Source: Candidatus Woesearchaeota archaeon
GTDB lineage: Archaea; Nanobdellota; Nanobdellia; Woesearchaeales; GW2011-AR4
Assembly (NCBI GenBank): GCA_018303625.1
Contig: JAGVXV010000011.1
Span: 1 to 63,278 of the forward strand
DNA: 63,278 nt
Reading direction: 5' to 3'
The position numbers and the translations under genes were made by a program. The notes beneath the pieces are model-generated. The model saw only the letters and a program-made list of their open reading frames with translations, ran no database searches and was not told the origin of the DNA. Below are positions 1 to 63,278 of this stretch, in pieces (within the stretch, counting starts at the first letter, position 1; every line of letters starts with the position of its first letter).

Positions 1-39
1 AAGTCCCAAACGCATTAATTATAAGAAAAATCCCTTCTA
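1..39. repeat. Degenerate direct repeat of 848-886 (duplicated 3' end of the gene at 846..1211)
   Basis: aagtcccaaacgcattaatta-taagaaaaat-cccttcta vs aagtcccaaacgcattaatta-ccagaaaagc-cccttcta, 35/39 identical. On the minus strand it encodes EGIFLIINAFGT vs EGAFLVINAFGT. May extend left of the window. Confidence 0.9.
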
Positions 40-196
40 AATAAAAACCGAAAGATCTGTATATTAACCCCACTATTTCTTAAAAATCATAAATTTTAGC
101 AGGGGTAAAATTATAAAATTGTGAATTTTATCATAATAAAAACCAAAAGATTTATATATAAGTTAATATTAAATAGTTATTAATTAATAATAATTC

Positions 197-484
197 GTGA
201 TTAAAATGCCAGAATTAATTGAAAGAAAGAAACTGGAGCATTCACCTACATTAAATACAGTCTTTATGGTAGAAGAAACTCTAAAAAACATGGACGAAAG
301 CGTAATATCAGTTGCTGAACTCAAAAGAAGGCTTCCTAAACAAATCAATCATAATACTCTTAGAATAATTCTCGAATATTTGGAAGAAAGCAACAAAATA
401 GCAGTGACAATGAAGGGAATTACATGGATTCATAACCCAAGCCCAAAATTAAGAAAAGCGATAAAAGAAGGATTTGAATTATGA
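197..484 (+). CDS. Putative antitoxin / winged-helix DNA-binding protein
   Basis: 95 aa with a wHTH-like pattern (SVAELKRRLPKQINHNTLRIILEYLEESNKI). Its stop overlaps the start of the RelE-like gene (ATGA). Confidence 0.65.
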   Translation: MIKMPELIERKKLEHSPTLNTVFMVEETLKNMDESVISVAELKRRLPKQINHNTLRIILEYLEESNKIAVTMKGITWIHNPSPKLRKAIKEGFEL

Positions 485-828
485 AAAAAGTCAGAGTAAT
501 TTTTTCTCCAGAAGCGGAGGAAGTGTATAAACACCTTAATGAAGTTGCTCCAAATTCAAAGGTTGATAAGTCAATTTTAAATGCTATTAACAAAAAAGTA
601 GAATTGATTAAAGCAAATATCCATTACGGGGAGCCAATTGCCAAAAGGCTTATTCCAGGAGAATATAAAACAAAATATGGAGCTACAAATCTTTTCAGGG
701 TAGAGCTTCCAAGTTTTTGGAGAATGTTGTATACTTTAACAAATGGGGAAAGCCAAATAGAAATTGTTGCTTTTGTTCTTGATGTTTTAAATCATAAAGA
801 ATATGACAAAAAATTTGGTTACAAATAG
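481..828 (+). CDS. RelE/ParE-superfamily toxin
   Basis: 115 aa: N-terminal VIFSPEAEE, HYGEPI, NLFRVELPSFWRMLYTL, VLDVLNHKEYDK, which is the RelE-like pattern. Coupled to the upstream small gene. Confidence 0.7.
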   Translation: MKKVRVIFSPEAEEVYKHLNEVAPNSKVDKSILNAINKKVELIKANIHYGEPIAKRLIPGEYKTKYGATNLFRVELPSFWRMLYTLTNGESQIEIVAFVLDVLNHKEYDKKFGYK

Positions 829-845
829 CCTCTTAAATCAAAAAA

Positions 846-1211
846 CTAAGTCCCAAACGCATTAATTACCAGAAAAGCCCCTTCTACAACCAGCAAAATA
901 TGGTATAATGTAAGGCTTAAGCCCGGTATTGAAAAAGCCACTGCGCCTAACGAATTCAGTATGGGTATTAAAGTAAGCACTAAAATTGCAAAAGCCACAA
1001 GCAAAGCAATGCTTCTTTTTGCGCCTATTTCTGTAACGCTTTCTATGATCAAATAAAGCCCTCCTGCGGCAAGAATCCATGCCAAAAAATTGATTGACAA
1101 AGGGATTCCAAAAGGCAGAATCTTGATTTTATTCAGCATTGCAATTAAGCCTACAATAAGTATAAGGACTCCAAGCAGCAGTCCAAGATTTTTCCTTGCT
1201 CCGAATGGCAT
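846..1211 (-). CDS. Hypothetical membrane protein (about 4 TM segments)
   Basis: 121 aa, mostly hydrophobic segments. Confidence 0.8.
   Translation of the reverse strand: MPFGARKNLGLLLGVLILIVGLIAMLNKIKILPFGIPLSINFLAWILAAGGLYLIIESVTEIGAKRSIALLVAFAILVLTLIPILNSLGAVAFSIPGLSLTLYHILLVVEGAFLVINAFGT
848..886. repeat. Second copy of the direct repeat flanking the RelE-like TA pair
   Basis: 35/39 identical to positions 1-39. Confidence 0.9.
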
Positions 1212-1223
1212 TTTATTTTAAAA

Positions 1224-1643
1224 TTAGATATTACGCCTTATTTTCTTGTCTTCTCTTGCCGCACGCCTTGCCTCTGCCTTAAGCGCTTTTCTGATTCTTG
1301 CGTCAGTTCTTATAAGGTCGTCTATGACCCTTAAATACGGCCCTGCATGAGGATATTTTTTTATTTTTTTCCTGTATTGCTTCATATTGGCCCTGAATGA
1401 CTTCAGGCTTTCCTCAAGCCTTACCACCAAAACGCGCACCCTCTCGGCAACTTTCTCTAATGAGTTCAACTCTTGCTCTATAGACCTTAAAAAAGCTGCA
1501 TATTGGCCTCTTACAAGCTCCTTATGTTCCTCGGTATGCTTGCCATGGGCTATTTTCATGCCCCTGATGATGACATTAGTCAGCTCTGAATAGGATAAAG
1601 GGCTTTTCAACCTGCCTAAGCTTATTCTCATTATGGACATCAA
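1224..1643 (-). CDS. Hypothetical basic helical/coiled-coil protein
   Basis: 139 aa ORF in tandem with the downstream membrane protein gene. Confidence 0.7.
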   Translation of the reverse strand: MMSIMRISLGRLKSPLSYSELTNVIIRGMKIAHGKHTEEHKELVRGQYAAFLRSIEQELNSLEKVAERVRVLVVRLEESLKSFRANMKQYRKKIKKYPHAGPYLRVIDDLIRTDARIRKALKAEARRAAREDKKIRRNI

Positions 1644-1746
1644 TCAAAATTATTATTCAACCCGTTTATAAAATTTTTGTTTTCGAGCCAAAAAAGAAAA
1701 ATTATTTAAATAAATATACCAAATTAAAATCAAAAGAGGTGTTTTA

Positions 1747-2457
1747 ATGGAGATAAAGCTGAGCAAAAGGCCGAAAAACCCGATAATAATTGAGGCTTTT
1801 CCGGGCTTTGGGCTGGTTGGGACAATTACGGGCGAATTCCTGCTGGAGCACCTGCAGACAGAGCAGATAGGCAAGATTATTTTCAATGAGATGCCCGCCA
1901 TGGTGGCAATACACGAGAGCAAGGTTGTTGAGCCTTTAGGCATTTTCTACAATAAAAAATACAATATCATAGTTTTGCATGCGATTACAGCCTCAACAGG
2001 GAATGAATGGGGCATTGCAGACACCCTGATAAACCTTGCAAAAGACCTTAATGCAAAAGAGGTCATATCTTTAGAGGGTGTTGGGAGCGGCGATGAAAGC
2101 AAGGGCGAAAGGGTTTTCTATTACTCAAACAATGAGAAAAATATTGCAAAATTCAAAAAAATGGGCATAGATCCCTTAAAGGAAGGGATTATAATAGGAG
2201 TTACAGGCGCAATTCTGCTCAGGGCTGAAAAACTGCCGATAAGCTGCATTTTTGCCGAAACATCGACAAATATGCCTGACAGCAAGGCGGCCGCAAAAGT
2301 CATAGAAGTCCTGGACAAATATTTGGACCTCAAGGTAGATCCCAAGCCTTTGCTTGTCCAAGCTGAAAAATTTGAATCAAAGCTGAAAAACCTGCTGACA
2401 GAAGGCCAAAAAACCCAGGAGCTGAGCGAGCAGAAAAGGATGAGTTATGTAGGGTAA
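1747..2457 (+). CDS. PAC2-family proteasome assembly chaperone
   Basis: IIEAFPGFGLVGTI, VISLEGV and PDSKAAAKVIEVL motifs, typical of archaeal PAC2/PbaB. Confidence 0.9.
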   Translation: MEIKLSKRPKNPIIIEAFPGFGLVGTITGEFLLEHLQTEQIGKIIFNEMPAMVAIHESKVVEPLGIFYNKKYNIIVLHAITASTGNEWGIADTLINLAKDLNAKEVISLEGVGSGDESKGERVFYYSNNEKNIAKFKKMGIDPLKEGIIIGVTGAILLRAEKLPISCIFAETSTNMPDSKAAAKVIEVLDKYLDLKVDPKPLLVQAEKFESKLKNLLTEGQKTQELSEQKRMSYVG

Positions 2458-2497
2458 AATTCTAATTTCACAACTAAAAACTGAACAATTCTTTAAT

Positions 2498-3163
2498 TTA
2501 TTTTTTCCATCCCCTTGGAAATGTTTCTTGCTTTCCTGTTCTTGTATCTTTTCCTATTAGTCCGTGCATAATCTCTCCTTTTTTATCCGGAGTTAAGAAA
2601 GAACTTAGAAATTCTTCCATTTCTGGAGAAACCTTATATCCCATAAGGTTCCATAACTCTCCAAGATAAGCTACTCTTTCTTCAATTAAATCATAAAAAC
2701 CTTCTTTATAATGAGCAACTCTTGATTCCACTTCTTTTTTAATAGGGTATTTTTCGCTTTCCATTCTTCCATATATGGATTTAAATTTTCGCAGGTCAAC
2801 TAATCCGCAATCAATTACTTGGTGTATACTTTCATGTATACTAGCACCTTCAATTGACCCTTCTCTAAACATAATTTCATCTAATCTTCTGTGTTGGGTA
2901 TTAGGGTCGTAATGGGCACTTGGTTTTTTCCCTCCAAGAACTTCAGAAGGTTCAAGTTCATTGACAGTAATATTAGGCCCGTTCCTAATACAATCTTGTG
3001 CTTTTTGAGTAAACCGCTCAGTCATAGAATAATCTGCCCAAGCTAGTCTCTTTTGTTCTTGAATAGTCAATAGGACTTGAGGCGGAACAGTAGAGCATCC
3101 ACTCACAATAATTAATGCTGCGTATAATCCCGCTTGTTTCGGATTGATCATTACTTCAACCAT
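2498..3163 (-). CDS. Secreted/lipoprotein zincin-like (HExxH) protein
   Basis: Hydrophobic N-terminus ending IIVSGC (lipobox-like), HESIH motif and a downstream EERVAY glutamate. Confidence 0.6.
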   Translation of the reverse strand: MVEVMINPKQAGLYAALIIVSGCSTVPPQVLLTIQEQKRLAWADYSMTERFTQKAQDCIRNGPNITVNELEPSEVLGGKKPSAHYDPNTQHRRLDEIMFREGSIEGASIHESIHQVIDCGLVDLRKFKSIYGRMESEKYPIKKEVESRVAHYKEGFYDLIEERVAYLGELWNLMGYKVSPEMEEFLSSFLTPDKKGEIMHGLIGKDTRTGKQETFPRGWKK

Positions 3164-3349
3164 TCAAGATGATTCCTATATAAATTTTTGTTTTTTTGAC
3201 CACTAATTAATGATAAGGGTAATACTTAGAAATTCCTACACGCTTTGATATTTGGCAGAATTCATTATGCCCATCATATTGATTTTAATTTAGTTCTAAA
3301 AGTTTTGTAGGGTAAAGTTTTTATTTAACACACTCTTTTTTCATTAATT

Positions 3350-5146
3350 ATGAATAAAAAGAATATTGTTTTTGTGATATTAATTATAACCCTTTCTTTA
3401 ATTTCTTATATGAACGTCTTTGACAATGAGTTTGTATGGGACGACCATGTTTTTATTCTGGAGAACAACGATATCAAGTCATTTGCAAACATTCCACTGT
3501 TTTTTAAGGAGGATGTTGACGGCTTATATAGGCCTTTAAGGAGCCTGCATTACACTTTTGCCTACTCAATTTTCAAGAAAAACCCTTTTGGATACCATTT
3601 AAATGCAGTATTTTTCCATACAGTAATCTCTGTTTTGGTGTTTTTTATTATTAAAAAAATCATTGAAAACAGAAATATCGCCTTAGTTGCTTCTTTGATA
3701 TTTGCAGCCAATCCCATTCATGCTGAAAGGGTTGCAAACATGACTGCAGGCTTTGACCTTTTGGGAATTTTTTTGTTTTTATTGTCGTTTTATTTTTATA
3801 TTCTGTATTCGAAGAGCAACAATGAAAAAAATGATAAAAAATATTTTATTTTTTCTTTATTGTTCTTTATTCTTGCATTGCTTGCGTCTGAAGAGGCAAT
3901 AACCTTGCCACTGATAATTATTTTATACGAATTTTCATTTAATAAAGAATTTGATAAAAAAAATTTAAAAAATACTATAAATAAAAATCCATTAAAAAGT
4001 TACCTGCCTTTTTTTGCTGCTGCCTTTTTTTATCTGATTTTGAGGTTTTTTATTCTTGGGATAAGAGGAAGAATTGAAACATATTTAGGCGGAAATTTTC
4101 TTATAACACAGCTTACAATGCTAAAAGTCTATGTAAAATACATTGTTTTGCTTTTATTTCCGGTAAATTTAACATTATTTCAGGAAGTCCCGGTTGCAAA
4201 AGGCCTTTTTGACGCCGGAGTTTTAGTTTCATTATTTGTTTTATCAATAATCTTAATTTTTACAATTAAAAATTATAGGAAAGATATTGTTTTTTTCTCT
4301 GTATTCTGGCTCTTTATAACATTAATTCCTTTTTCCAACATAATGCCCATACAGGTATTCATGGCAGAACGCTATTTGTATGTCCCGTCAATAGGATTCT
4401 CATTGATAATCTCCTTTTTATTTTTTAAAATTTACAATATCGAGATTAAAAACATTAAAGATAAAAAATTATTCAAAAATGCCTTAATTATTTTATTTGT
4501 TTTATTGCTTTCTTTCTATTCTGCAAGAACCATTATAAGAAACAATGACTGGCAGGATAATTTAAGCTTATGGACAAAAACAATTGAGACAAACCCCTAC
4601 AACAGCAGGGCGCATGACAATTTGGGGTTTACATACGAGCAGCTTGGCGATGATGAAAAGGCATTTTTGGAGTTCCAAAAGGCAGTTGAGCTGATGCCGG
4701 ATAATTTCAGGGCCTTGAGCAATTTGGGTATTGCCTATGCGAAGAAAAAGCAGTATAACATTTCAATAGGATTGATGCAAAAGGCATTGCGGATAAATCC
4801 GCTGCATTACAAGACCCATGATAAACTGGGCTTGGTTTACCTTGAGGTTGATGATGCTGAAAATGCGATAAAAAGCTTTGAAAGGGCAACTGAAATAAAT
4901 CCAAGGTACGCAAAAGCCTATAATGACATTGCAGCAGCCTATGGGAAAATAGGTGAGTTTGAAAAAGTGGAAGAGAATCTGAAAAAAGCGATAAAGCTCG
5001 ACAGGGATTATGCAGATGCGCATTACAATCTTGGCATTTTATATGATTTTCTGGGAGAAAAGGAGAAGGCAATGAAAGAGTTTGAGGCTGCATTCAAATT
5101 AGAGCCTAGGAATGAGCTGTACGGGAAAAAAGCAAGCAGGAAATAA
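3350..5146 (+). CDS. TMTC-like GT-C membrane glycosyltransferase with C-terminal TPR repeats
   Basis: NEFVWDD acidic motif, YRPLR, GYHLNAVFFH, multiple TM helices, AERYLY, then several TPRs (RAHDNLG, ALSNLG, AYNDIA, AHYNLG). Confidence 0.85.
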   Translation: MNKKNIVFVILIITLSLISYMNVFDNEFVWDDHVFILENNDIKSFANIPLFFKEDVDGLYRPLRSLHYTFAYSIFKKNPFGYHLNAVFFHTVISVLVFFIIKKIIENRNIALVASLIFAANPIHAERVANMTAGFDLLGIFLFLLSFYFYILYSKSNNEKNDKKYFIFSLLFFILALLASEEAITLPLIIILYEFSFNKEFDKKNLKNTINKNPLKSYLPFFAAAFFYLILRFFILGIRGRIETYLGGNFLITQLTMLKVYVKYIVLLLFPVNLTLFQEVPVAKGLFDAGVLVSLFVLSIILIFTIKNYRKDIVFFSVFWLFITLIPFSNIMPIQVFMAERYLYVPSIGFSLIISFLFFKIYNIEIKNIKDKKLFKNALIILFVLLLSFYSARTIIRNNDWQDNLSLWTKTIETNPYNSRAHDNLGFTYEQLGDDEKAFLEFQKAVELMPDNFRALSNLGIAYAKKKQYNISIGLMQKALRINPLHYKTHDKLGLVYLEVDDAENAIKSFERATEINPRYAKAYNDIAAAYGKIGEFEKVEENLKKAIKLDRDYADAHYNLGILYDFLGEKEKAMKEFEAAFKLEPRNELYGKKASRK

Positions 5147-5195
5147 TAGAAAGATTTATATTTTTAGGATAAATTAGTTTTAGCAAAGATGCAAC

Positions 5196-5537
5196 ATGAG
5201 CCCTCACAGAATATCCGAAGCTATGAAACTTCTCAGCTTTATAATAAAAAATCCGCAAGAAAGGTACACCCAAGAAAACAGATTAACGATTATAAGTCTT
5301 TTAGCGGAAGTGCATAGGGAGTTAAAGCTTATATTAACCGAATTCAAGGAAGAGTCTCCAGAATATAAGAGGGTATACCAGTGCATGAGGTATTTAGCAG
5401 TTGTTGTTAACCAAGTTAATGATGGGAAGACGCATCCTACACAAATACTTCCAAATCTGCGAACTGCAAAAAAATTTCTGGAAGAGGCATTAGCAAGGAA
5501 TGAAGCAATCTCAAGAATGATGTCTAAATCCAGATAG
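5196..5537 (+). CDS. Hypothetical helical protein
   Basis: 113 aa ORF directly after the TMTC-like gene; no motif recognised. Confidence 0.6.
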   Translation: MSPHRISEAMKLLSFIIKNPQERYTQENRLTIISLLAEVHRELKLILTEFKEESPEYKRVYQCMRYLAVVVNQVNDGKTHPTQILPNLRTAKKFLEEALARNEAISRMMSKSR

Positions 5538-5552
5538 GGAGTTTATTTTTTG

Positions 5553-6332
5553 CTAACCATAAAAATTCCACATCGAAATATATTTTTTTGCCAGATCCCA
5601 GTGAATCTGCATTGCATCTTTTTTCCTTAAAAGGTTTTTAACAAACAAAAATGCAATGTCATGCAGGCCGTTTCTTGCAGGCTGAAAGTCAATATTTTCT
5701 TTTATGCAGCTGCTTAAATTGCCGATGTTGTTTTCCCTTATCGCCTCCGCCCATTTTACCGCAAATGCAAAGGCTTTTGCCTCCTCGTCGTGGGAATTGT
5801 TCAAAGAGGGGGTGAAAACATGCCCGATTTCATGGCCTATTGTGAGCATTAGCTCATCAAGATGGCTGTTTTTCACAAAAATTTTCTTTGATTTTTTGCC
5901 GTTTATTGCAAAGCCCTGAATGTTGTCGCTCCATGAGCCAAATTCCGAATGAATCTGCCTTAATTCATCTTTGCTGCATATCTTTATCATTATATTTTCA
6001 GGCATTTTTTGGCTTGCTGCAAATCCAAAAGCCTCGTCGATAAAACATTGCACATCTTCTGTTACGGAAATAAACCTTGTTTCAGGCCTTTGCTCTTTCA
6101 AGAATGGCCTTAATGAAGTGTAGTAAGTTGTTGTTTTGCCCTCATTTTCATCATATCTGTTATTTTGGTATTCTGCGCCTTTGGAATTAACAAAAGCAGG
6201 AAAATATTGTGTTTTTTCTGTATTTTCTGCCTTATCCTCACTTTTAGCTGCAAAGTATCCCAAATTCCTCGAATAAGCAGGCTTTGCATAGCTTACTATG
6301 TCATCAATGCTGTAAGTCCTGAAATAAGCCAT
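5553..6332 (-). CDS. Hypothetical protein with a C-terminal zincin-like HExxH domain
   Basis: LTIGHEIGHV motif followed by DEEAKAFAF. Confidence 0.65.
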   Translation of the reverse strand: MAYFRTYSIDDIVSYAKPAYSRNLGYFAAKSEDKAENTEKTQYFPAFVNSKGAEYQNNRYDENEGKTTTYYTSLRPFLKEQRPETRFISVTEDVQCFIDEAFGFAASQKMPENIMIKICSKDELRQIHSEFGSWSDNIQGFAINGKKSKKIFVKNSHLDELMLTIGHEIGHVFTPSLNNSHDEEAKAFAFAVKWAEAIRENNIGNLSSCIKENIDFQPARNGLHDIAFLFVKNLLRKKDAMQIHWDLAKKYISMWNFYG

Positions 6333-6948
6333 ATTTTAGGTTAAAATGCTTAACAATAAATATTTATCTGTAGAAAAAGGTGAAAGATTACTTGATTTAG
6401 GCAGTTTATTCTTATTGTAGCTTAGGTAGTTTATATTGCAAAAAAGCTAAAACACCAAAATTTTGATGTTTCAGGGCTTGCAAAGTAAAAAAATATATAC
6501 AATTATATAGTGCCTAATGAAGTTTTTTATGATTTTTACTCCAGTTAAAGCTCTTATCTAGCATTATGAATATATGAACTCTCACTTTTTAAATTCTATA
6601 TTATTATTTTCAATATTGAAATATTATAAGGTTCAGGTGATATAGTTAAAAATATAGGTTAGAATAATATTGATTTATTAAATATGTCTAAAAAGATATT
6701 AACTAATAATTATTTTATAAAAATATATTATTAATATAATTAAATAAAAACATATTTTTAAGATATAATATTATATAGGTTTACTGTATTAAAGAATTTT
6801 GGATTAATCTAGATAATATATATTATATAAGTATTTTTATATATTTTATAAGTATAAAATGCCACTAAATATTATAAATAATATGTAAGTAAAACTAAAA
6901 AAATTAAAATCCGAAAAATTTTTATTTAAATCAAAAAAGTTTATTGAA

Positions 6949-7401
6949 ATGCGCATTCCATCAAAAGCACTTTATCTCTCACTTTTTTTATTGGTAATTT
7001 TAGTTATAATCGTCACAAGAAGTGATAAAACAGGGACTGCCATTATAAGCAACGGAAATGAAAAAATAAAAATCAACGTTGAGATTGCCGACGACGAAAT
7101 TGAAATGCAGCAGGGATTGATGTTCCGTGAATCTCTTGAAGAAAGCTCTGGAATGATTTTTGTTTTTGAGAAAAAAGGGATGTACGGCTTCTGGATGAAA
7201 AACACATTAATACCCCTAGATGTGATTTTTATCGACGACAATCTTCACATTACGGGCATAATTTACGCTGAGCCGTGCAAAGAAGATCCATGCAGGGTCT
7301 ACAGGCCTGAAAACCAGTTCAAGTATGTTCTGGAAGTTAATGGAAACTTCACGTCTAGAAACAATATTTCCCTGGGCAACAAGGTTGAATTAATAATTTA
7401 A
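6949..7401 (+). CDS. DUF192 family protein
   Basis: N-terminal TM, VEIAD..QQGLMFRESL..GMIFVF..FWMKNTLIPLDVIFI..YVLEVNG. Confidence 0.92.
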   Translation: MRIPSKALYLSLFLLVILVIIVTRSDKTGTAIISNGNEKIKINVEIADDEIEMQQGLMFRESLEESSGMIFVFEKKGMYGFWMKNTLIPLDVIFIDDNLHITGIIYAEPCKEDPCRVYRPENQFKYVLEVNGNFTSRNNISLGNKVELII

Positions 7402-7440
7402 AACAAAAAAAATTTATAGCCGGAAATTATTTTGATTTAT

Positions 7441-7758
7441 ATGAAAAAATTGATTTTTATTTTGGTAATTGGATTATTTTTGGTTTATGGCTGCGAAACT
7501 TCTAATGAGGATAAACCAAAAGATAGTGAGGAAGAAACGGGCTTTGGAGGCATTACAAAACAGCAATGTAATGGCTCTGGAGGATACTGGAATGAATGCG
7601 GAAGCCCTTGCGCCGGAACAGATGCTGAAATGTGCATACAGGTTTGCCAGGTACAGTGCGAATGCGGCGGCATAGCGGGCTTTTCATGCCCAAAAGGATA
7701 CAAATGCAGATTGACAGGGAAGATTGCTGACGAGAGGGGTGTTTGCATCAAAGAGTAA
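7441..7758 (+). CDS. Cys-rich secreted lipoprotein
   Basis: MKKLIFILVIGLFLVYGC lipobox-like signal; 10 Cys in the C-terminal half (CGGIAGFSCPKGYKC). ATG at 7441 preferred over TTG at 7432. Confidence 0.7.
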   Translation: MKKLIFILVIGLFLVYGCETSNEDKPKDSEEETGFGGITKQQCNGSGGYWNECGSPCAGTDAEMCIQVCQVQCECGGIAGFSCPKGYKCRLTGKIADERGVCIKE

Positions 7759-7790
7759 AGATTAAAAAACAGGCTGTTTTTCTTCGATTT

Positions 7791-8222
7791 ATGGCAGTAG
7801 AACCTAGCTTAGGGCCCACATACATTGACACAATCTTGGGATTTGTAAATGATGTTGTTGGAAGTATGGATGGGGTAGAAAGATTCTATACACCAAAAAA
7901 AGACATGGAAGTTAGTCCTAACGGTGTAAAGGATGGCTTAAGAGAGAAAGTAAATGTATTCCAAGAAGGGCTGCCAGCTATGCCCAAGAGCATAAGTGAT
8001 GCTGTGAGGGAATATGCTGATTTTTTAAAAAGTGTAACAGGAGAAAAATGCGATTGGGAGAATGGAAAAGTATTAAGGATGGTTTATGACTCTCATGGCA
8101 GAGAGCATGAAAAGCTGGTAAAAAAGATAGAAAAACGAAAAGGCATTGTAGACTCAAGAAGGGGGAGAGAAAAAGAATTTGAAGACGAGAGAGAAGGCAA
8201 CATAGGGCTTATGGATGATTAA
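7791..8222 (+). CDS. Hypothetical protein
   Basis: ORF 7743..8222; ATG at 7791 is the probable start. No motif recognised. Confidence 0.55.
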   Translation: MAVEPSLGPTYIDTILGFVNDVVGSMDGVERFYTPKKDMEVSPNGVKDGLREKVNVFQEGLPAMPKSISDAVREYADFLKSVTGEKCDWENGKVLRMVYDSHGREHEKLVKKIEKRKGIVDSRRGREKEFEDEREGNIGLMDD

Positions 8223-8299
8223 AAATCTTTTCTCTGTTTAAGATTGTTTCTGATGGACTTTTTTGAAGAAAATGTTCGCCTAATAGCAACTATAAGAAC

Positions 8300-9037
8300 C
8301 TATCCTTTATTATTCACTTTCTGAAACAATTCTTCGGGAATAATGCCTTTATGGTTGCCTTTATACAAATTGCCCCTATACCTCACTTTGCCTATATAAG
8401 TAGGATTTTTTATTATTTCATATAGCGTTGATACAGGAATATTAAATTTTTCTGATATCTCCTTGTAATGCACTCCAGAAGCCCACATTTCGAAGATTTC
8501 GCGCACTTTTATGGCCTCTTCATCATTTACCACTAGCTTGCCATTCCTGTAAAAATAGCCCATTGGAGCCCTGTTTAAAGCCTCTCCAGAGCCAATCTTC
8601 TTGTCAAAAGCCATTTCCACCCTTTCCTTTACCATGCCCCTCTCAAGCTGCGCAAAAACGCCAATTATTTGGAAGAAGGCCTCTCCCATCGCTGTTGTTG
8701 TGTCAATCTGCTCAGTAACAGAAGTAAAATTAACACCTTTTGATTTCAGCTCTTCAAGGATTGATATGAGGTCTTTCAGCTTCCTGGAGAACCGGTCAAT
8801 CTTGTAAACCAATAAGATTGTGAATTTTTTATTGTTGATATCATCAACCATGTTTTTCAATGCCGGCCTGTCCATTGTGCCAGCAGAATAGCCGGCATCT
8901 GTGTAAATCTTAAAGAGCTTCCAGCCCCTTGCCTTGCAAAAAGCCCTGCATCTCTCAATCTGCGCATCTATGCTTATGCCTTCTTTTGCCTGCTCCTCTG
9001 TCGAAACTCGAACATAAACACCTACTTTTTCTGTCAT
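8300..9037 (-). CDS. Serine recombinase (resolvase catalytic domain plus short recombinase DNA-binding domain)
   Basis: GVYVRVSTEEQ (catalytic Ser), DAGYSAG..RPAL, KIDRFSR, GVFAQLER, APMGY. At 245 aa it lacks the zinc-ribbon/coiled-coil of large phage integrases. Confidence 0.95.
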   Translation of the reverse strand: MTEKVGVYVRVSTEEQAKEGISIDAQIERCRAFCKARGWKLFKIYTDAGYSAGTMDRPALKNMVDDINNKKFTILLVYKIDRFSRKLKDLISILEELKSKGVNFTSVTEQIDTTTAMGEAFFQIIGVFAQLERGMVKERVEMAFDKKIGSGEALNRAPMGYFYRNGKLVVNDEEAIKVREIFEMWASGVHYKEISEKFNIPVSTLYEIIKNPTYIGKVRYRGNLYKGNHKGIIPEELFQKVNNKG

Positions 9038-9249
9038 AAGCCTTAAAACCTCAAAATTTCAAGCTTTCAACCATTCCAGTATGGGTTCCCTTACCGGAAT
9101 CCATAGTTAACCTTATTGGAATAAGTATAAATATTTTTGCATTAGGTCTTAAGTGCAAGAAGCTTTAGGACAGATTAACCTAAAATATTTAAGCTATAAT
9201 CAAAAGTTTTAAGAAATAAAAGATTTAAGAAAAAATTAAAAGATTTAAG

Positions 9250-9819
9250 TTAAAAGTTTACCAATTCTTTCTGTGCAGGATCTATCATCAGCAAATTTTC
9301 CTTTGCCTGCAATGTTTTGAATTCTTGATCAAGCTTTAAGAAAGGCCTGCTGTTGATGTATTTTTTCAGAATTGGAATGCCTTTCCCTATCATGGAGGTG
9401 ATGTAATTGCTTATAATATCATCAGAAAGGGCTGTTTTTCTTGATATGTCGGCATAGCTTACCATGCCTTTTTCATCCTCCAAAGCGTATAGGACCATAA
9501 AGACCTGCTGCTCTGTTTTTGTTAGTGGCTTTATCTCAAAGGCTTTTTGGTCTTCTGCAATAAAACTGCTGTTTGACTGCAAAAAAAGCTGTATTTTGTC
9601 CATCCTTTCTGCCAATTTGTCTATTTTTGCCTCAATTTCACATAAACATTCATAATTGGACTGTATCTCGTTGGTATTCTCATTTATTGCCTGCAAATGC
9701 TCCTCAAATTCTTTTTTTATTTTTAAAAATGCTCCTTTAAGCTCTTTGTCCACATTTCTCTGCCTCTTGAAGAAAGAGCGCTTCCTCTGCTTGAAAAATT
9801 CATTCAAAATTACAATCAC
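9250..9819 (-). CDS. Coiled-coil plus C-terminal winged-helix protein
   Basis: Heptad region (FEEHLQAINENTNEIQSNYECLCEIEAKIDKLAERMDKI), then LTKTEQQVFMVL..SYADISRKTALSDDIISNYITSMIGKGIPI. Start may be TTG at 9807 after the GGGGTG RBS. Confidence 0.75.
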   Translation of the reverse strand: MIVILNEFFKQRKRSFFKRQRNVDKELKGAFLKIKKEFEEHLQAINENTNEIQSNYECLCEIEAKIDKLAERMDKIQLFLQSNSSFIAEDQKAFEIKPLTKTEQQVFMVLYALEDEKGMVSYADISRKTALSDDIISNYITSMIGKGIPILKKYINSRPFLKLDQEFKTLQAKENLLMIDPAQKELVNF

Positions 9820-9880
9820 CCCCGAAAATTGGCGGTAAAATGTTGCTTAAATACTTTTATATTTTGAGAAATATAGCATG

Positions 9881-10504
9881 CTATAACTGCTTTACAGCCT
9901 TATAAAGATAGAAATTTTCCTTCCCCCTTCTTGCTACTTCAATCTCCTCCAATAACTCCATTTCTTCCAAAATCCGGTAGAAGGAGCTTTTTGAGCACAG
10001 GCCCTGCTCAATAACAACCATATCCTTTAATTGCAAGGCGCCTATCTGGCCATATTTCCTTATATAGGAAACAAGCAGGCTTTTGATGTATTCCTTTGAA
10101 TTTTTAGTCAATCTTTTCACTATTTTCTCCCTTACAGCTGCTTTTTTCTGCTGTTCAAGCCTTTCAAGCCTTTGCTCAATTTCCCCAACTTCAAACAGCT
10201 TTTCCCGAGGCTTTCTTTCCCTTAAAGAGTCAATTTTTTCATCCAATGCCCTTATTTTGCTTAGAAGATGCTCATAGGAGTAATAGCTGTCTACAATGCG
10301 CTTTATGTCCTCTGGCTTTTTTGGCGCATAAGACAGCTCCAATTCGAGTTTTTTTATCAAATTTTCCTGCTCCAGGCTTTTTTGGTATAAAAAGTTCATC
10401 CATTGGAAAAGGTTTACAGTGTCTTTTTTCACATTTGCAAAGGATTTCGCCAATAAGCCGTGCAGCTGCGAAAATTTATCATTGCTTTTTTTTAGCCAGA
10501 ACAT
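9881..10504 (-). CDS. Coiled-coil plus C-terminal winged-helix protein
   Basis: Central heptads; C-terminal YIRKYGQIGALQLKDMVVIEQGLCSKSSFYRILEEM..IEVARRGKENFYLY. Confidence 0.75.
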   Translation of the reverse strand: MFWLKKSNDKFSQLHGLLAKSFANVKKDTVNLFQWMNFLYQKSLEQENLIKKLELELSYAPKKPEDIKRIVDSYYSYEHLLSKIRALDEKIDSLRERKPREKLFEVGEIEQRLERLEQQKKAAVREKIVKRLTKNSKEYIKSLLVSYIRKYGQIGALQLKDMVVIEQGLCSKSSFYRILEEMELLEEIEVARRGKENFYLYKAVKQL

Positions 10505-10543
10505 AGCAATAAAGTTTACTCTAAATTATTTAAATATTTCGTT

Positions 10544-10719
10544 TTTTGGGACTATTTTGGGACTATTTTGGGACTATTTTGGGAACATTTAAATAGTAAA
10601 ATTAAAATATAAGGGAATGAAATGGGAATGATTTGGGAATGAAATGAGACTATCTGGGAATGAGAGGATATTGTGGGAAAAATTTTGGGATTGCTTTGGG
10701 AATGAAATGAAAATGAAAT
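10544..10719. repeat. Helically phased ~11-bp direct-repeat array (GGGA core), iteron/centromere-like
   Basis: ttttgggacta x3 plus ttttgggaaca (10544-10587), an AT spacer, then gggaatgaaat-type units. GGGA starts at 10548, 10559, 10570, 10581, 10613, 10624, 10635, 10656, 10675, 10687 and 10698. Confidence 0.9.
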
Positions 10720-10957
10720 TTTTGGATTTGAAAAAAATAAAAAACTGGAAAAAACCAATGGAGAAATTGCCCACGAATTTTGATGGAAAAGTATTAATAA
10801 GGCAGGAGATTCCGCCAGATAAAGCATATATGAGGCTCAAAAGGGATCTTTTGATGTTAGCTAGTGAGCATATTTATCAGAAAGTGAGTGTTGTCTATAA
10901 GATGTTAAATATTATGTAGGTATTAATATATATTAAATAAGTAAAACATTACAAAAA

Positions 10958-11602
10958 GTGAGTGTTCAAATGCGACAAATAAGCTCAAAATCGGGGCTTG
11001 CAATAGCATTGTCAAGGCTTGAAGGCTTCGAAAGGCCTAAAGTGATAGCTGAGCAATATGCCATGGACAGCGAAATAGGGGCTTTTGTGCTGTGGAACGC
11101 TGCCCTGAAGGGAGATATGGGAAAAGTGAGTGTTGACTTAGGCTGCGGGACCGGCATTTTGGGCATTGGTGCCCTACTCATGGGCTCCAAAAAGGTATAT
11201 TTTGTAGATAATGATAAAGAAGCCTTGAAAATAGCGAAAAATAACCTTGAAAAAGCAAAAAGTGAGTTTTCAATAGCTGGCAAGGCTGTTTTCCTTTGCC
11301 TGGATATAGCAGATTTTAATGAAAAGGCAGATACTGTTATACAAAACCCGCCTTTCGGGGTAAAAGTGAGGCATGCGGACAGAATTTTCCTGGAAAAGGC
11401 AATGGAAACGGGCAATGTTGCCTATAGTTTCCACAAATCCGAAGGCAAAAAGTTTATTTTTAAGTTTGTCGACGAGAAAAACTTTACAGTCACTAATGTA
11501 TGGGATTTTAAGTTTCCGCTGAAAGCTTCATACGAATTCCATTCCCGTCGGATAAAGAGGGTTGATGTCAGCTGCTTCAGGATCCAAAGGAAAGATTTTT
11601 AA
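10958..11602 (+). CDS. METTL5-family N6-adenine RNA methyltransferase
   Basis: EQY, VDLGCGTGILGIGA (SAM binding), IQNPPFG catalytic motif. Probable start is ATG at 10970. Confidence 0.9.
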   Translation: MSVQMRQISSKSGLAIALSRLEGFERPKVIAEQYAMDSEIGAFVLWNAALKGDMGKVSVDLGCGTGILGIGALLMGSKKVYFVDNDKEALKIAKNNLEKAKSEFSIAGKAVFLCLDIADFNEKADTVIQNPPFGVKVRHADRIFLEKAMETGNVAYSFHKSEGKKFIFKFVDEKNFTVTNVWDFKFPLKASYEFHSRRIKRVDVSCFRIQRKDF

Positions 11603-11627
11603 AATAAGAGCGATTCCTTTTTCTGCA

Positions 11628-11903
11628 ATGGAAATCAAAATTCTCGAGGAGAAAAAAAACAAGATTATTTTTGAAGTGAACGGCGTGCAGGAAGGCATTC
11701 TAAATGCGCTGAAAAATGAGCTCTACAACGACAAGCATGTCAAAGTGTCTACACTTACAATAAGGCACCCTTTGGTTGGAACTCCTAAGATGATTCTTGA
11801 GACAGACGGCGCTGAGCCAAAAGACACTTTGGCAAAAGCCACGCAAAGGCTGAAGAAGATCAATGAAAAATTCAGGGACGATTTCAAAAAGGAAGTAAAG
11901 TAG
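11628..11903 (+). CDS. rpoL: DNA-directed RNA polymerase subunit L (Rpo11)
   Basis: MEIKILEE..GILNALKNEL..IRHPLVGTPKMILETDG; start at ATG 11628. Confidence 0.9.
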   Translation: MEIKILEEKKNKIIFEVNGVQEGILNALKNELYNDKHVKVSTLTIRHPLVGTPKMILETDGAEPKDTLAKATQRLKKINEKFRDDFKKEVK

Positions 11904-11997
11904 CTGTTTTCTTAAAGCCTGAAAAGGCAAAATTTCTGGGTTTCAAGCCTTATCTAAAAGAAAAATATTTATATATCTATAGTGCCTAAAATCAAAT

Positions 11998-12510
11998 ATG
12001 GCGTTCCTGAGAGTTAAAAAAATCAATAATGCGAAGTACCTTTACCTTGTCGGGAATAAATGGTATAAAAGAAAGGCAAAAGGCAAAGGGAAAGGCCCAA
12101 GGCAGAAAGTTATAAAGTATCTGGGCAAGGTTTATTCTTTTGAGAAAGCAAACAATAGTGATTTTCATTATTTTAAAAATATTAACAATATCGAAGAGTA
12201 TATAAAAAACAATGAAAAAAGCAGCATTATCAGGGATTTGGTTGAATGGGAGCTTTTCAGGCACCATATCAATAAAGATGAATTCGGCATAGACTTTGAC
12301 AATAAAAAAATACTAAAAGGCAAAAAAGATGTTAGCTTGGCTATGAATGAAGGCTTTCTTTGCAGCTACACTTTGGCAAGGCTTTTTAATTTTAAGTTTG
12401 GCATTGAGATGGAAAATGAGGGCATGGAATTTGCAAAGGCTTTTGTTGAAGCAGGCATTGAAGTCCCTAAAGAGGTTTTTGTCGGAATTTTTGGGAAGGT
12501 ATATAAATGA
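11998..12510 (+). CDS. Hypothetical protein with a basic N-terminal beta-domain
   Basis: MAFLRVKKINNAKYLYLV..GPRQKVIKYLGK resembles the N-terminus of IS1634-type transposases, but there is no DDE domain. Overlaps uppS. Confidence 0.7.
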   Translation: MAFLRVKKINNAKYLYLVGNKWYKRKAKGKGKGPRQKVIKYLGKVYSFEKANNSDFHYFKNINNIEEYIKNNEKSSIIRDLVEWELFRHHINKDEFGIDFDNKKILKGKKDVSLAMNEGFLCSYTLARLFNFKFGIEMENEGMEFAKAFVEAGIEVPKEVFVGIFGKVYK

Positions 12511-13235
12511 CATTAAATTCTCTTTCCATGATTTCTATGCCCAAAAACCCAAAGCATATAGCAATAATTCTTGATGGCAACAGGCGCTATGCCATGAGAA
12601 GCGGATTAAAGCCGTGGCAGGGCCATGCTTATGGCACAAAAAAGGTTGAAGAGCTGCTTGAATGGTGCAAAGATCTTGGAATCAAGGAACTGACCCTATA
12701 CAGCTTTTCAAGCGAAAACTTCAAGAGGGGCAAAAAGGAAGTTGATTTTCTCATGAATTTGTTCAGAAAGCAGATTAAAAGGCTGAAAGGGGATAAAAGG
12801 CTGCAGAGCTATAAATTAAAGGTTAATTTCATTGGAAGGCTAAGCCTGTTTCCAAAAGACATTCAAAAGGAAATGGAGGAAGTCATGGAAAAAACAAAGC
12901 AAAACAAAGGCTTCAAGGTAAATTTTGCAATGGGCTACGGGGGCAGGGCCGAAATTGTCGATTCAATAAAGAAGATAATTAAAAAAATCAAAAATAAAAA
13001 AATCAATGAGAGGGATATTGATGAAAAACTTATTGCCCAAAACCTTTACCTGCAGGACGAGCCAGATATTGTGATAAGGCCTGGCGGAGAAAAAAGGGTA
13101 AGCAATTTTTTGATTTGGCAGAGCTATTATTCTGAATGGTTCTTCATTGACAAATTATGGCCCGAATTCACGAAGCAGGATTTAATTGAAGTCATTGACG
13201 AGTTTAAGGAACGGGAGAGAAGGTTTGGGGGGTAA
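12507..13235 (+). CDS. uppS: cis-prenyltransferase (undecaprenyl/polyprenyl diphosphate synthase)
   Basis: PKHIAIILDGNRR, LYSFSSENFKR, GYGGRAEI, PDIVIRPGGEKRVSNFLIWQ. Confidence 0.96.
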   Translation: MTLNSLSMISMPKNPKHIAIILDGNRRYAMRSGLKPWQGHAYGTKKVEELLEWCKDLGIKELTLYSFSSENFKRGKKEVDFLMNLFRKQIKRLKGDKRLQSYKLKVNFIGRLSLFPKDIQKEMEEVMEKTKQNKGFKVNFAMGYGGRAEIVDSIKKIIKKIKNKKINERDIDEKLIAQNLYLQDEPDIVIRPGGEKRVSNFLIWQSYYSEWFFIDKLWPEFTKQDLIEVIDEFKERERRFGG

Positions 13236-13328
13236 ATTTATTATGAACAAACTCAAAAAAAGTATAAACTCCAGAAAACAAATAATTAAATACAACCTCT
13301 TTTCTTTTTTTGTTGTCTTTTAGGTGAG

Positions 13329-14753
13329 TTGATGGATTCTTATGAATTGTTTAAGGAAGATGTTAAGAGCATTGCTGAAGCTTTCAGCAGAATTGACAGG
13401 AATGAGACGATAAGGCTGATAAGCCATCTTGACGCGGACGGGATAAGCGCAGCTTCTTTGATGATAAAATGCCTCAATAATGACAACAGGAAATATTCAA
13501 TAACCATAGTGCAGCAGCTTAACAAGGAAGTCTTAACGGAAGTTGCCAAAGAGCCGTACAAAACCGTGGTTTTTACGGATATAGGAGCCGGCGTTGCCAA
13601 TTCAATAAAAGAAATCCTAAAAGGCAAAACTGTTTTTATCCTGGACCATCACGAGCCTGAGGCTGTTGACATGAAAGAAGAGAGCATCTTAATGGCGAAC
13701 CCCCACAAGTTTGGCATTGATGGCGGCCTGGAGATCTCCGGAGCGGGCGTTGTTTATCTATTTGCAAGCTGCCTTGATGAGAAGATAAAGGAATTTGCGC
13801 ATATAGCAATAATAGGGGCAATAGGGGATTTGCAGGAAAACAATGGATTTTCAAAACTGAATAACGAAATTCTGAATGAGGCAATAAGCGGGGGCAAAAT
13901 AAAGATAATCAGGGGATTAAGGCTTTTCGGAGCGCAGACAAAGCCGCTGTACCGCGTTCTGGAGTACTGCACTGATCCTTACATTCCCGGCGTAACAGGC
14001 TCTGAATCCGGATCGATACAATTTCTTTACAGCATCGGCATTAACCCAAAAAACGGCAGCAGCTGGAAAAAGATAGGGCACCTGGACAATGAAGAAATGA
14101 AAAAGCTTGTTACGGGAGTTATAATGAAAAGGCTGAATGAGGACAAGCCTGATGATGTTTTGGGAAATGTTTATCTGCTAAGAGGGGAGGAACACGAAAG
14201 CCCGACAAAGGATGCAAGAGAGTTTGCAACTTTGCTGAATGCGTGCGGCAGGCTTGGGAAAGCCTCTTTGGGCATCGGCGCCTGCCTGGGCGACAAAAAA
14301 ATAAAAGAGAAGGCAATACATAGCATGGACAGCTATAAAAAGGAGATTGTCAATGCAATAAAGTGGTTTGAGGGCAACAAGGAAAATGAATTTGTCATTA
14401 AGGGAGATGGCTTTGTAATAATAAATGCGCAGCATATGGTAATGCATACAATAATAGGGACTTTAGCCTCTATTTTGTCCAAATCAAACAGCTTTAAAGA
14501 GAATACTTTTATAATGTCCATGGCAAGGCTTGTGGACGGGAATACGAAGGTATCATTAAGGATTTCAGGCAGAAAAAAGGATTTTGATTTAAAGCAGGTA
14601 ATTGACAGTATTGTTTACGGCATTGAAAATTGCGAAGCCGGGGGTCATGCAAATGCCGCAGGAGCCCAGATTCCAAGCGAAAAGGAAGAAGAAGTCATAG
14701 AAAAGGCGAAAGAAGTTCTTGGGAAATTTGCAATGGAAGAGAAAGTTTTGTAA
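13329..14753 (+). CDS. recJ: Archaeal RecJ-like DHH/DHHA1 phosphoesterase (ssDNA exonuclease family)
   Basis: SHLDADG, FTDIG, LDHHEP, GAIGDLQ, LLNACGR, AGGHANAAGA. Confidence 0.85.
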   Translation: MMDSYELFKEDVKSIAEAFSRIDRNETIRLISHLDADGISAASLMIKCLNNDNRKYSITIVQQLNKEVLTEVAKEPYKTVVFTDIGAGVANSIKEILKGKTVFILDHHEPEAVDMKEESILMANPHKFGIDGGLEISGAGVVYLFASCLDEKIKEFAHIAIIGAIGDLQENNGFSKLNNEILNEAISGGKIKIIRGLRLFGAQTKPLYRVLEYCTDPYIPGVTGSESGSIQFLYSIGINPKNGSSWKKIGHLDNEEMKKLVTGVIMKRLNEDKPDDVLGNVYLLRGEEHESPTKDAREFATLLNACGRLGKASLGIGACLGDKKIKEKAIHSMDSYKKEIVNAIKWFEGNKENEFVIKGDGFVIINAQHMVMHTIIGTLASILSKSNSFKENTFIMSMARLVDGNTKVSLRISGRKKDFDLKQVIDSIVYGIENCEAGGHANAAGAQIPSEKEEEVIEKAKEVLGKFAMEEKVL

Positions 14754-14792
14754 CTATTTGATGTTTTAAAAATAAGGTTATAAGAATAAAAT

Positions 14793-15065
14793 TTACAGCA
14801 AAACCCTTATCCCGTCAATCTTCTCTGCTATTTCGGAGCCAGTCTTTGTCAGCGTAAGCAGCTTTAATCTTCCCTGCTTTTCAAAGTTGACAAGGCCGGC
14901 TTTTTCCATCTCCTGCAGGATTTTCACGACATGGGAATATGTGCAGTCAATATGCTTTGCCAGTGAAGAAGCATAAATCTCGTTTTTTGCATTTTTAAGC
15001 TCAACAAGCATCATTGCCGGCTTCTCACGAAAAAAAACACTGAAAATTTCCTTGTTGTTCATCAT
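14793..15065 (-). CDS. Winged-helix transcriptional regulator
   Basis: YASSLAKHIDCTYSHVVKILQEMEKAGLVNFEKQGRLKLLTLT. Confidence 0.85.
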   Translation of the reverse strand: MMNNKEIFSVFFREKPAMMLVELKNAKNEIYASSLAKHIDCTYSHVVKILQEMEKAGLVNFEKQGRLKLLTLTKTGSEIAEKIDGIRVLL

Positions 15066-15148
15066 CCGACCCCCAAAAATTTCTTTGTATTATTGGAATT
15101 AGTATTTTTCTTAATATATTTTGCAATATACAGTTATATTTAAATGTT

Positions 15149-15230
15149 TCGAAAATCAAGATTTTCGAGACCCAAAAATTTAAACAAAATTTTTGTTTGT
15201 TTCGAAAAACTAAAAGTTTTCCGAGACTCG
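15149..15230. repeat. Cluster of short REP-like palindromes
   Basis: tcgaaaatc-aa-gattttcga (15149-15168, perfect), aaacaaaa/tttgttt and tcgaaaact-aaa-agttttc. Confidence 0.65.
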
Positions 15231-15329
15231 AAAATTTTTATAAATTTTTTTGATTTCTATTTAATTAGTTTTTTCAGACGACAAAAATATTCCTAAAAGT
15301 TATTTGAGCTTGTTTTTTATCTGAGAATA

Positions 15330-16682
15330 TTATGTTATGAGCTCCTTAAACTTAAGGCTTATCTTCTGCTTCATCTCCCGTTCCTTATCACTATATTGCT
15401 TTTGCAGGGAATCAGCTTTTTCCTTATACTCTTTCCTCAAATTTTCTTCAAGCAATTCCATTTTATGCCTGTAGGCTGCGCTTATCTCGACTTTCAGCTT
15501 TTTCCTTACCTTTTCTATTTCGATTTTCACTTTTTTCGCCAGCAGTTTGGCTAAGCGCTCCCTCAACTTCAGCCTTTCATACCTTAATTTTTCCGCCACG
15601 CCAATGCTTATCCTTTTGTTTAATTCCTCTTCCATATTTTTTCTGAGCGAACTTTCCTTTACCTTGAATTTACTGAGGTAATAAGCCTCAAGCCTTTTGC
15701 CCCTGGCTTCCAGAATCTGCCTTTGCTGGTTGACTACCTTTAATTCCTTTTCAAGCGTCGCTTTCAATGTTTTTTCCTTTTCCTTCAGCTTATCCATGAA
15801 ATTAGTTTCCAATTCCCTTTTTCTGGATCCAAGCCTTTCGTCCAAAAGCTTATTTAATTTTTTCTTCACTTCCGATGCCAATTTTTTCCTGACTTCTCTC
15901 TGGAATTTTTCATCAAAATCCTTTTCGAGCTTTTTTTGCAATCGCCCGAGGCTCTGCCTTAATTTCTCCCTTTCCAGATTAAGCTCATTTTTCGCCTTTT
16001 CTTCCCTAAGCCTGAATTCTTTTTCCAGCTCTTCCTCTTTTTTTCTTAATTTTCTGGAAAGCCCGAATTTAAGCAGGTGGATAAATTCGCCAAGGTTTTC
16101 ACCGACAAGATTGCTTAACTCCCTGTCAACTTCCCCTGAAGGGATTTTTTTGCCCTTTGCCTCTATAGCCTGCCTTAATTTTTCTAGTGCTGCCTCAATT
16201 TTCGGGATTTCCTCAATGCCTTTCTTTATTGAAGGGGGAATCGCAGCAACCCTGTTCGGCGCTTTTACAGAACTCAAAGCTAATTTCAGCTCTTCAAGGG
16301 ATTTCCCTATCTTAGGGATTTCATACAGGTTATGAAGCTCGGCAGATGACAATGGCTTTACTAGGACATTATGCTTCATGCCCTTATCCTGCTTCAGTTC
16401 AGGAACATTTTCCCTTATTTTAGAAATCTTTGCCCCATTTCCGTTATCGGACTTTGACTTTCCGGGATATTTGCCGTTAATTTTCTCCTTCAGGGCTTCC
16501 AGCTTCTTTTCAATCCTTGGAATGGCTGCAACATTATGGATATCAGCTTCAATTTCCTTCGCTTCTTGCTCAAAACCTTTTGTATTAAGGCTTTTCAATA
16601 TTTTGTTCAGCTCTTCTAAGCGCTCAACCCCCTTGCCAAAAATTTCGAAAGCTCTTTTTACAGAATCTATATTGTCAGCCAA
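15330..16682 (-). CDS. Long coiled-coil hypothetical protein
   Basis: 450 aa, K/E/L-rich heptads, three IP(R/K)I..LE.L repeats; TTG start after AGAGGTG. Confidence 0.8.
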   Translation of the reverse strand: MADNIDSVKRAFEIFGKGVERLEELNKILKSLNTKGFEQEAKEIEADIHNVAAIPRIEKKLEALKEKINGKYPGKSKSDNGNGAKISKIRENVPELKQDKGMKHNVLVKPLSSAELHNLYEIPKIGKSLEELKLALSSVKAPNRVAAIPPSIKKGIEEIPKIEAALEKLRQAIEAKGKKIPSGEVDRELSNLVGENLGEFIHLLKFGLSRKLRKKEEELEKEFRLREEKAKNELNLEREKLRQSLGRLQKKLEKDFDEKFQREVRKKLASEVKKKLNKLLDERLGSRKRELETNFMDKLKEKEKTLKATLEKELKVVNQQRQILEARGKRLEAYYLSKFKVKESSLRKNMEEELNKRISIGVAEKLRYERLKLRERLAKLLAKKVKIEIEKVRKKLKVEISAAYRHKMELLEENLRKEYKEKADSLQKQYSDKEREMKQKISLKFKELIT

Positions 16683-16722
16683 ACTAACACCTCTTTTTAA
16701 ACAATAAAGGAATATTTTGTTT

Positions 16723-17376
16723 TTATTCTTTTTGCTTCTGTTCTGATTCCTGTATATAAATCTTTTCCAAAACTGCAGTATCGTAGCCCATGGATTTCCA
16801 TTGATCCATCTTGCTAATCAGGGATTTATCCGCTTCTGATTTAATGCTTTTCAGCTTGATTTGAGCTTCTCCCTTTTTTAATTCTTGCTTTTTTGCCGAT
16901 TCAGGCTTTTTGCCTTGGGAGATTACCTTTAAAAAACCGCCCAATTTCCGGATTATGCTTTCCTTTTGCTTTTGAAGCTGCGCCGCTTCTGCGGGCGAAG
17001 GTTGCCTTGCTTCATCCTGGAATTCCCTGCCAATTATTGCCAGGTTGATTACCCTTTCCGCTTCATTCACCATCCATTCAAAGTCCTCTTTTGCCGCATC
17101 CCTGCTGCCGTATTTCATCTCCTCCAGCAAGCCTGAAAGCGCCAGCACCCTGTTCCTCAAATCTTTTTTTATCCTCACCCGGGCAATCTCGCTTAACAGC
17201 TCTTCATGTGTAAATTCGTAATCGAGATTCAGGAATTTAATAAGAAAAACCCTGAATGTCCAGCCCAAATCATCAACAGACTTCTCGCTGAATTTCTTTT
17301 TCTTCGTGGAGCTGAGCTTTTTCAGCACTGCTGCCCTCAAAATTTCCCGGCTATTTTGCTCTTCCAATAATGCCAT
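16723..17376 (-). CDS. Hypothetical protein
   Basis: Track ORF begins at 17451 inside the 96-bp repeat; ATG near 17376 (MALLEEQ) is more plausible. Confidence 0.65.
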   Translation of the reverse strand: MALLEEQNSREILRAAVLKKLSSTKKKKFSEKSVDDLGWTFRVFLIKFLNLDYEFTHEELLSEIARVRIKKDLRNRVLALSGLLEEMKYGSRDAAKEDFEWMVNEAERVINLAIIGREFQDEARQPSPAEAAQLQKQKESIIRKLGGFLKVISQGKKPESAKKQELKKGEAQIKLKSIKSEADKSLISKMDQWKSMGYDTAVLEKIYIQESEQKQKE

Positions 17377-17418
17377 CAAGATACTAAGAATTACACATAT
17401 ATATAAAAATATTGTATT

Positions 17419-17514
17419 ATTATAGGAAATAACTTTAATTTTCGTATACATTTATTATTTCCTAATAAGCAAATCACAACGAAAAGTTACGAATATTAGT
17501 GTGATTTGCTATAA
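17419..17514. mobile_element. 96-bp MITE-like element, copy 1
   Basis: Identical to 41914-42009. Ends tataggaaataac / gtgatttgctata (imperfect inverted repeats, 11/13); two internal hairpins. Confidence 0.75.
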
Positions 17515-17521
17515 ATAAAAA

Positions 17522-18058
17522 TCAATAAATAATCATAACAATTACCCTTCTTACTTGCGAAAACCTCACTTTTTCTGGGTCTGCTTCTGTATTGTTGTCG
17601 CCTTTCAAAATAAAGTACTTGCCATTGCTATCATAGCCCGTGCTAATAACCCTATGGACAAGTATTGCCTTTTTTTCTTTGGAGTAATAAGAAACTATGT
17701 CGCCTATTTTGATGCTGTCTTCTGTTTCCGGCGCTACGCTTATTGCATTTGCCGTTTCGTCAAGGACCGGGTCCATGGAATTTGTATCGGCAAAAGAGGC
17801 AAGCTTGGCATTTTTTACATTGATGATAACCTGGCTGTCCTCAACATTAATCTGGCGCTCTTTAATGATATCGGCAGGCGAAGCCCTCTCAACAGGCTCC
17901 TGGCCAATTACATTAACCAGAAAATATTTGCCGAAATTTTCATTTTGCACTGGCCTGAGGTAAAGCCCTGCAAAGTAATGGGTATAGATGTCATTTAAAA
18001 GCCATCCAAATACAAAAACAATGGCCAACATTATTACTGCCTTATGCTTAGCTTTCAA
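17522..18058 (-). CDS. Signal peptidase I (S26, Sec11-like)
   Basis: N-terminal TM, TNSMDP (catalytic Ser), IGDIVSY, ILVHRVI, ILKGDNN. Confidence 0.88.
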   Translation of the reverse strand: MKAKHKAVIMLAIVFVFGWLLNDIYTHYFAGLYLRPVQNENFGKYFLVNVIGQEPVERASPADIIKERQINVEDSQVIINVKNAKLASFADTNSMDPVLDETANAISVAPETEDSIKIGDIVSYYSKEKKAILVHRVISTGYDSNGKYFILKGDNNTEADPEKVRFSQVRRVIVMIIY

Positions 18059-18183
18059 TTAAGCCACCCCCAATATATTCTATATTTATTACTATAAAGT
18101 AGTAGTAATATTTAAATGTTTGCTTTTTAGAGAACATGAATGCAAGCAAAAATTATAAATACAAGGTTGTTTAAAGTCAGAAT

Positions 18184-18660
18184 ATGGGGTTTCATAAAAA
18201 GGGAATGAGTCCGCTGATAGCAACATTGCTTCTTATTTCAGTCGCAGTTTCAATCGGCACTACAATAATGAGCTTTGGCAGCGCATTTTACGAGGAAAGA
18301 AGGATGCTTACGGGCGCTGAGCTTTCCTGCAGGTATTTAGAATTGGAATTGAATGAAATCAATAAAATCCCCCAGTTTTGCTTCGATAAGGCATCAGCAA
18401 ATGTTGATTTTACCGTTACAAACAAGGCAAATATTGATATTGAATCGCTGGTTGTGTGGCTTGTAGGCAACGAGGTATATGTTGTGAATGTAACCGAGCC
18501 CATTGCCGCAGGATACCCCTTAAGGAAAAAAATAGTCTATGACCCCAATGTTTATGGTGCCCTGAAGCAGGCGCAATTAATACCAAAAATAAAACAGGAG
18601 GAAGGGCAGGCGGCATGCTCCAGCAAAAAGCTGGTAATTGAGAGCATAAGAGAATGCTGA
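18184..18660 (+). CDS. Archaeal type IV pilin-like protein
   Basis: Class III signal peptide KKG|MSPLIATLLLISVAVSIG; two pairs of Cys in the globular part. Confidence 0.88.
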   Translation: MGFHKKGMSPLIATLLLISVAVSIGTTIMSFGSAFYEERRMLTGAELSCRYLELELNEINKIPQFCFDKASANVDFTVTNKANIDIESLVVWLVGNEVYVVNVTEPIAAGYPLRKKIVYDPNVYGALKQAQLIPKIKQEEGQAACSSKKLVIESIREC

Positions 18661-18777
18661 TATAAAACAAGATTACTGATTAAAAATTGCTGAATTCCTC
18701 AGTTTTTTATATTTTTATTTGACTTGTCTTTTATTGAATTTTTAATTAGTATAATGATATAATAAAAATAAAATTAA

Positions 18778-18856
18778 GGGGGAATAGATTTATATCACTC
18801 TCCTTATGTTTTATTTATGTTCCCCACCCCCTTCTGATTTTTTTACTGAAAGAGAA
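18778..18856 (-). ncRNA. Pseudoknot-family element, copy 1 (3' of the MFS gene)
   Basis: Minus strand: ttctcttt/aaggagag (stem 1) interleaved with ggggaa/ttcccc (stem 2), CATAA after the G-tract, and a U-tract following. Confidence 0.55.
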
Positions 18857-18873
18857 ATAAATTGGCGCCTGTC

Positions 18874-20271
18874 TTAAGCTGGCTGGCTTTGTAAGGCTAC
18901 TGCTATTACATAAAGCAAAGTAACCATAACCAGAATCAGCGCCAACAGCAGGAACAGGCTGCTCAATCCGAATATCTGGGCAAAATAGGAAAGCATTGGG
19001 GCAAATACAAGATAGGCTATAATGACAAAGAAGCTGTAGAATGAGAAATAAAAGCCTCTTTCACTCTCGCTTACCAATTCCAATGCCAATAATCCATTGG
19101 CAACTCCGACAATGGCAGCGCCTATTATGCCCGACATGGTGCCCATAGCGACCAATATTAAATTCGGCTTGTAATAATAAGACAGGGGCATTACAGCCAT
19201 AAGCAATGTGCCAAAAGCCAATGTGGGGAATTTTCCATATGCCTTTGAATCTATCTTGGACACCAGCGAGCCAAAAATTGAGCTGAAAACAGCGATTAAA
19301 AAAACCACAGCGACATTAAGAAAGCCTCCAAATCCCTTGTTTATGAAATGGTCATAAACAAAAATCCCGTAATAGGAATTCCCTATTGTCTGGCTTAAGC
19401 TTGTTAAGGCGCCGGCAATAACAAGAATTAAAATGGCCCTGTTTCCCAGAAAATACGGCATTTTCTGCCTTAATTGACTCCATGATTCCCTGAAAGACTT
19501 GAAAGCGCTGCTGCCTTCTGATTCATCCTTAACATCAATAAAGGACAGGATATAGCCTGAAAGTATAAAGGAAAGCGCTGTTGCCTCGAATGCAATAAGG
19601 TAGCCGTAAACCCTAAAGGAGAATAATTTTCCGAATATGCTAAATTCGACAGGAACTCCGGTAATTGGGAAAAAATCCATCAGGAAAGCCGATACAAAAA
19701 GGCTTATGGCAGTTATTATCAGCCCGTAATTCACTATCCTCCTCAGATAGGTTTTGTCCTTTTCCCTTACAAGCTTCTGGTAAAGGTCGCTGTAAGGGAC
19801 TATGCTTGCGCCGCCGAGCAAAACAGCCAATGAGAACAGTGCAACCGAATGCAAAAACACAGCTGTGCTTATCAGCAAAAAGCTGAATCCAAATATTATT
19901 CCTGATGCGCTGACAATCCTCCTCACACTCTTGATTTTTGCATACTGCTGCAAAAGCAATGAAACCAATGTGCTTAAAACAACCCTGGCTCCGTTTATTG
20001 CGCCTATAACGAAAAACGACGCGCCTGTAAGAAAAAAAAGTATGCTGACAAACTGCTGGCTTCCGAAACCATAGCCTATCCTGTCAAAAATTTCCTTTGA
20101 TACCGGCAAGAATTTCTTATCTGGCTTTTTGGCGGAAGCAATTGCAATGGCCTTGCCTATCGCGTCATCTGCATTTTCCTGGCTATTTGCTTTTTCCGGC
20201 TCCCTGTTTATCTGCCTCAATGGCATTTTGGAGCTTAAACTTTTTTTTGTTTTCCCGGAAAGCTTGGCCAT
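18874..20271 (-). CDS. MFS transporter
   Basis: About 12 hydrophobic segments after a basic N-terminal extension; MFS-like two-fold organisation. Confidence 0.8.
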   Translation of the reverse strand: MAKLSGKTKKSLSSKMPLRQINREPEKANSQENADDAIGKAIAIASAKKPDKKFLPVSKEIFDRIGYGFGSQQFVSILFFLTGASFFVIGAINGARVVLSTLVSLLLQQYAKIKSVRRIVSASGIIFGFSFLLISTAVFLHSVALFSLAVLLGGASIVPYSDLYQKLVREKDKTYLRRIVNYGLIITAISLFVSAFLMDFFPITGVPVEFSIFGKLFSFRVYGYLIAFEATALSFILSGYILSFIDVKDESEGSSAFKSFRESWSQLRQKMPYFLGNRAILILVIAGALTSLSQTIGNSYYGIFVYDHFINKGFGGFLNVAVVFLIAVFSSIFGSLVSKIDSKAYGKFPTLAFGTLLMAVMPLSYYYKPNLILVAMGTMSGIIGAAIVGVANGLLALELVSESERGFYFSFYSFFVIIAYLVFAPMLSYFAQIFGLSSLFLLLALILVMVTLLYVIAVALQSQPA

Positions 20272-20378
20272 TGGCTATTTAGCTTGATAGTTTGTATTTA
20301 AACTTTTTTAATTTAGGCATTAGTGTATTAATACAAACATTTAAAAAACAGGTGCAATTCTAGGCTTTTGGCAATAAA

Positions 20379-20612
20379 ATGGCATTTGACAAAAATCTTG
20401 ACAGGGAATTATTTTCCGAAACTGCAAGCTTTGAGACAACAAGAATCAAAGTGGGCGTTTACAGCTATAATGACGGGGAGAAAAAGCTCCAGATTTCCAG
20501 GGAAAACATGAGCCAGGACGGCCAATGGAGCTTTGCAAAGCTCGGCAGGATGTTCAAAGACGAGGCAGAGGCTGTTATGCCCATGATTGAAAAAGCCCTG
20601 AAGCATATGTAA
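20379..20612 (+). CDS. Small conserved protein, PC4/YdbC-like ssDNA-binding fold (tentative)
   Basis: IKVGVYSYNDGEKKLQISRE..WSFAKLGRM..EAEAV resembles PC4-like folds. Confidence 0.55.
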   Translation: MAFDKNLDRELFSETASFETTRIKVGVYSYNDGEKKLQISRENMSQDGQWSFAKLGRMFKDEAEAVMPMIEKALKHM

Positions 20613-20635
20613 ATTGCTAGACAGGTTTCAATTGC

Positions 20636-22939
20636 TCATAAATGGAATTTTAGGTGGTAATGCAGATAATTCAGGACGGTATTATCAATAGGAACATTTT
20701 CGTACATTACTTGGCCACGGTAATTCAGGCTGTGCAATACGCCGCTTAGATTAATAATTTCACTGCTTGAGAATTCCTTCGGCACCTGGGTGTAAAGCCC
20801 GATGTTTTTTCTATAGAGGGTTACCTCATCATCTTCTGAGTAGAGAAACAACTTAGGTATTGAATAAATGCGCCTCAAAGCTTCAGGATAATACCTCCTA
20901 ACCATTCTTAAGTAATCGAGAACTGTTATCCCATTTATAAATTCCTCAAAAAAAAGGTCTTTGTCAAAAGCGCTGATGCCCTTCACAAGCACAGGCTTTA
21001 GCCTTTTTAATTCCGAGTATCTTTCCGGATCCGATTTTTTTTTCATCCTGAGCAGCCTTTTAAACGCCTCATGGTGCCTCATTGTAGCATCTTCAAAAAT
21101 CTTTACCCTCTCAATACTCGTTTTAAAAAAAATTGGGCCTATTGGGCTTGAAAGGATTTTAGTCAGGAGATTTTTTGAAATGCCTGCACGCTGGTAAAAT
21201 GAGTATAGCATTGGGTTCAGCATTCCTATGACATCTATGTGCTCCGGCCATTTATTGTAAGATCTTATGATTACAGCCTTTAATTCCTCTTTTAAGGCTA
21301 ATTCCTCTTTCCTCAACCTCTCAATAAATCCTTGGTCTAAATTTCCCTTTTTCGGGAATTGCAACAGCAACGCCTCTATCTGCTTTTCAACTTTTTTCAA
21401 AGCTAAATCAACCTCCAAGTCATAATGCATGATGGAAAAGATAGCTGCTGTTCCTCCAGTGCTATGGCCCAATGTGCAGATGCTTTTAAGCCCGAATCTT
21501 TGCTTTAAATACGAAGCTATGCGGAGTATATTTTCTGATATCTCGGCATAGCCAAATCCTCCCCTAGATTCTCCATGAGAAGGCAAATCAAAAATATAAA
21601 CCAGGTAATTGTCATTGGCTATAGAATCGGCGAGATTGGAATGAAGCTTTCTGTAAGAAGTAAGCGAAGTTGCTATAATAACCCCTTTGTCTGGAATCCT
21701 TGATGGGTCTTTAAGGTAAACGTCCCCTGCAATTGTTCCTCTGGCGCCCTGGATGTTCAGCCTGAATCTGTGTATTGGCCCTACTTTTCCAACCACATCG
21801 CTATACTCCCTTTTTTCTATTCCAAGCATCCTTGACTTGACATACTCTCCTGCAATAGTCTTGTCAAAATAAGTTTCTCTCCAGTATTCATATTGCGCAA
21901 AAACCCTTATCCTCTTTTCCAAATCAAACAATCTTGCCTTTGCCTGTGTGAAAAATACGTCCATATTTTTAGGCAGCTTATCCAATAATCTTGAAATGCT
22001 TTCCATCTCACGAAGCATTTCCGCTTCTTCTATGTTCAAGTCAATTTCAAGGTTTGTGACAGAATGAAAATGCCTCTTATAAAAATCAAGCAGATTTTTC
22101 ACGTCATAAACAAACCTGTATACCAGCAATAAGAGCTCATTGTACCTTTGCTCTAACTCTTTTTCCCGCAATGCCCATTTAGGTATGTCATAGATTGAAC
22201 CCTGCACATGCCCCCATTTTTCCCTGTAAAAGTTTTCAATGGACAATTCAATTATTTCTTTCTCCCTGGAAAAAGACTGCATCAGTCTCCCCAAATGAGC
22301 CATAAAGCCATCTTCATTGAGGATGTAAATCCCCTCCCTTGCTGCATTCCTTAATTCATCGCTCTGCTTTGAGAAAAGGTACAGCCTAAGGGGCTTGAAG
22401 GGCAATGCTCCCCTAGCCTCTCTTTTTTCGCTGCTTTGCTCCTTCCCAATATCGCGGGCTAGCCCTTTCAGAGTCTCTTTTATTTCGCCGCAAAGCCCGT
22501 CAAAATCCTTGACAGAGTTCCTTAAAGCCTCTCCTTGCCCCGATTTTTTTATGTCGAAAGGGTATTTGCCTTCCAGACGCAGGACCTGGACTTCTGTCTG
22601 AAGAATAAAATTAAGCAAAGAGTCTATCTTTCTTACTAACTTCAAATGCTCTGCGCCGCTTTTCTGTATAGCATACTCCACAAGCCCTATTATCCTTTGA
22701 ACTTCGATGATATAATCTTCTAAAAGTTTTTTGGAAAGTTTTGTTAAAGATTCCAAATCCGAAGAAAATCCGCCATGAACGCCTATTTTTATTATTCTTT
22801 CCAGACAGATTCTAAGCCTTGTTGCAACCGATGCTTCTTCCCTTTTGGCAACAGTTTTTAGGCGGATATCTTTATAGGTAACTCCAATAATATACTTCTC
22901 CGGCAAAAGGCCAGCCTGCATATTCTGCCTTAACATCAA
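20636..22939 (-). CDS. Alpha/beta hydrolase fused to a long N-terminal helical region
   Basis: FDLPSHGESRG, LGHSTGG nucleophile elbow, SEDDEV Asp and GVLHS His in the C-terminal half. Confidence 0.8.
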   Translation of the reverse strand: MMLRQNMQAGLLPEKYIIGVTYKDIRLKTVAKREEASVATRLRICLERIIKIGVHGGFSSDLESLTKLSKKLLEDYIIEVQRIIGLVEYAIQKSGAEHLKLVRKIDSLLNFILQTEVQVLRLEGKYPFDIKKSGQGEALRNSVKDFDGLCGEIKETLKGLARDIGKEQSSEKREARGALPFKPLRLYLFSKQSDELRNAAREGIYILNEDGFMAHLGRLMQSFSREKEIIELSIENFYREKWGHVQGSIYDIPKWALREKELEQRYNELLLLVYRFVYDVKNLLDFYKRHFHSVTNLEIDLNIEEAEMLREMESISRLLDKLPKNMDVFFTQAKARLFDLEKRIRVFAQYEYWRETYFDKTIAGEYVKSRMLGIEKREYSDVVGKVGPIHRFRLNIQGARGTIAGDVYLKDPSRIPDKGVIIATSLTSYRKLHSNLADSIANDNYLVYIFDLPSHGESRGGFGYAEISENILRIASYLKQRFGLKSICTLGHSTGGTAAIFSIMHYDLEVDLALKKVEKQIEALLLQFPKKGNLDQGFIERLRKEELALKEELKAVIIRSYNKWPEHIDVIGMLNPMLYSFYQRAGISKNLLTKILSSPIGPIFFKTSIERVKIFEDATMRHHEAFKRLLRMKKKSDPERYSELKRLKPVLVKGISAFDKDLFFEEFINGITVLDYLRMVRRYYPEALRRIYSIPKLFLYSEDDEVTLYRKNIGLYTQVPKEFSSSEIINLSGVLHSLNYRGQVMYENVPIDNTVLNYLHYHLKFHL

Positions 22940-23019
22940 AATTCCACTTAGAAAGATACTATTTAAACATTATTGTTTCTTAAATTCCAGTTGTTTTTTT
23001 CAGATTAAACAGCCCTTTC

Positions 23020-24420
23020 ATGCAAGAAATCGAAAATATTAAATACGTTTTTGCTAATTTGGGCATTAATAGCGCTTTTTTGCAGCATATTAAAATGGAA
23101 AAAGGGGTTTTGGAGCAGATTGAGCCTGAGGCTGGCAGGGCAGCCGAAAGGAAAAGCATCATCATTGACTTCTTCAGAGGCATAGCCTCAACTGTTGGCG
23201 GCAAAAGGGCCAGAAGGCTTGAGAAAAGATGGGATTTTTCCGCTGATGGCGCAATAACCTCGCTTACTTCCGCGATAGCTGGCGGAAAGAACATAGCAGT
23301 GTTCACGACAAAAAACGGCAAATTGTACGTTTTGAGTGAAAATGCCGAAGTGAAATTTGTATATAATCCGGAGGAAAAGCTGACGGAGGAGGAGCTTTTC
23401 TTCGCAGAAGAAAATACTGCAAGGAATATATACACAACTCCTGCCATTGCGGACATAAATAATGACGGGAAAGACGAGATAATTTTTGGCACTGACACCG
23501 GAAAGGTGTATGCGCTTGACCTCTCAGGAAAATTATTGTGGAGCTACAAAGCCCAGGATTCTGTCAGATCAAGCGCCATGATTGAAGACATCAACAATGA
23601 CAAAAAAATGAAGATAGTTTTCGGCTCAAATGACGGGAATTTATACGCACTGAATTCAAAAGGGAAGCTCCTATGGAAATTCAAGGCCAATTCCGGCATT
23701 GAGGCGAGACCGAGCCTGCTCAGGGGCAAAAAGCAGTCTCAAATAATTTTCGGCTCCAACGACGGGATTATCTATTCCGTTGACGGGAAAGGAAAGGCGC
23801 TTTGGCAGTTCAAAACTGATGGCAAGATAACAGCCGCTGCCTCAACAGGAAAACTATACAATGACGGCGAGGATTACATTGTCATAGGCAGCTTTGACAG
23901 CAATATTTACGCCCTAAATGCCAATGGCAAGCTTAAGTGGAAATACAAGACAGAAGGCAACATTTTCTCCGAGGCAAGCCTGGCTGACATCAACAACGAC
24001 AAAAAGCTTGAGATTATTTTTGGCTGCTGCGACGACAATATCTATGCATTATCATGCTCAGGAGACAGGATATGGAATTATGAAACTGATTTTTGGGTTG
24101 TTGCCTCGCCGCTGGCTGTTGACATAGACAACGACGGAAAGCTTGAAATAGTGGCAGGCTCCTATGACCGGTCACTGTACATACTCGATGCTGAAGGGAC
24201 ATTTTTGCTGAATTACATGCCCGGCATTTCCTCGATAACTCAGCAAAGCGGCTATTATGACGAGCCAATGACAAGCCAGCCCGGGGTATTTTACGGAAAA
24301 AAGCTCTGGTCTTATAAGACAGACGGCATGGTGGTAGGGATAGCATGCATGGCAAATAAAGAAAAAAATATAATAACAGGAACAGATACCGGGAAAATAA
24401 GCAGCTTTATTTTAAAGTAG
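23020..24420 (+). CDS. PQQ/FG-GAP-type beta-propeller repeat protein
   Basis: Repeated ADINNDGKDEIIFG / ADINNDKKLEIIFG / VDIDNDGKLEIVAG Ca-binding motifs alternating with YAL..GKLLW repeats; no signal peptide. Confidence 0.88.
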   Translation: MQEIENIKYVFANLGINSAFLQHIKMEKGVLEQIEPEAGRAAERKSIIIDFFRGIASTVGGKRARRLEKRWDFSADGAITSLTSAIAGGKNIAVFTTKNGKLYVLSENAEVKFVYNPEEKLTEEELFFAEENTARNIYTTPAIADINNDGKDEIIFGTDTGKVYALDLSGKLLWSYKAQDSVRSSAMIEDINNDKKMKIVFGSNDGNLYALNSKGKLLWKFKANSGIEARPSLLRGKKQSQIIFGSNDGIIYSVDGKGKALWQFKTDGKITAAASTGKLYNDGEDYIVIGSFDSNIYALNANGKLKWKYKTEGNIFSEASLADINNDKKLEIIFGCCDDNIYALSCSGDRIWNYETDFWVVASPLAVDIDNDGKLEIVAGSYDRSLYILDAEGTFLLNYMPGISSITQQSGYYDEPMTSQPGVFYGKKLWSYKTDGMVVGIACMANKEKNIITGTDTGKISSFILK

Positions 24421-24430
24421 AGGTGTTAAA

Positions 24431-25225
24431 ATGGCGGAAAAAAACGGCAAGATTAAAACTTACATAAAGGGGCTTGATGAAAATCTGCAGGGGGGAATTC
24501 CTGAAGGGCACCTGGTTTTGGTATGCGGAAGCGCAGGAACCATGAAGTCTTCTGTTGCATTCAACATAATATACAATGAAGTGCTTGAGGGAAAAACGGG
24601 CATATACCTTACTCTGGAGCAATCGCATGCTTCCCTGCTGAAGCAGATGGAGAACATGGAATTTGACCTGTCCAAGGTGAATGTGCAGGTCTTGGAGGAA
24701 ATTTCAAAAATTGACGAGGTTGCAAAAAAAGTGAAGTCCTCAAAAGGGACTTTGGTGATTTCCGACCTGGGCGCCATAAGGAAAAAGCTTGCGGATACAA
24801 AATTCGGGCCAAGCGGTGACTGGCTGAATGCAATGAAAAACATAATAAAAAAGATAAGCACAAGCTCAAAATGCGACTTATTTGTCCTGGATTCCTTATC
24901 AGCCCTCTATGTGCTGTCAAGCTTTGACAAGCCCAGAACAAAGATATTTCATATTTTCGAGTTTTTAAGGGATCTCGGATTGACATCTTTCCTTGTATCT
25001 GAAATGCCCATAGACCAGAGCAAATACAGCGAGTATGAGGTGGAGGATTTCCTTGCTGACGGCATAATCTACCTGCAGCTTACAAAAAGGTACAGGAAGG
25101 TTACAAGGGAAATTTCAGTAGTCAAGATGAGGGCTACGGAATGCAACAATGATGTTTTTACACTTGAGTACAAAAACAAGAAATTCCAGGCAACATTTGG
25201 CGGAAGAACTCCTTTAGTCGAGTAA
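24431..25225 (+). CDS. KaiC/GvpD-like RecA-superfamily ATPase (single domain)
   Basis: GLDENLQGGIPEGHLVLVCGSAGTMKS (Walker A), YLTLEQ, FVLDSL, FLADGIIYL, VVKMR. Confidence 0.9.
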   Translation: MAEKNGKIKTYIKGLDENLQGGIPEGHLVLVCGSAGTMKSSVAFNIIYNEVLEGKTGIYLTLEQSHASLLKQMENMEFDLSKVNVQVLEEISKIDEVAKKVKSSKGTLVISDLGAIRKKLADTKFGPSGDWLNAMKNIIKKISTSSKCDLFVLDSLSALYVLSSFDKPRTKIFHIFEFLRDLGLTSFLVSEMPIDQSKYSEYEVEDFLADGIIYLQLTKRYRKVTREISVVKMRATECNNDVFTLEYKNKKFQATFGGRTPLVE

Positions 25226-25247
25226 TTCCGCAATAATCAAAAAAGAG

Positions 25248-26234
25248 GTGCAGTTTATGGCAGATAAGGCATCAGTCCAGAAATGCAGGGAAGACTTAAA
25301 CAAGGTAAGGAAGGAGATAGCTAAAATTGTCGTCGGGCAGGAAAGTGTCATTGACGGCCTGCTCAGGGCTTTGGTTGCCAACGGCCATGTCCTGATCGAG
25401 GGTGTTCCGGGAATAGCAAAAACGCTTGTAATAAGGGCGCTGTCAGCCTCTACAGGATGCGGCTTCAAAAGGATACAATTTACAGCCGACCTTCTGCCGA
25501 CTGATATAATAGGCGTAACTTCTTATGAGGAGCAGAAAGGATTTTTTGTCATTAAAGGCCCGATTTTCAGCAATTTTATTCTGGGCGATGAGATAAACAG
25601 GGCGCCGCCAAAAGTGCAGAGCGCGCTGCTTGAGGCAATGCAGGAAAAGCAAGTCACTATAGGGAAAGAGACTTTTCCCTTGGATCAGCCTTTTTTTGTC
25701 CTTGCAACTCAAAACCCAATTGAATCTTTGGGAACATATCCCTTGCCAGAGGCCCAGATTGACAGGTTTTTGTTCAAGCTTTTAATAGGGTATCCAAGCA
25801 AGGAAGATGAAAGGAAGATAATTGAATACAACATATCAATGCAAAATTTTGAGGATTTTGGGGTTAAGCCTGCAATAAGCCCGCAGAGGATTATGGAAAT
25901 GCAAAAAACAACAAAAGAGATAGGGCATAAAGACAGGATAAAGGATTATATTGTGGACTTGGTAAATGCAACAAGAAACCCTGAAAAATACAGCATAAAG
26001 CTGGGAAAGTTCATACAGTGGGGATCTTCGCCAAGAGCGGGAATAAGCCTGTTTATTGGAGCAAAAGCTGATGCTTTGCTTAGAGGGGAAATGCATATAA
26101 AGCCGCAGAATGTAAAAAATGTAGCCTTGGATGTCCTGAGGCACAGGCTGATATTAAACTACCGCGGAGAGGCAGAGGGCATAAGCAAGGATGATATTGT
26201 AAAAGAGATAATTTCAAAGGTAAAAATTCCATGA
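25248..26234 (+). CDS. moxR: MoxR-family AAA+ ATPase
   Basis: GHVLIEGVPGIAKT, RIQFTADLLPTDI, DEINRAPPKVQSALLEAMQE, ATQNPIE, GSSPRA. Probable start is ATG at 25257. Confidence 0.96.
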   Translation: MQFMADKASVQKCREDLNKVRKEIAKIVVGQESVIDGLLRALVANGHVLIEGVPGIAKTLVIRALSASTGCGFKRIQFTADLLPTDIIGVTSYEEQKGFFVIKGPIFSNFILGDEINRAPPKVQSALLEAMQEKQVTIGKETFPLDQPFFVLATQNPIESLGTYPLPEAQIDRFLFKLLIGYPSKEDERKIIEYNISMQNFEDFGVKPAISPQRIMEMQKTTKEIGHKDRIKDYIVDLVNATRNPEKYSIKLGKFIQWGSSPRAGISLFIGAKADALLRGEMHIKPQNVKNVALDVLRHRLILNYRGEAEGISKDDIVKEIISKVKIP

Positions 26235-27115
26235 AAAGGCTGAAAGTTGACCTTGCAACCGCGACAAAGAACCTGAGGGTATTGACAAGCAGCCTTGTGA
26301 ACACAAAATTCATCGGCAGCTACAGAAGTGTTTTTCGCGGCAAAGGCCTTGAATTCAGGGACTACAGGCAGTACACTCCTGATGATGATGCTGCCTCGAT
26401 AGACTGGAAAGCCACGGTAAGGTCAAAGAAAACACTTATCAAGGAATTTGAGGAAGAGAGGAATTTGAACGTGTTTTTTCTTGTAGATGCCAGCTCGAGC
26501 ATGCTTCTCAGCTCAACGCCGAAACTGAAAAGCGAGTACGCTGCCGAGATTGTAGCTTCCCTGTCCAGGGCTATCCTTGAGTCAGGCGACAATGTCGGAT
26601 TTGCATTGTTTACTGACAGGCCCATGAAAAGCGTATTGCCTGACAGGGGAACGAAGCAGTTTTATATATTATCTGAAACAATTGTGGACATATCCCTTTA
26701 CGGAGGAAAGTTTGACTTAGGCGAGGCATTGAAATTTTTGATTGGATCGCTAAGCGCAGGCACACTGGTCATGATAGTTTCGGATTTCATAACGAGCAAT
26801 AACTGGGAGCAGTACCTTCAGATAGCCGCAAGAAAATTCGGGATTATAGGGGTAATGATAAGGGATCCTACAGACAGGGCATTGCCCAAAATCAGCGGCA
26901 GGGTGATTGTTTCAGACCCCTTTTCCAACAATGCGATGCTGATAGAGCCGAACTTGATCAGGGAAAGGTTTGCAAAGTACGTCAAGGAAGAGGAAAGAAA
27001 AATAAAGGACGCCTTTGTAAAAAACAATTCGGATTTTCTCGAGCTGACAACGGATGTGCCTTTTCTTGAGCCCCTGACTAAATTCTTCAAAATGCGCGAA
27101 TTAAGGCTAAGGTAA
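26231..27115 (+). CDS. DUF58 domain protein (vWA-like)
   Basis: GSYRSVFRGKGLEFRDYRQY..DDAASIDWK..EEERN..DASSSM; follows moxR. Confidence 0.92.
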   Translation: MKRLKVDLATATKNLRVLTSSLVNTKFIGSYRSVFRGKGLEFRDYRQYTPDDDAASIDWKATVRSKKTLIKEFEEERNLNVFFLVDASSSMLLSSTPKLKSEYAAEIVASLSRAILESGDNVGFALFTDRPMKSVLPDRGTKQFYILSETIVDISLYGGKFDLGEALKFLIGSLSAGTLVMIVSDFITSNNWEQYLQIAARKFGIIGVMIRDPTDRALPKISGRVIVSDPFSNNAMLIEPNLIRERFAKYVKEEERKIKDAFVKNNSDFLELTTDVPFLEPLTKFFKMRELRLR

Positions 27116-27117
27116 AA

Positions 27118-28053
27118 ATGGCTGAAATAACATTTGGAAACCCGATTTACCTGTGGTTTTTCCTCAGCATACCGGCGCTCGCTATTGTTCATCTTATCGG
27201 GCTGAAGCTCATTAAAAGAAGGGCGCTGGAGTTTGGAAATTTTGCTGCGCTCGAAAGGGTCGCGAAAAGGCCTTTTATCCCGAAAAACTATATTTTGCTT
27301 GGGATAAGGATAGCTACCCTGTCATTTTTGATATTGGCAATTTCCGGAACAACATTCTGGTATTTTGGCAGGAGCAGCGACTTTGATTTTGTTTTGGCGA
27401 TAGATGCTTCAAGCTCGATGCTTGCAGGCGACTTTCTGCCAAGCAGGCTAAACGCTGCTGTGGAAACCGCAAAAGACTTCGTTGACTCAATTTCCTCAAG
27501 GGCAAAAGTGGGCGTTGTTTCATTTGCAGGCACAAGCTTTGTCGAGCAGGCCCCTACCGAGGATTTTTCCAAGGTCAAAGATGCTTTGGACAGGATAGCT
27601 GTAAAGCCGATAGGCGGCACTGACCTGGGAGAGGCAATCATAACATCATCAAATTTGCTGATTGCAGAGGAAAGGGCAAAGATTGTAATTTTGCTCACAG
27701 ACGGCAGGAGCAATGTCGGAGTTCCTATGGAGCAGGCATTGGAATATGTAAACTCAAACCATGTCATAGTGCACACAATAGGCATAGGCACCGAAGAAGG
27801 CGGCCTTATTCCTGAAGCTGATGTTATCCTGAAGCTGGATGAGGAAGAGCTTAAAAGGATTGCATCGTCAGCAGACGGCAATTATTACAAGGCATCTGAC
27901 AGGGAAACACTGCAAAAATCCTATCTGGAGATTGTTTCAAGCACAAGGAAAAAGCTTTCTGTCAATTTGACAGTGCCTTTTATGCTTCTGGCTTTGGTTT
28001 TGTTGTTCATTGACTGGGGGCTGGTAAACACAAGGTATGGGATTATACCATAG
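27118..28053 (+). CDS. BatA/BatB-like membrane-anchored vWA protein
   Basis: N-terminal FGNPIYLW TM hairpin, MIDAS DASSSM, GGTDLG, LLTDG, HTIGIG, C-terminal TM. Confidence 0.92.
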   Translation: MAEITFGNPIYLWFFLSIPALAIVHLIGLKLIKRRALEFGNFAALERVAKRPFIPKNYILLGIRIATLSFLILAISGTTFWYFGRSSDFDFVLAIDASSSMLAGDFLPSRLNAAVETAKDFVDSISSRAKVGVVSFAGTSFVEQAPTEDFSKVKDALDRIAVKPIGGTDLGEAIITSSNLLIAEERAKIVILLTDGRSNVGVPMEQALEYVNSNHVIVHTIGIGTEEGGLIPEADVILKLDEEELKRIASSADGNYYKASDRETLQKSYLEIVSSTRKKLSVNLTVPFMLLALVLLFIDWGLVNTRYGIIP

Positions 28054-28186
28054 GATATTTATTTTTGATTTTTGTTTCAATTTTTATTTTTTTATTGAAT
28101 TTTTAATTCACTGGAAAGTTTCAAAGGGGTTTTTGGTGCCCCTAAAATCTTAGATTTTCGTGGGAAAATAATAAAAATAAAATCAT

Positions 28187-28264
28187 GGGGAATAGATTAA
28201 TGTTTGCTCTTTATTCCGCCGTTATGCTCCCAACCCCCCTGTGCATTCATTATCTTATAGAGCA
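28187..28264 (-). ncRNA. Pseudoknot-family element, copy 2
   Basis: Minus strand: tgctct/agagca interleaved with gggag/ttccc, GCATAA and AATCTATTCCCC shared with copy 1, then a U-tract. Confidence 0.55.
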
Positions 28265-28269
28265 TATAT

Positions 28270-28349
28270 TTGCACTTTAATGCAAAATATTAACGGGCTG
28301 GTGGATGGCATTAGTCTTCCAGAAAGTGCGTTCTTTAAATTCCATCCAC
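28270..28349 (+). ncRNA. Pseudoknot-family element, copy 3
   Basis: gcacttt (28272)/aaagtgc (28323) interleaved with gtggatgg (28301)/ccatccac (28342), then gattttattttttt. Confidence 0.6.
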
Positions 28350-28418
28350 GATTTTATTTTTTTGATAATAAAATGGAGATAATAAGAATGGGTACTTAAA
28401 AACTTGCTTTAAACTTTT

Positions 28419-29102
28419 TTAAAAATTAAGCCCGAATATGCTCCTTTTAAGCGGATTTCTTGCGCTCTCCTTTCTTACCAGCCTGGAAATTTTTTCTTCC
28501 ATTAAACTGCTGTTTTCAAATTTTTTCTCGCTTGATTTGAATTCTTTCGTATGGTGGAAATTTCTCATGCCTTTGCTGTTGAATTTATGCTTCTTGTGCA
28601 GCATCTCGTGGTACATCACATAATCCAGAATGTCCATGTCAGAATTCCTGAAAACCCTGCTTATGCTTATTGTGTCAGATCCGTATTCGTAATGCCCCAG
28701 CTTTCTCAGGGAAAAATTTCCCCAGACAAGATTTGGCCTTTCTAATAAGCCGAAAAAATATTTTTCATTCACCTTGTTGAAAGACTCTTCCAGAATGGCA
28801 TCAGTTTTTGTTTTTGGCACTGAAATATGCACATTCTTCATGAACAGGTTGTACAAATCAATATTTGTCGTTTTCTTTTTTAATCTGAATATTTTCAACA
28901 GCAATTCCTGTATCAGCCCGGATTGGATCTCCTCACTTACGTTCTTCCACTTTTTGCTCAAATTAAACTGGAAGTTATTCCTGAAGTACTTTACATTCGC
29001 ATTATAGTCGTTGAATTTATTGTTGTATTTTATCTCAAAATCATAGTCCTCGATGTTTTTTTCCGGGAATATCTCCAAAAAGGCCTTTTCAGCTATGTTC
29101 AT
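28419..29102 (-). CDS. SprT-like/M48-type zinc metallopeptidase
   Basis: KLGHYEYGSDTISIS..YVMYHEMLHKKH..HHTKEF. Confidence 0.8.
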   Translation of the reverse strand: MNIAEKAFLEIFPEKNIEDYDFEIKYNNKFNDYNANVKYFRNNFQFNLSKKWKNVSEEIQSGLIQELLLKIFRLKKKTTNIDLYNLFMKNVHISVPKTKTDAILEESFNKVNEKYFFGLLERPNLVWGNFSLRKLGHYEYGSDTISISRVFRNSDMDILDYVMYHEMLHKKHKFNSKGMRNFHHTKEFKSSEKKFENSSLMEEKISRLVRKESARNPLKRSIFGLNF

Positions 29103-29103
29103 T

Positions 29104-30201
29104 TTACCTTGATTCGTACCTTAAAATTGCCGCAACCTTCCCAAGATCCTTTAATTGCGCCCCTTCCCTCGTTTCTACCGAGATTATCTTGACATCTGTC
29201 CCGACTAAACTGGCTTCTTTCTCAAACTCCTCGATTTTTTCATCCTCAAGGGTTTCGGACAAAAGCAAAGTATCCACAGCCCCCAGCTTAAGATTTTTCA
29301 TCACATCTTTTTCTCCATAGCTGGCAATTCCAGGATTTTTGGCCAAAGTGTCAAAGAACCTGCCCATAACCCTCTTTTCATCCATAAGCTCTTCCTGCGC
29401 CAGAACATCCTCGCTTTTGTCCACAAGCTCCTGTATTCCGAAGTCGCCAGTATAGCCCAAGTCCTTAATCGCGATTATTTTGTTTTTTACTTCTGTGGGT
29501 ATGTACCCCGTGTCGATAAAATCGTACTTTGTCGGGCCAGGCCCCCCAATGATAATCCCTTTCAGATTTTGATTGCCAAGGAACTGCTCTTTCATGTATT
29601 CTGCAACTTTCTTGAAATGCTCGATTTTAGCCCCTTCCCTGAGCCTTTCAAATCTTGCAGCGCTTTGGCCTCCTGCCTTTGTCTTGCCGGGCACCTCTGA
29701 GTGGGTTTTCAGCAAAGGGACAATTGTTTTTCCTTTCAGCAGGGCAATGTTGGCATCCCTCCTGTCTACGACAACAAGGCCGTAAACTTCTTTTGTTTCC
29801 AGCATATCCCTCAGCAGCTCAAGCACGAACTCCTTGTCGCACCTGTAAATCCTCGTCTTTAGCGGCAGCGGCGGCTCTATGCTCCAAACTTTGAAGTCCT
29901 GTTTCCCCTCCCTTTCGGCGACATTTCCTGAAAAAACGGCAAGGCCGTTTTCAGGCGTCCTCTTAAACAGCCTTAAATGCTGCACCATTCTTTCCAGCGC
30001 ATCAATGACATTTTTCCTTGTCGCAGCGGATTTTATGTTTGTTGCGGTGCCTTTTTCCTGCTCAAGGTGCTGTATTATCTTTATCATCTCGTAACCCTGC
30101 GGAACATAGACTGAAACCAGTTCTGTATGCTTGCCCCTATACAGCTCAAGCTCCTTAACAAATTTCTTCAGTTCGTGTTTTTGCTTTTCGGTTAGTGACA
30201 T
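29104..30201 (-). CDS. prf1: Peptide chain release factor aRF1
   Basis: GKHTELVSVYVP, ATNIKS, YRCDKEF, GKTKAGGQSAARFER. Confidence 0.97.
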   Translation of the reverse strand: MSLTEKQKHELKKFVKELELYRGKHTELVSVYVPQGYEMIKIIQHLEQEKGTATNIKSAATRKNVIDALERMVQHLRLFKRTPENGLAVFSGNVAEREGKQDFKVWSIEPPLPLKTRIYRCDKEFVLELLRDMLETKEVYGLVVVDRRDANIALLKGKTIVPLLKTHSEVPGKTKAGGQSAARFERLREGAKIEHFKKVAEYMKEQFLGNQNLKGIIIGGPGPTKYDFIDTGYIPTEVKNKIIAIKDLGYTGDFGIQELVDKSEDVLAQEELMDEKRVMGRFFDTLAKNPGIASYGEKDVMKNLKLGAVDTLLLSETLEDEKIEEFEKEASLVGTDVKIISVETREGAQLKDLGKVAAILRYESR

Positions 30202-30385
30202 TTTAGGTAAGCGGTTTTATAGGACCGTGAATAATAAAAACTAGAAACAAGCTATGCACATTTCACTGTATTCTTCTTGGGCATATTTTATACCAGAATC
30301 AAATTTCTTTATAAAGATTTCCTTTGGCGCGTTATTCCAAACAAAACATTTAAAAAGGCGCCAAAAATTCCTTTTAAGGCATTTA

Positions 30386-30505
30386 GGGGCTGTGGGGTAA
30401 CTTGGCTAGCCTTTCTGGTTTGGGTCAAAGCAAGAAACCAGACGACCCCGGTTCAAATAGCCTATTCATTTATACTTGAGGGCTGCGAAAATCCGGGCAG
30501 CCCCA
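30386..30505 (+). tRNA. tRNA-Pro(TGG) with two introns (37/38, about 12 nt; T-loop about 59/60, about 34 nt)
   Basis: Acceptor GGGGCTG/CAGCCCC, anticodon stem TCTGG/CCAGA, TGG at 30421-30423, T-stem CCCGG/CCGGG. Inserts at about 30425-30436 and 30458-30491. Confidence 0.88.
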
Positions 30506-30517
30506 TTTCATGCTAAA

Positions 30518-30787
30518 ATGGTAGTAAGAAAAAAATTAGGTTCTGCAAAGAGATTTGGGGCAAGATACGGCAGAACGCTTAAGGAAAGGTTTGCTGTAGT
30601 TGAAAAAGAGCAAAGGAAAAGGCATAAGTGCCCCTATTGCAATGCAATCCAAGTCAGAAGGATAGCTGTTGGAATCTGGCATTGCAAAAAATGCGATGCG
30701 AAGTTTGCAGGAAAGGCCTATTCAGTAAGGGAAAAAATAGCGGCAAAAGAGGAAGCTGAGGCTGAAAAAGGGGAAGCGGTTGCGTAA
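30518..30787 (+). CDS. rpl37ae: 50S ribosomal protein L37ae (eL43)
   Basis: RFGARYGRTLK, CPYC..VRRIAVGIWHCKKC..FAGKAY; start at ATG 30518. Confidence 0.96.
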   Translation: MVVRKKLGSAKRFGARYGRTLKERFAVVEKEQRKRHKCPYCNAIQVRRIAVGIWHCKKCDAKFAGKAYSVREKIAAKEEAEAEKGEAVA

Positions 30788-30788
30788 A

Positions 30789-30926
30789 ATGGCGGAATAC
30801 AAATGTTTCAATTGCAATAAAAAAGTTTCTCAGGATTATTTGAGGAAAAGGGTAAGGTGCCCTTATTGCGGCTCTAAAATGCTTTTCAAGCCAAGGAGTG
30901 TCGCAACAAAAGTAAAGTCAAGATGA
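30789..30926 (+). CDS. rpoP: DNA-directed RNA polymerase subunit P (Rpo12)
   Basis: Not in the ORF track. MAEYKCFNCNKKVSQDYLRKRVRCPYCGSKMLFKPRSVATKVKSR, in conserved synteny after eL43. Confidence 0.92.
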   Translation: MAEYKCFNCNKKVSQDYLRKRVRCPYCGSKMLFKPRSVATKVKSR

Positions 30927-31007
30927 CTTTAACAGGATTTTTAATCTGCGATAGAATTCAATAAATAATCTTATTGGCAATTTATAAAAAACAATTGCTT
31001 TGGAAAA

Positions 31008-31340
31008 ATGGCTGAAGTCACTAAAGAAACCGAGCAAAAAATCAATCAATTGCAGCTTTTTGAGCAGGGCTTGCAGAACATACTAGCGCAAAAGCAGCAG
31101 TTTCAGATGCAGTTGGTTGAGATAGAGTCCGCCTTGGGCGAATTGGAAAAAAGCAGCGAAGCGTATAAAATTGTAGGCAACATAATGGTCGCTTCAAACA
31201 GGGAAGACCTGAAGGCAGATTTGAAATCGAAGAAAGAGGTCTTGGATTTGCGCCTGAAAACCTTGGAGAGGCAGGAAAATCAGATTCGGGAAAAGGCAGA
31301 AAAGCTGCAAGCAGAAGTTCTGAAAAAAATCAAAGAATGA
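31008..31340 (+). CDS. pfdB: Prefoldin subunit beta
   Basis: Coiled coil, AYKIVGNIMV hairpin, coiled coil. Confidence 0.93.
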   Translation: MAEVTKETEQKINQLQLFEQGLQNILAQKQQFQMQLVEIESALGELEKSSEAYKIVGNIMVASNREDLKADLKSKKEVLDLRLKTLERQENQIREKAEKLQAEVLKKIKE

Positions 31341-31600
31341 ATAATCTCAAAATGGTCAATAAGGAGATAGAAGGAGTCATAACAACCTTAAGCGAGATAA
31401 AGGAGGATGCTACAGTGCCGAAAAATGTCAAGGCAAAGATGCAGGAAATAATAGGCACTCTGGAGGAAGACACAATCCTCTCAATCAAGGTCAACAAGGC
31501 ATTGAACAATATGGAAGAGATAGCGGCAGATGTGAATTTGCAGCCTTATACCCGCACTCAGATATGGAATGTCATAAGCATCCTGGAGAAGCTTCAATAA
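31337..31600 (+). CDS. UPF0147 family protein
   Basis: IKEDATVPKNVK..IAADVNLQPYTRTQIWNVISILE. Confidence 0.9.
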   Translation: MNNLKMVNKEIEGVITTLSEIKEDATVPKNVKAKMQEIIGTLEEDTILSIKVNKALNNMEEIAADVNLQPYTRTQIWNVISILEKLQ

Positions 31601-31652
31601 CCTTCTTTTGATTTCTAAAGCTTATTTTATATAAGGCCCTATTGGTTTTGCA

Positions 31653-32291
31653 TTATTGCAGATTTACTGCGTTGATAATCTTATTTGCGTTGTAGTCATA
31701 AATAATAAGCTTTGTCTGGTACCTCAGCAAAAAGTCTCCTGCTTTTGCATTCGAGTAAACATCAGGGAACTGCTGCTTTAATGTGCTCAAGGAAGATATA
31801 TCCAATTGCCCCCCTATTGGCTGTTCCTGCTCCAATCCTTTCAATTCAGAATGCTTGTTTAATTTGGTGAAAAAATCAGGCGGCAATTGAGGCTGCGGCT
31901 GGAGATTAATCATTCCCTTAACGTTATCATTTTCATAATCATAAATCGCAATCCTGTCACTGTATTGCACAATAAAATTCCCTATGTAAGTTGTGTCCAA
32001 TTCATTTATTTGCGCCTGCAAATTCACAATATTGTTTGGGTTTATTTCAACAATATTCAATGGGGCAATGCCCATATAAGCCTTCATCTCGTCATGCGCA
32101 GTCAATTTTTTTAAAAAATCATTTGCATTTATTGTCTTAGGCATTAAAATTTTTTTCAATTGGTGGGTATTGGCAAAAGCCAATAAGCTGAAAATAAAAG
32201 CGCCCAAAATAAGCAGAATAACGATGTAATGAAAGAATGCCTTTTCATGCAAAGGCTCGTAACTGGATTTTAGCCTGCCACCCCTTTTCAT
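31653..32291 (-). CDS. Membrane-anchored protein with an internal tandem domain duplication
   Basis: One TM, then DFLKKLTAHDEM..IVQYSDRIAIYDYEND and DFFTKLNKHSEL..LLRYQTKLIIYDYNAN. Confidence 0.75.
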   Translation of the reverse strand: MKRGGRLKSSYEPLHEKAFFHYIVILLILGAFIFSLLAFANTHQLKKILMPKTINANDFLKKLTAHDEMKAYMGIAPLNIVEINPNNIVNLQAQINELDTTYIGNFIVQYSDRIAIYDYENDNVKGMINLQPQPQLPPDFFTKLNKHSELKGLEQEQPIGGQLDISSLSTLKQQFPDVYSNAKAGDFLLRYQTKLIIYDYNANKIINAVNLQ

Positions 32292-32392
32292 TTTTAAAGC
32301 TAATATGTTTTTATATTTAAAATTATTGTTTTAGCCAATAAAATAGAAAATATTAAATACCCGGGCATATATAATTGACTGGAGGTGATGGC

Positions 32393-32908
32393 ATGGGGGC
32401 GGAAGAAGAACCTCTTTACAGGAACTTTATTTCTCGTATAGACATTGATAGGGGCATCAATGCGCTGGAATACCTTAATTTCATCTCAATGGAAGATGAA
32501 AAATTTGCAGAATTCAAAAATGATATTTTCAGCAGTAATGACGCAATAGAATTGAATTTAATAAAAAACAACGCCTATAAGGAGGCAATTATCCTGGCAA
32601 TAAAAAAAGAATCGGAAAAAGAGAGGATTTTAAGGGAATTTTTAATAGACGAGCAGAAAACATTCGGAGGCAGCAAGCTATTCTACCTTAATGGCAATTT
32701 TGATAAGATACTTGTCCTGGCAGTTCCTGGAAGCATGGAAGGCAAGCTCAGCATGGTAATCCAGAGGCTGAACAAAATAAACGAGAAAATATCGAGGCTT
32801 AATATGAAAATAAGAAAAGGCAATTTTGAAATTTATGAGAAAAGAATAAGGATGCATGATAAAAAAGACAGGATAATAGACATGATAAACAAGAACCTAA
32901 GGCTTTAA
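32393..32908 (+). CDS. Hypothetical protein
   Basis: GGAGGTGA RBS before ATG 32393; no motif recognised. Confidence 0.65.
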   Translation: MGAEEEPLYRNFISRIDIDRGINALEYLNFISMEDEKFAEFKNDIFSSNDAIELNLIKNNAYKEAIILAIKKESEKERILREFLIDEQKTFGGSKLFYLNGNFDKILVLAVPGSMEGKLSMVIQRLNKINEKISRLNMKIRKGNFEIYEKRIRMHDKKDRIIDMINKNLRL

Positions 32909-33928
32909 ATGAACCTTCATTCTGCTGACAAATTCATTGAAGTCCCTTTCCTTTACATTCGCTCCGCATGCCGTCTCATGGCCGCCGCCGTAGCCATCCA
33001 GCCCGGCTAAAGACTTTTCCAGGGCCTCTTGCAGCAGGATTTTTTTGCTTCTGATGCTCATTCTTACATCCTCGTCCTTTCTTCTTCCGACTATTATTAT
33101 TTTTTCAGGATGCTTGTGCAGCAGCTCATTTGCAAGGTCGCCTGTAAAGCTGGTTTTGTCATCCTGATAAGTAAAAACGAGGAATTTCTCCCTGCCGGCT
33201 TTTTTTTCCGCTTCCTCAAGAAGATTTTCATACATTTTATTCACTTTTTCGTATTTTTTAAAAATAAATTTTCCTCTTGCAGTCTCCTGGTTTAATATTT
33301 CGTAGGGGCTTTCAATTCTTGTTAATGTCTTTATATATTTCACAACATCGCTTGTTTTTCCCTTGAGTATGAAGGAAAAGGCCTTGATTAATTCGCCTAA
33401 TTTTGTATTGAAGTAAATGTCATCCACGTTTTTTTCATCGCCGATTAAGTCCGGATATTCCTTCCTGAATTCGCTGAAGAAATCAGGCATATAGTAATCT
33501 GCCGTGCAGCCGACCATGGCTATCCATAAGTCCTGCTTAACCACATTATAGCACATGCACGTCGTAGGGACATTATCCTCTTTTTTTGCAATTCTCGGAT
33601 TGTAATATTTTACGTTGCGCCTTTCATAAGGGCCATGATGATCAACCCATATAACTGGGGTTTTTGTGTTATCAATGAATTCCTGCTCGACTAAGGCAAC
33701 ATCAAGGACAAAAATTTTATCCGGGCCGTATTCATGGACTTTTTGGATGGACCTTATATCCAGCTTGGGATGCGTCTTGACAACAACGCCATGGCCTTCC
33801 TTCTTATAGCGGTAAAGCAGCAGGAACGCGCTCAATCCGTCCGGATCATCATCAAAAAAGAAAAGCGGGTTTTTGCATTCATCAAGCTCTCTTCTTATAT
33901 CTTCATATTGCTTTTCTGTCAGTGCCAT
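32897..33928 (-). CDS. DHH-family phosphoesterase
   Basis: FDDDPDG, VLDVA, WVDHH, GCTAD, DVRMSIRS, GGGHETACG. Confidence 0.9.
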   Translation of the reverse strand: MALTEKQYEDIRRELDECKNPLFFFDDDPDGLSAFLLLYRYKKEGHGVVVKTHPKLDIRSIQKVHEYGPDKIFVLDVALVEQEFIDNTKTPVIWVDHHGPYERRNVKYYNPRIAKKEDNVPTTCMCYNVVKQDLWIAMVGCTADYYMPDFFSEFRKEYPDLIGDEKNVDDIYFNTKLGELIKAFSFILKGKTSDVVKYIKTLTRIESPYEILNQETARGKFIFKKYEKVNKMYENLLEEAEKKAGREKFLVFTYQDDKTSFTGDLANELLHKHPEKIIIVGRRKDEDVRMSIRSKKILLQEALEKSLAGLDGYGGGHETACGANVKERDFNEFVSRMKVHLKP

Positions 33929-34055
33929 TTTTAATCTAAAAATTGGTTTATATTTAAATATATTTGTTAAGTATTATTTTCGATATGGAAAATTAATAAC
34001 TCATTAAAATATTTAACCACTAATAAGTAAATACCATAGAAAAGCTTAAATAACC

Positions 34056-35324
34056 TTGGTTTTGCTTTATATACGTATGTTCAGAACATTTTTGGAAAAT
34101 GACCGGTTTTATAAAGCTTTGTTTGGAGCGGCAGCTTTGGCATGGGTTGGGATCTTAGGCCTTAATCACTATGGCAAAAACAGATTAGCAATAAACTCCC
34201 CAATAGCTGTAAGCTCCAATGCAGTCCCAAATGCTACCATTCAAAATACAATTGAAGCAAGGCTTGAGCCAAAAAATCCAACGATAGAGCCAAATAACCT
34301 CATGCCAAAAACAGATACGGAATCTATAACATTTGAAGAGCATGACATTGCATCCTTAACAGCGGCATTGTTCACAAACCCGAAAGCAGTCAAAAAAACT
34401 TTGATGGAAAAATGGAAGTTAGAATATTCTAATGGCAAGTTGGTAAGGGATTTAGAGGATGCAATTGAAATGTCAAGAAGCGAGATCGCGGGCATCAGGG
34501 AGATATTCCGCAAGGAAGGAGTGCCTTTGGAATATGCATTTTTGCCGATTCCAGAGTCTCATTGGACTAATGCCGTATCAAATGCTGGCGCAGTAGGGAT
34601 TTTTCAAATATTGGCTGAAACCGCAAGAAGCCATGGCGGCATTGTAACATCAAGCTACGATTCAAGAAAAAATCCTTTTGAGTCGGCAATGTTGGCTGCA
34701 AAAATACTGAAATACTTAAATTCAGAATTTCATGGCAATTGGGATTTAACTCTTGCAGCATACAACTCAAGAATGCCGTGGGAATACAGAAAAGAGGCTT
34801 TAAAGAAAAATGAAACGTTATCATATGAAACTTATCTTTTATTTTTAGCAAAAAGACTGGAAAAATTGGCTGAGGAGCATAAAAACGGCAAAACAGGGCT
34901 AAAAAACTTGAGAGAGAAATTCATCAGGGAAAATCTGAATTACCCTCCTAAATTTTACGCAGTTGTTGAGATTTTAATGGAGAAGCACAAAGATTATTTT
35001 AATACGAAACCGTCAGAGCATCCTTTCAAGGTTTATGAGTTTGTAGCAAAATATAGGGAACATAAGGTACAATCAGGAGAGACTTTATCAATCTTAGGAA
35101 GAAGGTACGGCATACCTTTTGGCGCGATTAAAACATTCAATAATCTTCCATCAGACCTTATTGGAATTGGAGAAACTCTATTAATTCCGAATTTACCAAC
35201 AGTGGATAGATTTTTAAAACAACATGGTTTAAGCGCTGGAGTATTTTCTGAATATAACCCCCATATAAATGGCAGAGGAAGTTTGTTGCCGCCTGGAGCA
35301 AGGGTTTATATTCTAAAATCATAA
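34056..35324 (+). CDS. MltD-like lytic murein transglycosylase (SLT domain plus LysM), membrane-anchored
   Basis: N-terminal TM; LPIPES (catalytic Glu), SNAGAVGIFQI, DSRKNP, WDLTLAAYNS; LysM HKVQSGETLSILGRRYGI..IGIGETLLIP. Confidence 0.9.
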   Translation: MVLLYIRMFRTFLENDRFYKALFGAAALAWVGILGLNHYGKNRLAINSPIAVSSNAVPNATIQNTIEARLEPKNPTIEPNNLMPKTDTESITFEEHDIASLTAALFTNPKAVKKTLMEKWKLEYSNGKLVRDLEDAIEMSRSEIAGIREIFRKEGVPLEYAFLPIPESHWTNAVSNAGAVGIFQILAETARSHGGIVTSSYDSRKNPFESAMLAAKILKYLNSEFHGNWDLTLAAYNSRMPWEYRKEALKKNETLSYETYLLFLAKRLEKLAEEHKNGKTGLKNLREKFIRENLNYPPKFYAVVEILMEKHKDYFNTKPSEHPFKVYEFVAKYREHKVQSGETLSILGRRYGIPFGAIKTFNNLPSDLIGIGETLLIPNLPTVDRFLKQHGLSAGVFSEYNPHINGRGSLLPPGARVYILKS

Positions 35325-35356
35325 TCTTTAAATTAACCTTTATCTTTTTCTAACTT

Positions 35357-36562
35357 ATGAAACTCCCCTCCTTGAAAAGCCATCCTCTCTTTAACTGCGG
35401 AAACCCAAGCTGCGCATTGTGCAGCAAGGCTTATTCCAGGCTGAAAGTAGAGAAAAAAATAATAAAAAAAGACTTTCAGAGCGATGCCGTTTCGCCATTT
35501 GTCGGGCGCTTCAATTACCCAAATATTTCAGTGGGAATCCTGGCCCCGCCGGAAGAAACAAGCGAAGCATGGCTTTATGACGCGCCAAAATACTGGGCTG
35601 TAAACAATTTTCAGATTCCGCAGATTATTGATTACAGGTCTTCTTTGATAAATTCCAGCTTTAAGGCAAACATAAGGCAAAGGACAAAATTCCTGCAGCT
35701 GAGCCAGGAAGCAGCAATGTCCTCAAAGCCTACAGACATTGAAATCAATCTGGAGGACAATCCTAAGTTCAGGCTTAATGTTGACAGCATTGCAGCCCCT
35801 ACAGGCCCGAATGCAAAACTAAAAGGGGCAAAACTGACAGAAAACCCGAAAATCCATACAAAAGTCCAGAAAGCCCATTACGATACCGACTTAAAAGCCA
35901 ATGACGCATTGATTTATCTATACGAAAACAATTTTGATGAAAATTTTTTAAGCAGGATTTTGAGTATCGGCAATTTAGGCATAGGAAAAAACAGGAAATT
36001 AGTCCCCACGAGATGGAGCATAACGAGCGTCGACAGCAATCTTGGAAATTATTTAGTAAAAGAAATAAAAAAATACAATCAAGTAAATTATTGTGCCTTT
36101 TTTGGAAGTTATTTGGGAAATTATTATTTAATTTTGCTATTTCCTGAAATTTGGAGCTATGAATTATTTGAAACGCCCGTTTCCGATCCGGAGCATTTTA
36201 CAACAGACTACGAATTTTATGAAGGAAGAAAATACTATGCTGACAACACTGCCGGAGGCTATTATACTGTAAGGCTGGCAATACTTGAAAAGCTAAATGA
36301 AATGAAAAAGCAGGCAAGCGTTTTAGCTTTGAGATTTATAACCGGAGATTACACCTTGCCTTTAGGGGTATGGGTCACAAGGGAAGCTGCAAGGAATGCG
36401 ATGTCATCAGCTCCAATAGAATTTTCCTCAAAAGAACTCATGCTGGAGTATGCTAAAAAACTTGTAAAAAAGAGATTTAATTGCGATGCAGGCTTTTATT
36501 TCAAAAGAAGCAAAATAATAAGGGAAATTAAAAGCCAGTCGAAATTAATGAAATTTTTATGA
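35357..36562 (+). CDS. nreA: Nre-family DNA repair protein
   Basis: N-terminal CxxPxCxxC, PFVGRFNYP, RKLVPTRWSITSVD, GGYYTVRLAILE, PLGVWVTRE, PIP-like C-terminus QSKLMKF. Confidence 0.88.
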   Translation: MKLPSLKSHPLFNCGNPSCALCSKAYSRLKVEKKIIKKDFQSDAVSPFVGRFNYPNISVGILAPPEETSEAWLYDAPKYWAVNNFQIPQIIDYRSSLINSSFKANIRQRTKFLQLSQEAAMSSKPTDIEINLEDNPKFRLNVDSIAAPTGPNAKLKGAKLTENPKIHTKVQKAHYDTDLKANDALIYLYENNFDENFLSRILSIGNLGIGKNRKLVPTRWSITSVDSNLGNYLVKEIKKYNQVNYCAFFGSYLGNYYLILLFPEIWSYELFETPVSDPEHFTTDYEFYEGRKYYADNTAGGYYTVRLAILEKLNEMKKQASVLALRFITGDYTLPLGVWVTREAARNAMSSAPIEFSSKELMLEYAKKLVKKRFNCDAGFYFKRSKIIREIKSQSKLMKFL

Positions 36563-36588
36563 AATAAAAATAACCTTTGTTGCTGATA

Positions 36589-36667
36589 GCACTTTATCCC
36601 TTAATCTTTACTGGTGGGTGGAGGGCATAACTTTTCCAGTAAGTGAAGTCATAAATCTTCCCTCCCT
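36589..36667 (+). ncRNA. Pseudoknot-family element, copy 4 (3' of nre)
   Basis: cactt/aagtg and actgg/ccagt interleaved with ggaggg/ccctcc, GCATAA, ATAAATCT, then a U-tract. Confidence 0.6.
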
Positions 36668-36986
36668 GATTTTTCAGTTTAAATGTGAAACAAACAATAA
36701 ACTAAAAATATAAACAAAAACCAAAACATACTAATTGGCATTCGTAGCTTTGTTTTACTTCATAAAACAAAACATTTAAATATTTAATATGAATTCAATA
36801 AAAATCAAAATGGCTAACACGAATAAGAAATTAAATTCTGTATCGCTTTTGTTAGCTTTGACTCTATTGCTTCTATTGCTGTTGTAAGGCTCCACATTTG
36901 CCGGATATTCTGCAAAGAGCCTTTCATTGTTTTTGCTTGACTTAGTTCTGGAATATGCTGGCAGTAAAATCTTATGAGGTTAGAAA

Positions 36987-37277
36987 ATGAATGTATCAAA
37001 AGAAAATGGTGGAAAGTTTGTGGGAGCTGAAGCCCTTCCAGTCAAAATAAGGGACGAATTTGCAAGATTAATCAAAAATGGCGAAGTTGATAAGGTAACT
37101 GTTAAGACTGCAGGCGCTGAATGCGTTTCTGGAGTTGTCATAGAAGTGATGGCAAAAGGGCAAACTTACATTGGTGAGGCAGGGGAAATTAGCCCTGAAA
37201 GAGCAGCTGAATTAGCCTATAGGAAAGTTATCCCTTATATTTTGCCTCCAGGCACTGAGGGATACGGAGCTTTTTGA
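36987..37277 (+). CDS. Hypothetical protein
   Basis: 96 aa, GAGGT RBS; beta-beta-beta-alpha pattern similar to the neighbouring gene. Confidence 0.6.
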   Translation: MNVSKENGGKFVGAEALPVKIRDEFARLIKNGEVDKVTVKTAGAECVSGVVIEVMAKGQTYIGEAGEISPERAAELAYRKVIPYILPPGTEGYGAF

Positions 37278-37317
37278 AGAATTAAGGAATTGATGCATGG
37301 AGTGACAAAAATGAAAA

Positions 37318-37836
37318 ATGGAGTTGGTGGAAATGAATGAAGGGTATACTGGACTTAGATTAATGAGAATCAAAAAACAGGAGGTTTATCCTGAATCCAG
37401 ATTGGATATAAGATGGGGACAGTTGCCAAACGGAGAGATGGATCTGAAAAAAACACCGTCAAAAGGGAAACCATATATGCTTGTTTGCGCAGATTTGGAG
37501 TATGGTGAAAAACAAGTGATCTATGTAGGCATATCCCCGATTCATGATGGATTGGAAGAACAAGCAGTGAATAATGCCTACTTGGATGCATTGGCGGGAA
37601 TGATTAGGGGTGAAGGGATCGAATGTGAAGTGCTGGCACAAGCGAGAGTAGTGCCAACAGGAAACGGACGAAGAATTTATGAAATGAGTGCAACTGTAAC
37701 ATCAGGCAATAATAGGGAGTATATGGCAACAGCAACCAACGAGGATCCTGAAAAGGCTGGGTTAGACGCCATTACAAAGGCAGTTTTAGAAATGATTATT
37801 CATAGCAGAAATTCAGCAACTGCACAGAAAAAGTAA
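37318..37836 (+). CDS. Hypothetical protein resembling a stand-alone LeuA allosteric regulatory domain
   Basis: YVGISPI..AVNNAYLDAL and ATVTS..YMATATNEDPEKAGLDAITKAV echo the duplicated beta3-alpha unit of the LeuA regulatory domain. Confidence 0.45.
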   Translation: MELVEMNEGYTGLRLMRIKKQEVYPESRLDIRWGQLPNGEMDLKKTPSKGKPYMLVCADLEYGEKQVIYVGISPIHDGLEEQAVNNAYLDALAGMIRGEGIECEVLAQARVVPTGNGRRIYEMSATVTSGNNREYMATATNEDPEKAGLDAITKAVLEMIIHSRNSATAQKK

Positions 37837-37843
37837 TCTCGGG

Positions 37844-40360
37844 CTATTTTAGATTATTAATATCCTCAAAAAATCTCTTAATAGTCTTAACCACATGCTC
37901 AGGCTGCGTCTGGAGTATTTTTGATATTTCGCCTAAAACATCTCCTTTGAATTTTTCCTTTTTGGTTAATATTAAATCATCTTTTTTCAGTGCAATGTTC
38001 TTTTTTGCAGCTTTCTTTGTTTTTTTCCACTTCTCAAACAATTCATTTACCCTTGAAGGCAGTTCATCAATCTTGACATCAAGCAGCTTTGCTGCCTCTT
38101 CCAGGATTTTTCCCTTCTCGCCTTTTTCCTTTTCAGCGGCTTTGCCGGCTGTAAACTCAATCCTCACAATGCTGTCGCTTATTTTTGTTGATTTCAGAAT
38201 CTTTATTTCTCCTGCTTCAGACGCATTATCCAGATGGGTTCCGCCGCAAGCCTGTACATCTATGCCTTCAATCTGGACAATCCTTATATTCTTTCCAGGC
38301 ACAGCGCCTCCCTGGTAAATGACCATTCCAAATTTTTTCTCCGCTTCTGTCCTGGGATAGAATTTTTTTATTATTTTTTTATTGGAATTTACAATTTTGT
38401 TTGCTTCATTTTCAATGTTTTTCAGCTGCTCTTGGCTTAGTGATTCATAATGTGTTATATCCAAAGTTGCTTTTTCTTTAGTTTTTTTAGCACCTGCCTG
38501 GTTAATATGCTTTCCTAAAACTTTCCTTGCAGCAGCCCCTACGATATGCGTTGCTGTATGGTGCTGAGCCAGCTGCTTCCTTCTTTCAGCATCAATTTTT
38601 ACAGTTACATCATCGCCAACTTTGAAATCAGGCGTGCTGCCCAAAACATGCACAATAACATTTCCCTGCTTGAAAATATCTACTATTTCATTATTATTGA
38701 TAGAGCCAATGTCATGTATCTGGCCCCCGGAAGTGGGGTAAGCGGCAGTTTTGTCCAAAACAACGTTATTGCCGATAATTTTCAAAACCTTTGCCTCGTT
38801 TTCATTCTTTAAATATGCATCATAATACAGAGCTTCAGTCTCCTTAACCCCCTCCAAATCAAGCTTTTCTTCTTTCTTTGTTGCGTGCTCCTGCTCTTTT
38901 CTTTCATGCAGTTCTGCAATTCTCGCATAAAAATTTTCAGGCACTTCAACCTCCTTTCCAAGCTTTTCAGCCTCTTCCCTTACAAGCTCTGGAGCAATCC
39001 CGTGGCTGTCGTAAAGCATCAGTAATTTTTCGTCATTGATTTTTTCTTTGATTAATTTTGAAATTATGCTTTTTGTTTTTTCCTTAGTTGCATTGTACTT
39101 CCTATTCTCGACATCCAAAATCTCATTTACCTCGCTTAAATTTTCCCTTAATTCCGGAAACAGGTTTTTCAGATAAATTGCATGCAAATCGCATAATTCC
39201 TTCAAATCAATTTTCCAGTCGTATTTGTCAATAAAAGACAAAGCCCTCCTGAATAAAACCCTTAAATTATACCCTCCGCCGACATTTGACGGCAAAGCGC
39301 CGTCAGATAGTGCAACAAGCAAAGCGCGGGAATGCTCTGCTATGGAATACAATGCAGCCAGCTCTGAAATTTTTTTCTTCAATCCAGAGACTTCATAACC
39401 TACTTTTTCTGCGACATTTTTCCATACCTTGTCAATATCCTCTACCTCATCGACATTAAGGTAAGAAGAATATGGAAGAAATTTTTTCATTAGGTTTTCA
39501 TCAACCTCAATTCCAGTTATCTTTTTAAGCCTTTCAACAACTGTTGGAAAGGTTGTCTCGTAGCTTGTTGATTTGCCCTGGGTAAACCACGCATTCCTTT
39601 CATGGCCCATTCCCATGTCCAAAACTTTTAAATTCAATTCCTTAAATCCGGAAGGCGTAACCTCATAAAGCATGTAAACCTGGTTTCCAAGTTCTAAGCC
39701 CCTGCTGAAATACTCCATGCACGGCCCGAAGTTGCCTCCGCCTGCCCATGCATCCTCATGGAATTTTATCTCATTGTTCGGAAGACCCAGCCCTATCTTG
39801 AGCCAGTTATGTATGTCGCGGAAATGCCTTGCCTGGCTCCATTCGGATGGCTTCATGAATGCGTGCTGACCTATCATCACAAAGCATGAATAATGGGCTC
39901 CTGTTATGCCTATATTGTCAATGTCATTAAACCTGAGGCAAAGCTGCGGAACAACCAAAGGATTGGCAGGAGGCTCCACTTCCCCTGAAACAACATAAGG
40001 CTGGAAATCATAAATCGAAGCCTGGACAAAGTCTGTATCCTGGCGCCATCTTGCAGTTACCGGATACCTTTTTATCGGAGTATAGCCCCATTTCTCAAAC
40101 AGCCCTGCAAATTTTTTCCAAACCCCTATATAATCCAGTTTCTTCGTTGCAGGGCTTTTTCCTATAAACCTGAAGCCGCCTGAGCATGAAGGGTCGCCGC
40201 ATACATCATCAGCCTGAGTCGACCAGAAAAAAGTCCCGCATTTGCTGCATTTTTTCCTTGAAAATCCTTCTTCTTTCAACACACTGGTAGCGTAATATTT
40301 ATCAGGATCTTTGCTAGCTTTGAGCTTAAACTCTTTCTTAATCTCTTTGTCAGTCGGCAT
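37844..40360 (-). CDS. alaS: Alanine--tRNA ligase (archaeal type, C-terminally shortened)
   Basis: FVQASIYDFQP, HEDAWAGGGNFGPCME, DMGMGHER, AEHSRAL, QHHTATH, QACGGTH. Probable start ATG 40360; no C-terminal DHHA1 GGG motif. Confidence 0.97.
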   Translation of the reverse strand: MPTDKEIKKEFKLKASKDPDKYYATSVLKEEGFSRKKCSKCGTFFWSTQADDVCGDPSCSGGFRFIGKSPATKKLDYIGVWKKFAGLFEKWGYTPIKRYPVTARWRQDTDFVQASIYDFQPYVVSGEVEPPANPLVVPQLCLRFNDIDNIGITGAHYSCFVMIGQHAFMKPSEWSQARHFRDIHNWLKIGLGLPNNEIKFHEDAWAGGGNFGPCMEYFSRGLELGNQVYMLYEVTPSGFKELNLKVLDMGMGHERNAWFTQGKSTSYETTFPTVVERLKKITGIEVDENLMKKFLPYSSYLNVDEVEDIDKVWKNVAEKVGYEVSGLKKKISELAALYSIAEHSRALLVALSDGALPSNVGGGYNLRVLFRRALSFIDKYDWKIDLKELCDLHAIYLKNLFPELRENLSEVNEILDVENRKYNATKEKTKSIISKLIKEKINDEKLLMLYDSHGIAPELVREEAEKLGKEVEVPENFYARIAELHERKEQEHATKKEEKLDLEGVKETEALYYDAYLKNENEAKVLKIIGNNVVLDKTAAYPTSGGQIHDIGSINNNEIVDIFKQGNVIVHVLGSTPDFKVGDDVTVKIDAERRKQLAQHHTATHIVGAAARKVLGKHINQAGAKKTKEKATLDITHYESLSQEQLKNIENEANKIVNSNKKIIKKFYPRTEAEKKFGMVIYQGGAVPGKNIRIVQIEGIDVQACGGTHLDNASEAGEIKILKSTKISDSIVRIEFTAGKAAEKEKGEKGKILEEAAKLLDVKIDELPSRVNELFEKWKKTKKAAKKNIALKKDDLILTKKEKFKGDVLGEISKILQTQPEHVVKTIKRFFEDINNLK

Positions 40361-40410
40361 ATAACAGAAAGATTTCAATTTTATTTAAATATCTTTTTAT
40401 TGAAATGAAA

Positions 40411-40610
40411 GGTACTGTTAGGATAAGCCGCCGGAGATTCGCTTGCGAGCACGCTCGCAAGCTCGCGTGCAAATACCAGCAGTTTTCTTTATTTTATTTT
40501 TTAATTTTAATGTTAACAAATCCTATTGATTGAAAACTGCCCCTTACTCCATTACCACATTCTTGGCTTCCGCTCCATTAATGGCGGGCTTATCCTAACC
40601 TAACGGTATC
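40411..40610. other. 200-bp inverted-repeat-bounded, nested-stem element
   Basis: gttaggataagccgcc (40417-40432) / ggcgggcttatcctaac (40583-40599); inner gcagttttc/gaaaactgc; perfect hairpin gcttgcgagc-ac-gctcgcaagc. Confidence 0.6.
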
Positions 40611-40663
40611 AAAATGAAAAATTAGAGAAAAGTATATATATTTGAAAAAGCAGGAAATAAAAA

Positions 40664-41866
40664 ATGCCAAATGCCCTTCTTACAACATTTATGGCTCTGT
40701 TTCTTGCGTATGTGCTTTCCGGCATCTTCAGGTATTTTAAGCTCCCAAGGGTCATAGGGCAGATTTCCGCTGGCATCATTTTAGGCATTCCTATAATAAA
40801 AATTATATTCTTTAATGAGGAAATCCTGTCTGTTTTCTCTTTTATCACCAACATCGGCATAATCCTGCTGTTCTTTTTTATAGGGCTGGAAATAAATTTC
40901 CGCGAATTCAAGAAAAATTTCCGCGAATCCTCGCTCATAGCAATATTCAACACAATTATACCCCTGGCTGCTGGCTTTCTTGTAGGCAGGTATTTGTTTG
41001 GGTTTAATAGCATAACATCGATAATAATAGGCATTTCAGTCTCTGTCAGCTCGCAGGCCATCTCCCTTGACATACTGGAGGAGCTAAAGCTTTTAAAAAG
41101 CAAAATAGGAAACCTGATAGTTGCATCAGGCACGGTTGATGACGTGTTTGAGCTGCTTTTGATAAGCTCCATTTTGGTACTGTTCCACTCGGCAGCTTTG
41201 GGGCAGTTAAGTTTCTATAATCTTATTTTTGATGTGCTCCTCTACGTTCTCGTGGTGATACTATCAAGGATTTTTATTATACCCTATGCCCTGAGGATGT
41301 TTGAAAGGGAAAAGTCGCAGGCCACGCTTTTCATGGGCGCACTGCTCATAGTGCTTTTGATGGCCTATCTCTCGGAGTTTTTGGGCATAGGCTCTTTTAT
41401 AGGCGCCTTGGTGGCGGGCATGCTTGTAAGGCAGACGCTGCTTACAGGCTCTGACAGGAAGCCATGGAGAAAAAATGAGATATCCCATTCAATCCATATA
41501 ATATCTTTCGGGTTTTTGATTCCAATATTCTTTGTCAATGTCGGCTTAAACATAGACCTTGGCTCTTTGTCTTCCAACATGTTTTTGGTTGTCGTGCTTA
41601 TTGCTGTTGACATACTTGGAACCTTGCTCGGAACAGTAATAGGGGTAAGATTAAGCAAGGGAACACTGAAAGAGGGCTTGATTGTAGGCTGGGGAGTCAT
41701 CCCAAAAGGGGATACAGAGCTTATTATAGCCACACTTGCCCTTAACAATGGATTAATAAGCGTTGGCGTTTTTACTGCAATAATCACTGTTGCCATGTTC
41801 AGCACGTTTGTTGCCCCAATCGCATTTACACTGCTGGTGAAAAGGCACGCTGAAATGAGAAAATGA
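40664..41866 (+). CDS. Cation:proton antiporter (CPA2 / Na+/H+ exchanger family)
   Basis: LPRVIGQISAGIILG, FFIGLE, SGTVDD, FGFLIPIFFVNVGL, IPKGDTELIIA. Confidence 0.92.
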   Translation: MPNALLTTFMALFLAYVLSGIFRYFKLPRVIGQISAGIILGIPIIKIIFFNEEILSVFSFITNIGIILLFFFIGLEINFREFKKNFRESSLIAIFNTIIPLAAGFLVGRYLFGFNSITSIIIGISVSVSSQAISLDILEELKLLKSKIGNLIVASGTVDDVFELLLISSILVLFHSAALGQLSFYNLIFDVLLYVLVVILSRIFIIPYALRMFEREKSQATLFMGALLIVLLMAYLSEFLGIGSFIGALVAGMLVRQTLLTGSDRKPWRKNEISHSIHIISFGFLIPIFFVNVGLNIDLGSLSSNMFLVVVLIAVDILGTLLGTVIGVRLSKGTLKEGLIVGWGVIPKGDTELIIATLALNNGLISVGVFTAIITVAMFSTFVAPIAFTLLVKRHAEMRK

Positions 41867-41913
41867 TTTTTAATATGTTCTGCTCTATAAAGATAAAGTG
41901 AAGAATAAGATAA

Positions 41914-42009
41914 ATTATAGGAAATAACTTTAATTTTCGTATACATTTATTATTTCCTAATAAGCAAATCACAACGAAAAGTTACGAATATTAGTGTGAT
42001 TTGCTATAA
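41914..42009. mobile_element. 96-bp MITE-like element, copy 2
   Basis: Identical to 17419-17514, in the same orientation, between convergent genes. Confidence 0.75.
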
Positions 42010-42036
42010 TTATCCTGAATTAGCGTTAAAAGTTAC

Positions 42037-42312
42037 TTAAACCCTGTAAACCTTGTCGTGCTGCCTTACATGGTCCTTTACTTTCAGGCCAATGCTCTGC
42101 CCGGATTCTGCCTCTTTCACTTTGTCATGCTCTATCTGCATGCTCTCGACCTTTTGCTCAAAATTCGTTGTAGCGCCCTTGACCTTTATTTTATCCCCAA
42201 CTTTTAAAGTGCCGCTCAGCTCTATAACCGCAACCCCAAGCTTTCCGTAGTAATGCTCTACAATCCCTACTTCCTGGCCTTCAGCTTCTTGCTTTTTTTC
42301 TTCTTTAGCCAC
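42037..42312 (-). CDS. Translation-elongation-factor-like beta-barrel protein (EF-Tu domain II / U32 C-terminal-like)
   Basis: VGIVEHYYGKLGVAVIEL..LKVGDKIKVKG..FEQKVESMQI..GQSIGLKV. Confidence 0.85.
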   Translation of the reverse strand: MAKEEKKQEAEGQEVGIVEHYYGKLGVAVIELSGTLKVGDKIKVKGATTNFEQKVESMQIEHDKVKEAESGQSIGLKVKDHVRQHDKVYRV

Positions 42313-42458
42313 ATTCCCACCCCCTTGGAATCTTATATAATGTAGTATTTAAATTTAACGAAAATTTAGAAATAGTTTATGAATTTCACGCGAAGATGCC
42401 CAGTGGTATGGGAACTATATTCTGATAAAAAATTTAATATACCCCTTCATTATTCCAG

Positions 42459-43796
42459 ATGCAAAAAGGGGTTCTGGCCAAATTTAAAGGGATAATATCA
42501 TTGCAAATGAAAAACCTAAATGAAGTGTTAAACCCAAATCTTGTAAGGCTAGCTCCAGATCCAATTAGAAATGAGATTGCTGAATTAAATAAAAGGGGAT
42601 TTGACCCAAAACAATATCCTGAAAGAGATTTTACCATAGGAGTTCCGGCACCTTTACCAGAGGACATTGCAAAAATTTCAGCAGAGGCGGCATTAAAATT
42701 TGAATTAACAAGGCCGTATGAGTACCCGCCATTTATGGGCCATGAGCAGCTGCTTGAGCAAATTATTAGATTGGAGATAGCCAAAAAAACAGGTTTGGGC
42801 TTTGAAGACAAGGAAAGAATGGGGCTTACATTGGGGGCATCAGCTGCCCTTGAATATGTTTTCTCGTTATTTGGGCCAAATAGGATAATATTAGTGCAAT
42901 CTCCTGTATGGGGTACAACCTATAATTTTATAGCTGATTCAGGAAACATTGGCCTGCCTGAGGCGATATTTGATGAAAAAGGTAATTTTAATAAAAGAAG
43001 TATAGGTAATTTTCATTCAAAATACAGCCCTGCCGCAGTCTACATAAACCTATTGGGAAATCCAAATCCAGTGTTGCCTTCTCCGCGGGGGTTTGAAGAT
43101 TTCTTGGAATTTGTTAAAGATACTGGATGGATTATTGTATCAGATGATCCATACATTTTTACTATGTTTGACCAAGAGAAAATTTCAAGCTACTCAATAT
43201 TAAATTCTTCGGAAAAAGTAAAGGCGCGTTCAATTAAAATTGGTTCATTTTCAAAAGTAACAAAGCCTGCAGACAGGTTAGGGTATGTTGTAATAGGCAA
43301 AGAGCTGGCAGAAACCATGGGCAATGGCTGGAAAATGCGATTAAGGAATTATGGTGCAGGAACTCCAAGTGTTGTCCAGGCAAGTGTAAGTGCAATATTG
43401 GAGCATGATTCCAACTTAAACTTTTTGAAAGCCAATATTGAAAGATACCAGGAAAATATCAGAACAGCAACCGATTTCTTGGCGGAACTAGGATGTGAAG
43501 TCTCGGGAAGAAGGCCTGACGGGGCTTATTTCGTTTTTGTTAAAGCACCAAATCAGATGGATGGAAAACAATTCGCTTACCTACTGGCAGAAAAAGCAGG
43601 CTTAGGGTTTATTCCGGGATCAAGTTTTGTCCCAAGCGAAAAACATTATCTAGCAACGGAGTTTCAAGGCCAATATGGAGAAATAATAGGGCCCCATAAA
43701 GACGTCTTGATGCATGTGAGAGTAGGGCTCGGGGGAAAAGCAACGCCCGAAAATATAGAAAAAGCCTTCAAACACGCTATAAAGATTATGAATTAA
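42459..43796 (+). CDS. PLP-dependent aminotransferase, class I/II
   Basis: YEYPPFMG..L, GASAAL, GNPNP, IVSDDPY, SFSKVTKPADRLGY, GAYFVF, HVRVGL. Confidence 0.88.
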   Translation: MQKGVLAKFKGIISLQMKNLNEVLNPNLVRLAPDPIRNEIAELNKRGFDPKQYPERDFTIGVPAPLPEDIAKISAEAALKFELTRPYEYPPFMGHEQLLEQIIRLEIAKKTGLGFEDKERMGLTLGASAALEYVFSLFGPNRIILVQSPVWGTTYNFIADSGNIGLPEAIFDEKGNFNKRSIGNFHSKYSPAAVYINLLGNPNPVLPSPRGFEDFLEFVKDTGWIIVSDDPYIFTMFDQEKISSYSILNSSEKVKARSIKIGSFSKVTKPADRLGYVVIGKELAETMGNGWKMRLRNYGAGTPSVVQASVSAILEHDSNLNFLKANIERYQENIRTATDFLAELGCEVSGRRPDGAYFVFVKAPNQMDGKQFAYLLAEKAGLGFIPGSSFVPSEKHYLATEFQGQYGEIIGPHKDVLMHVRVGLGGKATPENIEKAFKHAIKIMN

Positions 43797-43814
43797 TTTT
43801 GATTGAGCGATTAA

Positions 43815-44369
43815 TTAATTGACTTCCCTCACAAGTATTGCAAAAACCAGCGTTTGATTTGCCAAAGGGTGGTTAAAGTCTATTGTAACATTCTCTTTGC
43901 CGACTTTTTTTATCAAAACAGGAACCCTGCCTTGCGGACTAACCATTATCAGCCTTGCCCCTTCCTTAATATTCCCTGTTTGATTGCCAAACTCGCTTAA
44001 GGGAATTACATTCACAGAATCTTCGTTATAAAATCCATAGCCCTTTTCTGGCGGTATTCTGGCTGTTTTTGTGTCTCCTGCCTTCATGCCTATTAAAGCC
44101 TCTTCAAATCCCACTATTACCTGGCCGCTTCCAATTGTAACCTGTATTGGCTGATACGCCCTGTTTTGATCCAGAATCCCGGCTCTTTCAGCAGCCTCCC
44201 TGATTGAAGTGTCAAACAAAGTGCCATTTAAAAAGCCGCCTGCATAATCAACAAGGACAACGCTGCCAATTTTCACAGTCTTGGCTTCTTCCTTAACCTG
44301 ATTTTGGCATCCAGCAATAAAAATTATTAAAAGAGTACCAATAACAAAAATATTTTTTAAAAAATTCAT
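43815..44369 (-). CDS. FKBP-type peptidyl-prolyl isomerase (SlyD-like), secreted lipoprotein
   Basis: IAGC lipobox, VDYAGG..GTLFDTS, GQVIVGFEEALIGMKAG, PPEKGYG, IDFNHPLA. Confidence 0.93.
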   Translation of the reverse strand: MNFLKNIFVIGTLLIIFIAGCQNQVKEEAKTVKIGSVVLVDYAGGFLNGTLFDTSIREAAERAGILDQNRAYQPIQVTIGSGQVIVGFEEALIGMKAGDTKTARIPPEKGYGFYNEDSVNVIPLSEFGNQTGNIKEGARLIMVSPQGRVPVLIKKVGKENVTIDFNHPLANQTLVFAILVREVN

Positions 44370-44408
44370 TAAATGGGGAAAATATACTGATTATATAAAA
44401 AGTTTTCT

Positions 44409-45083
44409 TTATAAGGATATTAATGTAAATAAGCCAAATAAAATAAATAATACTGCCGTAATGATTTTTATTGCTTTTCTTGGCATTTTTTCAGCAATTT
44501 TGCTTCCAATAAAAACATTCAGCCCTATTGCTGTTGCAAGCGCTGAAATAACGCCAATAAATATGACAAGTGGAACTAAATACTTGGCAGCCAACAAGCC
44601 GGATGCTATCTGCGTTTTATCCCCAAATTCGCTTAGCAGAACAGCCAAAAATGATGTTGCTAAAGGGGTTTTGCTTAAAATTTCTTTCCCTTCTTTTTTT
44701 GGTTCCCTAAAAAATTTTTCAAATTTTTTGGGCACAAAAAATCTTTGATTTTTTCGTGTTTTGCCATAGAGCTTAATGAAAGCCCACAGGCCTAAAAGTA
44801 TGAATAAAGCGCCTATAGCATATTTGATTAAATCAGAGGATAAAGAAAAGCCAAAAAACGCCCCAACTAAAATGGCAATTCCGTCCATAAATGCATGCGC
44901 CAATAACGCGCCGGAGAATACTTTAAAGGAAGATTTAAATTTCAACGCCAATCCCAGGATTACCAGCTGCGTTTTGTCAGCGATTTCGGAGACCAATGCC
45001 AATGTGAAAGCGGCAATAAAAGGTTCAATCATAGCCTTATTAAAAACAACCTCATATAAAAACTTATTTAAACTATGCGCCAT
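44409..45083 (-). CDS. TMEM165/GDT1 (UPF0016) family transporter
   Basis: Two E-x-G/A-D-K-T-Q motifs (SEIADKTQ, SEFGDKTQ). Confidence 0.93.
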   Translation of the reverse strand: MAHSLNKFLYEVVFNKAMIEPFIAAFTLALVSEIADKTQLVILGLALKFKSSFKVFSGALLAHAFMDGIAILVGAFFGFSLSSDLIKYAIGALFILLGLWAFIKLYGKTRKNQRFFVPKKFEKFFREPKKEGKEILSKTPLATSFLAVLLSEFGDKTQIASGLLAAKYLVPLVIFIGVISALATAIGLNVFIGSKIAEKMPRKAIKIITAVLFILFGLFTLISL

Positions 45084-45241
45084 TCATTATTTTCATCATT
45101 AAAAATTTTATTTAAACACTATAACAATAAATTTATACAATGAAAATACTCAATTTTCAAGTATAAATTTCCGAAAATTTTCAATTTCCGACAAATTTAT
45201 AAATCAAAAATTTTAAACTATAAAAAACGGGTGGCTTTGTT

Positions 45242-46144
45242 ATGAAAATAGGCTTTATCGGCTTGGGGAGGATGGGCTATAACATTGCCCTTAACCTTCT
45301 GGATAAGAAATATGAGGTAGTTGCCCATAACCGCTCTCCGGAGCCGGTAAGGGAAATTGCAAGAAAAGGGGCAATTCCTGCTTTCACAGCAGAAGAATTG
45401 TGCAAAAAGCTTCCAAAGCCGAAAATCATCTGGCTCATGGTGACAGCTGGCAAGCCTGTTGATGAAACCATAAAAAAATTGCTGCCTTGCCTGCAAAAAG
45501 ATGACATTCTGATTGACGGCGGCAATTCAAATTTTATAGACACTGTAAGAAGGCACGGGCAATTAAGCAAAAGAGGCATTCATTATCTTGACTGCGGCAC
45601 AAGCGGAGGCTTAAAGGGAGCCAGGTACGGGGCCTGCCTGACAATCGGGGGCAATGAGAAAATTTTCAAAAAGCTTGAAAAATTATTCAAGGATATTGCA
45701 GCGGAAAATGGCTATTTATATACCGGCCCAAGCGGCTCAGGGCATTTTGTGAAAATTGTGCATAACGGGATAGAATATGTGATGCTGGAAGCTTTAGGCG
45801 AGGGATTTGACGTCTTGAATGCGGGCCCTTACAATTTAAACTTCAGGGAGATTGCAGATGTCTGGAGCCACGGCAGCATTATCCGCTCTTACCTGACAGA
45901 GCTTGCAGTCGAAGCCTTCAAAAAAGACCCAAAATTAAAAAAAATAAGGGGCGTTGTAGGGGGCGGTGAAACAGGAGCATGGGTTGCACAATACGCAAAA
46001 AAATGGAATGTTGCTGTCCCTGCCCTGGAGACAGCGTTAAAAATGAGGAAATTGTCAAGCAAAAAAGAAAGGTTTTCCGGGAAAGTAATTGCGGCTTTAA
46101 GGAATGAATTTGGCGGCCATGAGGTTGTAAAGAACAAGAAGTAA
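45242..46144 (+). CDS. gnd: 6-phosphogluconate dehydrogenase (decarboxylating, short type)
   Basis: GFIGLGRMG, WLMVTAG, IDGGNS, DCGTSGG, GHFVKIVHNGIEY, LRNEFGGH. Confidence 0.95.
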   Translation: MKIGFIGLGRMGYNIALNLLDKKYEVVAHNRSPEPVREIARKGAIPAFTAEELCKKLPKPKIIWLMVTAGKPVDETIKKLLPCLQKDDILIDGGNSNFIDTVRRHGQLSKRGIHYLDCGTSGGLKGARYGACLTIGGNEKIFKKLEKLFKDIAAENGYLYTGPSGSGHFVKIVHNGIEYVMLEALGEGFDVLNAGPYNLNFREIADVWSHGSIIRSYLTELAVEAFKKDPKLKKIRGVVGGGETGAWVAQYAKKWNVAVPALETALKMRKLSSKKERFSGKVIAALRNEFGGHEVVKNKK

Positions 46145-46164
46145 AATAAGAAAAATAAAAATCA

Positions 46165-46247
46165 TTTGCACTTTCACATTTAATTTTTCACAGGTGGGTG
46201 GAGGGCGTTGCAAAAAACATCAAGCGCAAAGAAATTTTACCCTCCCT
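46165..46247 (+). ncRNA. Pseudoknot-family element, copy 5 (between gnd and zwf)
   Basis: tttgcactt/aagcgcaaa interleaved with ggaggg/ccctcc, same spacing as the other copies, then a U-tract. Confidence 0.6.
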
Positions 46248-46390
46248 TATTTTTTAGTTTGAAGCCAAGTTTCAAGAAAACGGAAAAAATCAATAATAAA
46301 AATAAAATAAAAAACGCAAACAATAAACAAAATTAACAGTAAGATATAATCAGCATAAAAATTAAAAAAATTGGCAAAAAACCTACAAAA

Positions 46391-47930
46391 AATGCAACAA
46401 AGCAACCATAATGCGTGTATTCTTGTAATCTTTGGCGCAACAGGCGACCTGACAAGCAGGAAATTGATGCCGGCTTTATACGACTTGGAATTCAAAAATG
46501 CATTGCACGGGCATTTCAGGGTTATAGGCTTTGCCAGAAGGAAAAAAACAAATGAGGAATACAGAAAGGAAATTTTTGATTCAATAAAAAAATTCTCCAA
46601 GATGAAGGTAAAAAATGATGTCTGGGAAAGGCTCAGGGACAAAATCCATTACCATCAGTCAGAATTCCGGGATTTTGACGGATATATGAGGCTTGACAGA
46701 TTTATTGAAAAAATAAGCGGGCAAAAATCGAAAAACTGCAACAAGGTTTTTTACCTTGCCGCCTCCTCGGAATTTTTTGAAGTTATTGTGGACAACCTGA
46801 AAAAAGCCGGATTGGCATTTAAGGGCAGCAGGGAGCCTTACCATAGGGTTGTTTTTGAAAAGCCTTTTGGCAACAATCTGAAATCCGCGGCAAAATTAAA
46901 TGATATAATCGGGAAGTCTTTTGATGAGGAGCAGATTTTCAGGATTGACCACTATCTTGCCAAGGAATTGGTGCAAAACCTGCTTGTTTTGAGATTTGCT
47001 AACAGCATGTTTGAGCCTTTATGGAACTACAAATACATCGATCATGTGCAGATTACCGTTGCAGAGGATTTAGGTGTCGAGAAGAGGGGTTCTTATTATG
47101 ACAAGGCTGGGGCTTTGCATGATGTAATGCAGAATCATATGCTGCAATTAGCCTCTTTAGTTGCAATGGAATTGCCTGTAAGCCTGAATGCAGCCGACAT
47201 AAAGGAAGAAAAAGTCAAGGTTTTAAGGTCTATAGAGCCTTTTTCTGTTAAAGAAGTGCACAATATCACGGCAAGAGGCCAGTATGGCGAGGGAAAAATA
47301 AGCGGCAAAAAGGCGGCAGCTTATAAAGATGAAGAGGGCGTTGGCAAAAAATCTTATACAGAAACATTTGCAGCATTAAAGCTGAAAATAGACAATTTGC
47401 GCTGGACAGGTGTCCCGTTTTACCTGAGGACTGGGAAAAGATTGAGGGAGAGGGTTGCAGAAATCTACGTAGTGTTCAAGCAGAGCACTCCTGTTTTGTT
47501 TCACGAGCATCTGAAAAATTCGGAATTGAATATGCTGATAGTAAGGATTCAGCCTGAAGAGGGCATTTCACTGCAGTTTAATGCGAAAGTGCCGGGGGCC
47601 AAAATTCTCATCGAGCCTGTAAGGATGGACTTTTGCCATGAATGCAAATTCGGCCCTAACACCCCTGAGGCTTATGAAAGGCTGCTTAATGATGTCATGC
47701 TTGGCGACTCCACATTGTTTACGAGCTGGGGCGAGGTGGAAAATTCATGGAAGCTGATTGATACAATAACCAAAGCCTGGCAGGGCAAAAAGCCTAAGTT
47801 TCCCAACTACGAGGCAGGAAGCTGTGGCCCTAGGGAAGCAGACGCCTTAATAGAGAAAGATGGGAGAAAATGGATAGAGCCGCAGAAGCCGAGCTATTCG
47901 GTTTTGCTGGAGAACAACCATAAAAAATAG
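46391..47930 (+). CDS. zwf: Glucose-6-phosphate 1-dehydrogenase
   Basis: IFGATGDL, VVFEKPFG, RIDHYLAKE, QNHMLQ, RWTGVPFYLRTGK, PEAYERLL. ATG 46391 preferred over TTG 46371. Confidence 0.97.
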
Positions 47931-47952
47931 CCCCGATATCAAATTAAAAATT

Positions 47953-48594
47953 TTGATTAAATACAAAATGAAAATATACGACATTTCGATGGAAATCAAT
48001 GAAAATATAGTTGTCTGGAAAAACAAGGAAAACAAAAGACCTAAATTCATGATTACTGCCGCGTACGACAAGGACGGCATGAACGAGTCAAGAATTGACA
48101 TGGATCTGCATACAGGGACGCATGCAGATTCCTATTTTCATATGCTCGCAAATGGCAACAAAATCAATGAAATGGCTTTGGACAAATTCATCGGGAGCTG
48201 CATTGTCCTGGATTTTACATCAATCAAAGACAAGATAACAATAAGCGATTTAAAAAAATTAAATAAAAGAATAAAAAAAAGGGATATTGTTTTGTTGAAA
48301 ACCAAGAAAAAGCCGGCTAAAGAATTCGACTTTAATTTTACTTATCTGGAAAAATCAGGGGCAGAATTCCTTGCGAACAAAAAAGTCAAGGCGGTCGGCA
48401 TAGACTCAGTTGGAGTTGAAAGAAGCCAGGCAGGTCATGAAACGCATAAAATTTTATTCAAGAAAAATATTCCTATAATTGAAGGCCTCGAGCTTTCAAA
48501 AATAAAGCCAGGAAGATATTTTTTCATCGGTCTGCCCTTAAAAATAAAAAATGGCGATGCTTCTCCCATAAGGGCTGTTTTGGCTAGGTTTTAG
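47953..48594 (+). CDS. Cyclase-family metal-dependent hydrolase (KynB-like)
   Basis: DLHTGTHADS motif, VGIDSVGV, HKILF..IIEGL, GDASPIRA. Confidence 0.9.
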   Translation: MIKYKMKIYDISMEINENIVVWKNKENKRPKFMITAAYDKDGMNESRIDMDLHTGTHADSYFHMLANGNKINEMALDKFIGSCIVLDFTSIKDKITISDLKKLNKRIKKRDIVLLKTKKKPAKEFDFNFTYLEKSGAEFLANKKVKAVGIDSVGVERSQAGHETHKILFKKNIPIIEGLELSKIKPGRYFFIGLPLKIKNGDASPIRAVLARF

Positions 48595-48621
48595 CCGCTT
48601 GGCTATCAGCACGGTAATTAA

Positions 48622-48775
48622 TGGGCCCAGCCAGACATCCGCACGAGCGCCACCCCAAACGAGCGAAGCGAGTTTGACGCTTCTTTCCCGAGTGTGACGC
48701 AACTTTTCGAACTGGCGACCTTCTCCCTTTTCCAAAGCTGTGAAGGAGACGTCATAGCCGCTAGACCATGGGCCC
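48622..48775 (-). tRNA. tRNA-Val(CAC) with two introns (37/38, about 11 nt; T-loop about 59/60, about 70 nt)
   Basis: Acceptor GGGCCCA/TGGGCCC, anticodon stem TCTCC/GGAGA, CAC at 48742-48740, T-stem GCCAG/CTGGC. Inserts at about 48728-48738 and 48636-48705. Confidence 0.88.
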
Positions 48776-48830
48776 TTAAAGCAGGGATAAAGGGAAATAT
48801 TTTAAAATACTTTCTTTCTTAAGGTCTATA

Positions 48831-50030
48831 ATGAGGTCTTTAAACGATTATAAGGGGATAACTGGGGAAAAAGAAGTGCAAAAAATATACGAGGAATCAT
48901 CCCCACTGGAAAACAAGCATGTAGAGCACATAAACTCGACATTTTACGGCGGCGGCGTTGCTGAAATTTTAAGCAGCCTTGTTCTTTTGATGAATGATGT
49001 GGGTATAACAACTGGCTGGCGTTTGCTGAAGGGCCATCCAGATTTTTTTAATGCTACAAAAAGGTTTCATAATGCGCTTCAAGGCTCAAGCATTGTTTTG
49101 GGAGAAAATACAAAAAAAATCTACCTGGAAACAAATGAGACGAATTCAATCTTTATGCATATAGGCCTTGCGGATGCAATTATAGTGCATGACCCGCATC
49201 CGCTGCCTTTGATAAATTTTTACGAGAAGAAACAGCCCTGGATTTGGCGCTGCCATATAGACTTAAGCAACCCAAACCCGGGACTTTGGGAATATTTAAA
49301 GCAGTTTATACTAAAATATGATTCGGCAATTGTTTCAATAGAAAAATACAAAAAGCAGGATTTGACTTTGCCGCATTACATAATTCCGCCTTCGATAGAC
49401 CCTTTAACCAATAAAAATAAATTAATTCCTGACTATGTTGTTAAGAAATACATTTCTAAATTTGGAATAGATTCCGATAAGCCGATAATAAGCCAGATTT
49501 CAAGATTTGACAAGTGGAAGGATCCTTTAGGGGTTATTAAGGCATTTGAAATAATCCAAAAAGAAGTTGATTGCAAGCTTGTATTGCTCGGGAGCATGGC
49601 AACTGACGATCCTGAAGGTCATATAATATTTGAAAATTTACTTAAAAAAGTCAAGGGCAATCCCAATATACACTTAATAAATCATGCAGATGATTTCCTT
49701 GTAAATTGCCTGCAAAGGGCCTCTGATATTGTGATACAAAAATCTATAAAAGAGGGTTTTGGCCTAACTGTAACAGAAGCTTTGTGGAAAGGGAAGCCTG
49801 TTGTTGCCGGAAATGTGGGCGGCATTCCGCTGCAATTAATAGACGGGAAAAATGGCTATTTGGTAAACAGCATAAGGGAATGCGCTGACAGGACAGTCAA
49901 TCTTTTAAAAAATCCCAAGCTTAGGGAGGAGATGGGGAAATTCGGCGTAGAGCATGTAAGAAGAAATTTCCTAATAACAAGGCACCTTATGGATTATATT
50001 AGGCTCCTGAAAGACCAGCTAAAAGCATGA
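48831..50030 (+). CDS. treT: TreT-type trehalose synthase (GT4)
   Basis: HINSTFYGGGVAEIL, TKRFHNALQG, VHDPHP, WRCHID, SRFDKWKDP, QKSIKEGFGLTVTEALWK. Confidence 0.93.
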   Translation: MRSLNDYKGITGEKEVQKIYEESSPLENKHVEHINSTFYGGGVAEILSSLVLLMNDVGITTGWRLLKGHPDFFNATKRFHNALQGSSIVLGENTKKIYLETNETNSIFMHIGLADAIIVHDPHPLPLINFYEKKQPWIWRCHIDLSNPNPGLWEYLKQFILKYDSAIVSIEKYKKQDLTLPHYIIPPSIDPLTNKNKLIPDYVVKKYISKFGIDSDKPIISQISRFDKWKDPLGVIKAFEIIQKEVDCKLVLLGSMATDDPEGHIIFENLLKKVKGNPNIHLINHADDFLVNCLQRASDIVIQKSIKEGFGLTVTEALWKGKPVVAGNVGGIPLQLIDGKNGYLVNSIRECADRTVNLLKNPKLREEMGKFGVEHVRRNFLITRHLMDYIRLLKDQLKA

Positions 50031-50065
50031 AATCCTAGCGAATAATCTTAAATATATTTTTGAGC

Positions 50066-51100
50066 TTATTTCGCCTGATACACTTTTCTCACAGGCCAGG
50101 AAATCTCTATCTTTTCCTTATCGTAACTTTCCTTAAGCGCCTTTATGAATTCATGTATGACAAGATACCGGTCAACAAACTTTTCAACCCTCAAAATCAC
50201 CGTAAAATTAATGTTTGAGTCGCCGAAAGTATGGTACCTTATAAAAGGCTCGAATGTCTTTACCGCTCCCGGCACTGTTTTCTGTATTTTCCCTGCAACG
50301 TCTATTGTAACCTTCTCGACCTTTTTCAAGTCTGATCCGTAAGAAACGCCGCATTGCACCATAACCGACATTTCAGGCTCTGGCAGGGAATTATTTGTAA
50401 TTGTGCTTTCAGCAAGCTTCGAATTCGGAACAATCACAATGGTGTTTGGCAATGTCCTGATCCTTGTTGACCTCCACCCTATATCCTCAACATACCCTGA
50501 GATATTGCCCTCAAGCTCTATAAAGTCGCCAACATTTATCGGCCTGTCGGAGATAATATGCAAGCCGGCAAAAAAGTTTGAGAGCGTGTTCTGCAGGGCA
50601 AGCCCCACTGCCAGGCCTCCCAGCCCCAATGTCGCGACTAATGGCGTAACTTCGACTTGAAAGTGATTTAGAATAATCAATATGGCAATCAGGTAAATCA
50701 CCACGGAAATAATCCTGTTGATCAGCCTTGGCGTTTTCTCGAATCTTTTCTGCACTTTAAGCCAGCGGCTTATAAGCACGGAAAAAACTCTTGATGCAGT
50801 CAATGATGCCAGCAGTACAATAACCACAAAAAATATCTTGCCTATCAACAAAGTATATATGTCCAATATGGACAGGGATTTTAAGGCGAAGTACATGCCC
50901 AAAACAATAATGAAAGCATACAAAGGCTTCGTGACTATTTCAAGAATGATCTCATCAATGTCTGTCTTTGTTTTTTCAGTAAGCTTGTGCACATAATTCT
51001 TGAGGAAGAAATGTAAAATCTTGGCAAATATTATGGAGCCTGCAAAAATCAGGAGAAACTGGAAATACTCATTTTGAATCAGGGCTTCGATTGCCACCAT
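50066..51100 (-). CDS. mscS: Small-conductance mechanosensitive channel
   Basis: GLGGLAVGLALQNTLSNFFAG, INVGDFI, VEDIGWRST, VPNSKL, GVSYGSD. Confidence 0.95.
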   Translation of the reverse strand: MVAIEALIQNEYFQFLLIFAGSIIFAKILHFFLKNYVHKLTEKTKTDIDEIILEIVTKPLYAFIIVLGMYFALKSLSILDIYTLLIGKIFFVVIVLLASLTASRVFSVLISRWLKVQKRFEKTPRLINRIISVVIYLIAILIILNHFQVEVTPLVATLGLGGLAVGLALQNTLSNFFAGLHIISDRPINVGDFIELEGNISGYVEDIGWRSTRIRTLPNTIVIVPNSKLAESTITNNSLPEPEMSVMVQCGVSYGSDLKKVEKVTIDVAGKIQKTVPGAVKTFEPFIRYHTFGDSNINFTVILRVEKFVDRYLVIHEFIKALKESYDKEKIEISWPVRKVYQAK

Positions 51101-51210
51101 AAATATTTGGCGGTAACAGATACTATAAAAATCTTATTATTATCGTATTCTAAAAAAGCAAAAAGTTTAAATAAACTCTATGCGTGTTAAAATATGTAAA
51201 ATAAATCTGT

Positions 51211-51873
51211 GTGGTCAAATTGGTAATGAAATTAAGGGGCTTAAAAGAGGATTTTGAGGAAGAGGCAAACAAGAGCTTGAATTTCCCTAAGCTGCTGTTT
51301 TCTTCTATGCTTACCTCCGCAGAGCTCTACCTTTCAAATAACATTCCTAAAATAAAAAAAGCAATTAGAAGGACAAAAAGCACTCCAGTTAATTTATTAA
51401 AAAGAATAAAAAATATTCAGACAATAGCAAAATCCGGAGGGATAGAAAAATTGCTCGTTTTCCCCTCATTTCAAAATATTATGCCTTTTAATAAAAAATT
51501 ACAAAGTTCCAAAAGTGATTCTAAAATTTTAAGGTACAACCCAAAAATAAATGAAAATTCAGCTAAAAAGGCTTTAAGGCACTTGTACGCAGGTTTTTTA
51601 GGCTATAATCTCAAAGGCTATGATGCAAATAAGAGGGATTATAAGGCAATAAACAAGAACAAAGTAGCGGGGTTTGTAAAATACAGCATGGAAAAGTACC
51701 TGAAGGTTTTCCAGTATGTTTTGGCAATGGCAATGCCGCAATGGAACATGCCATGGGGAAGCAAGAATGACTATGACACCCTAGCCCATACCGTAAGCCC
51801 AAACAGCTCTGTTGATGACGAAAGCTTAAAGTACAATTTTGCATATTCTTCATTAAGGTACAGGATTTACTAG
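51211..51873 (+). CDS. Hypothetical basic protein
   Basis: 220 aa ORF; no motif recognised. Confidence 0.55.
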   Translation: MVKLVMKLRGLKEDFEEEANKSLNFPKLLFSSMLTSAELYLSNNIPKIKKAIRRTKSTPVNLLKRIKNIQTIAKSGGIEKLLVFPSFQNIMPFNKKLQSSKSDSKILRYNPKINENSAKKALRHLYAGFLGYNLKGYDANKRDYKAINKNKVAGFVKYSMEKYLKVFQYVLAMAMPQWNMPWGSKNDYDTLAHTVSPNSSVDDESLKYNFAYSSLRYRIY

Positions 51874-51883
51874 CCGTTTTTTA

Positions 51884-52522
51884 TTAAATAGCATTAGCAT
51901 TTTCCAGATCTTCTTTGGCTTTATTGGCATGCCTGTGCGCAAGATGCAGCGGCTCTGGAAGCTTATGCGGGAATTTTATGCATTTTTTTACAATTTCCAT
52001 GCTGGTTTTTAATGAAATCTTATGGCCTGGGCTGACATAAATCGGCTTTGAATGCTCTCTTGCCCTTAGCTCATAGCCTCTTGCCTCCTTTTCCATGTAA
52101 ATAGTTCCTTCTTTCACTTCGCCGCCTATCAGGCTTTTTGCAACGCCTATTGTTGCGGTGTCAAGCAAAATGCCAATGTGGGAAGCCATTCCGAACCTTC
52201 TAGGATGCAAAATTCCGTTGCCGTCAACAATCAAGATGTCGGGCTTGTTTTCCAGCTTGCTGAAAGCTTCTATTATTGCCGGGCCTTCCCTGTAGAACAA
52301 AAATCCGGGGATATAAGGGATTTTGGCTCTGGCAACAGCGTATTTTTTTTCTATTGACATTAGCTCCTTGTAGCTGCAAACAGCAATTCCTGAAATGACG
52401 TCCTCGCCGATAAAAGCCTGGTCAACTCCGGCAATAGTTTCTATTTTATCAAAAGCATCGCTTATAATAACCTTTTTTGCCAGCTTTACCTGCTCCTCTT
52501 TTATTTTGTTAATGTCAATCAT
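51884..52522 (-). CDS. nfi: Endonuclease V
   Basis: AGVDQAF, PYIPGFLFYRE, IVDGNGILHPRRFGMASHIG, TIGVAKS, VSPGH, KLPEP. Confidence 0.95.
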   Translation of the reverse strand: MIDINKIKEEQVKLAKKVIISDAFDKIETIAGVDQAFIGEDVISGIAVCSYKELMSIEKKYAVARAKIPYIPGFLFYREGPAIIEAFSKLENKPDILIVDGNGILHPRRFGMASHIGILLDTATIGVAKSLIGGEVKEGTIYMEKEARGYELRAREHSKPIYVSPGHKISLKTSMEIVKKCIKFPHKLPEPLHLAHRHANKAKEDLENANAI

Positions 52523-52803
52523 TCTATTTTTTAAAGGATTAATGTTTTTAAATTTAATTATTTTTTATTGAAATTTTAATATGCCTACGGCGTATTCTAG
52601 GCTCGCTCATTGGCTCGCAATATAATCTGATTCTTGCGCTATTTTTATTTATGCGAACTTAAGAATAAATAATAAGGCACAGCAAAAATGCCGTGCCTTT
52701 GACCTCTTTTCCCTGAGCATGAGAGTAGGCCCCCCCAAAGTTTATACGTGGGGGTGGTTTGAGAAGAATTCACTCTGGGGGGCCCTTAAAGCATAAAAGC
52801 GAA

Positions 52804-53205
52804 TTATTTCTTTGCGGGTTTTCTCATTTCCTTGAGCCATAACAGCCCTATTCTTATCATCTCCTTGTTGAATTTGTCGCTGATTTTGTATGTTTTCTTG
52901 TAAAGATCGTAATCAATAAGCCCCATGCTTTTCATAGGCGTCAGTATCCTGTCATAAAACTGCCTTTTGTTGTAGCTTACCTTCACTTTCTTTCCCTTGT
53001 ATGGCGCCTCTTCAATCAGGTCTGTTATCAAGTCGCCTTCATGCAGCCTTGTCGCAAACAAGCTCATTTCTGTTTTGTTGATTTCTCCGCCATTCCCTTT
53101 TATCATTTCTATCAGCAGCTTAGCTACAATAATCTGCTGCTTAGTCGCGAAAATAACCTCATAAATGTCTTCAGGCAGGTTGAACCTGTCAAATAAAATA
53201 ACCAT
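52804..53205 (-). CDS. Conserved hypothetical winged-helix-like protein
   Basis: SYNKRQFYDRILTPMKSMGLIDYDLYKKTYKIS resembles a wHTH wing. Confidence 0.65.
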   Translation of the reverse strand: MVILFDRFNLPEDIYEVIFATKQQIIVAKLLIEMIKGNGGEINKTEMSLFATRLHEGDLITDLIEEAPYKGKKVKVSYNKRQFYDRILTPMKSMGLIDYDLYKKTYKISDKFNKEMIRIGLLWLKEMRKPAKK

Positions 53206-53364
53206 TTAAGCTGTTAAAGTAGAACTCCTATATAAATGTTACGTTTTTGTATACTGGTATATGAAAAGATATAGAAATCGAGGTGATATTTGATGAAATT
53301 TATAATCACTCTTAGGTAACAAAAATAGAAAAGTTTAAATACTTATATAGAAAAATTATTAACT

Positions 53365-54132
53365 ATGGGTTCAAGAATAGCCACTATGGATTTAGGCGCT
53401 TATGTGCACGGAAATCGTGTAACAGATGAGGGATTAGCTTTGCTTGCAGATGTTTTTAGGAGTACGGTAATTTCTTACGCATCTGGAAAATATCTTCCAA
53501 TAAAATTTTCAGGAGTTGGAAGCACAGGCATAACGCACCGGAATGGAACTTCACCTTTTTTGGGAATAGTAACACTATATAACGAATTTCTGGGAATGGA
53601 GCGCTATGGCAGAGGCGTTCAAGGATTAAGTGAGATTAATCAAAGGGAAGTTGATGGAAATAATCCTGCTTTTAGGGTTAGTGAAGCGGCAAGAGTTTTG
53701 TTAAAAGATCCGGTAATAGACGCATATATTTGCGGGCTTGTTTCAGGTGCGGATACAGTTTATCCTTCACATTTTTATGCAAATCCCAGAATTAGGGAAG
53801 AGTCAGAATTGGCGGTTGCAAGCGCCGGGGCATTTGGAAGAAAAACAAGCAAGGAATTAAAGGACATAGAAGATGGATTGCTAGGCGCTATGAGATATGC
53901 AGAGCCTTTCACTTTCCATGAAAGCGCGCTAAGCCTTTATCAGCGCTCAAAATCAGCAGACGCCGCTTTAGCAGACGCCCCTCCATTGAACACCGGGGAT
54001 TTTCGCCATCCGAAAAGATTTGAGTTGTTTGAGCATAGATTATTTGAGGCAATAAGAAAAGGAAATTTCGCTATTCCTAACGACAAGAGACATGAGCCAT
54101 TAAATATGTTCCTTAGAAAGTTCGTAGAATGA
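53365..54132 (+). CDS. Hypothetical protein
   Basis: 255 aa ORF with an upstream TATA-like element; no motif recognised. Confidence 0.65.
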   Translation: MGSRIATMDLGAYVHGNRVTDEGLALLADVFRSTVISYASGKYLPIKFSGVGSTGITHRNGTSPFLGIVTLYNEFLGMERYGRGVQGLSEINQREVDGNNPAFRVSEAARVLLKDPVIDAYICGLVSGADTVYPSHFYANPRIREESELAVASAGAFGRKTSKELKDIEDGLLGAMRYAEPFTFHESALSLYQRSKSADAALADAPPLNTGDFRHPKRFELFEHRLFEAIRKGNFAIPNDKRHEPLNMFLRKFVE

Positions 54133-54140
54133 ATCTTTTT

Positions 54141-54369
54141 TTATTTGATTCTGAAAAACTCTTCAACACTCTTCTCGTACATCTTTGTATCCTTGAATTT
54201 AATGTCTTTTTTCATAGGCCTGCCACACCATAGGGCTTCCCCGGTCAGGCTTAAAGTGCTTTCAAAGGTGCTCGCAATTGATGGCAACCTACTCTTGGGA
54301 CAGAGCCTTGTCAACAGGGTTAAGTAAAGTTCTGTGTGTTGCAGTCTAATCTTGAATATTTGGCATCAT
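54141..54369 (-). pseudogene. Probable decayed small gene
   Basis: One frame reads MMPNIQD*TATHRTLLNPVDKALSQE*VAINCEHL*KHFKPDRGSPMVWQAYEK, then a +1 shift in an A-run to DIKFKDTKMYEKSVEEFFRIK*. Family not recognised. Confidence 0.3.
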
Positions 54370-54444
54370 TCATTTTGTCACTTAATCTTACTTAACCTGT
54401 CAACAGAAACCTTTTTATAGAATTTTTAGTATATATTTAATAGG

Positions 54445-55536
54445 ATGGCATCTTTTAAAATCCGGGACATAATTGAAAACCTGAGCCCTGTTCTTATCGG
54501 CCAGAACTCAGCTTCAATTTCCATTGGCCTGTCAAAAAGGTTTTTCATATTCCAGCTTCTGAAAAAGCTTACACAAAAAATAGAGGACGACCCCTACCTG
54601 AATTTCATAAGCGTTCTGAAGAATTACAAGATTCTGGGGAGTTTTCTCAATGGAACTCTTTACGAGCTGCATAGGGACAGGAATAATTCTTACATGAGGA
54701 ATTTTTTTATTGATAAGGGATTATATGCTATGGTGAAGGCGGACATAGAATGGCTGTATTCCAGAGGCGCAAAATATAGGGAAATAATGCTGACGATAAC
54801 CAAAAGGGGAGTAATCATCTATGATAACTACAAAAAAAACAGCTTCAATGTGCTCCTGACAACAATACATTCAGGCACATGGATGCGCAGGGATATACAG
54901 GCCAAACAGTCGATAGCAATGGAAAAAAGGCTGCTTGAAGAAGATATAGACACCCATAAGATATACAGCAGCCTTGTCCTGAAAAAAGGAGGCATATGGA
55001 TAGACAACAAGGCCTCAAGGTTTGCATGCGACTACAACCGCACTCCTGAAAGGGCGATTTACTCCAACCGCTCGGAAAAATGGATAAAAGATGTCTGGAA
55101 AGAGCCCCTTTCTGAAAAGCAGAGAAGGTGGCTTATGGAAGGCTACAACGAATTCTACTTCACTCTTGGCAGGCTCATAGAAGCTTACCGCTTTAACATA
55201 ATATTTGACGGCCATTCCATGAAAGATGCCAAAGGGCGCCCTGAATTCAGTTTTGGCACAAAGTACATTCCTAAGTTTTACATGCCCGTAGTAAGAAGCA
55301 TGCAGCATAAGCTTTCAAGGATGAACTACGGCCAGGTTGCCCTGAACACGCCCTACAGCGGCGGCCATATCCTCCAGTGGCTTAACAATAAATTCCAGGA
55401 TATATTCATATGCTCTATGGAGGTCAACAAAAAGGTTTATATGACAAAAAACCGGAAAAAAGTCATAGCAAAGAGGCTTGAGCAGATATCGAAGGACATA
55501 ACGCAGATTTTTGATATAGGCGATGAGTTGCCTTGA
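54445..55536 (+). CDS. N-formylglutamate amidohydrolase-family protein with N-terminal extension
   Basis: TTIHSG, EEDIDT, SRFACDYNR, YNEFY, IFDGHSM, PYSGGHI, MEVNK. Confidence 0.8.
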   Translation: MASFKIRDIIENLSPVLIGQNSASISIGLSKRFFIFQLLKKLTQKIEDDPYLNFISVLKNYKILGSFLNGTLYELHRDRNNSYMRNFFIDKGLYAMVKADIEWLYSRGAKYREIMLTITKRGVIIYDNYKKNSFNVLLTTIHSGTWMRRDIQAKQSIAMEKRLLEEDIDTHKIYSSLVLKKGGIWIDNKASRFACDYNRTPERAIYSNRSEKWIKDVWKEPLSEKQRRWLMEGYNEFYFTLGRLIEAYRFNIIFDGHSMKDAKGRPEFSFGTKYIPKFYMPVVRSMQHKLSRMNYGQVALNTPYSGGHILQWLNNKFQDIFICSMEVNKKVYMTKNRKKVIAKRLEQISKDITQIFDIGDELP

Positions 55537-55609
55537 GGCGTTTAAAGGCACAAATGCCCGAATTACCGCAACTTATTAAAGGGATGGGGATTTCTTATTT
55601 TAGGGTAAA

Positions 55610-56977
55610 ATGGCTGTTAAACAAGAGGGTAAGGCTGTAAGGGCCGCCGAGCCGGTTCTAAAAAATCTTACTTTTGGAGTAGAGTTTGAGGCATTCACGC
55701 TGGATTCAAAAGGATATATGGCCAGCGGCTCTGAAAAGCTGATCAAGAGAGTAAAAGAGACAAATCAAAATATAGCAATTGTCAAGGAATGCGGCCAGAA
55801 TATGCTGGAGATAAACAGTTTTCCGCATACAAATATACAGAATAACATGCTTAAGGTCATCGAGGATTTTGAGGCAGTCCTGCATTGCGCTGAAAAAGAT
55901 GGCCTGGCAATTTATGCTTACGGGACATATCCCGGGTCATTCAAGCCGGAAATGCGCCAGGATAAGAGGTATGCAATCCAGGAGCAAATTCTCGGAAAGA
56001 CACGTTTTCTGCATGCAGCAAGATGCGTGGGGCTGCACTGCCATTGTTCACTGCCTTGGGGAGTATTTGACTCAAAGCTCAGGATAATAAAAAACCTTGT
56101 AAACTCAAAAAACAAGCAGTGTATGGTGAATACCTATAACTTGTTCATAGCAATCGACCCTGCCCTTACAACATTTGCCCAGTCATCTCCATTCTACCAG
56201 GGCAAATTCCTTGGAAAAGACTCGAGGGTGATAGTTTATAGGGGTGGTGATGCTTTGAAATATCCTCATGGGCTTTATACCAATTACCCTGATTTTGGGA
56301 TGCTCCAACCTTACAAATCCACAGGGACAGACCTGCTCCAGATAATCTCGAAGCGTTTCGATAGCTGGTCAAGCATCCTTAAGAACCTGGATGTCAACCT
56401 AAAAGTGCTCCTTAAGCACGGTTCTATACTTGATACAACATGGAATCCTATAAAGATAAGCTCCCACGGCACAATAGAGCAGAGAGGCATGGATATGAAT
56501 CATCCGTCCATTGTAGTAGCAATAGCAACTGCCGTAAAATACATATCAAAAGAGTTGCAGGACAAATTTGTCCAGGTAATGCCTTCAGATATAGGGGTAA
56601 CAGAGCCCTTTAAAAGGGAAGGCAATGTTATCCACATCCCTCCACATACTCACATCCGTTTTGAGCTCCAGCCGAAATCAGCCTATAAGGGCCTTGAAGA
56701 TAATGCCGTTTATGCATACTGTTCAGGCATCCTCAAGCTTGCAAAATCATGCATTCCCAAGGACAGGCTTGTGCTGATAGAGCCTCTCGGCAGGATGCTT
56801 AAGGAGAGAAAGACCGTTTCAGACCATATACTTAGCCAGGCAAAAAAGATGGGAATCGACATAAAAAAAGTGACCAATAAGCAGGCTGCAGAGTTGGCAT
56901 TGAGGTATTCAAGGGAACTTTTCAAAGACATAATCCTGACAAAGCAGGTGCTTAAGAGCCTGAGCAGTGATTTATAA
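55610..56977 (+). CDS. Glutamate--cysteine ligase family 2 (GCS2) carboxylate-amine ligase
   Basis: TFGVEFE, MLEINS, GLHCH, SSPFYQG, GTIEQRGMD. Confidence 0.8.
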   Translation: MAVKQEGKAVRAAEPVLKNLTFGVEFEAFTLDSKGYMASGSEKLIKRVKETNQNIAIVKECGQNMLEINSFPHTNIQNNMLKVIEDFEAVLHCAEKDGLAIYAYGTYPGSFKPEMRQDKRYAIQEQILGKTRFLHAARCVGLHCHCSLPWGVFDSKLRIIKNLVNSKNKQCMVNTYNLFIAIDPALTTFAQSSPFYQGKFLGKDSRVIVYRGGDALKYPHGLYTNYPDFGMLQPYKSTGTDLLQIISKRFDSWSSILKNLDVNLKVLLKHGSILDTTWNPIKISSHGTIEQRGMDMNHPSIVVAIATAVKYISKELQDKFVQVMPSDIGVTEPFKREGNVIHIPPHTHIRFELQPKSAYKGLEDNAVYAYCSGILKLAKSCIPKDRLVLIEPLGRMLKERKTVSDHILSQAKKMGIDIKKVTNKQAAELALRYSRELFKDIILTKQVLKSLSSDL

Positions 56978-57139
56978 GCGGAAATATTTTACAACGGCTT
57001 TATGGGTATTTTTTAATTAATAATTTTTCTTATTTATGCTCCATTGACAGCTTGGTATGACAATAGTATACGCTCAATAAAAACATTGGCAATAAGCAAT
57101 TCATGTCCGAACAGGATTTTTTGGCTTTATCCAGCTTGC

Positions 57140-59011
57140 TTATTTCCCAAAAAATTCCCTGATCCTATCTTCATACATCAGGCTTATTTTAAAATTCATG
57201 TCTTTTGGGAGGCACCTGTTGTAATTCTCCCAGGCAAACCTCTCGTCAAGGAAAATTATAACCCCTTTGTCGGTTTCGCTCCTTATGCATCTTCCGGCAT
57301 TCTGCAGGCATTTTGTTATTGCAGGGAAAATATACCCGTAATCAATGCCTTTTCCGAACTTCTCCTCATAATAGTCAATAAGCTCCTTTGTCTCCAGATC
57401 AGGCTTTTGCAATGGCAGCCCTACAATAATAACCGCTTTCAAAATGCCTGGCATGTCAATGCCTTCCCCGAAGCTTCCTGAAGATACAGCGAGCAAAACT
57501 GAATTTTTCCTGTTTTTGAAATTTTCAAGAAACTGCTCCTTTTCGTCTTTTGTCAGGCCATTTTTTTCAATAAAAAGCGTTTTTTCGCATTTTGAATTAA
57601 AAAATCTGTAAATATTGTCCCTCAATTCGTAGCTTGGGAAAAATAATGCGGCGTTTCCAGGAACTTTATTTGCAATTCTAGCGCATATGTCCGCTATTTT
57701 CTCAAACTCGTCATTATTGCGCCTTGTGAATTTTGTGGTTGTTTCAGGGATTATCAGGTTCAGCCTGTTTTCGCTCGGGAAAGGGCTTGTGTACTCCTTT
57801 TCAATTGCATTGGAAAAGCCCAGAATGTCCCTGTACATAAAAGTTGGGCTTAATGTCCCGGACATGATTATTGTTGCATAGCTTCGGTCTATCACTTCCC
57901 TTGTAAGCAGGCTTGGGTCAAGGCAGCGGTAGGACAATGTTGCAATTTCTTTTTTTCCTGCCTCAATTTTGGACATGATTCTTGCAAACCCTATATCGCT
58001 TCCCAGCCACGCTTCCAAAAACTTTGCTATGCTGCCGATATAGCTCTGCTTCTGCTGCGCTCTTATCTCATCTCCGGCAAACTCCAGCCCCGAAATAAGG
58101 CCGTCATAGCTGAAATTTTTATTGAGTAAGTCAGTGAAGCTCTCCCTTCTCACTGATTTTTCCTCCCTGTTGAAATTCAAGTCATTGCTAAGCTCAAACA
58201 GGATCTCATTGAGGATTTTCAGGCTTTCAAATGCTTCCTTGAATCCGAATTTGACTGCTTCTTTCATTGCCCTTTCAACCATCAGGTTTGAAAGCTTCAT
58301 TGTCAATAAATCCCTCATTCTTGCCGGCAGGTTATGGCCTTCATCAATGATTATGATGCATTTTTCCAGCTCCTTATTGATTCTGCTGAACAGGCTTTCC
58401 CTTATGCTCGGGCTGAAGATATAATAATAGTCTGCAATTATGGCTTTAGCCTCTTTTCCCAATAAGGAAGCCATTTCATAGGGGCATAATTTTTCTTTTT
58501 TGCAGTTTTCCATTAAATCTTCAACATGCATTGGCCCAAGAACTTTCAATTCCGCAAGCGCCTTTTCAGCGATTAATGTTGCGCTTCTTGACTTTTTCAG
58601 CGTGTTCAAGTAAAACTCGCACTTGTTTTCCTCCCTCAGCTTCCTGCAGTAGCCAATAAAGTCACTGCTTTGCATTCCTTCGGCATTCTGCAGGCACATC
58701 CACCTCTTTCCTATGAAGTCAGCGGCATTGAAATCAGCGTTATGCTCCCTTTTTATCTGCTTTAGCGTGCTTACAGCAATCTTGTGCTGAGTATGCCTTG
58801 AAGTAAGGAAAAACACAGTAAGATCGTTTTTTAGGGCAACGCTTAATGCAGGGCTCAAGACAGAAGCCGTCTTTCCAATGCCTGTCGGCGCATGCAGCAC
58901 CATATTTTGCCTGCTTTTCAGGGCATTATGGACATCTTCAATCATCAAATCCTGTATTTCCCTTGCCTTGTCATGGGGAAAAAGAACCTCTTTTAGCGCC
59001 TCTTTGTCCAT
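57140..59011 (-). CDS. xpd: XPD/Rad3-type Fe-S DNA helicase (strand corrected to minus)
   Basis: The plus strand reads ...tctttgtccat at 59011 and ttatttccc at 57140, so the gene is on the minus strand. APTGIGKT, Fe-S Cys cluster, IIDEGHN, MSGTL, GEGID, QNAGRCIRS. Confidence 0.95.
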   Translation of the reverse strand: MDKEALKEVLFPHDKAREIQDLMIEDVHNALKSRQNMVLHAPTGIGKTASVLSPALSVALKNDLTVFFLTSRHTQHKIAVSTLKQIKREHNADFNAADFIGKRWMCLQNAEGMQSSDFIGYCRKLREENKCEFYLNTLKKSRSATLIAEKALAELKVLGPMHVEDLMENCKKEKLCPYEMASLLGKEAKAIIADYYYIFSPSIRESLFSRINKELEKCIIIIDEGHNLPARMRDLLTMKLSNLMVERAMKEAVKFGFKEAFESLKILNEILFELSNDLNFNREEKSVRRESFTDLLNKNFSYDGLISGLEFAGDEIRAQQKQSYIGSIAKFLEAWLGSDIGFARIMSKIEAGKKEIATLSYRCLDPSLLTREVIDRSYATIIMSGTLSPTFMYRDILGFSNAIEKEYTSPFPSENRLNLIIPETTTKFTRRNNDEFEKIADICARIANKVPGNAALFFPSYELRDNIYRFFNSKCEKTLFIEKNGLTKDEKEQFLENFKNRKNSVLLAVSSGSFGEGIDMPGILKAVIIVGLPLQKPDLETKELIDYYEEKFGKGIDYGYIFPAITKCLQNAGRCIRSETDKGVIIFLDERFAWENYNRCLPKDMNFKISLMYEDRIREFFGK

Positions 59012-59077
59012 TTTCCCGAAGAATTGATTTTTGTTTATAAGGTTAATTGAAATGCAAGTTTAAATTTAAGCCCGTTT

Positions 59078-59305
59078 CTATAAATATTCAGAAAAATCCT
59101 CTTCCTTTACCTTTGCAAGCTCCAGAATATTCTTCAAAGTTGGAAGCTTTAATTCACTATGCAAAGGAACAACTGTTCCTACTGCGCCTTGAGGCGTTTC
59201 TTTTCTCAAAACAACATGGCTTCCTCGTTGCCTGACAGCTTTAAACCCAAATTTATTGCACAGAATTTTAATGCATTACTTGCCAGAAATCTTCTTAAGC
59301 CTCAA
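59078..59305 (-). pseudogene. hicA: HicA toxin with an in-frame nonsense codon
   Basis: LRLKKISGK*CIKILCNKFGFKAVRQRGSHVVL..VVPLHSELKLPTLKNIL; TAA at 59278-59276. Confidence 0.85.
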
Positions 59306-59478
59306 CCTCAGCCACCTCAAATGTAGCAAGGATGGGGCGCGACTTCTTTTTTTTGGGAAATTCCTCTAAATACAATTCGGCGGCTTTCTTTCAGGTTTGC
59401 AATAGCCTCTTCCACTGTAGCGCCCTGACTGGTTGTGCCAACTTCAGCGCACTTTGCAACATAGATGCCTTCTACCGC
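59295..59478 (-). pseudogene. hicB: HicB antitoxin, 5'-truncated and frameshifted
   Basis: VEGIYVAKCAEVGTTSQGATVEEAIANLKE, an extra A near 59386, then AAELYLEEFPKKKKSRPILATFEVAEVEA*. No intact start. Confidence 0.85.
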
Positions 59479-59570
59479 TTACATTTAACTGCGCTTCTTT
59501 AAACCCAAATATTTAAATAGTAGTATTATAATAGTATTGCAAAATATATACTAGAATACTAAAAAAATAT

Positions 59571-59636
59571 TGTAAAAGTAATGTAATAGTAATGTAAAAG
59601 TAATGTAAAGATATTGCTAAAGTATTGTTATAGTAT
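59571..59636. repeat. Six tandem 11-bp units upstream of an RHH gene (operator-like)
   Basis: tgtaaaagtaa, tgtaatagtaa, tgtaaaagtaa, tgtaaagatat, tgctaaagtat, tgttatagtat. Confidence 0.75.
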
Positions 59637-59648
59637 TATTTATACTGA

Positions 59649-59792
59649 ATGAAAGCCAAAAACAGCGAAAAAAGAGTAATGGTTCATGTTTACCTTACTC
59701 ATGAAGAAAAAGCAAGGATAGAGCAGCTTGCAAAAAACCTTGGCATCTCAGTTTCTGCGTACATTAAAGTCAAACTTTTCAGTGAAAAATGA
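59649..59792 (+). CDS. Ribbon-helix-helix (CopG-like) protein, copy 1
   Basis: Not in the track. MKAKNSEKRVMVHVYLTHEEKARIEQLAKNLGISVSAYIKVKLFSEK. Confidence 0.8.
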   Translation: MKAKNSEKRVMVHVYLTHEEKARIEQLAKNLGISVSAYIKVKLFSEK

Positions 59793-59834
59793 CCCCTAAA
59801 ATTCAAAACAAACAGAGAATATTGATGGCCCATG
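59784..59834. repeat. Direct repeat of 60798-60848 (5' fragment of the RHH gene)
   Basis: 45/51 identical; encodes MTPKIQNKQRILMAH vs MTAKMQNKQRRLMVH. Confidence 0.9.
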
Positions 59835-59847
59835 ATTTTATTAGATG

Positions 59848-60267
59848 TCAAAGTTCTTCATTCAATAATTTATCAATTAATTCTTTTGTTGAGTATACTT
59901 TAACTAATGACTGCTTCTTTAAATGCGGGTCATTGGACCAGATTGCAGCTTTGATTGACAATGCAAGAGCGAGATACGGAGAGTCTTTTGGATCTTCGGG
60001 CAAGGAATCTATCGCTCCCGCAAGAAAGGAGCTGTACTCAGAGGATTTAAAGAACTTAATCAATGCCTTGGCTTCCAAGAGCCTTAGCCCAAATTCATGC
60101 TCAGACAGCTTCGATTTAGACAGGCAATCCGCTTTGTGCTTGTTAAGTTCGGACAATGCAAACTCCGTTGTGAAGAAATCCGCCTTAAGCGATGAAAATA
60201 GGTACGACGCAACCGACTTAGGATTCATAATTGAGAATAGTATATTGTTGTCTAGAACTAATATCAT
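59848..60267 (-). CDS. PIN-domain (VapC-like) toxin
   Basis: LVLDNNIL, TEFALSE, DPKDSPYLALAL..IWSNDPHL acidic PIN residues. Confidence 0.9.
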   Translation of the reverse strand: MILVLDNNILFSIMNPKSVASYLFSSLKADFFTTEFALSELNKHKADCLSKSKLSEHEFGLRLLEAKALIKFFKSSEYSSFLAGAIDSLPEDPKDSPYLALALSIKAAIWSNDPHLKKQSLVKVYSTKELIDKLLNEEL

Positions 60268-60270
60268 TTT

Positions 60271-60567
60271 TTATTTTGAATGCTCCCTTCTTTTTTCCGG
60301 AGAAAGGTGGAATAGCAGCTTAGCCCTCATCTCAGGAGAAAGTTCTTTAAGCAGCCTTTTGAAAGATCCTTTCTTCGCTTTCCTGCCTAATTCAACAGAC
60401 CACTTCATCAGTTCCTGCTCTTCCTTAGAATCAAGTCTTTTGCGCACTTCTTCCAATTCAGTTTTCTTCAGCAGGTTTTCTCTGGCAACCTCCGACCAAT
60501 TAACCCAGGAGAATTTGCCAATCCTGGCTTTTAGCTCTTCGTCTACCGCGAATGTTACGCTTGCCAT
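60271..60567 (-). CDS. RHH-type antitoxin (VapB-like)
   Basis: MASVTFAVDEELKARIGKFSWVNWSEVAR; directly upstream of the PIN gene. Confidence 0.8.
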   Translation of the reverse strand: MASVTFAVDEELKARIGKFSWVNWSEVARENLLKKTELEEVRKRLDSKEEQELMKWSVELGRKAKKGSFKRLLKELSPEMRAKLLFHLSPEKRREHSK

Positions 60568-60726
60568 TTATACCAGCCCCCTGCTTTTTAACTCTTCAAA
60601 TTTTTCAAGCTCTTCAACTTTTTTAATTATCCCCCTTCTGACTACTTCAGCCCAGTTTATCTCTGGATGCGATTTCCTTAACCTTGCTAATAATTCATTC
60701 GGTACAGATACAGTCATTTTTGGCAT
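60568..60726 (-). CDS. Second RHH-type antitoxin-like protein
   Basis: Not in the track. MPKMTVSVPNELLARLRKSHPEINWAEVVRRGIIKKVEELEKFEELKSRGLV; its stop abuts the next start. Confidence 0.8.
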   Translation of the reverse strand: MPKMTVSVPNELLARLRKSHPEINWAEVVRRGIIKKVEELEKFEELKSRGLV

Positions 60727-60737
60727 TTTCGTACTCC

Positions 60738-60768
60738 AAAGTATTTACTTTAATACAAGTAAATACGT
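60738..60768. promoter_or_regulatory. Palindromic operator candidate upstream of the PIN TA operon
   Basis: gtatttact...agtaaatac inverted repeat next to a TATA-like element. Confidence 0.5.
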
Positions 60769-60802
60769 TATTATATTTAAACCTTTTGATTTTAATTGAA
60801 AA

Positions 60803-60952
60803 ATGACAGCTAAAATGCAAAACAAACAGAGAAGATTGATGGTTCATGTTTACCTGACGGAGGAGGAAAAAGCCAGGATAGAGCAGCTGGCGAAAAACCT
60901 TGGAATTTCCTTGTCAGCCTACATTAAAGTCAAATTGTTCAGCGAAAAATGA
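60803..60952 (+). CDS. Ribbon-helix-helix (CopG-like) protein, copy 2
   Basis: Not in the track. MTAKMQNKQRRLMVHVYLTEEEKARIEQLAKNLGISLSAYIKVKLFSEK; paralogue of 59649..59792. Confidence 0.8.
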   Translation: MTAKMQNKQRRLMVHVYLTEEEKARIEQLAKNLGISLSAYIKVKLFSEK

Positions 60953-63278
60953 AACAGCTTTACAAGAAATGGATGCTTGAATTGATGGCGGTTTACTTAG
61001 TGTTAACAATATCCCTTATAGGGTTTTATTACGCAAAGCCGACTATAACTGCCTTTATAACAGCAGGCAGGCAGTTCAGCTACAATGATACTTTGAATTT
61101 AGCTGTAAATGAAAGCGGCAGCTATGACTGGATAATGCAAAATCCGGGCTTATTGAAATCATTGAAAGTGTCAGGCTTGATTGAGAATAAAGGAAGCGCT
61201 AAAGTATATCTGGAAATTGGCAATTCATCATATCTTGTGTTTGACAGCTCTCAATTGAATGAGAAGGCTGTTTTGGACAAGATAACGGGCTTTGCCGCAG
61301 CCGAAGATAAAGGAAAAGGCAAAAACAAGGAGCCGGAATGGAAGTCAAAAATTGACAGCTTTATTGTAAATGGGACTTTAATTTTGGACTTGAATGATTA
61401 CTTTGAAGACAAGGATGGGGATATTTTGGCATACTCCTTTAAAGAAATTGAAGACTTGGCAATAACGCTGGAAAGCTCAATACTAGCAATAACCAATGAA
61501 AATAACTTGGATGAAAAAAGAACTTTGGAAATAACAGCAAGCGACAATGAAAGCTCCAAGAAAAAGGATGTTGATTTGATTTTAATTAAAAATATCGCCA
61601 TTAACGAGACCGTATTAAATGAAACATTAGCCAATGAAACAATAAACATAACTCCAATAATCAACGAAACATTAAATATAACCCCTATAATAAATATAAC
61701 CAACCAAACAATAAACATAACTCCAATAATAAACAAAACAACAGAAAATATAACAACTAATAAATCAATAGAAATAACTCTTGAATATGAAACAGGCACG
61801 AACTATGATGTTGATGACAATGGCATTGAGTCAACAACAGGAATTGTTGATTTGATTGTAAAAAACACCAAGTTTAACTGGGATGCTAATCAGGAAAAAT
61901 TATGCACATTGTGGGACACTTATTCTGCTGAAAATAAAGAATCAACTTTAGTCTGCTATGGCTCTCAAAATTGCTGCAGCTTTGTTGGCTTAACTCCCAC
62001 AAGAGCTAATTGGAGCGAGACATTCTACAGCTATTACGGGCTTTACGGCGCAACTTTTGATAATATAATCTCAGCCCAAGTCATAAATGTAGATTACAAT
62101 TTATCTATTGAGAATCCATATTCCGATATTGTTTACAGCTCTTGGAAGAACTTAAGCGCAGTTTATTATGAAGGATTGATTAAATTTGACAATATCTGCG
62201 CTGATACGTGCACATTATTTGATTTCCTGAATGAAACTTCCTATAAATTAGTGTTTGAAATAAACGATACATCTTTGACAATAGAAATGATGAATTACAT
62301 TGTTGAAAATGATGCTGAAAACAATGCGCCTGTTTTAATCCAGAACATTTCAAATATTACAATAACTAAAAATAAGAATTATACGATTGATTTGAATGAA
62401 TACTTTGCTGATGCTGATGGGGATTTATTAATATTTAATTATTATAAAAACATTGAAAATATAAGCGTGAGCATTGAGAATAATATTGCAGCTATAATCC
62501 CGGATAAAGATTTTATTGGAAGCAAATACATGTTCTTTACCGCAAATGACTCTTTTGAAACAGCAGTTTCAAATGTATTTAAAGTTGATGTTGCTGAAAG
62601 CAAATTTTTGACAGCGGAAATACAGATAGGAAAGCCTGTCAAAAAGGTTGAAAGGATAATTGTTGAGAATCTGACGCAAAAAGAGGACATAAAGATATCA
62701 TTGCCGCTGGCAGCCTCCAATTTAAGCATTAAGAATATAGCAAACAATACTGCCGAGATAATAGCTGATGAAAAGATAGAGATCATAAAGGAAAACGCGG
62801 TAAAAAGCAAGGATAAGTTTGAAAAGGAAAAGGAGCTTGAAAAATTAAAGAGAAAGCTGTCATTGCTGAAGGAGGCAAAAGGCAAAAATGCAAAGATAAT
62901 AATTGATGAGAGCGAGTTTGAGCATTACGATGTTGACGGTGAAATAAGCGAAGTTGAGAACGAAACCTTATTGCTCGAGCAGGAATTAAAATCCGAAGAT
63001 GGAAATTTAATTACGGGCAGCGTTATTGAGGAAATACCTTTCGTTGGGAACGAAACCAATGAAACAATTTTGATAATAAATGACACTTCAATTTTAAGCG
63101 AGGGCAGCGAGATTGAAATTGAATATTATACTGAAGCGCCTGTTGCGATAGAGGAAGAAACATTAACAGGAAAGACAATAAAGATAACTTCTGAAACGCA
63201 TTATGAGAATATTTTGGCTTATGCCTCAATAAAGGAAAGCAAGCAGGAAAACATCAAGTTATACTGGATTGTAAATGA
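60949..63278 (+). CDS. Large cell-surface glycoprotein with cadherin/Ig-like repeats (partial, runs off the window)
   Basis: Not in the track. Open frame from ATG 60949 with an N-terminal TM, LDLNDYFEDKDGDILAY and IDLNEYFADADGDLLIF motifs, and an N-x-T-rich linker. Confidence 0.85.
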   Translation, partial: MKQLYKKWMLELMAVYLVLTISLIGFYYAKPTITAFITAGRQFSYNDTLNLAVNESGSYDWIMQNPGLLKSLKVSGLIENKGSAKVYLEIGNSSYLVFDSSQLNEKAVLDKITGFAAAEDKGKGKNKEPEWKSKIDSFIVNGTLILDLNDYFEDKDGDILAYSFKEIEDLAITLESSILAITNENNLDEKRTLEITASDNESSKKKDVDLILIKNIAINETVLNETLANETINITPIINETLNITPIINITNQTINITPIINKTTENITTNKSIEITLEYETGTNYDVDDNGIESTTGIVDLIVKNTKFNWDANQEKLCTLWDTYSAENKESTLVCYGSQNCCSFVGLTPTRANWSETFYSYYGLYGATFDNIISAQVINVDYNLSIENPYSDIVYSSWKNLSAVYYEGLIKFDNICADTCTLFDFLNETSYKLVFEINDTSLTIEMMNYIVENDAENNAPVLIQNISNITITKNKNYTIDLNEYFADADGDLLIFNYYKNIENISVSIENNIAAIIPDKDFIGSKYMFFTANDSFETAVSNVFKVDVAESKFLTAEIQIGKPVKKVERIIVENLTQKEDIKISLPLAASNLSIKNIANNTAEIIADEKIEIIKENAVKSKDKFEKEKELEKLKRKLSLLKEAKGKNAKIIIDESEFEHYDVDGEISEVENETLLLEQELKSEDGNLITGSVIEEIPFVGNETNETILIINDTSILSEGSEIEIEYYTEAPVAIEEETLTGKTIKITSETHYENILAYASIKESKQENIKLYWIVN

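What the first reader, a model, noticed from the sequence alone, without database searches (positions are those of the whole stretch)
8300..10719. Serine recombinase plus two coiled-coil/winged-helix proteins plus a phased GGGA repeat array: candidate undescribed origin/segregation module
Seen: at least 11 GGGA-core units at about 11-bp spacing, in two blocks separated by an AT spacer of about 3 turns, directly upstream of the promoter of two co-oriented genes. Both genes have long coiled coils and C-terminal wHTH domains, and a resolvase-type serine recombinase follows. No ParA ATPase, Orc1/Cdc6, Rep or phage gene is nearby. Established: iterons and centromere-like arrays are helically phased repeats bound cooperatively by adjacent wHTH/RHH proteins, and resolvases resolve replicon dimers. 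Inference: a heteromeric DNA-binding complex acting on the array in replication, partition or dimer resolution.
Basis: partly seen in the sequence, partly recalled or inferred. Interest (0 to 1): 0.75.

Follow-up and report, generated by a model that had tools for sequence, protein, structure and literature searches.

The report
Conserved archaeal phased-repeat DNA-binding module
Eleven short repeats spaced one DNA turn apart sit in front of two DNA-binding protein genes, and about 80 related archaeal species keep this layout, usually beside the gene and site that separate joined chromosomes, so it is a real, undescribed chromosomal element.

Summary
Window 10544-10705 holds 10 TGGGA, 1 AGGGA and 1 degenerate unit, all on one strand and mostly 11 bp apart. 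They form two blocks split by a 27-bp AT gap and abut the BRE/TATA of ORF3 (9881-10504, minus strand).

ORF3 and ORF2 (9250-9819) are long-helix plus winged-helix proteins with no known family. The pair occurs in 80 of 80 Woesearchaeota/Nanoarchaeia genome loci. Arrays of the same motif lie upstream of ORF3 in 79 of 81 loci (80 genomes plus the window).

ORF3's recognition helix (EQGLCSKSSFYR) is almost invariant. One remote relative has a different helix and a different 11-bp array, so ORF3 most likely binds the units.

The serine recombinase is not a fixed partner. The slot after ORF2 usually holds XerA with a bona fide dif site (19 of 57 loci), another tyrosine recombinase (9) or the serine recombinase (5), never a tyrosine and a serine recombinase together.

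A second motif, AAAGTGAGNGTT, brackets the locus in mirrored polarity.

Best reading: a self-regulating protein filament on phased repeats, tied to the chromosome's dimer-resolution region rather than to an origin or a partition system. No binding has been tested.

The parts
10544..10587 (-). Block A of the phased array: 4 units of 11 bp (TTTTGGGACTA on +; TAGTCCCAAAA on the gene strand), ending 5 bp upstream of the ORF3 BRE
   Evidence: same 4-unit block at -80/-69/-58/-47 from the ATG in many species
10585..10611 (.). AT-rich gap between blocks; holds TTTAAATA (10588-10595, + strand). Relatives carry GACGAAAAGTTTAAATA or the palindrome TTTATCGACGATAAA here: a candidate divergent BRE/TATA promoter or a further binding site
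10612..10705 (-). Block B/C of the array: about 8 units (GGGAATGAAAT type), starts at 10612, 10623, 10634, 10645 (degenerate), 10655, 10674, 10686, 10697
10527..10541 (-). ORF3 core promoter, CGAAAT-ATTTAAATA (BRE + TATA), 23-37 bp before the ATG, implying a leaderless mRNA
   Evidence: same element in relatives; most window genes have a TATA at about -30
9881..10504 (-). ORF3, 207 aa: N-terminal long helices plus C-terminal winged helix with the invariant recognition segment EQGLCSKSSFYR; no Pfam family
9250..9819 (-). ORF2, 189 aa: 80-residue N-terminal helix plus winged helix (weak HTH_11/MarR-like) plus a conserved C-terminal tail; has its own TATA-like element upstream
8300..9037 (-). Short serine recombinase, 245 aa (Resolvase + Recombinase domains, catalytic Ser in YVRVST); variable occupant of the recombinase slot
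9073..9100 (.). 28-bp imperfect palindrome ATTCCAGTATGGG-TT-CCCTTACCGGAAT between the recombinase TATA and its ATG; conserved with the gene; single copy in the window; candidate crossover site
10881..11270 (+). Four AAAGTGAG(T)GTT boxes (10881, 10955, 11123 perfect; 11259 with one mismatch), all pointing away from the array, running into the 5' part of the methyltransferase gene
6577..6588 (-). Mirror-oriented AAAGTGAGAGTT box on the other side of the gene pair, in the 615-bp intergenic region 6333-6948

Best explanation
The array is the binding platform of the adjacent gene pair.

Proposed mechanism:
1. ORF3 recognises one TCCCA unit per winged helix. This step is inferred.
2. Units lie 11 bp apart, so successive proteins sit on one face of the DNA. 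Their long N-terminal helices pair or bundle, probably with ORF2, into a continuous filament of 9-24 units (inferred).
3. The filament covers the region just upstream of ORF3's own BRE/TATA and the gap element. The minimal function is therefore cooperative self-regulation of the ORF3-ORF2 genes, and probably of a divergent promoter.
4. The module is a fixed chromosomal landmark of Woesearchaeales. It lies next to the dimer-resolution cassette (xerA plus dif) in most close relatives. In this genome a short serine recombinase with its own 28-bp palindrome fills that slot.
5. The larger role is therefore most likely to organise or control the dif region, for example as a roadblock or boundary, or by controlling recombination. 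It is not likely to start replication or to act as a motor-driven centromere.

Shown: the anatomy, its conservation, the gene order, the dif sites, the protein folds, and one case where motif and helix change together. Inferred: who binds what, filament formation, and the biological role.
For: - Enrichment and phasing: 10 TGGGA in 155 bp against about 0.12 expected. Across the 81 loci (80 genomes plus the window), the most common spacing between neighbouring units is 11 bp (291 cases), followed by 10, 22, 6, 12 and 33 bp. Unit density is 28 times the background. 108 of 109 phased runs lie within 900 bp upstream of ORF3.
- Conservation: the pair is present in 80 of 80 genome loci. 79 of 81 loci have at least 6 pentamers upstream. 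Block positions relative to the ATG and TATA are fixed across species.
- Protein side: the ORF3 winged-helix recognition segment is at least 95% invariant in 81 species whose overall identity falls to about 30%. All 146 of the 150 family representatives whose listed sequence reaches that segment keep SKS-x-FYR or SRS-x-FYR; the other 4 are fragments.
- Change of motif with helix: in L211 a remote ORF3-like protein (hhalign 92.8%, N-terminal domain only) has a different winged helix. It is preceded by 11 units of a different 11-mer (GCGTTAGCAAA) directly upstream of its TATA.
- Folds: long helices plus winged helix, pLDDT 81-82.
- dif link: XerA orthologues score 250-256 bits on NF040815 against a cut-off of 220. 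They lie 84-700 bp after ORF2. A 28-bp dif sits just upstream of xerA. It is 16-20 of 28 identical to the dif sequence deleted in the T. kodakarensis study, and in L025, L029 and L031 it also shares the TGTACC spacer (PMC11840125).
- Precedent: that paper shows the region around T. kodakarensis dif forms a boundary that depends on TrmBL2, which it describes as forming stiff nucleoprotein filaments.
Against: - No binding data exist, and the change of motif with helix rests on one remote lineage.
- In L079 the array lies downstream of an inverted ORF3. In L059 no array is seen. Promoter control is therefore not the whole story.
- 24 of 57 loci, all from distant clades, have no recombinase after ORF2. 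The dif link could be inherited gene order only.
- The window itself has no XerA or convincing dif.
- ORF2's putative recognition helix is poorly conserved, so its role is unclear.
- Another factor could bind the units.
Confidence: 0.5

Rival explanations
1. Ordinary local regulators. ORF3 and ORF2 are lineage-specific transcription factors with an oversized operator. The neighbourhood with xerA/dif and other recombinases is inherited gene order or an insertion hotspot with no functional link.
For: The array abuts the BRE/TATA at a fixed distance. The other flank (methyltransferase, Rpo11-like, UPP synthase, GAN) is equally syntenic without an obvious functional link. 24 of 57 loci have no recombinase. 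The region after ORF2 varies in content.
Against: 9-24 units over 150-350 bp is far more than an operator needs. A second motif brackets the locus in mirrored polarity: 141:2 on the left and 47:11 on the right. Three unrelated recombinase types occupy the same slot, and tyrosine and serine types never occur together (P = 0.028). In L079 the array persists away from the ORF3 promoter.
Confidence: 0.22
2. Replication origin with dedicated initiators. The phased repeats act as iterons, the AT gap as an unwinding element, and ORF3/ORF2 as origin-binding proteins.
For: Iteron-like direct repeats with an AT-rich gap. Several repeat classes sit in a long intergenic region. Genes diverge from the array. 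A GAN/Cdc45-like gene is 3 kb away. In Thermococcales, ORB clusters flank the initiator gene and extend into coding DNA (PMC1904270), a similar layout.
Against: A bona fide dif lies 1.4-3 kb away in relatives; in the archaea studied, dif was predicted in termination regions (PMC2958812). Orc1/Cdc6 is present in 206 of 208 complete Nanobdellota genomes. No Orc1 was found in the scanned window genes or in two 20-kb relatives. The units lack the TTCC...GAA ORB core. No ATPase or helicase loader is in the module. GC skew in the window follows gene strand only.
Confidence: 0.07
3. Centromere-like partition site. The array is a parC-type centromere and ORF3/ORF2 are adaptor proteins.
For: Foldseek lists the pNOB8 centromere-binding protein AspA among winged-helix matches.
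Against: No ParA, ParM, TubZ or SegA-type NTPase appears next to the pair in any of 80 loci or within 10 kb in the annotated relatives. The Foldseek matches are generic winged helices with E of 1e-3 or worse. No homologues were found in plasmid or phage records or in viral contigs.
Confidence: 0.05
4. Replication fork trap or terminus organiser. The asymmetric AAAGTGAGNGTT boxes in mirrored orientation on both sides of dif are polar protein-binding sites (as for Ter/RTP-Tus, or matS/MatP), bound by ORF2 or ORF3, with the phased array as the autoregulatory site.
For: Box polarity is 141 reverse to 2 forward on the left and 47 forward to 11 reverse on the right. dif always lies between the two sets. 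The boxes are local: 5 hits in the 63-kb window against 0.3 expected, all within 4.5 kb of the pair. The boxes are retained in L211 together with the ORF2-like winged helix. B. subtilis RTP is a winged-helix dimer encoded next to its own Ter sites (own knowledge).
Against: Box orientation also matches the direction of the flanking genes (methyltransferase, o259), so a transcription-linked role is not excluded. To my knowledge no sequence-specific fork trap has been described in archaea. There is no functional test.
Confidence: 0.1
5. Remnant backbone of an integrated plasmid or other mobile element (DNA-binding proteins, iterons and a resolvase).
For: Recombinase genes of three kinds are adjacent. 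The serine recombinase cassette is more conserved than its neighbours (79-80% nucleotide identity against 67%), suggesting lateral movement of that cassette.
Against: The pair and array sit in the same syntenic chromosomal context in 80 species, with divergence like that of housekeeping neighbours. No relatives were found in viral contigs, plasmids or phages. GC content is not atypical.
Confidence: 0.03

Closest known systems
ParR/parC of plasmid R1 (type II partition) and omega/heptad operators of pSM19035
   Same: Many short direct repeats at one-turn spacing, arranged in two blocks around a core promoter. A small protein encoded next to them binds cooperatively and autoregulates (own knowledge). 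In distant clades the unit orientation is mixed, as with omega heptads.
   Different: The proteins here are coiled-coil plus winged helix, not ribbon-helix-helix. There is no ParM or ParA motor. The module is chromosomal, single-locus and conserved across an archaeal order.
TrmBL2-dependent boundary around dif in Thermococcus kodakarensis (PMC11840125)
   Same: A large intergenic region next to dif is needed for a boundary that depends on TrmBL2, described in the paper as forming stiff nucleoprotein filaments. The boundary does not need XerA or dif.
   Different: ORF2 and ORF3 gave no significant Pfam match of any kind, so nothing ties them to the family of TrmBL2. Here the sites are sharply defined phased repeats. 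No 3C or ChIP data exist.
Bacillus subtilis RTP/Ter and E. coli MatP/matS terminus systems
   Same: A small dimeric DNA-binding protein with a helical dimerisation arm. RTP is a winged helix encoded beside its own sites and autoregulated. The sites are polar or clustered near dif (own knowledge). The boxes here show mirrored polarity.
   Different: No sequence or specific fold match was found. Function is untested, and an 11-bp phased array is not a feature of Ter or matS.
Single-recombinase Xer modules with the site next to the gene (XerS/difSL; haloarchaeal xerA operon with upstream dif)
   Same: In relatives the 28-bp dif lies 15-420 bp upstream of xerA. In the window a 28-bp palindrome lies upstream of the serine recombinase gene. 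Haloarchaeal dif-like sites upstream of the xerA operon are reported in PMC11840125.
   Different: The window's enzyme is a serine, not a tyrosine, recombinase. Its activity and site are only inferred.
Plasmid iterons with Rep initiators; archaeal ORB/Orc1 origins
   Same: Direct repeats next to the gene of the presumed binding protein, with an AT-rich gap.
   Different: The units are 11 bp, not 17-22 bp. There is no Rep or AAA+ initiator, no ORB dyad, and dif is adjacent in relatives.

Membership tests
Type II (ParMRC) or other plasmid-type partition system | NTPase motor gene (ParM, ParA, TubZ or SegA) in the operon | tested here: not met
   Pfam scans of window neighbours and precomputed Pfam lists for 20-kb relatives show none. 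No extra conserved gene lies beside the pair in the 80 loci.
Type II (ParMRC) or other plasmid-type partition system | Centromere of phased direct repeats bound by the adjacent adaptor protein | tested here: inconclusive
   The repeat architecture is present. Binding was not tested. The adaptor fold is winged helix, not RHH.
Archaeal Orc1/ORB replication origin | ORB or mini-ORB elements with conserved TTCC...GAA dyad | tested here: not met
   The unit consensus is A-Y-A-K-TCCCA-R-N-A-T with no GAA half. The ORB definition is from PMC1904270.
Archaeal Orc1/ORB replication origin | orc1/cdc6 adjacent, or skew or marker-frequency minimum at the site | tested here: inconclusive
   No Orc1 was found in the scanned window genes or in two relatives at +/-10 kb. 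Skew in 63 kb is uninformative. Whole-genome position was not obtainable.
Iteron/Rep plasmid origin | Rep-family initiator encoded next to the iterons | tested here: not met
   No Rep domain reaches significance in Pfam, NCBIfam or PHROGs; the only such hit is a weak Replitron_HUH match in ORF2 at E = 0.034, far below cut-off. No plasmid homologues.
Xer/dif chromosome dimer resolution module | XerA-type tyrosine recombinase | tested here: not met
   Not met in the window (tblastn finds no hit). Met in 25 relatives (NF040815 above cut-off).
Xer/dif chromosome dimer resolution module | 28-bp dif: 11-bp inverted arms plus 6-bp spacer, TAA-N6-TTA core | tested here: not met
   The window has only an AT-rich chance-level candidate at 6820. 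About 15 relatives have clear sites, 16-20 of 28 identical to T. kodakarensis dif.
Tn3/gamma-delta type resolvase-res system | About 185-aa resolvase with C-terminal HTH; res with three subsites; transposon context | tested here: not met
   The protein is 245 aa with Resolvase plus Recombinase domains, aligned to the N-terminal half of large serine recombinases. Only one 28-bp palindrome was seen. No transposase is present.
Large serine recombinase (phage integrase/Ccr type) | Full recombinase domain plus zinc-ribbon and coiled-coil C-terminal region (450-700 aa) | tested here: not met
   The match covers profile positions 87-353 of 651 (phrog_95) and 7-239 of 542 (CcrB). About 245 aa is the usual length among the 120 listed relatives, most of which are 243-265 aa.
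Known winged-helix regulator families (MarR, PadR, ArsR, TrmB, HTH_11) | Pfam or NCBIfam match above curated cut-off | tested here: not met
   ORF3 has no family. ORF2's best match is HTH_11 at 16 bits against a cut-off of 25. The PDB profile search finds nothing specific. Foldseek E is 1e-3 or worse.

The most novel reading that the evidence does not exclude
Woesearchaeales carry a dedicated, sequence-specific organiser of the chromosome's dif or terminus region. It consists of two lineage-specific coiled-coil winged-helix proteins, a helically phased filament-nucleating array, and asymmetric 13-mer boxes that converge on dif from both sides. It would act as a fork trap, an SMC roadblock or a director of dimer resolution. 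It would work with whichever recombinase cassette (XerA/dif, another tyrosine recombinase, or a short serine recombinase with its own site) occupies the adjacent slot.
Probability: 0.17. Interest if true: 0.85.

Novelty: new variant of a known kind. Interest (0 to 1): 0.72.

Why it matters
DPANN archaea are uncultured, and how they handle their chromosomes is largely inferred from gene lists. This work provides four things:
- a cis-element with a precise, testable grammar, conserved across an order;
- two abundant protein families with no annotation, now given a concrete DNA target to test;
- candidate dif sites for Woesearchaeota, next to xerA;
- an apparent replacement of XerA/dif by a serine recombinase cassette in the same slot.

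If the dif link is functional, this would be the first defined protein-and-site system organising an archaeal dimer-resolution or terminus region by sequence-specific phased binding. It could be tested in vitro with synthetic genes and oligonucleotides.

Tried and rejected
- Rfam, whole window at gathering threshold and 10450-11050 at E <= 1: no RNA family.
- tRNA search in the window and 46 loci: no tRNA next to the pair, so a tRNA insertion hotspot is not the reason for the recombinases.
- Sequence searches of both proteins against PDB: nothing specific. Foldseek against PDB: generic winged helices only.
- PHROGs, NCBIfam and PADLOC: no family and no defence link.
- hhalign of ORF3 against ORF2: not detectably paralogous.
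- A profile search of 1.8 billion representatives found 419 relatives. The 150 listed are mostly 200-320 aa, and every one that reaches the wHTH keeps the same recognition-helix motif, so there is no bridge to a known family.
- Viral contigs, plasmid and phage collections: no ORF3 or ORF2 relatives.
- Metagenome scan with 4 x TCCCA at 11 bp: unspecific. Only 4 of 120 hits were Woesearchaeal, all upstream of ORF3. It could not test uniqueness within genomes.
- GC skew over 63 kb: follows coding strand and is uninformative.
- The 91-aa ORF at 10644-10919: no relatives in the loci at E <= 1e-5; treated as non-coding.
- AAAGTGAG as a Shine-Dalgarno or general promoter element: rejected. Most genes are leaderless with a TATA at -30, and the motif is local.
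- My regular-expression count of divergent BRE/TATA elements in the gap was too strict (11 of 79). The gap element is therefore described, not counted.
Full report
OBSERVATION

Window 10544-10705 carries ten exact TGGGA pentamers on the + strand, at 10547, 10558, 10569, 10580, 10623, 10634, 10655, 10674, 10686 and 10697. An AGGGA sits at 10612 and a degenerate TGAGA at 10645. From the window-wide density, about 0.12 pentamers are expected in 155 bp on one strand.

TRF finds 3.7 perfect copies of TTTTGGGACTA at 10544-10584 and GGGAATGAAAT units from 10613. The layout is:
- block A: four units;
- a 27-bp AT gap, with 32 bp between unit starts;
- block B: about eight units with two irregular steps.

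No other phased run of this motif exists in the 63 kb.

All three genes are on the minus strand: ORF3 at 9881-10504, ORF2 at 9250-9819, and the serine recombinase at 8300-9037. Read on that strand, block A ends 5 bp before CGAAAT-ATTTAAATA. This is a canonical archaeal BRE/TATA lying 23-37 bp before the ORF3 ATG. Most genes in the window show a TATA at a similar distance, so leaderless mRNAs are the norm here.

THE PROTEINS

- ORF3 has no Pfam, NCBIfam or PHROG family. ORF2 has only sub-threshold HTH hits.
- AlphaFold models built on about 100-sequence alignments reach pLDDT 81 and 82.5. ORF3 has helices at 8-58, 64-96 and 103-134 and a winged helix at 137-201. ORF2 has one helix at 2-83 and a winged helix at 101-163.
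- Foldseek and PDB sequence searches return only generic winged helices (Hop2 WH, PadR/AspA, MarR, ArsR) at E of 1e-3 or worse.
- The two proteins are not detectably paralogous.
- Each has more than 500 relatives at 50-76% identity in Woesearchaeota/Nanoarchaeota assemblies.
- A profile search of 1.8 billion representatives finds 419 ORF3 relatives. The 150 listed are mostly 200-320 aa.

CONSERVATION

A scan of one genome per species returned 80 loci.

- Every locus has ORF2 next to ORF3; 78 have the same order and orientation.
- The other flank is syntenic: methyltransferase, Rpo11-like subunit, a 170-aa ORF, UPP synthase and a GAN/RecJ-Cdc45-like DHH protein.
- TCCCA/TGGGA pentamers are at least 6 per 500 bp upstream of ORF3 in 79 of 81 loci (80 genomes plus the window), with a median of 11 and a range of 0-24. 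Background predicts about 1.
- The commonest spacing between neighbouring units is 11 bp (291 cases), followed by 10, 22, 6, 12 and 33 bp.
- 108 of 109 phased runs in 833 kb of loci lie within 900 bp upstream of ORF3.
- In many species block A sits at -80/-69/-58/-47 from the ATG and block B at -158 to -114. Further units follow after a second gap.
- The unit consensus is A-Y-A-K-TCCCA-R-N-A-T.
- More distant clades use GTCCCAG units in both orientations.
- The gap carries a conserved element. In the window's clade it is GACGAAAAGTTTAAATA on the strand pointing away from ORF3. In others it is the palindrome TTTATCGACGATAAA. It may be a divergent BRE/TATA whose start site would fall inside block B, or a site for another factor.
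- Exceptions: L059 has no array. In L079 ORF3 is inverted while the array stays beside the methyltransferase gene. L068 only looked exceptional because its ORF3 carries an insertion.

WHO BINDS THE UNITS (INFERENCE)

Across 81 species, the only long invariant stretch of ORF3 is E166-R177, EQGLCSKSSFYR. This is the turn and third helix of the winged helix. Overall identity falls to about 30% across the same species. All 146 of the 150 representatives whose listed sequence reaches that segment keep SKS-x-FYR or SRS-x-FYR; the other 4 are fragments. An invariant reading head matches an invariant TCCCA core.

A remote lineage (L211) gives the complementary case.
- Its ORF3-like protein shares only the N-terminal helix domain (hhalign 92.8%) and has a different winged helix.
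- Its gene is preceded, directly upstream of the TATA, by eleven 11-bp units of a different sequence, GCGTTAGCAAA.
- The ORF2-like protein of that locus keeps the ORF2 winged helix (96.6%).

This is one case only, but it is what direct recognition predicts.

One winged helix per 11-bp unit places all the proteins on one face of the DNA. The long N-terminal helices are the obvious means of lateral association and of pairing with ORF2. This is a model, not a result.

THE RECOMBINASE

The 245-aa protein has a Resolvase catalytic domain and part of the Recombinase domain. It aligns to the N-terminal half of large serine recombinases. About 245 aa is the usual length among its 120 listed relatives, most of which are 243-265 aa; the family has 897 members at E <= 0.001, and the listed ones are 69-100% identical to it.

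- Only 7 of 80 loci have it within 6 kb of the pair, in either orientation.
- Three lookups of other family members showed different neighbourhoods in two cases.
- The gene travels with 115 bp of upstream DNA as one block. That block is 79-80% identical at the nucleotide level to L001 and L007, where ORF2 DNA is 67% identical.
- The block contains a TATA and a 28-bp imperfect palindrome at 9073-9100 (ATTCCAGTATGGG-TT-CCCTTACCGGAAT). The palindrome is conserved in all copies inspected and present once in the window. It is a plausible crossover site.

THE SLOT AFTER ORF2

The precomputed Pfam lists for two relatives showed a tyrosine recombinase right after ORF2. It passes NCBIfam's XerA equivalog cut-off (250-256 bits against 220).

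Among the 57 genome loci with at least 2.5 kb after ORF2, the slot holds:

| Occupant | Loci |
|---|---|
| XerA orthologue | 19 |
| Another tyrosine recombinase (for example L002, 289 aa with a C-terminal zinc ribbon) | 9 |
| Serine recombinase | 5 |
| None (all from distant clades) | 24 |

Tyrosine and serine types never co-occur (hypergeometric P = 0.028). The gene usually starts 84-700 bp after ORF2.

Just upstream of xerA, in about 15 of 25 XerA loci and in no locus without a tyrosine recombinase, lies an 11-6-11 site such as TACGCGTATAA-TGTACC-TTATACGCGTA. These sites are 16-20 of 28 identical to the dif sequence deleted in the T. kodakarensis study, TTTTGATATAATGTACCTTATATGACAA. L025, L029 and L031 also share its spacer (PMC11840125).

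So in the window's wider clade the pair and array sit beside the chromosome dimer-resolution cassette. In this genome, and in L001, L007 and L020, a serine recombinase cassette occupies that place. The window has no XerA and only a chance-level AT-rich dif-like string at 6820.

A SECOND MOTIF

AAAGTGAGNGTT occurs at 10881, 10955 and 11123 (perfect) and at 11259 (one mismatch) on the + strand, and at 6577 (one mismatch) on the - strand. That is five hits at up to one mismatch in the window, against 0.3 expected.

In the loci it occurs 201 times. Left of ORF3, 141 copies point one way and 2 the other. Beyond +1200 the ratio is 47 to 11 in the opposite sense. The boxes are irregularly spaced (60-75 bp). 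They run into the 5' part of the methyltransferase gene, with up to eight copies in L054. dif lies between the two sets.

The boxes are kept in L211 in the same orientation relative to the array, although the upstream gene there runs the other way. They are not a general Shine-Dalgarno or promoter element. Their mirrored polarity around dif resembles Ter or KOPS-type geometry, but a transcription-linked role is not excluded.

WEIGHING THE READINGS

- Origin: disfavoured by the adjacent dif, by Orc1/Cdc6 in 206 of 208 complete Nanobdellota genomes, by the lack of the ORB TTCC...GAA core, and by the absence of any initiator ATPase.
- Partition: lacks a motor gene in all loci.
- Mobile-element backbone: contradicted by stable chromosomal synteny and by no relatives in viral, plasmid or phage data.
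- Still open: whether the module is only an elaborately autoregulated pair of transcription factors, or a structural element of the dif region. The latter would be comparable to the TrmBL2-dependent boundary around T. kodakarensis dif, or to RTP/Ter and MatP/matS (own knowledge).

I put about 0.5 on 'ORF3(/ORF2) filament on the phased array, self-regulating, functionally tied to the dif region'. I put 0.22 on plain regulation and the remainder on the other readings.

NOVELTY

I found no paper that combines Woesearchaeota with winged-helix and coiled-coil terms, and the one that mentions Woesearchaeota with origins of replication is an unrelated community survey. The protein families are unnamed in Pfam and NCBIfam. 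The principle of phased repeats bound cooperatively by an adjacent small DNA-binding protein is known. The protein type, the chromosomal and order-wide conservation, the dif neighbourhood, the exchangeable recombinase cassettes and the mirrored boxes are new.

Noticed in passing
window 59510-59640 and 59649-60952: A second, unrelated 11-bp phased array (about 11 units, core AGTAATGT/AGTATTGT) follows a TATA and lies directly upstream of a 47-aa ribbon-helix-helix-like ORF (59649-59792). A near-identical ORF repeats at 60803-60952. Between them on the minus strand lie a PIN-like 139-aa ORF and two small antitoxin-like ORFs. This looks like a toxin-antitoxin cassette flanked by duplicated RHH genes.
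   Followed up: partly
window 10881-11270 (+) and 6577-6588 (-); all loci: AAAGTGAGNGTT boxes occur in mirrored polarity on both sides of the ORF3-ORF2 locus (141:2 and 47:11), partly inside coding DNA. Function is unknown.
   Followed up: partly
window 11976-11986 (before the 170-aa ORF at 11998) and 6508-6518; most loci: A conserved ATAGTGCCTAA lies between the TATA and the start codon of the 170-aa ORF. It occurs again near the right-hand box cluster, with a shared upstream element (about GTTTyAGGGCTT). This may be a special promoter or leader class.
   Followed up: no
L211:3921-4045 (GCA_053531115.1): A remote version of the module: ORF2-like (236 aa) and ORF3-like (203 aa) genes, eleven 11-bp GCGTTAGCAAA units before the ORF3-like TATA, AACTCTCACTTT boxes upstream, and the short serine recombinase 1.3 kb downstream.
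   Followed up: partly
L025:+2217, L031:+2226, L027:+1914, L014:+1664 and others (relative to the ORF3 start): Candidate Woesearchaeal dif sites (consensus nGTnCGTATAAT-N5-TTATACGnnCT) lie immediately upstream of xerA. I found no earlier report in my limited literature search.
   Followed up: yes
window 9181-9254: Direct repeats of TAAAAGATTTAAG-like units (33-nt copies, 82% identical) lie between the serine recombinase cassette and the ORF2 stop. A similar string occurs in L001. Possibly a cassette boundary or a terminator region.
   Followed up: no
window 13329-14753: A DHH + DHH-CID + DHHA1 protein (GAN/RecJ-Cdc45-like replisome factor) is part of the conserved flank 3 kb from the array.
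   Followed up: no
L033-L053 and others, +1760 to +2700 from the ORF3 start: In the clades without a recombinase after ORF2, a conserved GTCGGGATT(T) motif occurs one to three times, sometimes as inverted copies 45-70 bp apart. It is unexplained.
   Followed up: no
protein hits (P0479, P0499): Close relatives (72-73% identity) of the short serine recombinase are recorded in bins labelled Nomurabacteria and Buchananbacteria (CPR bacteria). This reflects either mis-binning or transfer between DPANN archaea and CPR bacteria.
   Followed up: no
L059:5760-5860: The one locus without an array has ORF2 inverted and a serine recombinase beside it. Its ORF2-ORF3 spacer holds several GC-rich hairpin-like palindromes instead of repeats.
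   Followed up: no

Follow-up and report, generated by a model that had tools for sequence, protein, structure and literature searches.

REP doublets are mobilised in bacteria by RAYT transposases, and REP sequences affect mRNA 3′-end stability and termination, also between genes of the same operon (PMC3116915; PMC3337134; PMC3733652). The family described here, five copies of which lie in a 63,278-nt stretch of Woesearchaeota DNA (the window, analysed over its whole length), resembles REP, BIME and REPIN elements in that it is dense, strictly intergenic and lineage-restricted, compensatory changes preserve a G:C-rich helix in each unit, and singlets occur beside frequent inverted doublets that, as in Y/Z BIMEs, are made of two distinct unit types. 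A REP, however, is a simple palindrome of 20–40 nt, and this identity was rejected for a unit of ~95 nt in which the strands of the clamp helix (S2) lie ~46 nt apart, with one strand (S1′) of a second, interleaved helix inside the loop. Unlike a REP, the unit also carries an oligo-T tail, lacks a conserved GTAG/CGTC tag (GTAG occurs in 2/34 copies, at non-homologous positions, and CGTC in 0/34) and resides in an archaeal (DPANN) host, and, unlike with REPINs, the DNA examined yielded no RAYT or Y1 transposase. REPIN-RAYT systems are, to our knowledge, described in bacteria only.

ERIC/IRU, Correia (Neisseria), BOX/RUP and archaeal MITEs are imperfect palindromes of ~100–200 nt, intergenic and patchy among relatives. 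Repeats of the ERIC, Correia and MITE kind are co-transcribed with their neighbours and can insert between genes, adding terminator- or promoter-like activity. The present family likewise consists of dispersed intergenic imperfect palindromes that are patchy among relatives. It departs from the MITE-like class (PMC3184786) in that no terminal inverted repeats flanked by a duplicated target site are recognisable, on which ground a classical MITE was rejected, and no related autonomous IS was seen in the carrier loci examined. Unlike ERIC, Correia and MITE repeats, its doublets consistently join halves of two types, and single halves are common and keep their own internal helices.

Two RNA-level systems also invite comparison. 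As in intrinsic terminators, a G:C-rich helix is followed directly by a U-run on the same strand; unlike in terminators, many copies do not lie behind a gene and the loop is ~46 nt instead of 3–8 nt, which led us to reject a bacterial intrinsic terminator. Because of this loop length a terminator scan skips the copies, and over positions 18000–37999 none of c1–c4 (below) was called. In archaea, a T4–T7 run is a typical termination signal, and oligo-T suffices without a hairpin. The strand order S1–S2–S1′–S2′, which would give a pseudoknot topology near an RNA 3′ end, is shared with H-type pseudoknot 3′-end elements (for example exonuclease-resistant or tRNA-like viral ones), but the connecting loops are far longer (~17–27 nt), about one copy in three lacks S1, and there is no similarity in sequence or to Rfam families.

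The five copies in the window

Two covariance models (R1 and R2) both recover exactly five copies, c1–c5, in the window and none beyond these (E 1e-10 to 1e-15; runner-up E ~1–2), and a degenerate pattern built from the copies matched 4/5 of them and 0/100 shuffles. These models and the helix coordinates bear out the five-copy family that an earlier note on this DNA had proposed, along with the order and spacing given there: S1, an AT-rich stretch, G-rich S2, CAT(A/T)A, S1′, S2′ and a T-tract. The copies are as follows.

c1, 18766..18861, (-): single unit of type B, clamp GGGGAA/TTCCCC; R1 83.8 bits, R2 78.8 bits
c1 S1, 18849-18856 / 18798-18805, (-): 8 bp, 2 of them G.U
c1 S2, 18820-18825 / 18779-18784, (-)
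c2, 28174..28268, (-): B-like unit, GGGAG/TTCCC, left half of a head-to-head doublet; covariance models 89.1 and 78.4 bits
c2 S1, 28259-28264 / 28205-28210, and S2, 28227-28231 / 28188-28192, (-)
c3, 28267..28360, (+): A-like unit, GTGGATGG/CCATCCAC, right half of the doublet; covariance models 89.4 and 66.2 bits
c3 S1, 28272-28278 / 28323-28329, and S2, 28301-28308 / 28342-28349, (+)
c2/c3 doublet, 28170..28365, no strand: ~190-nt imperfect palindrome of A-tract, reverse complement of c2, c3 and T-tract
c4, 36584..36678, (+): type A unit, GGAGGG/CCCTCC; covariance models 94.3 and 80.2 bits
c4 S1, 36590-36594 / 36641-36645, and S2, 36620-36625 / 36660-36665, (+)
c5, 46163..46258, (+): type A unit; covariance models 82.7 and 79.5 bits
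c5 S1, 46165-46173 / 46222-46230 (one A.C mismatch), and S2, 46200-46205 / 46240-46245, (+)

By its covariance-model start, c1 begins 13 nt past the stop of an MFS-like gene (18874-20271, minus strand), and c4 begins 22 nt past the stop of an Nre gene (35357-36562, plus strand), while c5 occupies the 226-nt spacer between a 6PGD-like gene (45242-46144) and the G6PD gene (46371-47930). That three copies begin close behind the stop codon of a co-oriented gene, as had been noted, holds for c1, c4 and c5, at 18–27 nt by the first coordinates and 13–22 nt from the covariance-model start. The c2/c3 doublet, whose c3 half shares 2 nt at its 5′ end with c2, lies between convergent genes (27118-28053, plus strand; 28419-29102, minus strand), with T5 runs already present between these genes and the doublet; the RNA reading through it has a folding energy of -47.9 kcal/mol (z = -2.85). 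Identity among the window copies is only ~65–70%, so no recent transposition is visible in the window.

Helices, subtypes and doublets

The basic unit of ~95 nt is closed by S2, a 6-bp G-rich/C-rich clamp around the ~46-nt loop. Most units also have S1 (TTGCWCTT / AAGWGCAA) as a second long-range helix interleaved with S2, and the unit carries a conserved G-run and an oligo-T tail (T4 or longer in the final 16 nt in 31/34 copies). In S2, 98% of cells are paired, compared to 86% in shuffles and 69–79% in slid controls, with three strongly covarying positions and the pair types GGAGGG/CCCTCC, GGGGAA/TTCCCC, GGAGGA/TCCTCC, GGAGAA/TTCTCC, GGGGAG/CTCCCC and the pair found in c3, where alone one S2 position is U-A. 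RNAalifold independently gives S2, and S2 only. For S1 the paired fraction is 70% of cells versus 34–49% in slid controls, its mean duplex energy is -7.0 versus -3.7 kcal/mol in shuffles, and its covariation score of 0.178, versus 0.127 in shuffles, was reached by 2/500 of these. The helix has at least 6 bp in ~20/32 copies and is absent or degenerate in ~10/32; an A-U/U-A swap follows subtype, and a G-C pair has changed to U-A in c1, relative to the type-B consensus, and in one copy elsewhere (L099:8399). Of the compensatory pairing claimed earlier for both helices, the S2 part is strong in the larger alignment and the S1 part moderate only; likewise, the pseudoknot described there has a solid S2, while its S1 fails in about one copy in three and escapes RNAalifold. 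The G-run, S2 and the tail seem far better conserved than the loops, as if every resident copy were under selection, although the retrieval pattern and the model inflate this figure.

Head-to-head doublets occur at nine loci including c2/c3, or ~seven independent ones once strain duplicates (L083/L092, L104/L111 and L105/L112) are collapsed; without c2/c3 these are 8 loci, ~6 of them independent, and the remaining doublets sit at different loci. Such inverted doublets in the REP/REPIN style thus recur at many loci. In seven of the nine the 5′ ends of the two halves overlap by 1–6 nt, and in L094 by 33 nt. All nine pair one GGAGG-type with one GGGGA/GGAGA-type unit: an A/C-type unit with GCAC in S1 and a GGAGGG or GGAGGA clamp, and a B/D/E-type unit with GCTC in S1 and a GGGGAA, GGAGAA or GGGGAG clamp. 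This constant mixed makeup indicates that the doublet is copied as one unit. The family and its subtypes are real, S2 covaries, and the same doublet layout is found again at loci unrelated to one another.

G.U pairs are no commoner than A.C mismatches (14 versus 22 in S1; 2 versus 3 in S2), so the pairing data leave an RNA of the given strand and single-stranded DNA, or the other strand, undistinguished. This lack of a G.U excess, together with a near-palindromic doublet centre (AAAGWGCAA-N3-TTGCWCTTT), would suit clustered half-sites bound by DNA-binding proteins, as in an operator, an insulator or a site of chromatin organisation, with no folded nucleic acid at all, which we regard as highly improbable: several S1/S2 types coexist in a genome, each matching its own partner strand, so that several proteins of different specificity would be needed, and while the strands within a unit pair exactly, the two halves of the central palindrome invariably carry mismatches to each other.

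That the element is a riboswitch, a ribozyme or a structured cis-regulator of some other known kind is barely credible and already largely refuted. The pseudoknot-like topology followed by a U-run is superficially that of small pseudoknotted riboswitches, but Rfam 15, whose families include riboswitches, ribozymes, sRNAs and C/D and H/ACA RNAs, gave no match at gathering level in the window, as the earlier note had anticipated for a new family, and E-value mode over 28100-28440 and 10 carrier loci returned noise only, plus one tRNA elsewhere. The genes beside the copies are unrelated in function (MFS, VWA, Nre, 6PGD/G6PD, CTP synthase, CorA, ribosomal protein S15), several copies are not followed by a co-oriented gene, and nothing supports the ribozyme idea that had been raised. 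Archaeal C/D box sRNAs were rejected as well (TGATGA in 0/34 copies; CTGA in 6/34, with no conserved column), as were integron attC sites (R″, RYYYAAC, in 0/34 and R′, GTTRRRY, in 1/34, with copies not arrayed as cassettes).

Gene context and distribution

A rival reading, built on the main idea of the earlier note, is a host-evolved, non-mobile cis terminator or 3′-end stabiliser, duplicated and with each copy kept for its upstream gene. Consistent with this, all 5/5 window copies are co-oriented with the upstream gene, three of them starting 13–27 nt past its stop, the clamp and T-tail are conserved, and singles in tandem-gene contexts number ~6 co-oriented versus at most 3 anti-oriented. 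Beyond the window, however, divergent as well as tandem contexts also occur, and a specifically gene-3′ element was not borne out. Divergently transcribed genes flank ~5/14 singles and, among the 8 doublets with both flanks known (2 convergent, 3 tandem, 3 divergent), 3/8; examples are L099 (CTP synthase / 541-aa gene) and L122 (CorA / 229-aa gene). Copies at such sites have no gene upstream whose transcript they could end. The terminator scan shows no excess of hairpin-type terminators in the genome (19 found versus 20.4 expected), both terminators of a doublet lie distal to their own genes, similarity spans the whole unit, which points to shared descent of the copies instead of convergence, and the uneven occurrence of the family and its insertion into conserved gene pairs favour gain as a repeat. 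We therefore consider a cis terminator of this kind rather unlikely.

Independent trans-acting small ncRNAs of ~60–95 nt, each copy with its own promoter and oligo-T terminator, would account for copies in every gene context, divergent ones included, each with a terminal T-run, and for unpaired motifs conserved beyond the needs of a terminator (the G-run, CAT(T/A)AC and AAGWGCA). For example, the C-rich strand, or else motifs in the loops, could target the host's G-rich Shine-Dalgarno sequence (GGGGGTGG); the G-run string is identical to Shine-Dalgarno sequences upstream of several genes. Units of types A and B have a TATA-like CTTTAAA or CTATAAA ~25–28 nt upstream of the S2 5′ strand, but type C and D units lack such a stretch, nothing upstream of the unit is conserved, and the promoter consensus of the genome (an A-rich BRE plus TTTAAATA) is not matched at a fixed distance. 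The 33-nt overlap in the L094 doublet leaves no space for two promoters, and an internal promoter would exclude the S1 5′ strand from the RNA, yet S1 covaries. Furthermore, the variable stretches track subtype phylogeny, unlike guides, and the family is missing from the nearest relatives and lies within gene groups that form operons in other lineages. Small ncRNAs are accordingly an unlikely explanation.

The distribution of the family is patchy, with copies present in a few Woesearchaeota-type DPANN archaea. One metagenome pattern scan gave 41 loci, ~25 of them confirmed by covariance model, against ~17 chance loci expected from the pattern's information content, about equal to the unconfirmed remainder; its yield was 40 matches, or ~29 unique copies without strain duplicates. 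Across 1.25 Mb around AlaRS from 80 other Woesearchaeota/Nanoarchaeota species, R1 had 0 matches and R2 one weak match (32.8 bits), and no family match was found in 52 kb of the nearest G6PD relatives.

Copies occupy sites where the genes of close relatives tightly abut. The 6PGD–G6PD gap, 226 nt with c5 in the window, is 1–6 nt with no element in four contigs from three related lineages, whose G6PD is 70–74% identical to that of the window. An equivalent of c4 is missing from the syntenic Nre–AlaRS spacer of loci L001–L006. Conversely, the L084 doublet separates homologues of MoxR and DUF58 genes that overlap by 4 nt in the window. Between L105 and L112, flanks are 99.9% identical, yet one doublet half is only ~80% identical and adjoins a 1.8-kb indel.

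The 67 window ORFs include no transposase or HUH/Y1 gene, their sole recombinase being one serine recombinase (8300-9037), and no Y1_Tnp-like Pfam match was found in them or in 10 copy-adjoining ORFs elsewhere, a small part of the carrier genomes. No protein recurs beside copies across the other carrier loci. Around singles and doublets there is no target-site duplication, direct repeat or sharp end; doublet ends are inverted A/T runs plus a C-run, and the boundaries grade into AT-rich DNA.

A proposed dispersed repeat with a possible transcript-end role

Overall, the family looks more like a dispersed REP/REPIN/MITE-like repeat than a dedicated gene-3′ RNA, and the mobile repeat that the earlier note had offered as an alternative fits best with the patchy distribution, recurrent doublets and context independence. 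We give about even odds to a lineage-restricted, gained-and-lost interspersed repeat (REP/REPIN-, ERIC- or MITE-like) that is possibly also a polar transcript-end module. Singlets and doublets would spread, or come and go, as DNA, in the manner of REP/REPIN, ERIC, Correia and MITE elements. The difference between the two helix sets of a doublet would let each half fold on itself, avoiding one long palindrome. On sense read-through from a neighbour, the clamp helix and U-run would form a defined, structured RNA 3′ end, through termination at the oligo-T and/or protection from 3′ exonucleases, and a doublet would work in both directions. The clamp helix and oligo-T tail may thus act as a polar transcript-end module.

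The head-to-head layout places each T-tail distal to the gene that it would terminate, an arrangement that speaks against a transcript-end role, as do the sufficiency of oligo-T for archaeal termination and the T5 runs already present between the genes and the c2/c3 doublet. Against mobility count the lack of a transposase gene in the window, of a protein recurring beside copies and of target-site duplications or sharp ends, as well as the low identity among window copies and the seeming selection on each copy.

More tentatively, and with a doubtful standing, the family could be an archaeal counterpart of REPINs and BIMEs, vertically persistent and occasionally mobile, whose unlike halves are each pseudoknot-like, direction-specific, hairpin-assisted transcript-end or insulator modules; for termination in archaea, oligo-T by itself is otherwise taken to suffice.

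The genomes of DPANN archaea are tiny and gene-dense, and we know of almost no non-coding elements described in them. The window holds about one structured repeat per 12 kb, and if this density holds genome-wide the family would be a sizeable share of the organism's intergenic DNA. Should the units end or stabilise transcripts, this would be a case of hairpin-assisted 3′-end formation in an archaeon and a route to operon splitting, at 6PGD|G6PD here and, in a relative, at MoxR|DUF58. Should their mobilisation resemble that of REPINs, the relationship between repeat and transposase would extend beyond bacteria. Under either reading the family is an addition for RNA and repeat libraries, as well as a marker that causes breaks in metagenome assemblies of the carrier lineages.

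Five copies in the window and their relatives elsewhere

The window comes from the chromosome of a Woesearchaeota-type DPANN archaeon and carries genes for archaeal Nre, aRF1, ribosomal protein L37ae, prefoldin and AlaRS. Its AlaRS as query retrieved 80 loci in Woesearchaeota or Nanoarchaeota MAGs, at identities of up to 81%, and exact matches to its Nre protein lie on contigs of many aquifer-type samples, in 48 collection blocks. At threshold, Rfam places no family anywhere in the 63 kb, and ARAGORN finds no tRNA or split tRNA there. The promoter consensus is strong, with an A-rich BRE and then TTTAAATA about 25-40 nt before the start codon (e.g., genes 20271-, 33928-, 40378- and 53365+), and many genes seem to have short or absent leaders.

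An earlier note had described five pseudoknot-like copies of a repeat in this DNA. All five are present at the places it named, and their S1/S1′ and S2/S2′ strands pair as it described. The covariance-model bounds of the copies are:

18766-18861, minus strand: copy c1
28174-28268, minus strand: copy c2, one half of a head-to-head pair
28267-28360, plus strand: copy c3, the other half, its 5′ end overlapping that of c2 by 2 nt
36584-36678, plus strand: copy c4, behind the Nre gene
46163-46258, plus strand: copy c5, between the 6PGD-like and G6PD genes

The unit runs S1, G-run, S2, CAT(A/T)A, S1′, S2′ and T-tail, where S2 is a 6-bp clamp helix and S1 is interleaved with it. A degenerate pattern built from the five copies matches four of them and none of 100 shuffles, while two covariance models run over the window with no filters recover exactly these five (66-94 bits; next match E ~1-2). 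Rfam returned nothing relevant, in gathering mode over the whole window or in E-value mode over the c2/c3 locus and 10 carrier loci, and literature searches on Woesearchaeota and other DPANN archaea yielded no description of such a repeat.

Further copies were sought in metagenomes with a degenerate DNA pattern, which returned 41 loci. About 25 hold true members and the remainder are chance matches, roughly as predicted from the information content of the pattern (our own estimate being ~17). The covariance model gives 40 matches within these loci, including partner copies that do not match the pattern itself, and ~29 additional distinct copies are left once strain duplicates are removed. The carriers are diverse, as proteins shared with the window are 44-61% identical. 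Subtypes were set by the clamp and S1. One type-A unit (L106:1966-2110) has an insertion of ~45 nt within its G-run (GGGTGG^...^TTGGTGGAGGG).

Subtypes of the repeat unit, by S1 and clamp
Subtype A: S1 GCAC; clamp GGAGGG/CCCTCC
Subtype B: S1 GCTC; clamp GGGGAA/TTCCCC
Subtype C: S1 GCAC; clamp GGAGGA/TCCTCC
Subtype D: S1 GCTC; clamp GGAGAA/TTCTCC
Subtype E: S1 GCTC; clamp GGGGAG/CTCCCC
Copy c3: clamp GTGGATGG/CCATCCAC

The window holds other repeats. One of ~96 nt (17419-17517 and 41914-42012) has two copies that are 99% identical with sharp boundaries, contains two internal hairpins (TAGGAAATAA...TTATTTCCTA and AGCAAATCACA...TGTGATTTGCT) and has no Rfam match; its appearance suggests a MITE-like or small-RNA element that was duplicated recently. 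Tandem 11-nt repeats of TTTTGGGACTA and TGGGAATGAAA units (10544-10721) lie ~1.5 kb from a serine recombinase gene (8300-9037, minus strand; Pfam Resolvase and Recombinase). A direct repeat (59659-59792 and 60819-60952, 81% identical) takes in the 5′ ends of the neighboring ORFs 59789-60799 and 60949-63276 together with the sequence upstream of each. Neither ORF has a Pfam match, and their shared 5′ parts suggest that the two are related.

Pairing in the two helices and in doublets

The clamp helix is the better supported of the two. S2 pairs in 98% of 202 cells, compared with 86% in shuffles and 69-79% with a slid 3′ strand, although all extra copies were retrieved through one pattern and models that contain S2, so that the conservation measured for S2 and the tail is at most an upper limit. 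The pairing itself was not forced by retrieval, because the pattern permitted R and Y independently at the switching positions. Three positions alternate between G-C and A-U in 12-15 sequences each, and RNAalifold recovered S2 independently. Conservation extends to the G-run 5′ of S2, a CAT(T/A)AC motif 3′ of S2 and the T-tail, to a degree inflated by the retrieval method.

S1 is weaker, pairing in 70% of cells as against 34-49% when slid. Its covariation score is 0.178 compared with 0.127 in shuffles, a value reached by 2 of 500 shuffles, and its mean duplex energy per sequence is -7.0 versus -3.7 kcal/mol for shuffles. At least 6 bp form in ~20 of 32 copies, while S1 is missing in about ten. 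Its variation is mostly one A-U/U-A swap that tracks subtype. Two further differences speak for S1 independently of that swap: c1 and L099:8399 carry U-A in place of G-C, and L094 has an additional C-G. Local sequences in types A and C could compete for S1′.

G.U pairs are no commoner than A.C mismatches in the elements, so these data fit either RNA of the element strand or single-stranded DNA as the folding species, and an argument for RNA from such an asymmetry was dropped. Single-sequence MFE folding was unremarkable (z +0.6 to -1.8) and did not recover the pseudoknot. An inner CTGG/CCAG helix of c3 and c4 was not kept in the larger set. By alignment inspection, the alternative register AAGGGGG/CCCCCTT is perfect in type B and mismatched in type A, so it lacks support as a trait of the family, and a G-quadruplex in the G-run is possible in types A and C and impossible in types B and D.

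Head-to-head pairs, or doublets, occur at nine loci, and all nine join one A/C-type half to one B/D/E-type half (chance ~0.004 for about eight independent pairs, if both classes are equally frequent). In seven of them the junction of the two 5′ ends falls within 1-6 nt. Since the doublet loci differ from one another, it is the doublet as a whole that has been copied. When transcribed from end to end, a doublet can also form one long imperfect hairpin (z = -2.85). On our reading of the sequences, S1 and S2 of each half match their own partners exactly and those of the other half only with mismatches, which we take as selection for independent folding, for avoiding a perfect long palindrome, or both.

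Distribution and turnover

The first covariance model found no match in 1.25 Mb of other Woesearchaeota; with the improved model, the 1.25 Mb from 80 other species gave one weak match (32.8 bits), and 52 kb of the nearest G6PD relatives (70-74% identical) gave no match. Conservation in synteny was rejected, as no element occupies the relatives' Nre-AlaRS and 6PGD-G6PD loci. The 6PGD-like/G6PD spacing is 1-6 nt in four contigs of three related lineages and 226 nt in the window, with c5 between, and in L001-L003 the conserved spacer between Nre and a small ORF lacks c4. A tiny ORF (MANTNKKLNS...LLLL*, ~26 aa), kept 3′ of Nre in these three loci and at ~36820-36930 in the window, is followed by a hairpin with a compensatory stem change (GGCTC/GAGCC versus GGCCC/GGGTC), and may encode a small membrane peptide or form a structured RNA. 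The Nre-AlaRS spacers of L004 and L006 hold other structured-looking, GC-rich RNA-like sequence 3′ of Nre, which in L006 appears to be intron-containing tRNA-like genes.

In L084 a doublet lies between MoxR and DUF58 homologues; the corresponding window genes have a 4-nt overlap. Between two strains (L105:1380-1960 and L112:8010-8600) the flanks are 99.9% identical and one doublet half only ~80%, a pattern that suggests conversion between dispersed copies. A 1.8-kb indel, with a 516-aa ORF in L112 only, directly adjoins this doublet. Pfam searches of every one of the 67 window ORFs, and of 10 ORFs that neighbor copies at other loci, found no transposase, and no protein recurs beside copies. 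At L091, two copies flank a 139-aa ORF that by eye resembles a PIN-type toxin, next to a small antitoxin-like ORF. A viral origin was rejected, the IMG/VR pattern scan giving two matches, at chance level.

Gene neighborhood and proposed function

In the window, the stop codon of a co-oriented gene precedes the start of c1, c4 and c5 by 13-22 nt (model start) or 18-27 nt (coordinates of the earlier note), as had been observed. The wider claim that copies lie downstream of genes fails as a general rule outside the window, where, with genes taken as longest-ORF calls, copies also sit between divergent and tandem genes. Doublets occupy two convergent, three tandem and three divergent spacers. Singles follow co-oriented genes (c4, c5, L120, L090, L089), sit in spacers between divergently transcribed genes (L099:8399, flanked by CTP synthase and a 541-aa gene; L109, L102, L119, L093) or are, in possibly three cases, antisense to both neighbors. 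The adjoining genes are functionally unrelated.

It is unlikely that the copies are autonomous small RNA genes. No promoter signal was found, as BRE plus TTTAAATA has no match at a fixed position or distance, upstream or inside, and nothing is conserved in the sequence upstream of the unit; types C and D and the overlapping L094 doublet also count against such genes. A small ORF after an SD-like G-run was rejected, since neither a start codon nor a frame is conserved and the indels are not multiples of three. Bacterial-type terminators are not enriched.

The SD-like string GGGGGTGG precedes several starts (genes 18058, 42312 and 15065, all minus strand; at 42312 it reads ccaagggggtgggaatGTG, compared with CAAGGGGGTGGGGAAC in type-B units) and is the same string as the type-B G-run, so the C-rich S2 strand is complementary to SD sequences of the host. 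An A-rich motif, CAAACAATAAAC, stands 3′ of c4 and c5 (36687-36719, 46300-46332) and in a tandem array inside ORF 60949-63276 (61628-61740); this recurrence is probably a low-complexity coincidence.

What the evidence supports best is a lineage-restricted interspersed repeat, present as singlets and as mixed-type inverted doublets; the elements that resemble it most closely are those of the REP/BIME/REPIN, ERIC, Correia and MITE types. It lacks the unit size and GTAG/CGTC tag that define REPs proper and, so far in the carrier genome fragments, a RAYT gene, and it lacks the terminal repeats with target duplication that define MITEs; on these grounds we class it as a novel variant on such elements and not as a member. 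The unit may act as a polar transcript-end or 3′-stabilizing module, a reading that fits the presence of clamp helix and U-run on the same strand as well as the position of c1, c4 and c5 just past stop codons. In doublets, the action of the module would be bidirectional, like that of intercistronic REPs.
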